In this document: positions 1 through 34,402 of the stretch, in pieces
Numbering within the stretch: the first letter of the stretch is position 1
Layout of the letters: the number at the start of each line of letters is the position of its first letter
Assembly: GCA_027077325.1 (NCBI GenBank)
Contig: JALTGF010000052.1
Location: forward strand, 1 to 34,402
Source of the DNA: an archaeon
GTDB lineage: Archaea; Undinarchaeota; Undinarchaeia; Undinarchaeales; JALTGF01
DNA length: 34,402 nt
Direction of reading: 5' to 3'
Notes under the pieces: model-generated
The model's database searches: none
Seen by the model: the letters and a program-made list of their open reading frames with translations, nothing else
What the model was told of the DNA's origin: nothing
Made by a program: the position numbers and the translations under genes

Positions 1-3000
1 AAGTAAAATTGAATTGTTGGCGTGCTTGTTGAAACTATTGTGCTGTTTCTTGTTGTAATGTATATTGTTGGTAGTGTGTTTGGAGTTGAGCTTTGTATTG
101 TCTCAGATCCGTTCATTGCACTTGCTCCTGCAGAATCCCAAACAGTAACCTCACATGTCCAGGTTTCTCCTGTGCTTGTGTCTGTGTAAGCAGGCGCAGT
201 TGGGGTGCTCTCTAAAGTGTTGTTTGTTACTGCCAAGTTTGTCTGGTCCCAATTATTTAAATGAATACCATCTCTATACCAGGTTACGTTTGCGAGCAAG
301 GTTGAATTCTCATTATCTGTAAACCTGAAATTGCAGCCCAAATTGTCTGAGCTGGTTGGATTGTCTGGAATAACATCAACTAAATTTAGTGTTGGTGCAT
401 GATTTTGGCTTTTTAATGTTCTAGCAGTATCGTTTATCCAGAACGTATTAACATTCCCAACATTGTCAACTGTGTGGGTCCCGATCTCGTAAAGTGTGTT
501 TGGATTTAATCCAGTCGCGTTGTAGTAAGGATTTGAAGTGTCAGCAACATGAGTCCCGTTTATCCAAATTTCGGTGTGGTCAAAGTCCGCATCGCTTGGG
601 TTTGTCCACTGCCAATAAATCCAAGTCGTTCCGCGAGCGGTTTCATCTAAATTTGAAACTGTCACAGGTGGTGTCCTGTCTAAAGTTACAGCTCTTTCCC
701 CGGTTGAGACAACACTCCCTGCGGTGTCATTTGCATAAACCTTAAATGTGTAAGTCCTTTCTGCAAGCCCTGTCTTGTTTTCCCAGTACAGGGTCCCTGT
801 GTGATTGTCAAATGTTTCATTCACGCCGTTCCACTCAAGAACAACAGAATCTAACTGCACGTTATCGTCTGCAGTCACATTAATGAATACCCAATCCTTT
901 GAGTAAGTTCCATTTGAGTCTGTATTTGAATTATAATACAAACTTGGGGCGACAGTATCAACTGTTATTGTCCTAACATCACTTTGTGCAGTGCTAATCC
1001 CGTCATCACATGTTACATACCAATTGTAAACTCCATCCAAAACTGATGATGGTACAGTTAAGTCAGTTACAGTATTGTTGAATGTAGTTGAGTTTGTTGC
1101 GAGTGGGCTTGAATTGTAGTAAAGCGTGCAGCTTGTGGTCTGGTTTTCATTATCTATGAAGTAAAATTGATGTGTTGGTGTGTTGTCATTTGTTATTGAA
1201 TTGTTGTCTGGGCTAACTAAATAAACTCCTGGTTTTGTGTTTGGGACATTTTGTATTGTCTCAGATCCATTCATTGCATTTGAGCCTGAGGCATCCCAAA
1301 CTGTAACTTCACAAGTCCAGGTTTCTCCTGCTTGGGTGTCTGCAGCGCTTGGAGCATTTGGCGCGTTAGTTGCTGTGTTGTTATTTACTGCAATATTTGT
1401 TGAATCCCAATTAGTTAAATGGCTTCCATCTCTGTACCAAGTGACATTAGCATAAAAGTCATTGTTTTCATTATCGTCTGCTAAGAAACTGCATCCTAAG
1501 TTTTGGTTCGAAAGTGGGCTGTCTGGAGTTACATTAACCCATCCAAAGAATGGCGGGTGATTTACTTTTAATGTCCTAGCAGTATCATTAACCCAGTTAG
1601 GATTAACATTCCCAACATTGTCAACTGTGTGGGTCCCGATCTCGTAAAGTGTGTTTGGATTTAATCCAGTCGCGTTGTAGTAAGGATTTGAAGTGTCAGC
1701 AACATGAGTCCCGTTTATCCAAATTTCGGTGTGGTCAAAGTCCGCATCGCTTGGGTTTGTCCACTGCCAATAAATCCAAGTTGTCCCAACTGCAGTTTCC
1801 CTTAGGTTTGAAATTGACCCTGGATATGAATTGTCTAATGTTATGGTCCTCAAAGGTGTTGAAACCTTATTTTCTGCAAGGTCTTCTGCCCAGGCCCTAA
1901 ATGTGTATGTGCCTGAAGCAAGCCCAGTCTTGTTTGTCCAGTAAGCATCTCCTGCATTTTGAGCAAAACTCTCGTTTACACCGTTCCACTCTAAAGTTAC
2001 AGAGTCAAGGTTTGCATCAGTTGCAGAAACATTTACGCTAATCCAATTCTTTGCATAAGTTCCATTTGCATCTGTATATGTAATATAATTTATATTTGGG
2101 GCAGTAATATCAATTGTAATTGTCTGTGTTGCAGAAACCCCAGTGTCTTTTCCATCGTAAACCTCTATATAATATGTGTGGGTGCCTTCACTTTGGGCGC
2201 TTGTAGGTGTTATTGTTGAAGGAGTATTATTTTGAACATTAAACTCTGTGGCCACAGAGTTTCCATCAAAGTAAAGTGTTGCATTTCCTGTTTCATTTTC
2301 ATTGTCAATAAAGTAATAATCAATTGTTGGACTTGTGTTTCTTGTGTAGGTATTGTTTGGCGTAGTTATGTAAACTCCTGGTGCAGTATTTGGAATGCCT
2401 GAAATTGTCACAGATGAGCTGTTTTGAGCAACATCCCCATCGCGGTCATGTAGTGTCACTTCGCATGTCCAGGTTTCTCCTGCTGTTGTGTCTGAAGCCG
2501 TTGGACCATTTGAACTCATTAGTGTGTTGTTTTGTGCCGTAACTGTTGTGTCCCATTCATTGTCTCTTATATTGTTTTTGTACCAAGTTATATCTGCAGG
2601 AAGTGTTAAGTTTTCTGCATCTTGGTATTGAAATTCGCAATTTAAATCATCGTCAGTTCTTGGGCTTGATGGGTTAATCCTTACAAAATCAAATGTTGGT
2701 AAAGTATCTACTGTAAGTGTTCTTGCAGTGTCATTTACGAATGAGCCAATATTACCTGCAGTATCAACGCTTCTTATCTCAATTTCATACAATGTGTCTG
2801 GGTTAAGCCCCGTGGCATTAAAGTATTCATTTGTAGTATTCTCTTGAAATGTTCCATTTAGCCAAACCTCAACATGGTCAAAGTCTGCATCGCTTGGGTT
2901 TGTCCACTGCCAATAAATCCAAGTTTCTCCAATTGCAGTTTCATTTAAATCTGAAACTCCTGCAGGAGCCGTTGTGTCCAATATTACTTTTCTCTCTTCT

Positions 3001-4019
3001 GAATATCCAGTATTTCCAGAAGTATCTTGAACATAAACCTTAAATGTGTAAGTTCCAGAAGATAACCCTGTTTTGTTTTCCCAATAAACATTCCCGTTGT
3101 TATTATCAAATGTTTCAGATGCGCCGTTCCAAATCAAATTTACTGTTTGCGGATTGTCTTCAATAACTGTTGCATTTATAAAAATCCAATCCTTTTTGTA
3201 TGTCCCATTCAGGTCTGTATTTGGATTAAAATTGATTACTGGTGCGACTGTATCATCGCTAGTTTGTGCCCAGTCAACCAGTCCAGTTCCTCTGTTTCCA
3301 ACATCATCAACAGTGACTGTCTTTATTTGGTAAGAAGTACTTGGTTGAAGTCCGGTTGCATTAAAGTATTCATTTGTAGTGTTTTCTTTAAACACACCAT
3401 TAATCCAAATCTCCGTGTGGTCAAAATCTGAATCAGTTGGATTGTTCCATGTCCAATAAATCCAATTTGTCCCAACAGATTGCTCTCCTAAATTATAAAC
3501 AACGTGTGGTGGCGTAGTGTCAATTGTTAATGTTCTCGTTTGGCTGTAAACCAAGTTAGAATTGCTGTCTATGCACCTTATTTTCCATCTATAAGTTCCT
3601 TCGGTGGTTTCAGTGATAGGAACGCCATTGTATCTCCCATCTGCATTTACAGATAAGTTGCTCCATTTTTGTGAGCCATTATACCAGAGAGAGCATCCAA
3701 CAGTTGCATCATCTGGATCACTAACAGAAAAATTATGTATGTTTGTTGTTTCTTTTGTTTTGTAGTTATTTGGCGGGGAATACAAAGTTATTACAGGATA
3801 TGCACTCCCGGTCACTACAGGGGGGGTTGGCCCCGAATCTATTACTTTTGATGTTGTTGGGCTTGTTTTATTTGTGCCAATCCCTAAAAAATGGACTCCT
3901 AAAACGTGGTTTTGTGTTGGGCTTTTCTTAATTATGAAAAAAGAAGCATATATAGGGCTAACTAAAAGTAATGTAATCAATACTGTCACTGCCAAGAGTT
4001 TCGCTACATTTTTAGTCAT
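1..4019 (-). CDS. Large secreted/cell-surface repeat protein (Ig-like/fibronectin-III-like domains), 5' part only; continues off the left edge (>1330 aa)
   Basis: Absent from the ORF track because no stop lies in the window. ATG at 4019 is preceded by GGGTGA. The N-terminus MTKNVAKLLAVTVLITLLLVSPIYA looks like a signal peptide. Spot checks at ~3320, 2920, 1790, 620 and 59 give the same frame. Repeated modules include DTxAP, WIYWQWTNPSDADFDH...NATGLNP.TLYEI and GETWTCEVT. The protein is Thr/Asn-rich with many N-x-S/T sequons. Confidence 0.88.
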   Translation of the reverse strand, partial: MTKNVAKLLAVTVLITLLLVSPIYASFFIIKKSPTQNHVLGVHFLGIGTNKTSPTTSKVIDSGPTPPVVTGSAYPVITLYSPPNNYKTKETTNIHNFSVSDPDDATVGCSLWYNGSQKWSNLSVNADGRYNGVPITETTEGTYRWKIRCIDSNSNLVYSQTRTLTIDTTPPHVVYNLGEQSVGTNWIYWTWNNPTDSDFDHTEIWINGVFKENTTNEYFNATGLQPSTSYQIKTVTVDDVGNRGTGLVDWAQTSDDTVAPVINFNPNTDLNGTYKKDWIFINATVIEDNPQTVNLIWNGASETFDNNNGNVYWENKTGLSSGTYTFKVYVQDTSGNTGYSEERKVILDTTAPAGVSDLNETAIGETWIYWQWTNPSDADFDHVEVWLNGTFQENTTNEYFNATGLNPDTLYEIEIRSVDTAGNIGSFVNDTARTLTVDTLPTFDFVRINPSSPRTDDDLNCEFQYQDAENLTLPADITWYKNNIRDNEWDTTVTAQNNTLMSSNGPTASDTTAGETWTCEVTLHDRDGDVAQNSSSVTISGIPNTAPGVYITTPNNTYTRNTSPTIDYYFIDNENETGNATLYFDGNSVATEFNVQNNTPSTITPTSAQSEGTHTYYIEVYDGKDTGVSATQTITIDITAPNINYITYTDANGTYAKNWISVNVSATDANLDSVTLEWNGVNESFAQNAGDAYWTNKTGLASGTYTFRAWAEDLAENKVSTPLRTITLDNSYPGSISNLRETAVGTTWIYWQWTNPSDADFDHTEIWINGTHVADTSNPYYNATGLNPNTLYEIGTHTVDNVGNVNPNWVNDTARTLKVNHPPFFGWVNVTPDSPLSNQNLGCSFLADDNENNDFYANVTWYRDGSHLTNWDSTNIAVNNNTATNAPNAPSAADTQAGETWTCEVTVWDASGSNAMNGSETIQNVPNTKPGVYLVSPDNNSITNDNTPTHQFYFIDNENQTTSCTLYYNSSPLATNSTTFNNTVTDLTVPSSVLDGVYNWYVTCDDGISTAQSDVRTITVDTVAPSLYYNSNTDSNGTYSKDWVFINVTADDNVQLDSVVLEWNGVNETFDNHTGTLYWENKTGLAERTYTFKVYANDTAGSVVSTGERAVTLDRTPPVTVSNLDETARGTTWIYWQWTNPSDADFDHTEIWINGTHVADTSNPYYNATGLNPNTLYEIGTHTVDNVGNVNTFWINDTARTLKSQNHAPTLNLVDVIPDNPTSSDNLGCNFRFTDNENSTLLANVTWYRDGIHLNNWDQTNLAVTNNTLESTPTAPAYTDTSTGETWTCEVTVWDSAGASAMNGSETIQSSTPNTLPTIYITTRNSTIVSTSTPTIQFY
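447..626. repeat. 180-bp exact direct repeat, copy 1 (intragenic)
   Basis: Identical to 1602-1781; offset 1155 bp = 385 codons. Confidence 0.95.
1602..1781. repeat. 180-bp exact direct repeat, copy 2; a partial third copy lies at ~2875-2924
   Basis: Identical to 447-626. About 50 bp at 2875-2924 match with one substitution (offset 1143 bp). Confidence 0.95.
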
Positions 4020-4101
4020 TCACCCAAACATTGAGTTATTATATAGTAAAAGGGGTATTTATATTTTTGGATTTTTACCACTGGTCAGTTAAAAATATAA
4101 A

Positions 4102-4123
4102 ATCAGGTGGGGCCAGCGTGATA
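4102..4123 (-). repeat. Orphan copy of the tRNA-Phe 3' end (22 nt identical), next to a 9-bp hairpin
   Basis: atcaggtggggccagcgtgata at 4102-4123 equals 4206-4227. Inverted repeat ctaggaacc (4130-4138) / ggttcctag (4157-4165). Confidence 0.92.
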
Positions 4124-4211
4124 CCCTAGCTAGGAACCTGCTTTGCAATTTATCCCGGTTCCTAGAACCTCCAGTAATAGAAATTATGACTACAAACAAA
4201 AAGTTATCAGG

Positions 4212-4326
4212 TGGGGCCAGCGTGATATCCAGCCGCACTGAATGCACAAAAGCGGCAGTGACGGCGTTTGAACACGCGACACCCAGATCTTCAGTCTGGT
4301 GCTCTCCCGAGCTGAGCTATGGCCCC
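4212..4326 (-). tRNA. tRNA-Phe(GAA) with a 41-nt BHB intron at T-loop position 59/60 (4226-4266)
   Basis: Acceptor GGGGCCA/TGGCCCC, anticodon arm CCAGA-CTGAAGA-TCTGG, T arm GCGTG-TTCAAA|intron|T-CACGC. BHB: TTCA:TGGA helix, bulges AA|C and TA|T, flanked by GCCG:CGGC. Confidence 0.95.
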
Positions 4327-4490
4327 ATTTTATAACATCTCATTAGTCTCTCTTATTATATATTAGTATTATATCATGTGAGTGTTTTTTACTTTTCTTA
4401 AGTTGTTGTTCTTGATTTGTTAAATCTATCTTATATATCTTTTTAAACCTCAAACTTTATAAGTCCAAAACACCTAACTTTAAAAAGATT

Positions 4491-4718
4491 ATGGTAACTG
4501 CTTTTATTTTAATAACAACAAAATCTGGAAAAGAAAAGAAAATCCGAAACACGCTTCTAAAAATTCCAGAAGTTAAGGAAGCCCAGGTAGTTTACGGGGA
4601 TTTTGACCTGGTTGTAAAGCTAGAAGCAGACAGCTTGGACAAACTAAACAATATTGTGCTTTCAAAAATTAGAAAACTTTCAGATATCTCTGTAACTACA
4701 ACTTTAATCTCAATATAA
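4491..4718 (+). CDS. Stand-alone Lrp/AsnC ligand-binding (RAM) domain protein
   Basis: Pattern AFILI...IPEVKEAQVVYGDFDLVVKL...KIRKL..I..T.TLI; no HTH; TATA-like TTTATAA at ~4456. Confidence 0.88.
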   Translation: MVTAFILITTKSGKEKKIRNTLLKIPEVKEAQVVYGDFDLVVKLEADSLDKLNNIVLSKIRKLSDISVTTTLISI

Positions 4719-4722
4719 CCTT

Positions 4723-4827
4723 ATGAAACTTGAAGTGCTTCTTAAAATTCTTGCAGTGTTTATGTTAATTTTTATATTAGGATTTATTTTTGCTGCAATT
4801 CATGTATTTGTTTTAGGTGGCCACTAA
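4723..4827 (+). CDS. Putative small single-TM membrane protein (34 aa)
   Basis: MKLEVLLKILAVFMLIFILGFIFAAIHVFVLGGH starts 4 nt after the Lrp stop and fills the gap; below the ORF-track cutoff. Confidence 0.5.
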   Translation: MKLEVLLKILAVFMLIFILGFIFAAIHVFVLGGH

Positions 4828-4840
4828 TGTCTTTTTTTAA

Positions 4841-5257
4841 TTAAAGTACTTGTGAAAGTTTTCCTCTCATATCCTCAAGTGCAGCCTTCATGTTGTTTGT
4901 AAGTGCTTTAATCTTTTCCTTCTCAACCTGGATGTCTGAAATCCTTTTTTCACTGGTAATTATCTGGTACTCAAGTTCTTCTTTGTCTTTTTTGAGGCTT
5001 TTAATTGCCTCTTCTAGCTCTTTCTCTTCTTGCTCTCTCTTCTCAAACTCTCCTTTCAAGGTTTCCTTTGTTTTTTCAAGTGCAAGAATTGTTTCAGCAA
5101 GCTTTTGCTTTTTCTCTTCGAGAAGTGAGGTCATTCGCTCAAATCTTTCCTTTGCTTCCTGAATATTCAAAGCGTGCTCTACCTCGTGATTTAAGTTATC
5201 AATTACATTATCAATCTCTTCAACACCTATTGTTTCTAAATCCATATTTGTTCCCAT
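4841..5257 (-). CDS. Coiled-coil hypothetical protein
   Basis: E/K/L heptad-rich 138 aa; GAGGAGG RBS upstream. Confidence 0.8.
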   Translation of the reverse strand: MGTNMDLETIGVEEIDNVIDNLNHEVEHALNIQEAKERFERMTSLLEEKKQKLAETILALEKTKETLKGEFEKREQEEKELEEAIKSLKKDKEELEYQIITSEKRISDIQVEKEKIKALTNNMKAALEDMRGKLSQVL

Positions 5258-5301
5258 TCTAACCTCCTCATTTTCTAGTGATTAAAGTAATATAAAAATG
5301 T

Positions 5302-5712
5302 TTACCAAACTGAACTAACTGCGCTATAAATTATATGGGCCATTATTACAATTGGCAGCCCTAACTCAAAAAATGCAAGGCTAAACAAAACACCCATTAC
5401 AAGGCCATCTGCCGTAAATGGCGGCCCGTAAACAAGCCCCATATAAATCATATACAGGATAGCACTCCCTAAAAGGCCTGGAATTAGCCCAAAAGTCCCT
5501 ATTAAAAACATTAGCAGGAAAAGCCTAAAGAAAATTTCTTCAACAATTGGGCCAATTACGACAAACCATGTGCGCTTTCTCAAAATTATGAAGTTTCCTT
5601 GGTACATTATTGCCCTGATTGGGATTGCAATCCCTAAAGAGAGCAGAGCAAGGGCTATTGGAACCATCCACCAGGGTTCAAGCGTTGCAATTATATCTAT
5701 TGGATTTATCAT
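5302..5712 (-). CDS. CPBP (CAAX protease/Abi) family membrane protein with degenerate motifs
   Basis: Multi-TM; GPIVEEIFFR motif 1 present; FxxxH replaced by YMIYM and HxxxN by HIIYS. Confidence 0.75.
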   Translation of the reverse strand: MINPIDIIATLEPWWMVPIALALLSLGIAIPIRAIMYQGNFIILRKRTWFVVIGPIVEEIFFRLFLLMFLIGTFGLIPGLLGSAILYMIYMGLVYGPPFTADGLVMGVLFSLAFFELGLPIVIMAHIIYSAVSSVW

Positions 5713-5713
5713 T

Positions 5714-6172
5714 TTAGCCTATTTCTGATAAGAGATTATGCGTTATATGTGCAAAAATTGGGACTACTATGCCAAACTGCATAAATGCAAACCCCATAAT
5801 TATCCCAAATATTAGCCCGTCTGCAAGTTTAAGCCCGCCATATGGTATGTGTGCTATCCCAAAAAGAAGTGCGGATGCGGCAATTGCAATGATTGTTGAA
5901 TTAAAAAATGGAATTAGCAATGTTATAAGCGCGAACCTGAAAACAATCTCCTCAATTATTGGGCCCGTTACTATTGTGTGAAAAGCGCCAGTTCTCCAAC
6001 CACCCGACATTGGGCTTATAATAATCTGTGACATCAAAAAGCAGGAAATTACAAATGTAATAATTCCAAGAACTGCGCCTAGCTCAATTGGCAGAATATT
6101 AAACGTGTGGCCAAGCAAAGTAACTTCTGCGTATTTGCTTAGAATTTGCTCTAACTCTACTAAGATGTCCAT
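5714..6172 (-). CDS. CPBP family intramembrane glutamic/metallo-protease
   Basis: GPIIEEIVFR, FGIAH and AHITHN motifs; multi-TM. Confidence 0.88.
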   Translation of the reverse strand: MDILVELEQILSKYAEVTLLGHTFNILPIELGAVLGIITFVISCFLMSQIIISPMSGGWRTGAFHTIVTGPIIEEIVFRFALITLLIPFFNSTIIAIAASALLFGIAHIPYGGLKLADGLIFGIIMGFAFMQFGIVVPIFAHITHNLLSEIG

Positions 6173-6202
6173 CTTGTCACTACTACTAAGTGATAAAATT
6201 AG

Positions 6203-6217
6203 TATATAAACCTTTTC
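6203..6217 (-). promoter_or_regulatory. Archaeal BRE/TATA promoter for the CPBP genes
   Basis: Minus strand reads GAAAAGG-TTTATATA about 30 nt upstream of the ATG at 6172. Confidence 0.55.
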
Positions 6218-6218
6218 T

Positions 6219-6857
6219 TTATTTAATGATCCCCTTTAGTTCTCTTAAATTGTGGATAATGTAGTCCGGGCTTTTTTCTTTAATCTTTTCTTCACTTTCC
6301 CATTCATACTTTGAAAGAATTATACTTTTACACCCAACTTTTTTTGCTACTTCAACATCGTCTGCCTTGTCTCCAATGTAATACGTTTCCAAAGGGCTAC
6401 AATTTGCATTGCTAATCATGTTATCTATGGCCTCAGCTTTATTTTCAAATGGGCTATCTGCAGTTATTATTTTGTCAAATGTAGTCTTTTCAAAAAGTCC
6501 TTTTTCAAAGCAAGCATCAATAAATGCACGGTCCCCATTAGTCACTAGTGCAACATAATGGTTTTGCTCTCTCAGGTATTTTAAAATTTCATTTGCTTCT
6601 GGATCAACTCTTGAGAGTGCTAATGTTCCATCTTTCTTTAAGATTTTGTCAATTTGCTCTTTTGCCTTTTGAATTTCTTCTTCGCTCTCCCCAATTAATT
6701 CTCTTAAAACAACAATTGTCTTCGGTCCAAAATGGCTTGCAATTTCCTCATCTGTGTAAGATTTTCCAAACAATTTTATTGTTTCCTTAAATGCATGTAT
6801 CCAACTCTTTCTCGAATCTATAAGGACTCCATCAAAATCAAAAATTATGCATGCCAT
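6219..6857 (-). CDS. HAD-superfamily hydrolase (phosphoglycolate phosphatase-like)
   Basis: Motif I FDFDGVL, motif II VTN, motif IV IGDKADD. True start is probably ATG 6857 (MACIIFD, with AGGTG RBS), not 6917. Confidence 0.9.
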   Translation of the reverse strand: MACIIFDFDGVLIDSRKSWIHAFKETIKLFGKSYTDEEIASHFGPKTIVVLRELIGESEEEIQKAKEQIDKILKKDGTLALSRVDPEANEILKYLREQNHYVALVTNGDRAFIDACFEKGLFEKTTFDKIITADSPFENKAEAIDNMISNANCSPLETYYIGDKADDVEVAKKVGCKSIILSKYEWESEEKIKEKSPDYIIHNLRELKGIIK

Positions 6858-6878
6858 TATAAGAACACCTTTGAAATA

Positions 6879-7083
6879 TATGAGGCGCCGAGCCCAGTGG
6901 CTGTGGTCAGCCAGCACCCATCCTGCACTCGCTTCGCGAGGCAGGATTTGATTTTTATTTCAAGTACTTGCAAATGTATAAGCGCCGAGACCAGGATTTC
7001 CGCCCCTTTTCTTTTCGCGAAAAGAAAAGGTGTAGGGTAGCCCAAAAGAAAAGGCAAGGTATTACCCTTTTTTTATTATATAT
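6879..7083 (-). repeat. Two ~100-bp units, each with an orphan tRNA-Ser 3'-end copy plus a hairpin
   Basis: 6982-6999 matches 7090-7107 at 17/18 nt; 6879-6897 matches 7084-7102 at 18/19 nt. A perfect 26-nt palindrome lies at 7005-7030 and the hairpin atcctgc-actcgcttcgcgag-gcaggat at ~6920-6947. Confidence 0.85.
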
Positions 7084-7090
7084 TATGAGG

Positions 7091-7215
7091 CGCCGAGGCC
7101 AGGATTTACAGTTCGCAAGCGAACGTAAATGTCCGCTTCGCGCACATTTGAACCTGGAAGGGCAAAGCCCACCTGCTCTCAAGGCAGGCGCGTTACCTGG
7201 TTCCGCCACCTCGGC
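7091..7215 (-). tRNA. tRNA-Ser(TGA) with a 42-nt intron at T-loop 59/60 (7105-7146)
   Basis: Acceptor GCCGAGG/CCTCGGC, discriminator G, anticodon arm CCTGC-CTTGAGA-GCAGG, long variable arm GGGC-TTT-GCCC, T arm CCAGG-TTCAAA|intron|T-CCTGG. Relaxed BHB (TTCA:TGTA). Confidence 0.93.
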
Positions 7216-7265
7216 GTTTGTCAAACCTGTTTGCTATTGTTTAAAAAACTTTCAAGTACTTAAAA

Positions 7266-8105
7266 TTAGCGCTTATCCCATGGTTTTTTAATTTTGCCTT
7301 CATCCATTAGTTTATAAATAACTGCTGCCACGTGCTGGCACATTACAAGAATCTTTCTATGTTGCTGAACAATAAAGTCTTTACATTCACAGCTCCAGTT
7401 CCACTCCTCTGGTTCTCTATCAAGATTTTCAATTGTTACCATTCGGCTTCTGTGAATGTCGCTAAATGAGGGAACTTTTACTAAAACTTTAGTTATTTGT
7501 TTCTTTGAGTTGTAATGTTCTTCAATGTATTTCCAACTTCTAAGCTCTTCTCTATGCAACAAGTAAATTCTCCAACCCTTTGAAAGCCGTTTCCAATCAA
7601 TTAAAAGATGAAACCCAAGTTTATCTGCAGTTCTCTTTCCCCAAGGCAATGCTAACGGTATTGTTTTTCTTTTCCTAAATGAATACGCCTCATATCTATT
7701 AACTAGCCTCTGAAAATCTTTCTGCCAGACCCACTCACTTTTAGCATAAATTAAAAGGGCGCGGGCACAAAAGCAAAAGACAATTTGCCCAACAAGGTCC
7801 TTAAAAAGCCGCTCAATTGCCCAATCCTTTTTCTCATAAATTAACTTTGGAACAGATGTGAAAAAATCAGAGCTTATCTGGACAATTCCTCTCTGCAGCT
7901 TTTTCTCAAAATTTTTTCTGTATCTCTTTGGGATTTTTTCATACAATTCATACAACTTATTTAACAAATCTTCTTTTATTGCTAAATCGTAATTTCTTTC
8001 CAATACCTCTTGTGTTTCTTCCCAGGACAAGTTTTCTCTCTTTGCTTTTAGTATAGAAAGCTCAATCTTCCTAATTGACTTTTCAATGTTCTCTAAATCG
8101 CTCAT
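7266..8105 (-). CDS. SWIM zinc-finger domain protein
   Basis: C-terminal WSCECKDF...MCQHVAAV fits CxCx(n)CxH; basic, helical N-terminus of unknown function. Confidence 0.8.
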   Translation of the reverse strand: MSDLENIEKSIRKIELSILKAKRENLSWEETQEVLERNYDLAIKEDLLNKLYELYEKIPKRYRKNFEKKLQRGIVQISSDFFTSVPKLIYEKKDWAIERLFKDLVGQIVFCFCARALLIYAKSEWVWQKDFQRLVNRYEAYSFRKRKTIPLALPWGKRTADKLGFHLLIDWKRLSKGWRIYLLHREELRSWKYIEEHYNSKKQITKVLVKVPSFSDIHRSRMVTIENLDREPEEWNWSCECKDFIVQQHRKILVMCQHVAAVIYKLMDEGKIKKPWDKR

Positions 8106-8141
8106 AAAAATAGAATGTTTCTTAAAGTATAAATTAATTGC

Positions 8142-8453
8142 TTAACTCTTAACTTCGATCTCAATATTGACTTCTTCTGGCACTTGGATTCTCATAATCT
8201 GCCGCATTACGCGCTCGTTTGGGTCCATATCTAAAAGGCGCTTGTGAATACGCATCTCCCACCTCTCAAAGGATGCAGTTCCATCTCCTGAAACGGATTT
8301 TCTAGTTGTAACCTTTAAGACCTTTGTTGGAAGTGGTATGGGCCCAGCTAAATTGGCCTTTCCAGTTTCTGCAATCTCTTTTATCTGGTTGCAGACCTCA
8401 TTCAACTTGTTTACATCTGTGCTGCTAAGTTTTACTCTTGCTCTTGTTGCCAT
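8142..8453 (-). CDS. rps10: 30S ribosomal protein S10 (uS10)
   Basis: GPIPLPTK...TRKS..GDG...ERWEMRIHKRL. Confidence 0.98.
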   Translation of the reverse strand: MATRARVKLSSTDVNKLNEVCNQIKEIAETGKANLAGPIPLPTKVLKVTTRKSVSGDGTASFERWEMRIHKRLLDMDPNERVMRQIMRIQVPEEVNIEIEVKS

Positions 8454-8518
8454 GTTTTTTATTTAATTGTGAAAGGGGTTTATAAGGGTTTTTATTTTGG
8501 TTATTACAAAATTAAATA

Positions 8519-8549
8519 AAGGAAGAGGTTTGCTTTAACCTCTCTCCTT
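8519..8549. terminator. Stem-loop between tuf and rps10 (terminator/processing-like)
   Basis: aagga-agaggtt / aacctct-c-tcctt inverted repeat just past the tuf stop, followed by T-rich sequence on the minus strand. Confidence 0.45.
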
Positions 8550-8561
8550 ATTGTGGATTAT

Positions 8562-9842
8562 CTATTTCTTCTTTGGAGTTACGTCAATGACCATCCCTGC
8601 ACCAACTGTTGCACCCATATCCCTAATAGCAAACCTGCCCAGTGGTGGGAAGTCTGCTGCTTTTTCAATAACCAAAGGCCTTGTTGGCTTTAACTTAACA
8701 ATTGCCGCATCACCAGTCTTCAAGAACTCTGGGTTCTCTTCCTTGACTGCACCACTTGCTGGATCTATTTTCTTTATCAGTTCAACAAATGTGCATGCTA
8801 CCTGTGCAGTGTGGCAATGGAATACTGGTGTGTACCCTTTAGTTATTGCAGTTGGGTGTTCCAAAACAACAATTTGGGCAGTGAAGTCCTCAACTACTGT
8901 TGGTGGAGAATTTACAGGTCCAGCAACATCTCCTCTCTTGACCTGGTCCTTGGAAATTCCTCGCACATTAAAACCAATGTTGTCCCCTGGCTCTGCTTTC
9001 TCTAATTGCTCGTGGTGCATTTCTATACTTTTAACTTCTCCAGTTGCACCAGATGGCTCAAAGACCAGCTTATCGCCTGGTTTCAAAACACCGGTTTCAA
9101 CTCTGCCTACTGGAACAGTTCCAACCCCTGTAATTGAGTAAACATCCTGGATTGGAATTCTTAATGGCTTGTCAACTGGTTTTTGTGGTGGTTTCAGTGA
9201 ATCCAGTAACTCCATTAAAGTAGGCCCCTTGTACCAACCCATATGCTCTCCTGCTTTCTTGGTAATATTCTCGCTTGTAACAAAAGAAGCAGTTGGGACA
9301 AATGGTACTTCATCTACTTTTGTTCCGAGTGGTTTTAGAAGATCTTCGACTTGTTTCTTTACTTCATTGAATCTCTCTTCTTTCCAATCAACTTCATCCA
9401 TCTTGTTAATTGCAACGATAAGCTGATTGACGCCCAATGTCTTAATTAGCCATGCGTGTTCTTTTGTCTGTGGTTGTATCCCTTCCTTTGCAGAAACAAC
9501 AAGAACTGCTGCGTCTGCTTGGGATGCTCCTGTAATCATATTCTTGACGAAGTCTCGGTGTCCAGGTGCGTCTATTATTGTAAAGTAGTATTTAGCTGTC
9601 TCTAGTTTCTTATGGGCTACATCAATTGTAAGTCCTCGCTCTCTCTCTTCTTTCATTCTGTCCATAACGAATGCCAATCCAAATGTCTCTTTACCTAGCT
9701 TCTTTGCCTCTTCCTGAATCTTTTTCATTTCTTGCTCAGGAATGTTCCCTGTGTCAAAGAGGATTCTCCCTACTGTAGTAGATTTTCCGTGGTCAACGTG
9801 TCCAACGAAGACGACGTTCATATGTGGTTTTCCTTCTGCCAT
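8562..9842 (-). CDS. tuf: Translation elongation factor EF-1 alpha
   Basis: [30 protein letters not shown]; GGAGGT RBS. Confidence 0.99.
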
Positions 9843-9978
9843 GTTTGTTTTTACCTCCGTTTAATTATTATAATTATAATAAGGAATGGCATAAGCATAT
9901 GCTTTTAATGTCATTCTCTTACCTCTGAAGTGCTTTTATTATAATAAAAAAGAAGTATATAAACGCTTCTATTGTCCT

Positions 9979-12171
9979 TCAACCTAAATAATCGCTTGGT
10001 TGCGGCATTTGTTCCTTTAATCCCTTTCTTTTCCTAATTTCCATAATGATCTTTTGTTGAAGGTCATTTGGAAGCTTTTCAAATCCTGCATTTTCGGTGC
10101 TCCAAAGAACTCTGCCTTCGGTAGCAGACCTAATTGCAGATGCAAATCCGAACATATCTGAAACAGGGGCTTTTGCTTCAATTTCTATTGTATCCCCCTC
10201 TTGCTTCATGTCTAAAATCTGGCCTCTTCTGCTTTGCATTTCCTTATTTACAGCGCCCATATGTGTTTCAGGGACTCTTATGAATACCTTCTGTTTTGGC
10301 TCAAGCAAGTAGGGTTGTGCCATTAAAATTGCACCTTTTATTGCAGATCTAACTGCAGGGATTACTTGGGCAGGTCCTCTGTGAATAGCATCCTCGTGAA
10401 GTTTTGTGTCGAGAAGTTTAACTTTAATTCCTGCACACTTCTCATCTGCCAATGGGCCGCGCTTCATTGCTTCTTCAAATGCCTCAACACAAAGTTCAAT
10501 AACTTCTCCTATATGGACTTCTCCTTTTACCATATTCACAAACACATTTGTTCCATAAATATCCACAACTCGCTTTGCTTCTTCTTTGTCCATCCCAAGC
10601 TCTACTAACTCTTGTGTAATTGCTTTTTTCTTTATCCTACCTGGCTTAATGGTTCCATCCGCAATTGCATCATAAATTGGTTTTTCAAGGGGCTCAACTG
10701 TTATGTAAAACTTGTTGTGCTTGTTTGGGCTCTTTCCCTCAACCTCTTGTGATTTTCTGCTAACTGTTTCTCTGTAAACAACAATTGGCTCTGAAGATTG
10801 AATCTCAATCCCGTAATCCTTTGTAATCCTATATTTCCAAATCTCAAGGTGGAGCTCTCCCATGCCTGAGATCTTATGCTCCCCTGTCTCTTCATCAATC
10901 TCTACGTGAATTGCCGGGTCTTGCTTTTCTATGCTTCTTAAAACCTCAATAAGTTTTGGAAGGTCCTTTGTGTTCTTTGCCTCAATTGCTTCTGTAACAA
11001 CTGGCTCGGCTTCCTTTATTGCCTCAAATGGCTCAATTGGGTTTGAAGGGTCACAAGCAGTTTCTCCAGACCTTGCTGCTTTCATTCCAATAACTGCTAC
11101 AATATTGCCTGCTGGGATCTCATCTATTTTGATCCTTTCAGGGCCCATATAAATCCCAACCTGTTGGGTCCTAAAGTTTTGCTTGATGTTCGTTAAGTAA
11201 ATTGTTTCGCCACTTATCAATTTACCAGAAAAGAGCCTTCCAGTTGCAACATCCCCTGCATGTGGGTCTGCAATTATCTTTGTAATCATGAGCGCAAGAG
11301 GTGCGTTAGGATCGCACGCCATAAGTTTCTTTCTCATCTCCTCGTCTTCCCCCGGCCATATCTGGGGTATTCTATATACTTGGGCAGTTTTTGGGTCTGG
11401 AAGATGCTTTATGACCATGTCTAACACAATCTTGTGAAGTGTTGCTCTACGTCCAAGTTGTTTCCATGTTTCTTCTCCTGAGTAAGCGTCAATAATGTCC
11501 TTAAATGTCATATTGAGCTCTTTCATATGTGGGAATGAAAGTGCCCATTTGTGATATGCTGAACCAAACATAACTGAGCCATCTTCAACTTTTACTCGCC
11601 ATTCTTTACCAACTCCTTCTGGTGCGTTTCTCCTAATCAGGTCATTAATTTTTGAGATAATCTTAACAAATTGTTCTTGCATTTCCTGTGGCGTTAATTT
11701 AAGTTCTCTTATCAATCTATCAACCTTGTTTATAAACAGGATTGGCTTTACCCTCTCTCTTAGTGCTTGTCTAAGCACAGTTTCTGTTTGTGGCATTGCC
11801 CCTTCAACAGCATCAACAACTACAATTGCACCATCGACAGCCCTCATAGCACGAATAACATCGCCGCCAAAGTCAACGTGACCTGGTGTGTCTATCAGAT
11901 TAATTAAATAATCGTTGTTCTCGTAATTATGGACCAGTGATACGTTTGCAGCATTAATTGTAATCCCCCTTGCTTGCTCTTGTGGGTCAAAATCCAAATA
12001 AAGTTGTCTTCCAGCAAGTTCTTCTGAAATCATGCCCGAGCCAGCAAGCAAATTATCTGATAAAGTAGTTTTTCCATGATCAATGTGTGCAACTATCCCA
12101 ATGTTCCTAATCCTGTCTGGCTTCCACATTAATTCTTTTACTTTTGCAATTAAATCTTCTCTTCTTCCCAT
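9979..12171 (-). CDS. fusA: Translation elongation factor EF-2
   Basis: [21 protein letters not shown]; diphthamide loop [11 protein letters not shown]. Confidence 0.99.
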
Positions 12172-12176
12172 TGTCT

Positions 12177-12833
12177 CTACCTGGCACTTGATGCCACTCT
12201 TTCAAGTTCAGATTTTTTTGAAATAGAATATGCTTTCTGGTCCCCGTTTGATGCTGATATAAGCTCTTCTGCAAGCGCACTTGAAATTGATGTCTTCTTC
12301 TTAAATGCCCTCTGTCCTGCCCCATGTGCTATAAAACTCAATGCAAGATCAACTCTCCTTTGAGGTGATACATCAACTGCTTTGTGAACTATGATCCCGC
12401 CATGTCGTATCCTTGTCGTCTCTTCTCTTGGAGCTGCATTTTCAATTGCTTCAATTAGTACTTGAATCGGATTTTTCTTTGTCCTCTTCTCCACTTTTTC
12501 AAATGCTTTTAAAACAGCAGAAATCGCCCTTTGTTTCTTTCCAGTGTCTCTTCCGCTTACTCTTTTATGGACCCTGCTATCTTTTAAATGGCCTGTAACC
12601 ATAAGTTTGTTTGCAAGCCTTTCAATAACATTGTACTTTGCCTTTCCAAATCTTTTGCTTGCATACATGCTAAACGAAGTTATTTTTGGATTTTCTAATA
12701 CTGTATATCTTTGAAGGCCTAAATCCTTAACTGTAATATTTCGGATGTCCCATCTTCCCAAAAACATACTATTGGCTCCTTGCAAATCTTTCTGTTTTCC
12801 AGCAATTTTTTTGTCTTTGTTTTTATCTTCCAT
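12177..12833 (-). CDS. rps7: 30S ribosomal protein S7 (uS7)
   Basis: [16 protein letters not shown]...[14 protein letters not shown]...ERVASSAR. Confidence 0.98.
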
Positions 12834-12840
12834 ATCTTCT

Positions 12841-13278
12841 CTATTTCATCGCCTTTTCTTTTCTTCCGTGAACAAGTTCGTTTAAGCTTATCCCATTAAC
12901 CTTAGTAACCTTAAATCTGACACCTGGGATATCTCCCTTTAGTTTTCCGCGTGGTCCACCAATTCCTGCGATCTCAACCTCGTCGTGTTCATCTATAAAT
13001 GAAATTGCCTTATTTCCCGGTGCAAAAGCAGTTACGGACCTGCCACTCTTTATCAATTGAACACGAACGCATTTTCTTATAGCTGAATTTGGCTGTTTTG
13101 CTTCAAGCCCAACTTTCTCTAATACAATTCCTCTGGCTGCAGGCGCACCTCTAAGTGGGGATGCCTTAATGTCTAGCCTTAGGGCTCTTCGCTTATATTT
13201 AGAGTCGTGCCATCTAAATTTCTTCCTTGCTTTTTTTAGCCTTCTTGCGGAGAAAAGTCCGCGCGTCTTATTTGCCAT
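12841..13278 (-). CDS. rps12: 30S ribosomal protein S12 (uS12)
   Basis: [27 protein letters not shown]. Confidence 0.99.
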
Positions 13279-13313
13279 GTGACTATCTATATAAAATCCT
13301 CCCTTTAAATATG

Positions 13314-13745
13314 TTACTTAACAATAACGTCTCCAATATTGTAATGTCTTTTTAATAGGTCTTTTATTAATTGAATGTTTTTCCCTTTCTTTCCAAGTAT
13401 TGTCCCTCTTGCTTTAAAGTCTGCTTCAATTATTATCTTTTTATTTTTTCCGTTTTTTTCAAGGTATATGTTTTTAATCATTGTATTTTGGGTTTTTCCA
13501 ATTAAGTTGCTTGTAAACTTTACGGGATCTTTTGAAAATTCAACTAAATGTACTTTCTTTCCAAGATTTGTGCGTATCTTCTTTACGTTTGCCCCGTTTT
13601 TACCAATTGCTGCGCCAATCTGCCCCTCTTCTATGACATAAACTATTGTGTCTCCATTTACAACGCAATCCTTGACAACTGCTTTGCTTTCATTCTCCAG
13701 AGCTGCAATGTACCTCAATGTCTCAGTATTTAGTTTTATTGTCAT
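13314..13745 (-). CDS. nusA: Archaeal NusA (two KH domains)
   Basis: [12 protein letters not shown] and [13 protein letters not shown] GxxG loops; canonical position after rpoA''. Confidence 0.95.
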
Positions 13746-14893
13746 TTTTTCTTCTCTTTAAACAAATCTGGTTTTAAAATTAGTTCGGGGACTCCTGTTC
13801 CAAGTGCTATAACCTGTCCAACAATTATATTCTCAACAACTCCCTTCAATCTCTCAACTTCGCCATATGCACCTGCTTTTAAGAGGTGCTTTACAGTTTC
13901 TTCAAAACTTGCTCTTGCAAGGACTGACGCCTTGTCTCCTGAGACGCCGTGTCTGCCAATTGCCTTTACAACTCCATCTGCAGTCATTGTATCAGCAACA
14001 AGCGTTATGTGTCTTGGATCAACAGTAAGCCCTGCTTCTTTAAGTGTAATTAATGTTTCGTAGACAAGTGCATTTCTTGCGGCTTCTATTCCAAGCACTT
14101 TTTCTATTTCAAGAATGTCATTTGTCTTAGTCCTGTGGAAATCAATCTCTTTTACTTGTGTAACTCCTTTTAAATTTGACCCTTTTGTGTATAAAACATA
14201 ATCATTCCCCTCTTTTTGAACAACAACATAACTAATCCCCTTAACTCCAGAAACGTTCATATCTTGGACTTCTCTTTTAAGTTTTTGAAGTGCTGCTGCT
14301 GACTTTTTTTTGCTCTTGACAATCAACAAATTCTTTTCAAATCTAATCGCATCTCCGTACTTTTCCTTCATTGTCTTTTCAAGTTTTGATAATGTTACGC
14401 CTCTCTTCTTTAACTCGTTATTATCAATTTCAACCTCAACTTCAAATTTTAGGAAGTTCAATCTTGTTGTTTTCATAACATTCCTAATTCTCGTCTCCCT
14501 AATTGCATGTGCGAGTTTCTCTGCTTTTTCAAGAGTGTTGTACTCTTTTTTTAGGTAGATTGTCATCATTGGTGTCTTTGGTATTTTTCTAGCATCAAAT
14601 ATCTCAATCAGCCTTGGCAGTCCTCTAGTAACATCCATTGCAGTTCCTGCATAGTGTTTTGTTCTCATCATCATCTGTGTTCCTGGCTCTCCAATTGACT
14701 GTGCTGCAATAACTCCGACTCCTTCCCCCGGTTCTATTTTTGCCTTTCCATACGCATCTATAACTGCGTCAACAACTGCCTCTAAATATTTGTTCTTTAT
14801 TTTACCATCCTCATACATCTTATCCAATCTTTTAACAATACTAAGTGGAAGCTCTTCGTTCTTTTGTTTTAAAATTTCATTTATCTTGCTCAT
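13742..14893 (-). CDS. rpoA2: RNA polymerase subunit A'' (Rpo1C)
   Basis: [44 protein letters not shown]. Confidence 0.98.
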
Positions 14894-17451
14894 CTCTTAG
14901 CTCCCTCCTGCACATCTGAAACAATTCTCTCTAAATCTATTGTTCCTCTATCTGATTTTGATGGGTCAATCCCATCCTCTCCATATTTATACTGGATTAT
15001 AACATCCCTGCCATCTCTAACAGTTTCACTATAGTCCACAAGAATGTCCTGTAGTGCGTTTATTAAACGCCTCTGTAGATACCCAGATTTTGGAGTTCTC
15101 ATAGCAGTATCCGTTAGAGACTCGCGGCCTCCCATTGCATGGAAGAAAAATTCTATTGGGTCCATCCCTTCCTTGTAGCTGTCTTTCACAAAACCACGTG
15201 ATTTTGCACCAAGGTCGCCTTTCTTAAAGTGTGGTAAAGTTCTGCCCCTGTACCCTCTCAAAATTCTCTTACCTCTAACTGCCTGCTGTCCAATACAAGC
15301 GCTCATCTGCGTTATGTTAAGCAAAGAACCTCTTGCACCTGTTTTTGCCATTGTAAGTGCAAAATTATCTTTCTTAAGATATTTCTCAGCAATCTCACCA
15401 GCAGCATTTCTGCTCTTGTTTAATTCAAGCATAATAAGTTCTTCTAATGTATCTTTAACGGATTTTCCTTTTGATGGTTTGAGATTTCCTTCTTTGTACT
15501 TTTTAACTAACTCTTTAACTTTCTTTTCTGATTTAAGAAGTACCTCCCCAATTTCTTTTCTGACACTTTCTGGAAGGTCCTCATCATCAAGACCTGTTGT
15601 AAATCCCTTGCTGTCAAGATATGCTACAGAAAGTTTAGTGATCCCATTTAAGAAATCTCTTGCTGCATTTGTTCCGCCTCTCCTTAGTACTTCCTCGAGC
15701 AAGATTCCACCCATTGCTCCAACTGCCCTGTCATCTATAACTCCTTTTACTAGTTTTCCATCTTTAATTATTACATCATTCCCATCCCTTGACTTAAACT
15801 TAATATTTATATTGTCTGGCACAAACACACTAAACAATTCTTTTCCATCAATTTCATCTTTGTTAAATGGGAACTCTTCAGTATAACCTGCCATTGCAAG
15901 AATGTCTTCTGCTTCCTTTCTAGTAAACTTAGAATTAGTTAAGAAATAAAGCCCAGTTATGTGGTCGTGAATTGCCCCTATTATTGGTCCTGCAAACCTT
16001 GGTGACCTGATCTGGGTTTGAACTTGCATCAAAATTCTTGCTTCTGTTCTTGCTTCCTCTGTCTGGGGAACATGCAAGTTCATCTCGTCCCCATCAAAGT
16101 CTGCGTTATATGGGGTACAAACTGCTAAGTTAAGCCTAAATGTTCTCCCCGGCATTACTCTCGCCCTGTGTGCCATTATTGACATTCGGTGAAGTGAAGG
16201 CTGTCTGTTAAATAAAACAATATCCCCATCTACTAAGTGACGCTCTACCTTATACCCTACTGTTAGTTCTTCTGCAAGTTCCTTTGCATTATCTTCTGTT
16301 ATTTTCTTTCTCTTTCCATCGGGCCTAATAATATAATTTGCACCTGGGTACTCATCTCCCCTTAAAACTAACTTCTTGAGTTTTTCTAAATTAATTGAAG
16401 TTGCCCTCTCAGGTATTGTCATCTCTTTAGCAATCTCGAGAGGAATCCCAACTTCGTCAATGCTTATGTTTGGGTCTGGTGAAATTACAGTTCTTGCAGA
16501 GAAATCAACACGCTTTCCAGCAAGGCTGTTTCTAAATCGCCCTTCTTTCCCTTTGAGCCTTTGCTTTAATGTTTTAAGTGGCCTTCCTGACCTGTGCCTT
16601 GCAACAGGAATTCCTGTTGTTGAGTTATCTAAATAAGTTGTTACGTGATATTGGACAAGTTCCCACTGGTCCTCTATGATTAGGTGAGGCGCTCCTGCTT
16701 CTATGTTCTCTTTCAACCTTTGGTTAAGTCTGATAATATCCACGAGTTTGTGTGTTAAGTCATCTTCAGACCTTTCACCTGTTTCAAGCGTTATTGATGG
16801 TCTTGTTGTGACCGGCGGAACTGGCAAAACAGTAAGCACCATCCATTCTGGCCTTGCAGTTTCTGGCTTAAGCCCAAAAATGTAAGCATCATCATCTGGT
16901 ATTTTTTCAAGTCGATCCCTTATGTCTGTTGGCATTAATCTCTGGGTTCCTTCTATGTATGTTGTTGGTTTTTCAAACTTTATTTTATGCTGTTTTGCAC
17001 CACAGTGTGGGCATGTACTTGCTTTTTTTGCTTCTTTAAATACATCCTTTACAATGCTTTCAAACTCAATCTCTCCCCCTAGCACATTATCTAGCCTTTT
17101 CTTGTACTCGTCAATTTTTTGTTGAGGGAGCAAAACTCTTGAGCACTCACTACATGTTGCTTGTAGAATGTTGTGAATATATTTTGCGTAGCCCACATGA
17201 ATTACTGGCCTTGCAAGTTCAATATATCCGAAGTGGCCAGGGCAGTCACCCATTTTTGACTTACATGTCCTGCACCTAAGTCCGGGATCAATAACTCCCA
17301 TTCGTGGGTCCATCAGCCCACCCTTAATTGGATAACCATCTGTATCGTGAGTATCTGGAGTGACTATCTTAGCCACTGCCATTTTCTTAATCATTTTTGG
17401 GCTTAGTATCCCAAATTTTATCTTTCCAATTTTCTTATTGACTTCAATCAT
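14890..17451 (-). CDS. rpoA1: RNA polymerase subunit A' (Rpo1N)
   Basis: Catalytic [10 protein letters not shown], zinc-binding Cxx[19 protein letters not shown]. Confidence 0.99.
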
Positions 17452-19308
17452 CTACCCCTTATCCTCCAATATTAATTTTGGATAAATGCCCATTGATTTC
17501 ATCTCATCAAGCAGAAGCTTAAATGCATAAGACATCTCTACAAATTCTACGTCTGCATTTTCACCACAAATTGGGCAATAAGCATAATCCCTAAATTTAT
17601 CATAAACCGCTACGGTCCCACACTTTGTGCATACTGGGACTATTGTTTTATCTGACTCATCTAGCAGGCGTTCTTTTAATAGGAGCGCAGCGCCGTGACC
17701 AACTAGGCAGTCCTTTTCCATTTCTCCAAGCCTTAGCCCACCTTCTCTTGCTTTTCCAGCAGTTGGCTGTCTTGTAAGTATCTGGACAGGACCTCTCGAC
17801 CTTGCCCTTATCTTGTCAATAACCATGTGCTTTAATTTTTGATAATAAACAACGCCAACAAAAATCTCTGCTTCTAATTTTACTCCTGTAACTCCATTGT
17901 ACATAACTTCTTTTCCAGTGCTCTTAAAGCCATACTTCTTCAATGCTTCTCTCATTTGCTCTTCTGGCTCACCTGAAAATGGGGTTCCATCAATAAATCT
18001 GCCTTCAAGCGATCCAAGTTTTCCTCCAACTGTTTCTAATAACTGCCCTACTGTCATTCTTGAAGGTATTGCGTGAGGATTAATTATCAAATCTGGTGTT
18101 ATCCCTTGCTCAGTAAATGGCATATCCTCTTGTGGGACTATCATCCCAATAACTCCTTTTTGTCCATGCCGTGAAGCAAACTTATCTCCAATTTCTGGGA
18201 TTCTAGTGTCTCTTGTCTTTACTTTCACAAGTTTGTCTCCATCTAAATTTTCAGAAACTAAAACATTATCAACAATTCCGCCTTCCCCAACCCTAACGGC
18301 AACAGAACTTTCTCTTCTATGCTCAACAGACCTTCCAAATTCTTCCATAACTTCTAAGAATCTTGGTGGGGATGTCTTTCCAATTAATACATCTCCTTCG
18401 CCAACTACGCATTCTGGCTCTATAACCCCATCTTCGTCTAAATAGCGATAGGCGTGCTCTGACAAGTATCCTCTTACTTCTTTGTCTGGAATCTCTATTT
18501 TATCAACTTGTCCTCCCGGATATTTTCTTTCCTCTGCCTTATATGTCCTAAAGAATACTGACCTTCCTAACCCCCTCTCAATTGATGCCTTGTTCATAAT
18601 TAATGCATCCTGCATGTTGTACCCTTTGTATGAAATAATTGCAACAACAAAATTTTGTCCAGATGGTCTTCTATTATAATTAATTATATCTGACCCAAGT
18701 GTTTTAACAATTGGCTTTTGGGGGTAATATAAAATATGCCTCTGGGTGTCTGTCCTAATATTGAAATTTGCAGTATACAACCCTATCCCTTGCTTTGACA
18801 TATTTGCCCCTAATGTTACACGGGTTGCCATGTTGTGATTTAAGAACGGAACAAGGCCTGCGCAAATCCCAAATATTACTGCAGGGTCTATCTCAAGATG
18901 TGTATGCTCTGGTGTTAAATCCTCTTTATTTATTGCAACATATGCGTTTTCTTCTTCAGATGCATCAAGATACTCAATAACACCCTCCCTTAGTAAGTCA
19001 TCCCAAGTAAGTTCACCAGAGTTTAATTTCTCAATGTGCTCCTGGGTGAGTTTAGGCTTTCCTTCTTCAACTTTTATTAATGGCCTAATTACCCGCCCTT
19101 CGTCACTCCATATATCTATCTCGGACTCTTCTCTAGAATACGATATGCTGACTTCAGGAGAAATAATTCCTCGGTTCCTCATATCTTTTAAATTAATGAC
19201 AATACTCTTTGGCTTTGTTGTTTCTCCAATAATTCTCCCATTTAGATAAACCTTGTACACCTTCTCTTTTTTGGTATGTTCTTGTGCGGTCTTGATTTGT
19301 TTTTTCAT
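17452..19308 (-). CDS. rpoB1: RNA polymerase subunit B' (Rpo2C)
   Basis: [24 protein letters not shown]-terminal zinc ribbon. Confidence 0.98.
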
Positions 19309-20786
19309 TCTGGAAGCTTAACTCCTAGTTTTCTTAAATTTTCTTCAATTAAAGCATCATCCCTGCTTCTCGTTATCTTAGCTAAAAGTGAAAGGTTCTT
19401 AACAAGCCCTATGTTTGACCCTTCTGGAGTTTCATTTGGGCAAAGCCTTCCCCAATGAGTTGCATGAAGGTCACGGGCCTCGAAATGAGGTTGTGTTGTA
19501 CTTAACAATGACCTAACCCTCCTTCTGTGTGACATTGATGAAAGGAAATTCATCCTATCCAAATGCTGTGAAACCCCTTGCCTGTTGCCAATCCATGCAC
19601 CTGTTGCAACAGCGTGTTGAATTCTTTCTGTAAGGAAGTTTGATCTAATTGTAGTTATAACTGACATCTTCCTGTTTCTCTTGTATGCTTTTTCAAGAGA
19701 ATAAACGGTGTTATTAATCAATGCCCTAAATGCAACCCTGAACAAGTCCTCAAATAAAGTTCCTGCAAGTCTCAGTCTCTTGTTTGAGTAGTGGTCTTTA
19801 TCATCCACTCTTGTTTTCTTTAAATGTAGCTTAATAACTCTCTCTGCCATTTTTGCTAAGTAGTACGCCTTCCTAGTCCTGTCCTTTGGCAGTAGCCCAA
19901 TATGTGGTAGTAAAAATGTATCTAAAATTCTCTTTGCCCTCTCAATTCTTTCTGGCTTGTTTTGTCCAAATGCAACTTTCTTTCCAAGATAGTCTAAGGC
20001 TTCATCCACGGTGTTGTACTCTGCTGCTTCTTCAAAGCTTACATATAACTCTGCTTGGACTTCTGGGTCATCTGAGACCATCTCAACTATCTTTGAATCT
20101 TTTTCAATCCCAAGTGCGCGCATAACAACTACAAATGGTATCTGTTTTGAGAATGGGGGCGTGGTGACTACAATATTCCCGTCCTTCTTTTCATCCACGC
20201 TGTTTCTACGCCTGTACCAGCTGCCTTCAGAAAACACACGGACGGATTCCGTGTTTGTTCCAGTTGTGACTTGCTCTAAGTTTAGCTTATTTGCTGCGAG
20301 ATCCTCAACTAAAATAATAACTCTCTCGGTTCCATTTACAATAAAGTAGCCGCCTGGATCTTCAGGATCCTCCCCTGCTTTTATTAGTTCTTCTCTGCTC
20401 ATTCCATTTAGCAGGCATATGTTTGACTTCAACATAACAGGGATTTCGCCAATTTTTGGGGTTATCTTGTCTTGGTCAACGCCATCTTTTATTGGAACCA
20501 TCTCTAAGAATAATGGTGCTGAATAAGTCAAGTCCCTAAGTCTTGCTTCATTAGGGAGTATCTTCCTAATTGATCCATTTGCTTCCCTAACTGCTGGTTT
20601 CCCAATCTTTATGTTCTCTAGGCGAATCTCAAAATTTTCAATTTCTGGTTGGATAACTCCAACTTCATCAACAACTTTCTGTAATCCGTTCTCAATAAAA
20701 TCATTATATGACTCAATCTGGTGATTTATTAATCCATTTTCTTCGACAAATGCTTTTATAAGACTATCATACCTTTTATCCATCAT
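19305..20786 (-). CDS. rpoB2: RNA polymerase subunit B'' (Rpo2N)
   Basis: [44 protein letters not shown]. Confidence 0.98.
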
Positions 20787-21031
20787 ATCACAACCCTATA
20801 ATATATTGCTTTTCCAGCAGTTTTGCTGTTCCGCGTTATCTTTATAATGTCCCCTCTCTTTGCTTTTAGGTGATGTATCGCCCGGTCTTTCTTTAATATT
20901 TTTGGAAGTTGCAATCGTGTAACCCCTAACTCCTTTAGTAACTTCTCACTTTCCTTATCTGAGAGAAGTTCGTGCTTTGGGACAAATTCGTGCTTGCTTA
21001 TGTCTATTTTTATATCGTTTTCCTCTTCCAT
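20783..21031 (-). CDS. rpoH: RNA polymerase subunit H (Rpo5)
   Basis: HEFVPKHELL...QLPKI...GDIIKITRNS.TAG..IYYRVV. Confidence 0.98.
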   Translation of the reverse strand: MEEENDIKIDISKHEFVPKHELLSDKESEKLLKELGVTRLQLPKILKKDRAIHHLKAKRGDIIKITRNSKTAGKAIYYRVVI

Positions 21032-21048
21032 CTTATTTTATTATACTA

Positions 21049-21173
21049 TGGGGGGCCCGACGGGATTTTCCTTCACATTGCCTATGCAATGTGTATTTTG
21101 AACCCGCGACCCCTTGGTTTCTTCGCCTTTCGGCTTAAAAGCCAAGTGCTCTCCCAGCCTGAGCTACGGGCCC
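21049..21173 (-). tRNA. tRNA-Lys(TTT) with two introns: 17 nt at 37/38 (21119-21135) and 31 nt at 59/60 (21066-21096); encoded CCA
   Basis: Acceptor GGGCCCG/CGGGCCC. Anticodon arm CTTGG-CTTTTA|AGCCGAAAGGCGAAGAA|A-CCAAG with BHB CTTT:GAAG. T arm GCGGG-TTCAAA|...CACATTGC-ATAG-GCAATGTG...GGAAAA|T-CCCGT. Confidence 0.94.
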
Positions 21174-21184
21174 GACCTTTTAAG

Positions 21185-21256
21185 CGCCCTGGCCGGAATT
21201 CGAATCCGGGTCACGGCCTCGACAGGGCCGTATGATAGCCACTACACCACCAGGGC
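21185..21256 (-). tRNA. tRNA-Asp(GTC), intronless
   Basis: GCCCTGG/CCAGGGC, CGGCC-CTGTCGA-GGCCG, CCGGA-TTCGAAT-TCCGG. Confidence 0.96.
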
Positions 21257-21400
21257 AGCATTTATTTTTGGCCGCCCCCATCACATAGCAATTAGTCTAT
21301 ACCTTAATAACTCAAATAAATTCTAGACTCTCCCCTCTGTGTATGTTTTAAGATTCACTTTGTGTAGTGGAACGACCATGAGATTTTTTTAATGCTAAGT

Positions 21401-21518
21401 GCCTGACAGCGTCCTGCTTTTTCCGCACCGAAGTGCAGTACTCAACAGATCGTCGGAGGGCTTAACTGCTGTGTTCGGAATGGGAACAGGTGTTTCCCCT
21501 CCACTATGGCCGTCAGAC
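21401..21518 (-). rRNA. rrf: 5S rRNA (stand-alone, upstream of tRNA-Asp/Lys)
   Basis: GGCCATAG...GAAACACCTGTTCCCATTCCGAACACAGCAGTTAAG core; terminal helix GTCTGACGGC/GCTGTCAGGC; no 16S/23S adjacent. Confidence 0.95.
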
Positions 21519-21541
21519 TCTCTACATAAATGTTATTTGAG

Positions 21542-21556
21542 TATATAAAGGTTACT
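21542..21556 (-). promoter_or_regulatory. TATA box for the 5S rRNA
   Basis: Minus strand TTTATATA about 24-31 nt upstream of the 5S 5' end. Confidence 0.6.
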
Positions 21557-21563
21557 ATTTTAA

Positions 21564-22859
21564 TCAAATTTTGATTACTCTCCTCACCTTTAGAGACCTA
21601 TTATTATAAGCCCTGTATATCCATTCAACTAAAAAAGAGGCAAAAAATATCGCAATTAGTGTTATCAATGTTATCATTGACGTATTTACTAAGTAATAGG
21701 CCAGTACGATAAACGCTATAATGCTCCCTAGAATTGAAATCCAAATTATGTATGGGTTTGCCTTTGTTCTTTTATACACTCTCAAGTGTCCAATGTTTAC
21801 TGCTAGATATATCAACAAAAACATTGCACTCCCTAGCATTGCAATTTTGCTTAGGTCAAACAAGTCTGTAATTAAAATAACCAGCCCTGCAGTTATAAAT
21901 AGCCCTTCAATGTCCTTCCCCCATACCTTTCTTTCAAAAATCCTTGGCAGTTCTCCATACTTTGCAATTATGTAACTCACATTTGCACCACCATATAAAG
22001 TGGCGTTAATAGCAGATGCTGTTGAGAACATAGCTGCAATTGCTATCGCTTTAAATCCAACTAACCCTAAAAATGGCTTGGCCGCTTCTGCAAGTGCATA
22101 ATCTTTTGCTTTTATGATTTCAGATACTGGCAAATTTCCAATTACAGCAATTGAAACGCCAACATATATCATAATTACCATAATCACACTAAGATACAAT
22201 GCCCTTGGAATTGTTTTTATAGGGTTTTTTACATCCTCTGCAGCATTTGTAATAAGCCCAAAGCCTTCATAAGCAAGAAATACAACTGCTGCTGCAAATA
22301 AAATGCTGCTTGCCGGTGTCCATTTTGAGACAGAGAGAAGTTGCGGTTTTATAAAGAGTGAGCCAATTCCTGCAAACAGTATCAGAACTCCAACCTTTAC
22401 GGTAACTATAAACAACTCTGATTTTCCCATTGCCTCAGATCCAATAAAATTAACAATTGTAAACAAAACTATTATCCCACCCGAAATTAAATTCATGTTA
22501 TATGCTGGGCTGTTTGGAAAAAAAGTAAGGGCATAAGCTGCAAATGCTCTCGCGTAAAGTGCAAGGGCAAATATGTACCCAACCCATAGTAAAGTATTGA
22601 ACGCGCCGCTTAATACGTTGTCTCCAAGCCCCCTTATTAGGAACTCAACTGGCCCGCCTGCTGATGGAAATCTCATGCTTAACTTTGCATAAGAATATGT
22701 ACTAAACAATGCAAGTGCTCCGGCTATTATAAAAGAAATATAAACTGCATTACCAGCAATTTCACATGCAGTCCCTAATATAGAAAAAATTCCGGCGCCT
22801 ACCATGCCACCTATCCCAATGGATATTGCTGACCATAGCCCTAATTTTTTATTTTTCAT
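21564..22859 (-). CDS. APC-family amino acid permease
   Basis: GGMVGAGIF (TM1), FLAYEGF (TM6), about 12 TM segments. Confidence 0.92.
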   Translation of the reverse strand: MKNKKLGLWSAISIGIGGMVGAGIFSILGTACEIAGNAVYISFIIAGALALFSTYSYAKLSMRFPSAGGPVEFLIRGLGDNVLSGAFNTLLWVGYIFALALYARAFAAYALTFFPNSPAYNMNLISGGIIVLFTIVNFIGSEAMGKSELFIVTVKVGVLILFAGIGSLFIKPQLLSVSKWTPASSILFAAAVVFLAYEGFGLITNAAEDVKNPIKTIPRALYLSVIMVIMIYVGVSIAVIGNLPVSEIIKAKDYALAEAAKPFLGLVGFKAIAIAAMFSTASAINATLYGGANVSYIIAKYGELPRIFERKVWGKDIEGLFITAGLVILITDLFDLSKIAMLGSAMFLLIYLAVNIGHLRVYKRTKANPYIIWISILGSIIAFIVLAYYLVNTSMITLITLIAIFFASFLVEWIYRAYNNRSLKVRRVIKI

Positions 22860-23251
22860 TTTTTAACTTCAAATCTCCACATCCCGTCCTTCTCTTTAAA
22901 CCCTGCTTTTTCATATATCTTCCAAAGCGCTTTGGTTTCTTCGTTTGGCATATGCTCTCCTAAAAGTGCCATTCCCTTTATTATTGTAGTGCCTTTTTCT
23001 ATTGCATATCCCTTAGCAACATTTATTAAAGCACTACCGATACCCTGCCTTTTGTACGGGCTTCTAACTTTTGGCCCTTCAAAATAAGCAATCCTTTCCC
23101 TTTTTTCCTTGTAAAAGTACATTCTCAGGTGTCCTTTTCTTGGTAGCACATCGACATTTACATAATAGCCAGTGCTGGTTTTAAATGGCTTAGAAATGTA
23201 AACCTCAATCTCCTTGCCATTGCTGTTCCGGTAAATTCTTTTCTCGCTCAT
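22856..23251 (-). CDS. GNAT family N-acetyltransferase
   Basis: Acetyl-CoA motif V...YKRQGIGSALI and C-terminal IYEKAGF. Confidence 0.82.
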   Translation of the reverse strand: MSEKRIYRNSNGKEIEVYISKPFKTSTGYYVNVDVLPRKGHLRMYFYKEKRERIAYFEGPKVRSPYKRQGIGSALINVAKGYAIEKGTTIIKGMALLGEHMPNEETKALWKIYEKAGFKEKDGMWRFEVKK

Positions 23252-23310
23252 CGCCCTTATATTCTCAAGAGATATTTATTTATATTTCCTATAAAAATAA
23301 TGATAAGGTT

Positions 23311-23407
23311 CCCCCGATAGCTCAACGGTAGAGCGGCCGGCTGTAGTTCGTCACTCGCGTTGCGAGTAGAAACCGGCAGGTTCCAGGTTCAAATCCAGGT
23401 CGGGGGA
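23311..23407 (+). tRNA. tRNA-Tyr(GTA) with a 25-nt canonical 37/38 intron (23347-23371)
   Basis: C1-G72 acceptor CCCCCGA/TCGGGGG, discriminator A; GCCGG-CTGTAG|intron|A-CCGGC; BHB CTGT:GTAG; T stem CCAGG/CCAGG has an A.A mismatch. Confidence 0.92.
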
Positions 23408-23447
23408 CTTCTTTATTCTACTAAATAATTAACTGAGATATATGAAC

Positions 23448-24623
23448 TTATCCTCTTCGATATTTTTCATAAATGTCTTCCCATATCTTTGCAATCTTAG
23501 AAGCCGAGAACTGCATTACAAATCTTTTTCCACCTTCTCCAAGCTCTTTCTGTTTCTTTGGATTTTTGAATAGCAATTCTATTTTTTCTGCAATAGAACG
23601 GTAATCTCCAGGATTTACAAGAAACCCATTCTTGTTATTAATGTATTCTGGTAAAGCAGAGGCTTTAACCCCTATAACGGGCAGGGAATTTGCCATTGCA
23701 TGCATTGCTGCCAGGCATTGTGTTTCAACTGTACTTGTAATAACAAAAACTTTGCTTATTTTATAAATGTCTGCTATCTCTTTCTTATTAAGAAACCCAA
23801 GGAATCTAACAGAACTTTCAACACCTAGCTCTTTAGAAAGTGCACGAAGTTTATCCTCTGAAATACCTTTCCCTATCAAAGTGAGTGTTATTTCTGGGAT
23901 TTTCTTTTTAACCAGTGAAACTGCCTTTATTATAACGTCGATATTTTTCTCATCAGACAGTCGCCCGCAATACACTGTGTTGAATCTCGATAATCCATAC
24001 TTTTCCCTAATTGCTTGCTTTTTCTTTTTTGACAAAACAGAAACCGGAAAATTAACTGGATTTGGAACTACATTAGCTGGTATTTTCAAACCTTGCCTTT
24101 TCATTCCATCTAGAATTGTTTTGCTCGGGGAACTAATAAATCTGCATCTATTGTAATAGTAGCTATAATATTTTGCAAATAAGTTCCCTAACCTGTGATA
24201 ATTTTTGACATACCCTTGGATATATGTATGATTTGTGCCAATTAAAGGAATTCGAAAAATTCTTGAAGCTATTACTGCTTCAATTCCTGCCCCAAAAGGG
24301 GAGTGGACATGAATAACATCTGGCTTAAATTTTTTTATATGTCTTAAACTAGTTCCAATGGGTATCGCTGCTCTTCCTTGTCCAGTGCCTGTCTTAAATG
24401 GGAACGATTTTAGTCGTATGACCCTAACTTTTTTATCTATCTCTAATTCGCGGAAAGGAAGATTTACAAATTCATAATCTTTTTTTGAATAGTAAGGAAC
24501 ATAAACATTTATGTAATGGCCTCTTTTTGCAAGATTCTTTGATACCTCAATTATGGAATCACTAATCCCACTTATTTCCGGATAAAAATTATCTGAGAAT
24601 ATGGCAATTTTCATACTAATCAA
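23448..24623 (-). CDS. GT4 glycosyltransferase (diacylglycerol glucosyltransferase-like)
   Basis: MKIAIFSDNFYPEISGI, DVIHVHSPF, GRLSDEKN, ETQCLAAMHAMA; start possibly at 24614. Confidence 0.88.
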   Translation of the reverse strand: MISMKIAIFSDNFYPEISGISDSIIEVSKNLAKRGHYINVYVPYYSKKDYEFVNLPFRELEIDKKVRVIRLKSFPFKTGTGQGRAAIPIGTSLRHIKKFKPDVIHVHSPFGAGIEAVIASRIFRIPLIGTNHTYIQGYVKNYHRLGNLFAKYYSYYYNRCRFISSPSKTILDGMKRQGLKIPANVVPNPVNFPVSVLSKKKKQAIREKYGLSRFNTVYCGRLSDEKNIDVIIKAVSLVKKKIPEITLTLIGKGISEDKLRALSKELGVESSVRFLGFLNKKEIADIYKISKVFVITSTVETQCLAAMHAMANSLPVIGVKASALPEYINNKNGFLVNPGDYRSIAEKIELLFKNPKKQKELGEGGKRFVMQFSASKIAKIWEDIYEKYRRG

Positions 24624-24625
24624 AT

Positions 24626-25249
24626 CTATTTTTTAAGTTTTACTAACCCCCTTGTTGTAATTTTTGAAACTCCCTTAGATATCAAGGGAATTAAAACACT
24701 TAAACAAACGATAAATACAATCAATGCTGTAACTAAATTAAAATATTCTGTAAATTTGTTGAATGCTAGGCCAAAATAAAACCCAACTAATGTAAAAAAT
24801 AGCGCTATTGGAATGTTGATACCAAGACTTACCAGGAAAAATTTTTTGAAAGACATATTGTGGGCAATAAGCACAATTCCAAGCCCCGGAACTACTGGCG
24901 AAAGTTTTATCGCAATCAATGTCTTTACAGCGTGTTTCTTTAGGTAAGAATATATTGTGGCAATGCGTGATTTTGATAGCCCAAGATGCTTTCCGTATCT
25001 CTTAATAAACTTTTTTTTGCCAAAATAGCCAATAGAAAAGAACACCAAGTCTGCGACAAGATTCCCAAGTATGGAAAGGGCAAATATTACGTAAACATCA
25101 AAAAGTCCTAAGGAGGCAGCAAAAGCCGAGGCAGAGGTAATTATTGGGCCTTCAATAATCATTGCAATAAAAACGAGAGGGTATCTCTGCCCTTGAATAA
25201 AAGCCAGTGCCCCGACAAAGGTAAGAAAGCTCATCTTAGTTCTCCTCAA
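24626..25249 (-). CDS. DedA/VTT-domain membrane protein
   Basis: IEGP...GNLVADLVFFSIG...YG...GL pattern, multi-TM. Confidence 0.8.
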   Translation of the reverse strand: MRRTKMSFLTFVGALAFIQGQRYPLVFIAMIIEGPIITSASAFAASLGLFDVYVIFALSILGNLVADLVFFSIGYFGKKKFIKRYGKHLGLSKSRIATIYSYLKKHAVKTLIAIKLSPVVPGLGIVLIAHNMSFKKFFLVSLGINIPIALFFTLVGFYFGLAFNKFTEYFNLVTALIVFIVCLSVLIPLISKGVSKITTRGLVKLKK

Positions 25250-26291
25250 TTACTTGCATAAACTTTTTTACAGATTCTCTAGTATCCCACAATGGGCTGA
25301 ACCCATTAAGATTCTTGGATTTTCCTATGTCTTCTTTTAAATTCATTTCATTTTGATTAACATACCTAAAATATCCTTTCTCTTCATAATACCTCGCCAA
25401 ATACTCCTGTTCTGTCTGCCCCGGAGTTGGTATAAGTAATGCATTTTTATTTAGCTCGGCCAGTTCCATCATTGTAGTATAGCCAGGACGGCTTATTATA
25501 AATCTTGCGCGGTTCATTGTTTCCTCTTGTTTTTTTGCATCCAAAAAACTGTAGAATGTTATATTTTTAAAGTGTTTCTCAATCTTTGCGCTTGGATTTC
25601 CGCCTGCAATAACAACTTTCCCATAATTTAAAGAATTAATTTGCTCCATAATTTTTTTTTCAAAAACAGTTCTCTGTGGCTCTGGGCCTGAAATTGAAAT
25701 AAAATAATTTATATCCTTTCTTAATTCTAGCTTTTTTAGATGTGATAAAATTCCAATGTATTCTATTTTTTCCTCTTGGATGTACCTCAAATTATGGTCA
25801 AGGTCTCCTGCCAAACTATTTTCATCAAAATCTGGGACAATAATCTTTCCATACTTTCTCATCATTTTTGCAAGCCACCACTCCAGTGGGTTTTCAACGC
25901 CATATGGGGCTTTAATTCTCAGCTGGTGGTTTATGAGATATGATTTTTCCGGGATATCATAAACATCAAACCGGCAGTCAGAGATTATCTTGTCAAACCC
26001 TTTTTTTATTATCTTTTCAGATTGTTTTCTTGCAGTTCTCAAACTTCTCAGAACCCTTGGTATTGACATCACAAAATAGGGCACAAAAAATCGCGTTTTG
26101 TTGTATGGGACATAAACACTTGGAACATCATAATATATGCAATTTTCTTTGAATTGATTTTTAAGAAGTTCAAGTGCCCTTCCTGTACTAATTATATGTA
26201 CCTCGTGCTTTTTTAGAAGTTCATCAATTAGCGGGATATCTCTTGTTGCATGCCCAAGTCCCCAGTCAAAGACACCAAATAATATTTTCAT
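25236..26291 (-). CDS. GT-B glycosyltransferase (GT28 C-terminal domain family)
   Basis: WGLGHATR, ISRPGYTTMME, IPTPGQTEQEYLA. Confidence 0.85.
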   Translation of the reverse strand: MKILFGVFDWGLGHATRDIPLIDELLKKHEVHIISTGRALELLKNQFKENCIYYDVPSVYVPYNKTRFFVPYFVMSIPRVLRSLRTARKQSEKIIKKGFDKIISDCRFDVYDIPEKSYLINHQLRIKAPYGVENPLEWWLAKMMRKYGKIIVPDFDENSLAGDLDHNLRYIQEEKIEYIGILSHLKKLELRKDINYFISISGPEPQRTVFEKKIMEQINSLNYGKVVIAGGNPSAKIEKHFKNITFYSFLDAKKQEETMNRARFIISRPGYTTMMELAELNKNALLIPTPGQTEQEYLARYYEEKGYFRYVNQNEMNLKEDIGKSKNLNGFSPLWDTRESVKKFMQVIEEN

Positions 26292-27337
26292 TTACCTTTT
26301 TCCAATTCTTCTTTAATTATCTTTAGTTTCTTTTTATAATTCCAGATTAGCCATTCTTTTTTAATAATTACGTGGTAAATCAGTAGATATGCTATGGCAG
26401 TAACTAGGACTATATCCCAAAAATTAATGATTAAGAATGAATAGATGTAGATAACTAATGTGTGGCCAATCCTATCTAATATATCAAATTCGGGAGACTT
26501 TAACCTAACAACTTTGTACTCAACTTTTTTGTTTGAAACACTTACCTTAATATAATGGTAAAAATAGTGTTTGGGATCGGAGCCCATTAGTTCGGCGCCT
26601 GCACCCCCGGTGACAATGTACGGCGTATTGCTCCAATTGCCTCTGAAATATCCATGCACATGAGATGCAAAAACCATAGTTACATTGTACCTGTGAAAAA
26701 GATTATTCAAGTTTCTTGCACAGGACCTATTCTCCAATCCATAATATGTGGTGTGATTGCTCTCTCTCGGGTCATACAGTGGCACATGCATGAAAACAAA
26801 GCGATATCGATAATCCTGGCTTTTTTGCAGTTCATTTTTTAACCAATTCATTTGCCAACTGTCAATGCATTTTTCATTTGAATCATCCAAAATCAGGAAA
26901 TAACTATTATTGAGGGCAAAAGAGTAATAGAATCTCCCAAACATATCATAATAATTTCCCCTTCCGTTTCCTATCAGTTCGTGATTACCTATCACGGTAA
27001 GCAATGGTTTATTAAAGTTTTTAATTTGCTTGATAAAAAAGTGAAGCGCCTCTTTCTCGCCATCAAAAGCCAAATCGCCATCATCAATAGAAAACAGGAC
27101 ATTTTCCTTATTTACTTTTTTTATTAAAGAATTAAATGTTGTTACTGAATTCTTATTGTCTCCAAAAACCACAAATGAAAAATTGCTTTGTGTTTTGTTT
27201 ATTTCTTGTATTTGATTATAATTCCAGTTTTTTATGACAGGAAATGAAATCATGTCATAAATATTTACGCTAATAGCAGTCAGTAGAAAGACTAGAACTA
27301 TCGCCATTACATACTCATTAAATATTTTTGTCTTCAT
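26288..27337 (-). CDS. Membrane-anchored calcineurin-like metallophosphoesterase
   Basis: GD, GDL, GNHE, MHVP and SHVH motifs; N- and C-terminal TM segments. Confidence 0.88.
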   Translation of the reverse strand: MKTKIFNEYVMAIVLVFLLTAISVNIYDMISFPVIKNWNYNQIQEINKTQSNFSFVVFGDNKNSVTTFNSLIKKVNKENVLFSIDDGDLAFDGEKEALHFFIKQIKNFNKPLLTVIGNHELIGNGRGNYYDMFGRFYYSFALNNSYFLILDDSNEKCIDSWQMNWLKNELQKSQDYRYRFVFMHVPLYDPRESNHTTYYGLENRSCARNLNNLFHRYNVTMVFASHVHGYFRGNWSNTPYIVTGGAGAELMGSDPKHYFYHYIKVSVSNKKVEYKVVRLKSPEFDILDRIGHTLVIYIYSFLIINFWDIVLVTAIAYLLIYHVIIKKEWLIWNYKKKLKIIKEELEKGK

Positions 27338-27387
27338 CTTGATATGTATACATTAGATAGATGATACCCTAAATAGTTTATGATTTT

Positions 27388-28377
27388 CTAATCGCCATAT
27401 CCATTTGGATGCTTGCTATGCCATTCCCACGCGCTTGAAATAATTTCATTTATCCCATACTCAGGGCTCCAACCAAAAAGTTTTTTTGCTTTTTTATAGG
27501 ACGCAATAAGCACTGGTGGGTCTCCCGCCCTCCTTTTTTCATAGGTTACTGGTATCTCCATGCTAGTAATCTTTCTGCATGCTTCTATAATGTCTTTGAC
27601 AGAGTATCCTTTCTCATTTCCAAGATTGACTTCCTCACTTTTCATATGATCCCCCATATACTCAAGGGCAAGTTTGTGTGCCTTGCAAATATCTAGGACA
27701 TGAATATAATCTCTAACTGCTGTGCCGTCCTTGGTTGGATAGTCTGTTCCATATACGCTTATCTCCTTGCGTTTTTTCAATGCTACCTGCAAAACTAGCG
27801 GTATTAAGTGAGTTTCAGGCTGGTGGTCCTCGCCAATGTCCCCGCTAAAGTCTGCCCCGGCAACATTGAAATATCTCAAAGCAACATACTTAAGACCATA
27901 GGATTTATCATATCTTCTCAGTATTTGTTCAACCATCAATTTTGTCAGTCCATAGGTGTTTATAGGTTTTTTCGGATGGTCTTCTGTAATTGGTGTGTAT
28001 ACGGGAACTCCATAAACTGCTGCTGATGAGGAAAATACCAACTTTAAGCAGTTATGCTGTATCATCGCATCCAGCAAATTTATTGTATTCACAACATTGT
28101 TTCTAAAAAATTTTTTTGGGTCCCTCTCCGATTCACCAACTTCTATGGAACCAGCCAGATGGATTACAGAATCAATATCATGCTTGTTAAAAATTTTGTC
28201 TAATCCCTTTTTATCAGATAGGTCAATCTTGTAAAATGTTGTGCCTTTTGGAAGTGCTTCTTTGTGGCCATTTGACAAATTATCCAAGACAATTATGTTT
28301 TTCCCGGATTTTTTTAAGTAGTGAACTATATGGCTCCCAATATATCCCGCGCCACCTGTAACTAATGTGTATTTCAT
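27388..28377 (-). CDS. galE: UDP-glucose 4-epimerase
   Basis: GGAGYIGSH, SSSAAVYG, YGLTK, LRYFNVAGA, DGTAVRDYIHV. Confidence 0.96.
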   Translation of the reverse strand: MKYTLVTGGAGYIGSHIVHYLKKSGKNIIVLDNLSNGHKEALPKGTTFYKIDLSDKKGLDKIFNKHDIDSVIHLAGSIEVGESERDPKKFFRNNVVNTINLLDAMIQHNCLKLVFSSSAAVYGVPVYTPITEDHPKKPINTYGLTKLMVEQILRRYDKSYGLKYVALRYFNVAGADFSGDIGEDHQPETHLIPLVLQVALKKRKEISVYGTDYPTKDGTAVRDYIHVLDICKAHKLALEYMGDHMKSEEVNLGNEKGYSVKDIIEACRKITSMEIPVTYEKRRAGDPPVLIASYKKAKKLFGWSPEYGINEIISSAWEWHSKHPNGYGD

Positions 28378-28775
28378 TGTTTCTCCTTTTTATTACCTGT
28401 TTTCTTATTATAATATACGTCCTGAGTAAAATCTATAAAACTGTCAACAATTGCTATTCCTGTTGTTAGCGGGGAAATAATTCCTATAAGGACTGGGGAA
28501 ACAAGCCCCCTGGGAGGGATAACCCCAAATATCTCCAGCAGGCCTATAACTGAGATTAGTATCACAAGTGGCCCGTGTTCAAGCGAATATGGAATTGACC
28601 TTTCATAAATAGGGTCTATGAAAATGTCCTTTAATGTGAGAATAATCACCAGCCACAATAGGTAATCCTGCAAATTATATTGAAATACCAAGTACAAAAA
28701 AGCAAGCCATATCAGAAACCATATTGGATACAACTTTTTTATCCTGGCTATCCCTTCAGTGCTCATAATCAACAA
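28374..28775 (-). CDS. Hypothetical membrane protein
   Basis: About 4 hydrophobic segments; its stop overlaps the galE start (ATGA). Confidence 0.65.
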   Translation of the reverse strand: MLIMSTEGIARIKKLYPIWFLIWLAFLYLVFQYNLQDYLLWLVIILTLKDIFIDPIYERSIPYSLEHGPLVILISVIGLLEIFGVIPPRGLVSPVLIGIISPLTTGIAIVDSFIDFTQDVYYNKKTGNKKEKQ

Positions 28776-28848
28776 AGTATGGTTTACAAGATTTATAACT
28801 TTTGATTTGTCCTATATTTTTTAAACTATTAACTTCAATTATACCTTT

Positions 28849-29529
28849 ATGAAACTTGCAGTTCTTTTCTCAGGGGGAAAGGATTCAGCCTATGCTTTGT
28901 TTAAGGCAATGCAAAAAGAAGAAGTGGCTTGCTTAATTTCCATCCTTTCTGAAAACAAAGAAAGCTTCATGTTTCACACCCCAAACATTGAAATTACAAA
29001 GCTCCAGGCAGAAGCAATTGGCCTTCCTCTAATCCAAAAGCTCACGCCGGGGGAAAAAGAGAAAGAGCTTGAAGACTTGAAAGCCGCAATTCAGGAAGCA
29101 AAAGAAAAATTCGGGATTGGAGGCGTTGTGACCGGCGCGATTGAGTCCGTTTACCAGGCGTCGCGCGTGCAAAGAATTTGCAATGACCTAAACCTTTGGT
29201 GCTTTAATCCGCTTTGGCTAAAAGGCCAGGAATCCCTGCTTTATGAAATCCTAAAAAACAATTTTAAAGTAATTATCTCTGGGGTTTTTGCTTATCCTCT
29301 CAACAAAGAATGGCTCGGCCGCGCGCTGGATGAAGAAACTGTGAAGGAACTTGTTAAACTTCGCGAGAAATACAAGATAAGCCCTTCCGGCGAGGGCGGG
29401 GAAATTGAAACAACTGTTCTGGATGCACCGTTTTTCAAAAAGAGTATTGAGATTCTTGAATCAGAAGTAAAGGCAGGCAGGGACTCAGGAATTTTTATAA
29501 TAAAGAAAGCGAGGCTGGCTGAAAAATGA
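28849..29529 (+). CDS. dph6: Diphthine-ammonia ligase family PP-loop ATPase (Dph6/DUF71)
   Basis: LFSGGKDS, SFMFH, GAIESVYQ, GEGGEIETTVLDAPFF. Confidence 0.9.
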   Translation: MKLAVLFSGGKDSAYALFKAMQKEEVACLISILSENKESFMFHTPNIEITKLQAEAIGLPLIQKLTPGEKEKELEDLKAAIQEAKEKFGIGGVVTGAIESVYQASRVQRICNDLNLWCFNPLWLKGQESLLYEILKNNFKVIISGVFAYPLNKEWLGRALDEETVKELVKLREKYKISPSGEGGEIETTVLDAPFFKKSIEILESEVKAGRDSGIFIIKKARLAEK

Positions 29530-30056
29530 TTTTAATTATCGACATGAACCAAAAGGAAAATTCTCTCGCATTTTCTGAATTCGTGGAGCCGATTGTTTCA
29601 CTTGCCGGGAACTGTGAAGTAAGGCATTACTTAAACTTGCCACAGGACTTTAGCAACTATGAAAAAGTAGTCCTCTGCGGCGCGCCTTTAAAAGATGTTG
29701 CTTATCTTGACCATTTGGAAAAGTTTCAATGGCTGAAAACTTTTAAAGGAAGCGTCCTTGGAATTTGCGCCGGTGTGCAGGTGATTGCGCTTGTTTTTGG
29801 CTCCTCTGTAAAAAAGTGCACAGAAATTGGAATGACTGAAATTGAAACATTAAAAGAAAACCCCTTGTTTTCCTCAAAGTTTAAGGCGTACGAGCTTCAC
29901 AACCTATCATTTGAGCCATCTGAAAGTTTTGAAGTCCTTGCAAAATCAGAAAAATGCGCCCAGGCAATAAAGCACAAGAAAAAGGAAATTTACGGGGTTT
30001 TGTTTCATCCAGAGGTTAGGAATAAGGGAGTGATTAGGGGGTTTGTGAATTTGTGA
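29526..30056 (+). CDS. Class I glutamine amidotransferase (stand-alone)
   Basis: Nucleophile elbow LGICAGVQ and GVLFHPE give an intact Cys-His-Glu triad; ATGA overlap with dph6. Confidence 0.87.
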   Translation: MILIIDMNQKENSLAFSEFVEPIVSLAGNCEVRHYLNLPQDFSNYEKVVLCGAPLKDVAYLDHLEKFQWLKTFKGSVLGICAGVQVIALVFGSSVKKCTEIGMTEIETLKENPLFSSKFKAYELHNLSFEPSESFEVLAKSEKCAQAIKHKKKEIYGVLFHPEVRNKGVIRGFVNL

Positions 30057-30133
30057 GGCGCAGGTAATAACTGTGATCAAGAGTAAACTCTTTCAGAAAA
30101 ATTTTCTATCTTTCCCGCCGCCCAAAGATTTTT

Positions 30134-31186
30134 CTAACGGGTGAGCGTTCTTTTATTTTTAAATTCTATTTTTCTAGCATATCTTATATTTTCTAATTGT
30201 AATTCTGCTGTTTTTAGAAGTTCATCAAAAGTAATAATTCTTATATGGGGTCTTAAATGCCTATTCCATTCATCAATCCATTTAATCTGTTCCTTATCTA
30301 ATTTGTAGCCAATCACAATATAACCAACAGGTGCCTGAATTTTATAAACTCCTGCTGTGCTGTATTCACTATATACATCTGACATTCTCATATACATAAT
30401 TAATTGATTAAGACCTTCAGCAAGTTCGTTAGTAATATGTAATCTTCCATCTTCTTTTTTCTTAAAAAATGGCTTGAGATTTGGACTTTTGAATTCAAAA
30501 ATTTTGTTTTCTCCAAGATCTGTTTTAATGTGCAAGTCAATAGCAAGTTGGGGATCTACTTCTTTTTCTTTTGCTTTTACTTCGCAATCAATACCAAGAA
30601 CCCACCTATTTTCTCTTATCTTCTTTTTTATCTCGGTTTCATTTCGTTTATTGTTTTTGTAAGAATCTTCTATTTTATTTTCTAATTCCTTTAAAGCTTT
30701 TTCATAATCTTCTAATTTGTTGATAATTTCTTTCGCTAATTCTAATTCATTCTCTTTTCTATTTAATTTTTCTTTCAACTCTTGAATATGCTGCTCCTTT
30801 GTTATTTGTTCGCTTCTCAATTCTTGTAGTTCTTTTTCTAGTTCTTGTTCTTGTTTTTTATAATATTCAAGTTCTTCTGCAATATCCGATATTTCCTTGC
30901 CCCAGATTTGAGATACAAATCTCCTCAATGTTTTGTAAAGCCAATTAAACCACTCCTTTAAATTAATGCTTTTAGGAATCCACACCCCGGGATGATGCTC
31001 TTTAAAATATGGTTGTGTTTTGGCAGTTCTTATTTTAATTCCTTCGTAATCATTTGAATTTTTGCTTATAGAAACTTGGGTAACAAAAGAATCATCTGAC
31101 CATTTTTCTGAATCTATATCTTTAATATACTCTAGTTTAGAAAAATCGTCTCTTCTTGATTTTTTCTTCTTATCTTTCCTAATCAT
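30134..31186 (-). CDS. Shedu (SduA/DUF4263)-like nuclease with a central coiled coil
   Basis: C-terminal ID...IFEFKSP...GLNQL..Y...YIVIG...IRIITFDELL fits the DUF4263 pattern; ~80-aa coiled coil in the middle. Confidence 0.72.
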   Translation of the reverse strand: MIRKDKKKKSRRDDFSKLEYIKDIDSEKWSDDSFVTQVSISKNSNDYEGIKIRTAKTQPYFKEHHPGVWIPKSINLKEWFNWLYKTLRRFVSQIWGKEISDIAEELEYYKKQEQELEKELQELRSEQITKEQHIQELKEKLNRKENELELAKEIINKLEDYEKALKELENKIEDSYKNNKRNETEIKKKIRENRWVLGIDCEVKAKEKEVDPQLAIDLHIKTDLGENKIFEFKSPNLKPFFKKKEDGRLHITNELAEGLNQLIMYMRMSDVYSEYSTAGVYKIQAPVGYIVIGYKLDKEQIKWIDEWNRHLRPHIRIITFDELLKTAELQLENIRYARKIEFKNKRTLTR

Positions 31187-31197
31187 CTTTTATCATC

Positions 31198-33732
31198 TTA
31201 AGTGACAATATTTCCAAACTCTTCTCTCAATTTATGAATTTCAGAAACAGCCGCCCATTTTTTATAAAAAGCATCTTTTATTCTTTTACTTATTTTTAAT
31301 CTTTGATTTCTATTCTTTGCTATTGGCAAATACAACTCTTTCCAACGATCACCAATATTAGGCAAAGTTGTCTCGATAAATATTTTATTGTATAGCTGTT
31401 GTTGTGTTAGTTCATGAGATAATAAATAAATTAGATAATATGGGTTTATGTCCCATCTATTTTTTTCATTTATCACTCTTAAAACAAGCAATTCTCTAGT
31501 TAGAAGTACTTGTTTGTCATAAGGAGAGACCATAGCAACTGTACCTATCCTGTAACTGCCTCTTCTAACAAATATTAGATCTCTTTCTCGTAAATCAACG
31601 CCGTTTTTACCTTTAATTTTTTGATACACATGAAAGGGTATTAAAGATGTTGGATCTTTATAAAGTTCCCAATTAACTATATCTTTTACTCGGATATATG
31701 GTATCTCCCCTCTGCCTTTAAATTTACCTGGTGGTGAACCATGCCCATCAAAAGCTACAATTATCTTATTTTTCAATAATTCTTTTATTTGAATAAGTTC
31801 CAATCCTTGTTTCTCTGCTGCTTTTTTAAGTTCTTCCTCTCTTCTTTTCCAGTAATATCGTGGTACATAAGTATCGTGTTTAATCTCCTCTTTGCCTATA
31901 ACAAAAACATTATGGTTATTCTTATTCTCTGGATCTTTAATTTCTTTTCTAATTATAACTGTATCATCCCACAACTCATTGGTAAATTTTTGTTTTTCAT
32001 AATCAAAACGATAAATTAGTTTACCATTGTGATCGTGTCCCACCTCTTCAGCAACAGCCATTATTATTTTATCTTGTTGAGGCACATTTTTCTGAAGAAC
32101 TAATAACATTGTTTTTGCGTTACAATTTGGTCTAAATGTGTTATGAGCCAAATCAATTATTGCCTTGATATTATGTTTTTTTATAAATCCCAGTATATAC
32201 CTACTCTGTGGGGCATGGAAATATGTCTCTGGAAGAACGATACCTAAAATACCACCATCCTTGAGAAAATGTAAACATCTTTCAATAAATAAAACCTGTG
32301 GTTCTTCAGTTTCTTTTAAAATATTCGTTCTTTCAAATCGATCTTCTTCTTTTTTCCATTTATAAGCTAAGTCAAATTGCTTTAATTTTTCCTCACCTTC
32401 TACTTTAATTTTAGAACCGAAAGGCGGATTTGTTAAAACGATATCAAACATTTCAAATTTTATTTTTTCTCTAGTTTTACTCTTCCAATTTTTTGAGTTA
32501 TCAAGGCTATCCTCACAAAATACTCCACCTTTTCCGTCACCAATTATGGCCATGTAAGCTTTCGTCACTTTTGATAAGAAATAATCTTTATCAATTCCTC
32601 TAAAGTTTTCATTAGCTACTCTATTTTTTTCTCTTTCTATTTCATAAGGTGACCATCCATATTTTTGTCCTTCTTGTTCTACCTTTTTCCATACATATCG
32701 TAAACTATCTACCAAAAAACCACCACTTCCACAAGCAGGATCTAAAATTAAATCTTCGGGGGAAGGATCTATGACCTCTACAAGCGTTTGTATGACATTT
32801 CTCGGAGTAAAAAATTGTCCTTGAGAACCTTTGAGAGCTGGTCCAATAAAGGTTTCAAACGCATCAGCTATAACATCTCTTTCTGCTTCTAGCAAACAGA
32901 AATTTTGTAATTCTCCAACGGTATATGCTATTGATTTAGCATCTAATGTTATCTTATCGTCGGGATCTATGACTTCTTTATACTTTCCTTTAACACCATA
33001 ATAGAAGGGATCGCTTTTATCTAAAGTCTTATCTCCCTCAAAAATTTTTATAATCCGTTCTTTGATTTTTTTTGGATCTTCTCCCACTCCTGCCCTGAAT
33101 TTTACTATATCGTCAGGTTTAGTAAATTTTTCATCAAATATTTTACAAAAGATTATATTGATAAGTTGTTGAGCAAATACTTCGTCTCTTGTCACTCCAA
33201 CTGCCATCCCTGCCAAATAATTTCTCATCGCTTGAAAAACGAATTTTAAATTGTGAGATTTTTCCAGATCTCTTCTCTTAAATTTTCCTATATCTTCGAT
33301 TCTTTGACCAGCTTTTGGTATATTAGGTATCTCCTCAAAATAAACTTTACCTTTTTTTTCAATTTTTTTCAAGAATAGTCTTTCCTTACTATTAAACCAC
33401 ACTCCAAGAGGTGCTTCAGAAAATCTTAGATAATCTTGTAATTGTGATTTACCATCCTTTCTATTTTTCTTTTTACATTCAACAACTATCCATAGATTTT
33501 CATCAGATTTTTTATCTGATTTAAATACTGCAATATCCACTGGATATTCTTTTTTCTTATCGGAAGGTCTGGCTTTTACTCTCCACTGTGGATGTGTTTG
33601 TATTTGGGATTTTTTGTATCCATAATCTTCTACTAAAGTTCTAGCAAAAACTTGTACAGCTTCAACTTCTTCAGGAGTTGCTTTTACTTCTTGGTCTGAT
33701 ATAAAATCCTTAATATATCCTTCTTTAGTCAT
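31198..33732 (-). CDS. Fused restriction endonuclease / N6-adenine methyltransferase / TRD (type IIG-like)
   Basis: N-terminal TPEE...VDIAVF...VECK (HsdR_N-like PD-(D/E)xK); GQFFTPR, LDPACGSGGFL, NPPF; one C-terminal HsdS-like TRD (IPYIRVKDI...DLIFVRRG..IG). Confidence 0.9.
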   Translation of the reverse strand: MTKEGYIKDFISDQEVKATPEEVEAVQVFARTLVEDYGYKKSQIQTHPQWRVKARPSDKKKEYPVDIAVFKSDKKSDENLWIVVECKKKNRKDGKSQLQDYLRFSEAPLGVWFNSKERLFLKKIEKKGKVYFEEIPNIPKAGQRIEDIGKFKRRDLEKSHNLKFVFQAMRNYLAGMAVGVTRDEVFAQQLINIIFCKIFDEKFTKPDDIVKFRAGVGEDPKKIKERIIKIFEGDKTLDKSDPFYYGVKGKYKEVIDPDDKITLDAKSIAYTVGELQNFCLLEAERDVIADAFETFIGPALKGSQGQFFTPRNVIQTLVEVIDPSPEDLILDPACGSGGFLVDSLRYVWKKVEQEGQKYGWSPYEIEREKNRVANENFRGIDKDYFLSKVTKAYMAIIGDGKGGVFCEDSLDNSKNWKSKTREKIKFEMFDIVLTNPPFGSKIKVEGEEKLKQFDLAYKWKKEEDRFERTNILKETEEPQVLFIERCLHFLKDGGILGIVLPETYFHAPQSRYILGFIKKHNIKAIIDLAHNTFRPNCNAKTMLLVLQKNVPQQDKIIMAVAEEVGHDHNGKLIYRFDYEKQKFTNELWDDTVIIRKEIKDPENKNNHNVFVIGKEEIKHDTYVPRYYWKRREEELKKAAEKQGLELIQIKELLKNKIIVAFDGHGSPPGKFKGRGEIPYIRVKDIVNWELYKDPTSLIPFHVYQKIKGKNGVDLRERDLIFVRRGSYRIGTVAMVSPYDKQVLLTRELLVLRVINEKNRWDINPYYLIYLLSHELTQQQLYNKIFIETTLPNIGDRWKELYLPIAKNRNQRLKISKRIKDAFYKKWAAVSEIHKLREEFGNIVT

Positions 33733-33880
33733 ATTCTCTACCTATTTTAATTTTCTCTAATTCTTTTTTCATAAACATTTCAACTTGTTTAGACAAAATA
33801 ATTCCTCTCTCATCACAATATTTTTTATATTCATCATAAATTTTCTCATCAACACTTAACGATACAGTTTTTCTTCCCAT
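33725..33880 (-). CDS. Small ribbon-helix-helix (CopG/MetJ-like) DNA-binding protein, 51 aa
   Basis: MGRKTVSLSVDEKIYDEYKKYCDERGIILSKQVEMFMKKELEKIKIGREYD; GAGGGG RBS; overlaps the RM gene start by 8 nt; below the ORF-track cutoff. Confidence 0.78.
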   Translation of the reverse strand: MGRKTVSLSVDEKIYDEYKKYCDERGIILSKQVEMFMKKELEKIKIGREYD

Positions 33881-34182
33881 TTTAACCCCTCATTTATCAT
33901 TATATAAGTTTAAATGTATCCATTTAAATATTTTTTTAAGAGCCAGCGCTTTGCTTCTCCTTGCTTATAGCTTTTTACAGAAAAAGTAGCCGAGCGCTTC
34001 TTCCCTTATTCTTTCCGGAACTTTGAGTAGGCAGTGCCTGCAATATATTACTCTTCCTTTTTTAATTTGCTTTAGGGATACAGAGTTCTCCCCCTTGCAA
34101 AAGGGGCACACATACCTATATTTCCAACCCATTTTCCTGTAGTCTTCAATCCCGCTTTTCCCACCAAGATGTTAATGTTTAA

Positions 34183-34382
34183 AGCCCCGAGGGAGAGTTG
34201 AACTCCCGACCTCCTGTTTGCTTGAGCCTTATGCGAGCGCGCTTGCGCGCGAGCCATGCTATCTCGCGAAGCGAGTGTAGCATATTTTTCGCCAGCCTTT
34301 TCAGGATGGCGCAAGCACTTACCCGTTCACATGTTAAAAGGCTGTACAAGACAGGCGCTCTAGCCAGCTGAGCTATCGAGGC
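34183..34382 (-). tRNA. tRNA-Thr(TGT) with a long 126-nt canonical 37/38 intron (34219-34344)
   Basis: Acceptor GCCTCGA/TCGGGGC; CCTGT-CTTGTA|intron|A-ACAGG; strict BHB CTTG:CAAG with bulges TA|C and CA|A, flanked by AGCCTT:AAGGCT; GGGAG-TTCAACT-CTCCC. Confidence 0.93.
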
Positions 34383-34402
34383 AATATCTTGTCTAATTAT
34401 TA

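Follow-up and report, generated by a model that had tools for sequence, protein, structure and literature searches.

Two tRNA genes in the genome of a tiny, uncultivated undinarchaeon are followed by three short units. Each of them is probably a separate copy of a small non-coding insertion cassette, about 60-100 nt long, that forms a hairpin. These cassettes would have settled between the T-loop and the 3′ end of the tRNA genes and duplicated the gene end. We observed that the units belong to repeat families, fold in a conserved way and lie between duplicated target sequences. The families occupy different tRNA genes in different genomes, including one pair of filled and empty sites, and they occur independently of T-loop introns. 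The families, which move between tRNA genes in this archaeal group, seem to be undescribed; our literature search found no account of such cassettes.

Architecture of the two tRNA loci

The window, meaning the whole 34,402-nt stretch analysed, contains a tRNA-Phe(GAA) gene (4326-4212, minus strand) and a tRNA-Ser(UGA) gene (7215-7091, minus strand). Direct reading confirmed the common architecture proposed in the initial annotation: a 59/60 intron, then units made of an AT-rich stretch, a hairpin and a copy of the tRNA 3′ end (an orphan). One unit follows tRNA-Phe and two follow tRNA-Ser. The proposed unit spacings of 104 nt (Phe) and 108 and 97 nt (Ser) agreed with the repeat coordinates. The features, with families as named below, are as follows.

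4267-4326, minus: tRNA-Phe(GAA) 5′ exon, positions 1-59; direct reading, partial Rfam tRNA match at 4256-4326 (27 bits)
4226-4266, minus: tRNA-Phe 59/60 intron, 41 nt; RNA fold z = -2.28
4212-4225, minus: tRNA-Phe 3′ exon (60-73); complement of the 5′ acceptor strand
4124-4205, minus: family C cassette behind tRNA-Phe; T-rich start, then a 9-bp hairpin (stem 4165-4157 with 4138-4130)
4102-4123, minus: Phe orphan, 3′ end copy; exact 22-nt repeat of 4206-4227, spacing 104
7147-7215, minus: tRNA-Ser(UGA) 5′ exon; direct reading, partial Rfam match at 7160-7215 (24.4 bits)
7105-7146, minus: tRNA-Ser 59/60 intron, 42 nt; fold z = -2.41
7091-7104, minus: tRNA-Ser 3′ exon; direct reading
6997-7090, minus: family B cassette behind tRNA-Ser; core 6998-7067, long T/A-rich hairpin, fold z = -2.67
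6983-6996, minus: Ser orphan 1, copy of positions 60-73; 1 mismatch in 14, spacing 108
6898-6982, minus: family A cassette behind tRNA-Ser; core 6898-6964, model R1 94.3 bits, fold z = -3.70, covariation
6879-6897, minus: Ser orphan 2; truncated 3′ end copy (about 6897-6886) and a trailer like that of the functional gene, 97 nt beyond orphan 1
34256-34283, plus: family-A-like hairpin module in a tRNA-Ala intron; partial R1 match, E = 7.4e-4 and 8.6e-5

ARAGORN called neither gene, and Rfam matched both only partially and below threshold, in their 5′ parts, as expected of tRNAs with T-loop introns. The final six letters of the tRNA-Phe intron are compatible with the pairing expected of a bulge-helix-bulge (BHB) site at 59/60. 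The cassette behind tRNA-Phe starts with a run of five T, which we take to be an archaeal terminator. Behind tRNA-Ser, family B comes first and family A second. Orphan 2, the distal one, was the more decayed of the two Ser orphans, and its flank holds an exact 14-mer (6879/7084) common to the end and trailer of the functional Ser gene. The stronger decay and the trailer-like flank of the distal orphan fit a stack in which the newest unit adjoins the gene.

For each of the 29 curated tRNA genes of the genome, we searched the adjoining 400 nt for a recurrence of its terminal 14 nt at either end, allowing up to 2 mismatches. A downstream recurrence of the gene's 3′ end was present at 4 of the 29, and an upstream recurrence of its 5′ end at 2 of the 29. 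Control scans with the ends of other tRNAs gave 7/700 and 8/640 matches, all of them neighbouring real tRNA genes or register shifts of the same orphan, leaving zero independent chance matches.

The chance that the units are an assembly artefact of the metagenome bin is negligible. The genome, a MAG, is split over 186 contigs, and the Ser array is bridged by none of the Logan contigs listed. However, a Logan contig from a second assembler covers 3950-4336 at the Phe locus without any difference, the same architecture occurs in at least seven other genomes, and units that differ in sequence are neither collapsed nor expanded repeats. Among the contigs of one study that cover the region, no allele with fewer units (no joint) was found, a point against the insertion-cassette reading as regards movement in this population.

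Three dispersed families with conserved folding

The hairpins had been described as unique. This holds within the window, but each of the three spacers is a complete member of a different repeat family (here named A, B and C), and other members follow further tRNA genes, both in this genome and in relatives from its order. The spacer of Ser unit 2 (family A) matches cassettes at six more sites in the genome: one each after tRNA-Gly, tRNA-Pro and tRNA-Gln, two after tRNA-Leu, and one that precedes tRNA-Glu. Across 61 genomes, model R1, built for family A, detected the family in 8, most of them from the same order. In two relatives (G001 and G002), tRNA-Ile, tRNA-Pro, tRNA-Glu and another tRNA are followed by family B homologues. 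Family C lies 9-10 nt behind the tRNA-Arg genes of the same two genomes, and also occurs in G004 and, by eye, behind the tRNA-Phe of G005.

Family A has a conserved A-rich lead, hairpin 1, a linker and hairpin 2, and both helices are kept with strong covariation. In 24 copies, counted on an alignment fitted to model R1, 97.4% of cells were paired and 16 of 18 pairs had both-sided changes. These values were reached in 0 of 500 shuffles, and slid controls paired in 27-47% of cells. G-T wobbles outnumbered A-C cells (12 vs 2), which points to folding of the tRNA-sense strand.

Conserved structure would also be explained by a host function, which counts against the insertion-cassette reading. The cassettes would then be RNA or transcript-end modules that serve the host (as terminators, processing signals, stabilisers or trailer small RNAs), selected and merely shuffled by recombination, with the orphan tail supplying a tRNA-like 3′ end. 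Consistent with this are the conservation over the order and the strand-specific wobble excess, the AT-rich starts with T runs directly behind the tRNA, and some family A copies with an end that coincides exactly with a start codon or the 5′ end of a tRNA. A precedent exists in E. coli, where the tyrT-distal repeats give RtT RNA. We nonetheless consider this reading unlikely. Copy number and position vary between sister genomes, 23 of the 29 tRNAs here have no cassette (a loose count), and the modules found inside introns and in 5′ cassettes can be reversed in orientation. In addition, orphans decay and one of them, on contig C181, is foreign; no Rfam family, RtT included, matches the cassettes.

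Some copies of the families lie outside tRNA trailers. Introns of some relatives contain cassette-like modules, and the module in the window, which is antisense to tRNA-Ala, lies in the 126-nt intron in the anticodon loop of that gene. A family A copy in G004 is flanked by a 23-nt repeat of a protein gene's last codons, and one in the distant genome G053 by a 23-24-nt repeat. Seven family A copies (in G003, G008 and G010) stand in front of ORFs and have no flanking repeat; these may be something else, such as a regulatory leader.

Duplicated targets, filled sites and empty sites

The tRNA-Phe gene of G009 is followed by a 109-nt insert, made of an 86-nt cassette and a 23-nt repeat. The same site is empty in G006, with nearly identical flanks. 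Occupation also differed at tRNA-Ile, which has family B in G002 vs family A in G001, and at the tRNA-Arg genes, which carry a cassette in G001 and G002 but none in this genome. In G001 and G002 together, a copy of the tRNA's own 3′ end lay downstream of 13 of 67 genes, and a copy of its own 5′ end upstream of 4 of 67.

Repeat starts clustered 15-17 or 21 nt before the tRNA end, and repeat ends varied from 0 to 36 nt past it. In tandem arrays of one family, the repeat extended exactly into the conserved start of the next cassette. Relic T-loop pieces were observed at the hairpin ends of cassettes. The C181 orphan, which lies behind tRNA-Pro, had 11/12 matches to tRNA-Val vs 9/12 to the neighbouring gene.

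A repeat that starts in the T-loop and extends through the tRNA 3′ end is reportedly the classic T-loop sublocation. The orphans might accordingly be read as worn attL/attR scars of ordinary viruses or plasmids that used an integrase and recombined in the T-loop, with internal deletion leaving the 60-100 nt between the repeats. The genome does have two tyrosine recombinases; their PF00589 matches are confined to contigs C146 and C74, in agreement with the earlier statement that the window contains no integrase. In G002, a 430-aa integrase-like ORF lies 75 nt behind tRNA-Gly(UCC). Such scars are nevertheless a distinctly improbable source of the units. The whole 60-100 nt between the repeats is conserved at many tRNAs with compensatory changes, unlike random deletion remnants. 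One family sits at no fewer than six tRNA species with differing 3′ ends, which is unexpected of a site-specific element carrying its own att copy. Furthermore, 10 of the 13 genomes of the order have no Phage_integrase match, and the G009/G006 pair differs by exactly 109 nt.

Independence from T-loop introns

The units had been linked to the 59/60 introns, as an intron-swap system or as alternative or trans-spliced 3′ exons. We observed no such association: orphans followed 2 of 8 tRNAs with T-loop introns vs 2 of 21 others, or 3 of 8 vs 3 of 21 on a looser count (Fisher P = 0.30). Nor were they specific to intron-bearing tRNAs, since orphans accompany 13 of 67 tRNAs that have no T-loop intron in the two relatives. 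The suggested kinship of spacers and introns found no support by BLAST, in which the eight T-loop introns of the genome matched no cassette. The tRNA-Ser intron has the intron of tRNA-Ser(CGA) on contig C40 as its sole homologue. Among the orthologues inspected, the intron occurred in 0 of 8 for Phe and 0 of 6 for Ser, and the intron-free tRNA-Phe of G005 carries a family C cassette. Orphans that are as common without T-loop introns, introns unlike the cassettes and intron-free orthologues leave the intron-swap and spare-exon readings unsupported. Within the insertion-cassette reading, the 59/60 introns of tRNA-Phe and tRNA-Ser would be separate, lineage-specific gains.

Splicing of the units through BHB motifs, or a swap of intron plus 3′ exon, is very improbable overall. 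By our own reading, the right end of Ser unit 1 could pair at 3 of the 4 T-loop positions needed for a 59/60 BHB, and the G009 Phe cassette fits 4 of 4 with one wobble allowed. Cassette-like modules inside relatives' introns and the intron-gain model of Sugahara et al. 2012 (PMC3293823) also lend themselves to this reading. On the other hand, the right end of the Phe unit is a poor partner for the T-loop (2 wobbles and 1 mismatch against a single Watson-Crick pair), five T stand between the gene and that unit, orphans decay, and Ser orphan 2 and the Val-like C181 orphan would misfit the acceptor stem. The units may be small RNAs or decoys.

The initial annotation had also placed the end of identity 2-3 nt inside the intron. 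This is literally correct (the last 2 nt for Phe, 3 for Ser), but descent from an intron-bearing copy does not follow, because the shared letters are equally the A-rich 3′ part of an uninterrupted T-loop or the family's conserved right end. Similarly, its picture of a stacked record survives as a stack of tiny elements, too small for ordinary prophage att pairs, with three repeat families and a decayed distal orphan; intron replacement is not supported.

A proposed route of insertion

In the insertion-cassette reading, a cassette would enter the tRNA gene at the DNA level. Its hairpin end would be joined within the T-loop, with a position between 53 and 60 that differs by family, and its AT-rich end to the gene's 3′ terminus or slightly beyond. 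The sequence enclosed by these two joints (15-23 nt, sometimes more) would thereby be doubled. The gene-side copy would keep the tRNA intact, and the other copy, stranded behind the cassette as an orphan, would decay. Repeated insertions would stack, the newest adjoining the gene.

For the movement itself, we lean slightly towards copying between tRNA loci by recombination or template switching, with exit in the recipient's trailer and return at the T-loop, which is conserved across tRNAs. The competing model would use a trans-acting nuclease or recombinase with a staggered cut of about 22-23 bp. Repeats of 22-23 nt made up 8 of roughly 26 measured by eye, including non-tRNA and 5′ cases; this recurrence looks like a molecular ruler and argues against the template-switching preference. 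Repeat lengths overall, from 14 to 62 nt, argue against a ruler.

No recombinase or transposase was consistently encoded among the genomes checked. In a census of incomplete MAGs, in which viruses and plasmids are not binned, Phage_integrase matches occurred in 7 of the 17 genomes from the phylum, in only 3 of the 13 from the order, and not in a 98%-complete member; Cas1 was found in 1 of the 17, Y1 transposase in 0 and Y2/IS91 in 1. This inconsistent presence weakens any enzyme-driven version.

Comparison with known systems

The att duplications of tyrosine-integrase elements (SSV-type and pNOB8-type archaeal elements) resemble our units in the direct repeat from the T-loop through the tRNA 3′ end, in the pairing of an intact gene with an orphan tail across the insert, and in stacking by repeated insertion. 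In contrast, the inserts here are 60-240 nt, non-coding and without an integrase, and most genomes of the order have no Phage_integrase match. One family here also uses many tRNA species, and the families occur at a protein-gene end, before ORFs and inside introns as well.

Sugahara et al. 2012 (PMC3293823) proposed that tRNA introns are gained by integration of an intron-carrying attP, in a case with a 1.8-kb recombinase-encoding insert and a 5′ fragment. Their model shares with our loci tRNA fragments beside intact genes and new introns tied to mobile DNA insertion in one lineage. It differs in that our units are tiny and non-coding and the Phe and Ser introns contain no cassette sequence.

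The 3′ halves of Nanoarchaeum split tRNAs likewise have a promoter-like stretch, a structured leader and a tRNA 3′ part, but the orphans here cover only positions 53/60 to 73, decay and adjoin a complete gene. Integron attC cassettes also form arrays with individual hairpins, a shared short core and the newest unit proximal, whereas the cassettes here carry no ORF.

MITEs and REP/BIME-type palindromes are similarly small, non-coding, multi-copy and hairpin-forming, lie at gene ends in compact genomes and vary in presence between relatives. By alignment inspection, the cassettes here differ in having no terminal inverted repeats and dissimilar ends, one AT-rich and one a GC hairpin. Their flanking repeats are much longer (15-23 nt or more), their orientation relative to the tRNA is fixed, and no autonomous partner was found.

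The E. coli tyrT-distal 178-bp repeats (RtT RNA) are also units behind a tRNA gene, each ending in a copy of the tRNA 3′ end. There, a single locus holds the same unit repeated in tandem, whereas neighbouring units here belong to unrelated families dispersed over many tRNA genes and genomes.

Hairpin units behind tRNA-Phe and tRNA-Ser

The initial annotation had described units behind tRNA-Phe and tRNA-Ser, each made of an AT-rich stretch, a hairpin (the cassette) and an orphan, i.e. a stray copy of the tRNA 3' end. We confirmed this architecture at both genes, with repeats at spacings of 104, 108 and 97 nt. The order was the same in each of the three spacers, running from the AT-rich stretch through the hairpin to the tail copy. 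The features were as follows.

4326-4212, minus strand: tRNA-Phe(GAA), with a 41-nt intron at 4266-4226, after position 59
4123-4102, minus strand: Phe orphan, identical over 22 nt to the gene end at 4227-4206, spacing 104 nt
7215-7091, minus strand: tRNA-Ser(UGA), with a 42-nt intron at 7146-7105, in the same place as in tRNA-Phe
6996-6983, minus strand: Ser orphan 1, 1 mismatch in 14, spacing 108 nt
about 6897-6886, minus strand: Ser orphan 2, a further 97 nt on, sharing the trailer of the tRNA-Ser gene too

RNA fold z-scores were -0.95 for the Phe unit, -2.67 for Ser unit 1 and -3.70 for Ser unit 2. At the Phe locus, a second assembler reproduced positions 3950-4336 exactly. No bridging contig for the Ser array was found among those listed from the second assembly, and contigs from one public study aligned to the region gave no joint across any unit; no RNA run was listed among the public runs matching the stretch. 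Loose contig ends at 6899 and 6934 were other copies of the hairpin family found in Ser unit 2 (family A).

The window carries tRNAs for Phe, Ser, Asp, Lys, Tyr and Ala and a 5S-linked Asp/Lys pair. ARAGORN at default settings reported 1/7 of the window tRNAs; neither tRNA-Phe nor tRNA-Ser was reported, and Rfam matched only the 5' parts of these two, below threshold. The remaining tRNAs were hidden from ARAGORN because their introns lie at non-standard places.

Duplicated tRNA ends compared with chance

We scanned the 769-kb genome to which the window belongs (G000) for exact repeats of at least 13 nt lying 40-600 nt apart. After a composition filter 84 remained, 5 of them on tRNA ends: both window loci, tRNA-Gly on contig C182 (36 nt, 3' end plus flank) and, at the 5' end, tRNA-Leu on C6 (22 nt) and a tRNA on C1 (14 nt). 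Among 29 curated tRNA genes, the gene's own 3' end recurred downstream in 4 and its own 5' end upstream in 2. When the ends of other tRNAs were used as a control, the counts were 7/700 and 8/640, and all of these were real neighbouring genes or register shifts. Two related genomes (G001 and G002) together had a downstream 3'-end copy at 13/67 tRNA genes and an upstream 5'-end copy at 4/67. The 5' cassettes of G000, at C1:358-443 (L008) and C6:5346-5481 (L009), were mirror images: an orphan comprising the initial 14 nt of the tRNA, alone or together with the 8 nt upstream of it, was followed by hairpins, the AT-rich stretch and the gene.

Cassette families and their fold

The cassettes belonged to three repeat families: family C behind tRNA-Phe, and families B (unit 1) and A (unit 2) behind tRNA-Ser. 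In G000, spacers homologous to Ser unit 2 lay behind tRNA-Gly (C182), tRNA-Pro(UGG) (C181) and the intronless tRNA-Gln (C46). A family A tandem pair followed tRNA-Leu (C104), another copy lay directly upstream of tRNA-Glu(CUC) (C19), and partial copies were observed behind tRNA-Val and on C113. A search with a model of the family (R1) gave 7 full copies in this genome. In their consensus, an A-rich lead precedes two hairpins joined by a 7-nt linker, the first of 10-12 bp and variable at its tip, the second of 6 bp; 8/18 pairs were compensatory.

Across 24 family A copies from 8 genomes, in an alignment itself fitted to the model, 97.4% of cells were paired and both-sided change occurred in 16/18 pairs. 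None of 500 shuffles reached the observed value, and slid controls gave 27-47%. G-T cells exceeded A-C cells (12 vs 2), which suggests that the tRNA-sense strand would be the one that folds.

Family B followed tRNA-Ile and tRNA-Glu in G002 and, in G001, tRNA-Pro(GGG) plus one further tRNA. Its conservation starts directly behind the discriminator base and reaches its right end. Family C was present in G004, followed tRNA-Arg genes at a distance of 9-10 nt (both of them in G002, one in G001), and was recognised by eye behind tRNA-Phe of G005. The tRNA targets were Ser, Pro, Gly, Gln, Leu, Cys and Ile for family A, Ser, Ile, Pro and Glu for family B, and Phe and Arg for family C.

No curated Rfam 15 model, RtT included, matched any cassette, and in the window only tRNA and 5S rRNA reached gathering scores. 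E-value searches of the loci returned a partial tmRNA-model match (L001) and a Plastid-ycf2 match on a tRNA (L048), both far below gathering. Checked by eye, the motifs of box C/D, H/ACA or tRNA-like RNAs do not fit the cassette, and these readings were rejected. An outer helix that RNAfold modelled around the first family A hairpin was, by eye, out of register across copies. An 18-mer of the family A lead had 10 viral and at least 117 genome exact matches in unrelated organisms, which we regard as AT-rich chance matches; R1 matched 0/90 of these loci (10 viral and 80 genome loci among the matches listed).

Presence and absence in relatives

The tRNA-Phe surroundings of two genomes of the same genus, G009 and G006, were near-identical and differed by a 109-nt insert in G009. 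This insert consisted of an 86-nt cassette and a 23-nt repeat reaching from the T-loop to 8 nt beyond the gene. At orthologous tRNA-Ile genes, G001 carried family A and G002 family B. The tRNA-Arg genes of G000 were empty. A search of metagenome contigs for strain-level relatives via the downstream HAD-like gene returned just one, at 26% identity.

Family A was also found away from tRNAs. It lay at a protein-gene end in G004, between 23-nt repeats of the final codons, and in the distant genome G053 between 23-24-nt repeats. Seven copies in G003, G008 and G010 lay upstream of ORFs and had no repeats. In these three genomes, a sub-family sharing the family A fold stood directly before ORF start codons, with no repeats at its flanks, at L015, L016, L017, L022, L027, L030 and L032. 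Several of its copies had one more helix on the outside and a lengthened second hairpin with a TATA-like loop. This sub-family may represent a leader or a promoter module and not a recent insertion.

Mechanism and candidate enzymes

The initial annotation's statement that the window holds no integrase was borne out by a search for Phage_integrase (PF00589). This domain was found in 7/17 genomes of the phylum and 3/13 of the order. Cas1 was found in 1/17, Y1 transposase in 0/17 and Y2/IS91 in 1/17 genomes of the phylum, so no candidate enzyme was consistent. We read the units as insertion cassettes with duplication of the gene end, which we consider rather probable, and we favour an enzyme-free route only slightly. 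By that route, a cassette at one locus would be copied to another through recombination or template switching, with conserved patches as the sites.

Several features fit copying between loci. The hairpin end always adjoined the orphan and the AT-rich end always the working gene, with 5' cassettes as the mirror image. Repeats started at family-specific points inside the T-loop (position 53 or 57-60), at a distance of 15-17 or 21 nt from where the tRNA ends, and themselves ended 0 to 36 nt beyond the gene. In same-family tandems (C104 of G000; G001:C20) the repeat extended exactly up to the next cassette's conserved start, and some hairpin ends retained a T-loop relic. The orphan behind tRNA-Pro (C181) was of the tRNA-Val type, and a truncated family A copy lay at tRNA-Val. 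Repeat lengths, read by eye, ranged from 14 to 62 nt; 22-23 nt recurred in 8 of about 26, non-tRNA and 5' cases included. This recurrence suggests a ruler, which argues against such copying between loci.

Two enzyme-bearing loci were observed. On C146 of G000 (135-2176, L036), a 292-aa XerA-like tyrosine recombinase extends over the beginning of a 393-aa IS91-family transposase, the sole Y2 transposase match in the 17 phylum genomes. The recombinase scored under the cut-offs of both XerA and integron integrase. IS91 may target GTTC. The contig is 2.5 kb with genome-like GC, and the pair may be either a genuine insertion sequence or DNA binned here in error. On G002:C28, at about 1460-2940 (L141, L145), a tRNA-Gly(UCC) with an intron is followed after 75 nt, in the same strand sense, by a divergent integrase-like ORF of 430 aa that includes a zinc ribbon, a layout like that of pNOB8. 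A second att copy was looked for as far as the contig start and not found.

Relation to T-loop introns

Introns at position 59/60 occurred in 8/29 tRNA genes of G000: Phe, Ser (two), Lys(UUU), Pro(UGG), Glu (two) and Leu(UAG). Besides tRNA-Phe and tRNA-Ser(UGA), such genes lie at 21052-21173 of the window (minus strand) and on contigs C19, C40 and C181. Only one T-loop intron was seen in G001 (tRNA-Asp). The G000 introns mostly had a common short end motif able to pair with the T-loop, and tRNA-Lys(UUU) had an additional intron near the anticodon. The eight introns had no match except between the two Ser introns. The introns were absent from all inspected orthologues of tRNA-Phe (n = 8) and tRNA-Ser (n = 6), with one Phe and two Ser matches outside those listed. 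From this distribution, G000 looks like a case of lineage-specific burst of T-loop intron gain.

One of the readings offered in the initial annotation was a stacked record of tiny elements replacing intron and 3' exon. The tiny insertion units were supported; the tie to T-loop introns was not. Orphans accompanied 2 (loosely 3) of the 8 intron-bearing genes vs 2 (loosely 3) of the 21 others (P = 0.30, Fisher), and a 59/60 intron was present in 0/13 orphan-bearing tRNAs of G001 and G002. The 2-3 letters of the orphans taken for intron ends are indeed shared. As a sign of an intron they did not hold up, since an uninterrupted T-loop or the family's right end suffices to explain them.

In bulge-helix-bulge (BHB) geometry, T-loop positions 54-57 pair with four letters of the intervening sequence, those just ahead of its final two. 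Read by eye, the real introns paired at 4/4 with one wobble (Phe) and 3/4 (Ser). The Phe orphan unit, also by eye, formed 1 Watson-Crick pair and 2 wobbles, and Ser unit 1 paired at 3/4. A spare or trans-spliced 3' exon, as had been proposed, should complete the acceptor and T stems of the 5' piece. Two orphans speak against this reading: Ser orphan 2 is mismatched and truncated, and the C181 orphan fits tRNA-Val, not its neighbour.

Modules inside introns

Cassette-like modules were also found within introns. A family-B-like module lay within the ~100-nt 59/60 intron of tRNA-Gly in G010 (BLAST E = 2.3e-10), and another within an anticodon-region intron of tRNA-Leu in G003 (BLAST E = 0.006). 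Family-A-like modules lay within introns of tRNA-Ala in the window, tRNA-Pro in G001 and a tRNA in G004. All five were in reverse orientation relative to the tRNA (5/5).

These reversed modules in five introns, and the 8/29 T-loop introns of G000 vs the one in G001, hint that hairpin cassettes could be vehicles of tRNA intron gain and of split-looking tRNA genes, which we regard as unlikely. Module families would spread among tRNA genes by breakage and rejoining at conserved T- and D-loops. Where the gene end was duplicated, a flanking cassette and orphan would result; where it was not, and a splice motif still formed in the RNA, a new intron would result.

The tRNA-Ala gene with its 126-nt intron was present at 34183-34382 of the window and near-identical at C40:1124-1323 of G000, at a contig end and a contig start. 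Probably the two contigs overlap or the gene is duplicated.

Significance and comparison with known systems

Cassettes of 60-100 nt bring within reach of tests the routes by which tRNA genes of archaea come to be interrupted, split or flanked by fragments. With provable gain and loss at tRNA ends, and modules in introns too, they offer a concrete test object. Element turnover is a mechanistic puzzle in genomes below 1 Mb where neither a recombinase nor a transposase is consistently encoded. It points either to an enzyme that has escaped recognition or to recombination that makes use of conserved tRNA loops. Orphans and T-loop introns also defeat standard tRNA finders, so the tRNA sets of such genomes are under- or mis-called.

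No description of such tiny cassettes surfaced in a full-text literature search. In the portion available to us, van der Gulik et al. 2023 (PMC9897764) treat tRNA fragments only beside 9-23-kb elements, and the conclusion of a 2026 preprint on Asgard tRNA introns states that how introns arrive is still unknown. The closest model, judging from the available part of Sugahara et al. 2012 (PMC3293823), is their integration model, in which tRNA introns are gained via integration.

Like MITEs, the cassettes were multi-copy (7 copies of family A) and present or absent at orthologous sites (G009/G006). Unlike MITEs, they had no terminal inverted repeats, the ends being dissimilar on inspection of two family A alignments (A1/A2), and no autonomous relative was found. 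Unlike integrase-borne elements, the inserts measured 59-241 nt without an integrase gene, and each family occurred at several tRNA species instead of one target. A direct repeat that starts in the T-loop and extends across the 3' end of the tRNA was shared with integrase-mediated attL/attR, and T-loop att duplication by integrase-borne elements is the closest known kind.

Follow-up and report, generated by a model that had tools for sequence, protein, structure and literature searches.

Introns of the bulge-helix-bulge (BHB) type have spread between archaeal tRNA genes in the Thermoproteales, and it has long been asked where archaeal tRNA introns originate and why new tRNAs come to carry them at new positions. 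The accessible text of one study gives the processes behind archaeal tRNA intron gain as not identified and connects intron gain, as well as tRNA fragments, with a mobile element (PMC3293823). In E. coli, tRNA-linked repeats (TLRs) are gene-less units that lie behind a tRNA or rRNA gene and end in an 18- to 19-bp copy of its 3' end (PMC8144298). REP palindromes and Rickettsia palindromic elements (RPE) are small gene-less hairpin repeats, found also inside genes (PMC3733652, PMC3184786), and direct repeats running from a tRNA T-loop to the 3' end form a recognised class of att sites (PMC8371274). Elements of the IS1549/IS1634 type make variable duplications of 8 to 514 bp for which no mechanistic model is given, and two members have long variable repeats (PMC2266710).

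We looked into a tRNA-Phe(GAA) gene on the minus strand of a 34,402-nt stretch of archaeal DNA (the window), which was called neither by ARAGORN nor by Rfam at the gathering score; a permissive ARAGORN run on the whole genome gave mostly false calls, which were left uncounted. Exon 1 (4267 to 4326) extends from the 5' end to T-loop position 59 and is matched by the tRNA-Phe genes of relatives, and exon 2 (4212 to 4225), the copy that completes the gene, extends from T60 to discriminator A73. Between them lies a 41-nt T-loop (59/60) intron (4226 to 4266) with a full BHB (5/5 pairs in h1, 4/4 in the central helix, and 4/4 in h2). A contig from run X3 carries identical tRNA-Phe exons but lacks the 41-nt intron between them, in support of the intron boundaries.

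A preliminary description of this DNA had reported a second tRNA-Phe tail downstream of the gene, and our analysis confirmed it. Positions 4206 to 4227 (copy 1) and 4102 to 4123 (copy 2, the duplicated target) are identical over 22 nt at a distance of 104 nt, and the repeat comprises the last two intron bases, T60, the 3' T stem, the acceptor strand, A73, and six trailer bases. The repeat is not due to chance, although such repeats are not unique in this 769-kb genome, for which 20 exact repeats of at least 22 nt within 300 nt were listed. The copies, both on the minus strand like everything between them, are separated by a gene-less insert of 82 nt (4124 to 4205), in which a run of five T's (4198 to 4202), a putative terminator, follows copy 1. 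A separately assembled contig from run X1, which may be the source sample, covers 3950 to 4336 without differences. Among the four runs analyzed, X1 alone covers the insert, and neither joints that skip the insert nor an empty allele of the exact tRNA-Phe insertion site was seen. No second copy of the 82-nt insert was found in this assembly and no Rfam family was found for it. The flank matches a relative at about 4072 to 4094.

Copy 2 is joined to the flank upstream of a gene for a surface-type protein. This open-ended ORF runs on the minus strand from position 4019 to the 5' end of the window, comprises 1339 aa or more, has Ig-like and fn3 domains in repeated form and three internal repeats, and probably encodes a surface protein.

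Read along the minus strand, the insert contains a conserved Shine-Dalgarno-like GGAGGT (4167 to 4172) at the 5' foot of a hairpin (4130 to 4165), which consists of the 9-bp stem of the preliminary description (4165 to 4157 with 4138 to 4130) and an 18-nt loop. A G-rich linker (4124 to 4129) terminates the insert, and GG or GGG precedes the copied target in relatives too. The stem had been placed at the position that the intron stem occupies in the real gene, a reading that we correct: it ends 8 nt before T60, compared with 6 nt for the intron stem, and is in another register. The 41-nt intron is unrelated to the downstream hairpin. Taken alone, the hairpin folded no better than shuffled sequences (z = -1.27), and its support comes from covariation in homologs.

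The repeat had been read as a possible alternative 3' acceptor, by which read-through transcripts spliced to the second copy would release a 145-nt intron and yield an identical tRNA. The T stem can form with either copy, the 2-nt bulge included, and some archaeal splicing endonucleases have broad specificity according to the accessible part of the literature. Yet pairing of the second copy with the 5' exon gave only 3/4 pairs in the central helix (two of them G-U, with one mismatch) and 2/8 in the outer helix, compared with 4/4 and 4/4 at the real site, so that a BHB, with a 4-bp central helix between two 3-nt bulges and with flanking helices, is not predicted around a 145-nt intron. Moreover, the real site competes in cis, the T5 run (4202 to 4198) separates the copies, an identical product implies no selection for splicing to the second copy, and the same layout occurs behind intron-less tRNAs and protein genes. 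We therefore give almost no credence to an alternative acceptor, and the second tail copy, although real, probably does not act as a spare exon.

We compared the hairpin region with 41 genomes by blastn, prior to building any model, and matches were obtained in four of them (G001, G002, G004, and G005). The hairpin lies behind an intron-less tRNA-Phe in G005, where the unit terminates in a copy of the tRNA-Phe 3' end, behind tRNA-Arg(UCU) in G001 and G002, and also behind tRNA-Arg(UCG) in G002, each of the tRNA-Arg cases with its own 3'-end copy. Judged by its sequence matches, the hairpin is not specific to tRNA-Phe. We aligned 30 rows (alignment A1) from pattern scans of the phylum, of metagenomes, and of species genomes, leaving out rows with fewer than 5/6 outer stem pairs, GC-rich matches in coding regions, and duplicate loci. 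The stem was paired in 99.6% of 270 cells, a figure biased upward by the pairing prefilter, and GGAGGT was demanded by the search pattern, which makes its invariance in A1 partly circular. Two-sided changes were found in 16 stem cells, none of 500 shuffles was as high, and slid controls stayed at or below 55%. One G-U pair was retained in 27/30 rows, which points to a single-stranded fold on the minus (element) strand. The family core has about 43 nt, with GGAGGT and the covarying 9-bp stem, and together with the G-rich linker it recurs in DPANN archaea.

Model R1 detected 25 copies in 8/17 genomes of the phylum, the window's own match being there by construction, together with matches in 19/121 genomes of a second group (the class of an Aenigmatarchaeota-titled record) and in 6/151 genomes of a third (the phylum of a Woesearchaeota-titled record). 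One row of R1 and the center of the third-group search come from an unpublished genome, G045, which enters none of the counts given below. Copy number was low, from 1 to 8 per genome, and several copies are orthologous, so the counts do not all represent independent events. Tandem 90-nt units and nested inserts occur among the copies. No description of the family was found in the literature searched, a body of text that mostly excluded subscription papers and supplements.

We then analyzed what the copies duplicate, scoring an exact repeat of at least 14 nt that started 0 to 7 nt after the model end and matched DNA no more than 300 nt upstream. Such a 3'-side repeat, of 14 to 61 nt, was found in 17/25 phylum copies but in only 9/5000 random windows. 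The 17 duplications correspond to 11 tRNA ends (Phe, Arg, Ser, Leu, and one untyped), two tandem 90-nt units, and four targets other than tRNA genes: 25 nt of the pheT 3' end, 26 nt of the cdc48 start (in antisense), 28 nt of the 3' end of a primase gene, and an AT-rich 16-mer. In the third group, a repeat of at least 14 nt was present in 5/11 examined copies, and 9/11 lay behind tRNA genes. The length of the duplication and the left part of the element varied among phylum copies, and the layout was constant in the frame of the element: target, variable left part, GGAGGT, hairpin, G-rich linker, and target copy. In G003, which belongs to the same genus, the pheT site is empty, and the left part and hairpin seen at pheT are instead found behind a tRNA that, by our reading of its sequence, would be of the Ser type. 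We consider it likely that the 82-nt stretch (4205 to 4124) is a small gene-less mobile hairpin element and that the 22-nt repeat is its target duplication.

An attR scar would offer another explanation: the hairpin would be an arm conserved among tyrosine-integrase elements whose targets are tRNA T-loops, and the repeat would be the attL/attR identity block of an element whose body was lost by deletion. The repeat at tRNA-Phe does run from the T-loop to past the 3' end, as in that recognised att class (PMC8371274, accessible text). Furthermore, the copy pairs at the guaA end and at tRNA-Leu are diverged, a 140-aa ORF separates tRNA-Thr from a degenerate 3' copy in one case, and integrase-family matches occur in 7/17 phylum genomes, with two in this genome, both on other contigs. 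At L061 (guaA), the two copies differ at six synonymous positions, as read by eye, and at L101 the two T stems differ in sequence while both remain paired; such pairs look as if selection had acted on both copies, are better explained by a replacement fragment that the element carried than by a recent duplication, and keep the att scar in play. However, unlike in attL/attR pairs, no integrase gene or fragment and no long body lies between the repeats, which enclose 82 nt here, and the target is not fixed (tRNA-Phe, -Arg, -Ser, and -Leu, pheT, cdc48, and primase). The ends of unrelated protein genes and one gene start are copied exactly, one and the same composite sits at pheT or at a tRNA depending on the genome, and copies that lack a repeat are found upstream of start codons and, in either orientation, in introns. 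In addition, scans of viral contigs gave one chance match inside a coding region and were blank in two cases. We regard an att scar as unlikely and retain the mobile hairpin element as the preferred reading.

A duplication of at least 14 nt was lacking in 8/25 phylum copies, comprising the two diverged pairs (tRNA-Thr, with the ORF inside, and guaA, with a gap of N's), two copies in tRNA introns, two in a ribosomal-protein gene spacer, and two upstream of genes. In the second group, none of the 26 examined copies, from 52 matches listed, had a repeat of this length. Evaluation of the tRNA genes revealed the family in predicted 37/38 introns of nine tRNAs (Ala, Gln, Val, and Arg), four times in sense and five times in antisense; one of the nine contigs carries a bacterial title and was probably misbinned. 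The hairpin foot was within 2 nt of the predicted splice site in 8/9 of these copies, with fitted boundaries, and all nine had perfect 5-bp anticodon stems and 5 to 8 of 8 BHB pairs, with boundaries picked for the best score. One sequence thus recurs with BHB-like ends in the 37/38 introns of different tRNAs, as in the known spread of BHB introns between tRNA genes, but the antisense copies and the targets other than tRNA genes distinguish the family from that process, since it is not confined to splicing substrates.

The intron copies bear on the other suggestion of the preliminary description, a displaced earlier intron: the unit would be a former 59/60 intron that was moved downstream, exon included, by recombination of a new intron-exon pair into the gene. 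The intron-like character of the hairpin was partly borne out, in that homologs lie in the predicted 37/38 introns of nine other tRNAs. In addition, several T-loop introns occur in this genome, and in many copies of the T-loop type a TGGG linker could, from its sequence, pair with the T-loop like a BHB central helix, which leaves some room for T-loop-intron ancestry. Against a displaced intron, the stem is absent as an intron from the examined tRNA-Phe genes of relatives, all nine analyzed intron copies are at 37/38 with no examined copy found as a T-loop intron without a duplicated exon, and the unit of hairpin, linker, and copy also lies behind intron-less tRNAs and protein genes. The linker at the tRNA-Phe locus forms only 3/4 pairs, and G-rich 4-mers wobble-pair easily with TTC. 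Displacement of a former intron appears distinctly improbable to us, and we continue to favor insertion of a mobile element.

In the second group, an ATG that opens at least 45 codons was found at the hairpin foot in 10/29 copies, compared with 275/3000 random places. One family copy lies in antisense within an RNase P RNA match that was below the gathering score. We also considered that the insert might function as a small RNA released from the tRNA trailer, in which the copied end would signal processing; such a role would be compatible with a mobile origin. The layout resembles that of TLRs, three of which are processed sRNAs according to the accessible text of PMC8144298, G-U pairs are kept on one strand of the stem, and two segments match the antisense of the 16S rRNA 3' tail (15 nt, 0/2000 shuffles, in a comparison made post hoc). 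However, presence is patchy at orthologous sites, copies occur in antisense, the host gene differs from genome to genome, and the second of the 16S-matching segments is broken in variants found with the model. A small RNA function is thus highly improbable, and at the tRNA-Phe locus the element is probably inert.

The locus shares with TLRs a 3' end that is identical to the 3' end of the upstream tRNA. As described in the accessible text of PMC8144298, TLRs nonetheless differ from the family, which copies 14 to 61 nt, also targets protein genes, and is found ahead of start codons and, in either orientation, within tRNA introns. A short tag lies 5' of the hairpin in REP sequences, and GGAGGT occupies the corresponding place here; it is not the GTAG or CGTC tag of PMC3733652, in whose accessible text no mention of GGAG was found. 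The family further differs from REP/RPE repeats in its low copy number (1 to 8 copies per genome, without the high numbers of REP/REPIN sequences), in its long one-sided duplication, and in its intron-forming copies.

We then searched for a mobilizing enzyme, and none was found that is common to the copy-bearing genomes. The Y1 transposase, the partner (RAYT) of REP/REPIN sequences, was found in 0/17 phylum genomes (completeness of 72 to 98%) and in 2/5 copy-rich genomes of the second group, where the motif was not nearby. Reverse transcriptases were present in 1/5 and 2/5 genomes of the two genome sets searched, with no convincing motif on the reverse transcriptase contig of this genome. DDE transposases, IS110 transposases, and Cas1 were each found in 1/5 genomes and TnpB-like matches were scattered; no DDE transposase was found in the four relatives searched and no Cas1 in this genome. 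Variable duplications recall IS1549/IS1634, from which the insert differs in having no terminal inverted repeats and in the absence of DDE transposases from the four relatives. Nor does it have the inverted repeats at both ends and the short fixed duplication of MITEs, its repeats being 14 to 61 nt long or absent, or the Cas1-family casposase and terminal inverted repeats of casposons. As in SINE-like, target-primed elements, a conserved structured 3' end is combined with a variable 5' part and a variable duplication, but no partner reverse transcriptase sharing the 3' end was found. Contigs C95, C180, C38, C14, and C179 of this genome (G000) carry two IS1634 transposases, a weak third DDE transposase, an IS110 transposase, and a reverse transcriptase, and the IS1634, IS110, and reverse transcriptase contigs (1.1 to 1.9 kb) are possible contaminants of the bin. 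The one IS end visible on C180 is, by eye, unlike the family motif.

We propose that the element is non-autonomous and inserted at the 3' side of the tRNA-Phe T-loop. A trans-acting enzyme would recognize the single-stranded hairpin end and join it precisely to a nick in the target, and resolution of the other end at a variable distance further on would copy 0 to 60 nt of one side (nick-and-copy). Only harmless outcomes would survive. The copy would restore a gene that is hit in sense near its 3' end or in antisense near its 5' end, as at cdc48 and, with another hairpin family, at the tRNA-Thr of contig C1; an insert at anticodon position 37/38 would be removed by the splicing endonuclease; and before a start codon the GGAGGT of the element may serve as a ribosome-binding site. 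The tRNA-Phe itself would mature by removal of its 41-nt intron and use of the first 3' copy, with the second one inert. The second copy starts with the last two bases of the intron, while most other T-loop copies start with AAT or AT; this start suggests that the insertion may postdate the intron, although one chance base would give the same picture. An m1A58 reverse-transcription stop as the origin of the repeat start was set aside, as protein-gene targets show the same junction.

The family would belong among the small palindromic mobile elements, with a testable link to the origin of tRNA introns. The occurrence of one family as predicted 37/38 introns, as a trailer insert, and as a neighbor of protein genes makes a mobile-element origin testable with defined sequences. 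More tentatively, and with doubt outweighing confidence, we suggest that DPANN archaea host undescribed minimal mobile elements, moved by a target-primed or HUH-like nick-and-copy reaction with long one-sided duplications, in which one module of about 43 nt takes three guises and is a source of new tRNA introns. If so, the module could be tolerated within a tRNA as an intron, ahead of a gene as a ribosome-binding site whose hairpin is looped out, or downstream of a gene as a trailer to the repaired end. Such elements would then be a present-day source of archaeal tRNA introns, and the tRNA-Phe locus a frozen T-loop insertion rescued by exon duplication. For annotation, tRNA 3'-end repeats in DPANN archaea need not be integrated viruses or alternative exons.

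Several observations were made beside the family at tRNA-Phe. Other hairpins are nested inside the core at L136, L141, L142, and L168, and at L168 to L172 of G003 the left part of some composites comes from a further repeat family, which has an A-rich tract and a hairpin. A post hoc comparison of the core (4172 to 4135) with the last 40 nt of 16S rRNA (L174, G001) gave two collinear segments in antisense, seen in 1/286 16S windows; the second segment is broken in many variants. The position at which duplications begin is also a recurrent site of T-loop introns in this genome, with further 59/60 inserts in a tRNA-Lys-like gene (window, about 21160 to 21050, minus strand) and in tRNA-Pro on C181 of G000, and these introns might shield or mark duplication sites. 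On the minus strand of the window, 7215 to 6879 contains a tRNA-Ser(UGA), assigned from its anticodon arm and missed by ARAGORN, with a 42-nt T-loop intron (7146 to 7105) and two stacked inserts of other hairpin families (7029 to 7006 and 6947 to 6920), each of which ends in a copy of the tRNA 3' end (6996 to 6982 and 6892 to 6879). Also on this strand, a tRNA at about 34382 to 34183, called Ala by ARAGORN, reads as Thr(UGU) and has an anticodon intron with an antisense hairpin like that of the 6947 to 6920 family; a near-identical stretch is found on C40.

Six more tRNA genes, on C182, C181, C46, C6, C104, and C1 of G000, have an end copied across a short insert, exactly or with changes; on C1 the copied end is the 5' end of tRNA-Thr, and the insert carries another hairpin family. 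In G001 (C11, about 27150 to 27780, L025), a tRNA-Phe has a 630-nt anticodon intron with an ORF inside, which we take to be related to LAGLIDADG endonucleases, and another hairpin insert with a 3'-end copy is found at the same locus. In G009 (L008), an insert of about 110 nt from another family lies behind tRNA-Phe together with a 21-nt repeat, and the same tRNA-Phe site is empty in G006 (L006), a genome of the same genus.

Follow-up and report, generated by a model that had tools for sequence, protein, structure and literature searches.

Gene-less multi-hairpin cassettes behind tRNA genes and within tRNA introns of Undinarchaeota

A short hairpin motif recurring at three tRNA loci of an archaeal contig is in itself a minor feature: it marks larger cassettes and forms the tip of a cassette hairpin at two of the three loci. 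The window analysed is the whole 34,402-nt stretch of contig JALTGF010000052.1 (assembly GCA_027077325.1, Undinarchaeota), from an uncultured archaeon of tiny size; its own genome is referred to as G000, the sister genomes as G001 and G002, and C-numbers designate contigs. At the tRNA-Ser array and in the tRNA-Thr intron, the motif would be the bulged-hairpin tip of gene-less cassettes with several hairpins, copied as DNA between tRNA genes by homology-guided recombination or template switching, a reading to which we give about an even chance.

The three 15-mers reported in a sequence-only reading were verified at 6926-6940 (spacer of the Ser array), 23352-23366 (Tyr intron) and 34263-34277 (Thr intron), together with their tRNA identities, their intron or spacer settings and the accessory hairpins of the Ser T-loop intron (7105-7146) and of the Thr intron (34237-34250). 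The first and the last are exact reverse complements and the Tyr copy differs at two of the three loop bases. ARAGORN labels the Thr gene as Ala. The pattern CTCGC-N3-GCGAG has three occurrences in the window, where 100 shuffles predict 0.02, and six in the genome against 0.108 expected, which ranks it first of the 1024 hairpins with five pairs and a three-base loop (P 2e-9, before correction for the post-hoc choice of the motif); the same arms at other spacings (10-200) give a mean of 0.115 occurrences in the genome. All six genomic matches lie no farther than 250 bp from a tRNA gene, a zone that makes up 2.1% of the assembly, and the whole G000 assembly holds none away from tRNA loci. As the match on C40 comes from another allele of the Thr locus in the window (98.6% identity over 221 nt) and three of the six are copies of one longer cassette, they represent about three independent units. 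The motif stands in both orientations relative to the tRNA, as had been claimed, which favours a process acting at the DNA level.

The tRNA-Ser(TGA) gene (7091-7215, minus strand) contains a 42-nt T-loop intron (59/60) at 7105-7146 and is followed on the same strand by two spacers and two copies of its own 3' end. The first spacer, cassette A (7000-7089), precedes a copy of positions 57-73 with one mismatch (6982-6999), and the second, cassette B (6898-6981), precedes a copy of positions 62-73 with 7 nt of trailer (6879-6897). Cassette B consists of an AT-rich head, a bulged hairpin and a second hairpin; the motif, given on the plus strand, is found at the apex of the bulged hairpin (6920-6947) and has a GAA loop on the tRNA strand. 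The tRNA-Phe(GAA) array (4102-4326, minus strand) has the same layout, the gene (4212-4326) with its T-loop intron (4226-4266) being followed by cassette C (~4124-4211) and a 3'-end copy (4102-4123). The Ser(TGA) intron is 87% identical to the Ser(CGA) intron on C40 and is absent from G001 and G002. Homologues of cassette A are found behind Ile, Phe, Pro and Glu tRNAs in G001 and G002 and, inverted, within a T-loop intron in G010; in a collection scan its pattern matched four genome loci, all titled Undinarchaeota or Undinarchaeales. Relatives of the ~84-bp cassette B stand on other contigs behind Pro(TGG), Gly(GCC), Gln(TTG) and, twice, Leu(CAG) tRNAs, with a truncated one behind Val(GAC). 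Across six tRNA types in G000 they are 76-94% identical and are usually followed by the host tRNA's own 3'-end copy, beginning near T-loop position 59. In eight aligned rows, with the structure taken from the window copy, five of the 12 pairs of the cassette B hairpin change on both sides and 96.8% of the cells pair, a level equalled by 1 of 500 shuffles. The 28-nt pattern of cassette B had no match in the metagenome collection, and two contig runs gave no empty allele of the array, their single carrier being possibly the window's own source.

At the tRNA-Thr(TGT) gene (34183-34382, minus strand) the motif lies in a 126-nt intron at 37/38 (34219-34344), which folds with a bulge-helix-bulge (BHB) structure of a four-pair helix between two 3-nt bulges. 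The intron opens with hairpin E (34293-34344) and continues with hairpin R (34256-34283), which contains the motif with a TTC loop on the tRNA strand, and hairpin S (34237-34250), common to the tRNA-Glu(CTC) intron of G001 (89% over 37 nt). It is also 82% identical over 82 nt to the tRNA-Pro(GGG) intron of G001, and its hairpin E module opens cassettes directly behind many G001 and G002 tRNAs. The E-R cassette is an unspliced trailer elsewhere and a 37/38 intron in three different tRNAs, Thr(TGT) of G000 and Pro(GGG) and Glu(CTC) of G001, whose orthologues are empty. A profile of four trailer cassettes of G001 and G002 places the two Thr-intron alleles at the top of its G000 matches (E 4e-4 and 3.9e-3). 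With related cassettes in both settings, the proposal that array spacers and introns draw on one sequence pool holds. The homology between the B and R hairpins amounts to 17 shared bases and one inverted match on C46 (E 5e-4), since a hairpin R profile built without the window rows missed the sites of the window; the hairpin R pattern had six matches in collections, all in unrelated DNA of 54-72% GC. By inspection, the splice motif is strict in the Phe T-loop intron and relaxed in the Ser and Tyr introns, and G000 has one splicing endonuclease match (PF01974), a 177-aa ORF on C3. By parsimony over three or four draft genomes the polarity at Thr, Pro and Glu would be one of intron gain, precise loss being a possibility.

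The Tyr site is the weakest member. The tRNA-Tyr(GTA) gene (23311-23407, plus strand) has a 25-nt 37/38 intron (23347-23371) in which the 3' arm of the motif, on the same strand, overlaps the splice helix. This intron is orthologous to one of G002, with one compensatory pair, and was matched by none of the three cassette profiles. It is likely an older inherited intron hairpin that may share the motif with the other two sites by coincidence.

The motif had been taken for a REP-like micro-element, a GCGAAGC mini-hairpin of 13-15 nt that an HUH enzyme inserts into introns already present. This model could call upon the strong enrichment at tRNA loci, the two orientations and one IS91-type HUH gene within the G000 bin, but it is already largely refuted and we regard it as very improbable. 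The motif is never solitary at the Ser and Thr sites, where it tips cassettes of 60-130 bp, and its loops vary; the Tyr site is likely inherited and has no GNA loop. Y1_Tnp (PF01797) is found in none of 17 phylum genomes and RAYT (NF047646) in none of five, copies off the tRNA loci are lacking in G000 and the target duplications are long. The IS91-type gene, the only result of the HUH/RAYT search that had been proposed, lies on an unanchored 2.5-kb contig with a mid-range tetranucleotide profile, contamination being neither shown nor excluded, and is absent from all 16 relatives, six of which do bear cassettes with duplications. The colonisation of existing introns is doubtful for Thr, whose orthologues are devoid of any intron. 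The available text of PMC13037366 describes the GCGNAGC DNA mini-hairpin as a GNA triloop closed by GC pairs. Such a triloop with GC closure is present on one strand at the Ser-array and Thr sites and absent from the longer-loop relatives and from Tyr, whose loop is unable to form the mini-hairpin on either strand. As pairing in the cassette stems is kept by covariation around loops of 3 to ~20 nt, the mini-hairpin appears dispensable.

Copies of the tRNA 3' end were identified behind 7 of 33 tRNA genes in G001, 8 of 37 in G002 and 4 of 27 parsed genes in G000. They start at positions 53-63, extend 0-36 nt past position 73, into genomic trailer, and measure 11-51 bp; none has an added CCA. Mismatches to the host tRNA in 30 copies number 14 at position 57, 12 at position 58 and 4 at position 59. 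A junction near position 59 is found in several unrelated cassette families (P ~0.005 against random placement, kin not being independent). Some cassettes are paired with a copy of the host tRNA 5' start in a mirror-image arrangement, and the same modules also occur upstream of tRNAs, inverted, and inside introns. The inserts are gene-less, 40-250 bp long, with defined ends and covarying stems. Their presence is patchy between sister genomes, most tRNA genes are without them and in two congeneric genomes orthologous loci are not alike. In 10 other genomes of the phylum, the T-arms sampled yielded no 3' copy. Similar duplications concern protein-gene ends, namely that of endA (among the matches listed) and loci of G004 and G015. 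The readings as a split or as a permuted tRNA were rejected, every host tRNA being complete and having the 3' pieces downstream of it; the general reading of the spacers as an orphan intron plus 3' exon was also rejected, since by inspection most spacer ends form no splice helix.

Homology-guided copying is favoured by a chimeric junction and by a restricted cassette. The G001 Phe and Pro units hold an identical cassette and the Pro duplicate has the Phe base at position 62; cassette D stands only behind tRNAs of one T-stem sequence (4 of 4 carriers, for a sequence present in 6 of 70 genes, one neighbour match having been dropped). The founding insertions would have occurred at the T-loop or D-loop of a folded tRNA gene and duplicated the gene end, so that the tRNA was left intact. 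Later spread would proceed by homology-guided recombination or template switching at short sequences common to tRNA ends, crossovers taking place at the acceptor end and in the T-loop, and would not need a dedicated transposase. For a copy landing in a tRNA loop, being spliceable as an intron would be the only way to persist, intron forms being the rare viable outcome. Counting against such copying, the Phe/Pro chimera is one base at one locus pair, where a point change is possible. The founding insertions, the inverted copies, the endA-end duplication and the host-specific splice helix of each intron are left unexplained by it. More tentatively, a single DNA-level process could account for both the tRNA-linked repeat arrays and the introns, giving a trailer where the gene end is duplicated and a BHB intron otherwise. 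If so, introns would have been born three times independently, in Thr, Pro and Glu, and the process would provide a concrete way for archaeal tRNAs to gain introns as well as an origin for tRNA-linked repeats.

It is conceivable, if rather unlikely, that the cassettes are non-autonomous mobile elements for which a dedicated enzyme, possibly of a virus or plasmid, nicks the hairpin loops of tRNA genes and leaves long variable duplications. Fixed cassette ends, conserved hairpins, both orientations, the near-59 junction of unrelated families and the duplications at protein-gene ends would all fit such an enzyme, but the search for one argues otherwise. Besides the absence of Y1_Tnp and RAYT, Y2_Tnp, RT, Cas1 and GIY-YIG are each found in 1 of 17 genomes. 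The suggested search for a tyrosine recombinase succeeded in two of five genomes and failed in G001, G004 and G009, where PF00589 is absent; the distributions of RT, Cas1, GIY-YIG and tyrosine recombinase show no correspondence with that of the cassettes. The genomes searched are 72-98% complete, hence a helper enzyme may be missed. No terminal inverted repeats are visible in cassettes A and B, viral contigs gave three matches without tRNA context in one scan and none in another, and both the T-stem restriction of cassette D and the Phe/Pro chimera are better explained by homology.

Improbable is a route through RNA, by which excised introns or pre-tRNA pieces would be re-ligated or reverse-spliced, reverse-transcribed and recombined, the spacers being intron-derived. 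The boundary of the duplications falls in the part of the T-loop where splicing occurs, and the likeness of the two Ser T-loop introns recalls the intron transposition of Thermoproteales in the available text of PMC4033280. Against this, the single RT gene lies on a 1.9-kb contig, the cassettes occur in both orientations, most spacer ends are without a splice helix and the copies hold genomic trailer and no added CCA, which also disfavours the reverse transcription of mature tRNA. We likewise attach little probability to trailers being kept for a host function, as oligo-T terminators, processing decoys or small RNAs, roles of the kind suggested for certain E. coli repeats, and being homogenised by gene conversion. 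The T-run of hairpin E directly behind 7 of 33 (G001) and 10 of 37 (G002) tRNA genes, the covarying stems and, in the available text of PMC8144298, the transcription of some E. coli TLRs and their binding of Hfq and CsrA would agree with it; the scarcity of trailers among tRNA genes, the differing orthologues within one genus and the presence of the same modules upstream, inverted and inside introns would not.

REP/BIME sequences with RAYT and the ends of IS200/IS605 are short bulged GC-rich DNA hairpins found in both orientations, REP/BIME in many dispersed intergenic copies. Neither IS200/IS605 nor REP elements are known to produce long target duplications, IS200/IS605 inserting without target duplication. 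In contrast, the cassettes are few, tied to tRNA loci and flanked by duplications of 11-51 bp, with no Y1 transposase found. Casposons and MITEs are bounded by terminal inverted repeats and partnered by Cas1 or a DDE enzyme, unlike cassettes A and B, in which no such repeat is visible; the one genome with Cas1 is none of G000-G002. A tyrosine-recombinase integrative element carries its integrase inside the insert and has one fixed attachment tRNA, whereas these short gene-less inserts are without integrase and one cassette stands behind many tRNA types, with host-matched ends that exclude a fixed attP as source. An insert flanked by a partial tRNA copy is shared with integrative elements and att remnants at tRNA genes as far as PMC3293823 describes them, and long variable direct repeats with the insertion with long target duplication described in the accessible part of PMC2853133.

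In E. coli, according to the available portion of PMC8144298, TLR units behind tRNAs end in an 18-19 bp copy of the tRNA's last bases, with neither a known function since 1978 nor a known route of spread. The resemblance proposed for the archaeal units is one of layout, these standing behind tRNAs with a host 3'-end copy, one to several per locus (30 copies here). Their copies overlap and exceed that size range and often include trailer; compared with the TLRs of that account, the cassette families also move among many tRNA types, with 5'-start mirror copies and splice-ready introns. Transposed BHB introns are known in Thermoproteales (Fujishima 2010, as summarised in the consulted parts of PMC4033280 and 10.64898/2026.10.13.758758). 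As there, related BHB-bounded introns are found in different tRNA types, here with empty orthologues; unlike those described there, the present ones are modular, and their sequence is also found outside introns, in unspliced cassettes that trail or lead tRNA genes and come with end duplications. Mitochondrial double-hairpin elements and GC clusters are similarly small DNAs with several hairpins and no genes, for whose spread no enzyme is known, but they are organellar, and the excerpts available report neither tRNA-end duplication nor protein-spliced introns. No description of such cassettes was found in the literature on Undinarchaeota and DPANN, subscription papers and bioRxiv supplements lying outside the search.

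The cassettes may be one way by which new tRNA introns arise. Because a single cassette is found both as a trailer and as an intron, the latter in three tRNAs with empty orthologues, donors, junctions and polarity are directly testable. Cassette introns also hide or mislabel tRNA genes, the annotation giving one tRNA in the window where at least six are present.

The hairpin motif CTCGC-N3-GCGAG is the marker of a genuine family of hairpin cassettes that are linked to tRNA genes and also make introns. The three 15-mers reported from the sequence alone are all present at exactly positions 6926, 23352 and 34263 of the window (contig C52 of the source bin G000), and the window has three matches with 0.02 expected. 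The excess extends to the whole of G000, with six matches versus 0.108 expected, and the motif ranks first among 1024 comparable hairpins. Each of the six is no more than 250 bp away from a tRNA gene, in DNA that represents 2.1% of the assembly. One match belongs to the C40 allele of the Thr locus and three represent a single cassette, which leaves about three independent units. The observation of the sequence-only reading is thereby confirmed; its interpretation as a REP-like micro-element colonising tRNA introns is supported in part, the common pool of spacers and introns being retained and the proposed HUH-enzyme mover abandoned.

At site 1 (6926), cassettes A and B lie in that order behind the tRNA-Ser(TGA) gene (7091-7215, minus strand, 42-nt T-loop intron), each with a copy of the gene's 3' end after it. 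Both cassettes are gene-less multi-hairpin units, and the motif caps the bulged hairpin in cassette B. The latter is also found behind the Pro(TGG), Gly(GCC), Gln(TTG), Leu(CAG) and, in truncated form, Val(GAC) genes with 76-94% identity, and behind Leu(GAG) in the sister genome G002. In an alignment of eight rows selected by us, with the structure taken from the window copy, 5 of 12 pairs are changed on both sides and 96.8% of the cells pair; the loop has 3 nt in five rows and is longer in three.

The arrangement of a cassette followed by a copy of the host tRNA 3' end is general in the family. Such copies were identified at 7 of 33 tRNA genes in the sister genome G001, 8 of 37 in G002 and 4 of the 27 that could be parsed in G000, where two could not. 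They also occur at sampled loci of four further genomes of the phylum (G004, 2/7; G006, 1/6; G009, 1/5; G012, 1/6); a sample of 54 T-arms taken from ten other genomes contained none. Cassette identity or presence differs between orthologous tRNAs of G001 and G002. Among 30 copies, which include those of G000 Phe and Pro(TGG) and of three long-intron G001 genes, mismatches to the host tRNA number 14 at position 57, 12 at position 58, 4 at position 59 and 5-7 at positions 60-62, the low counts past position 63 being partly a product of the copy filter. Copies are up to 51 bp long, yet none starts earlier than position 53 (P about 0.005, related copies not being independent). The mirror image, a copy of the 5' start in front of the gene, occurs at Leu, Thr, His, Ser and Glu genes. 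In endA, coding for the tRNA splicing endonuclease (G000:C3:516-685, L003), the terminal 54 bp are present twice, with a hairpin insert of 62 bp between the copies; the duplicated end continues the frame of an upstream ATG, which yields an ORF of 38 aa. At loci L096 (G015:C79) and L039 (G004:C7), hairpin cassettes lie between 30-40-bp duplicates of protein-gene starts; duplication is therefore not limited to tRNA genes.

The proposal that spacers and introns belong to one sequence pool is supported because intron-trailer matches recur in independent genomes. The Thr(TGT) intron carrying site 3 (34263) is 126 nt long, folds with a bulge-helix-bulge at 37/38 and consists of three hairpins, E, R and S. 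Over 82 nt it matches the 37/38 intron of G001 Pro(GGG) with 82% identity, and over 37 nt the corresponding G001 Glu(CTC) intron with 89%; the three introns have the same first module, at most 3 nt from the splice site. No intron was found in the Thr(TGT) orthologues of G001, G002 and G003 or in the Pro(GGG) orthologues of G000 and G002, and no 37/38 intron in the Glu(CTC) orthologues of G000 and G002. In G001, 7 of 33 tRNA genes have a trailer that opens with hairpin E, in three cases with R after it; in G002 the figures are 10 of 37 and four. A profile built from four E-type trailers of G001 and G002 and nothing else placed both Thr-intron alleles at ranks 1 and 2 in G000. Cassette A lies inverted within the T-loop intron of a tRNA-Gly gene of G010 (87% over 53 nt), with a weaker match in a Leu intron of G003; in the genome collection its spacer pattern was retrieved at only four loci, all from Undinarchaeota or Undinarchaeales. 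Sites 1 and 3 have 15 bases in common in opposite orientation. A hairpin-R profile devoid of window rows matched the inverted B hairpin of contig C46 (E 5e-4) and recovered none of the window's own sites. The hairpins of sites 1 and 3 are likely homologous.

T-loop introns interrupt eight G000 tRNA genes (two Ser, Leu, two Glu, Lys, Pro and Phe), among them those at 21052-21173 and 4212-4326 of the window and on C19, C40 and C181; among the listed G001 and G002 tRNA genes, only Asp has one. The anticodon arm of a G001 tRNA-Phe (G001:C11, L154:17100-17830) is interrupted by an insert of ~650 bp that, by eye, appears to encode a putative LAGLIDADG-like protein.

Site 2 (23352) stands apart. The Tyr intron, 25 nt long, has an orthologue in G002, the hairpin showing one compensatory pair between the two, and different small hairpins occupy this position in G001 and more distant genomes. 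It is matched by none of the three cassette profiles and folds no better than shuffled sequences (z -1.3). Its loop is incompatible with the GNA mini-hairpin as defined in PMC13037366, and on inspection the 3' arm overlaps the splice helix. The Tyr site may be a long-diverged derivative, or the resemblance may be fortuitous.

The HUH-enzyme mover finds no support in the gene content of the genomes, which are 72-98% complete: Y1_Tnp was detected in 0 of 17 and RAYT in 0 of 5, and the only HUH gene is an IS91-type transposase that has an integrase as its neighbour on a G000 contig of 2.5 kb. Y2_Tnp, reverse transcriptase (RT), Cas1 and GIY-YIG are each found in 1 of 17 genomes and tyrosine recombinases in 2 of 5, so that no candidate among these families tracks the cassettes. 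Homology-guided copying is favored by two observations. The G001 Phe and Pro(GGG) genes carry an identical cassette A and have seven bases of its left junction in common; at position 62, the Pro(GGG) duplicate bears the Phe base. All four carriers of cassette D (a fifth match, the upstream neighbour of a carrier, being dropped) have one and the same T-stem sequence, present in 6 of 70 genes. Founding insertions would have occurred at loops of the folded tRNA gene, cassettes could then have spread through recombination or template switching, with the acceptor end and the T-loop as crossover points, and they would survive if they sit behind a gene end that has been duplicated or can be spliced out as an intron. 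Homology-guided copying accounts neither for the founding step nor for the inversions or the splice helix specific to each host, and a dedicated enzyme of unspecified kind is a serious rival.

The integrase/IS91-type pair and a group II intron-type RT (L001 on G000:C146 and L127 on G000:C179) lie on separate small unanchored contigs and in no other genome of the phylum. A tyrosine-recombinase gene starting ~75 bp behind tRNA-Gly(TCC) in G002 (L203, C28) is likely an ordinary integrated element.

The component features are already known individually. The E. coli tRNA-linked repeat is the nearest published layout to the host 3'-end copies (PMC8144298), and intron families common to several tRNAs in Thermoproteales (PMC4033280), 59/60 introns in ARMAN archaea (PMC3239211), an archaeal tRNA disrupted by a mobile element (PMC3293823) and long target duplications (PMC2853133) are on record. 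The literature search found no paper on cassettes common to trailers and introns in DPANN archaea.

The G000 bin (769 kb, 186 contigs, 75.9% complete) is archaeal, and archaeal RNA polymerase, EF-2 and EF-1a genes were recognised from sequence on the window contig. The Thr locus is present as two alleles (C40, C52), which indicates some strain mixing. Small contigs among C60, C101, C153, C157 and C23 bear clusters of another palindromic repeat family, and an rRNA-like one has an outlying composition; this material is possibly bacterial contamination. In the window, a 4.1-kb defence island (30038-34183) lies 3' of tRNA-Thr, with a Shedu SduA-like gene (30134-31186) and a restriction-modification-type methyltransferase gene (31198-33732, 844 aa); it has no flanking tRNA-end duplicate and is missing from the C40 allele. 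An internally repetitive ORF (3-4019, at least 1339 aa) is open at the end of the contig.
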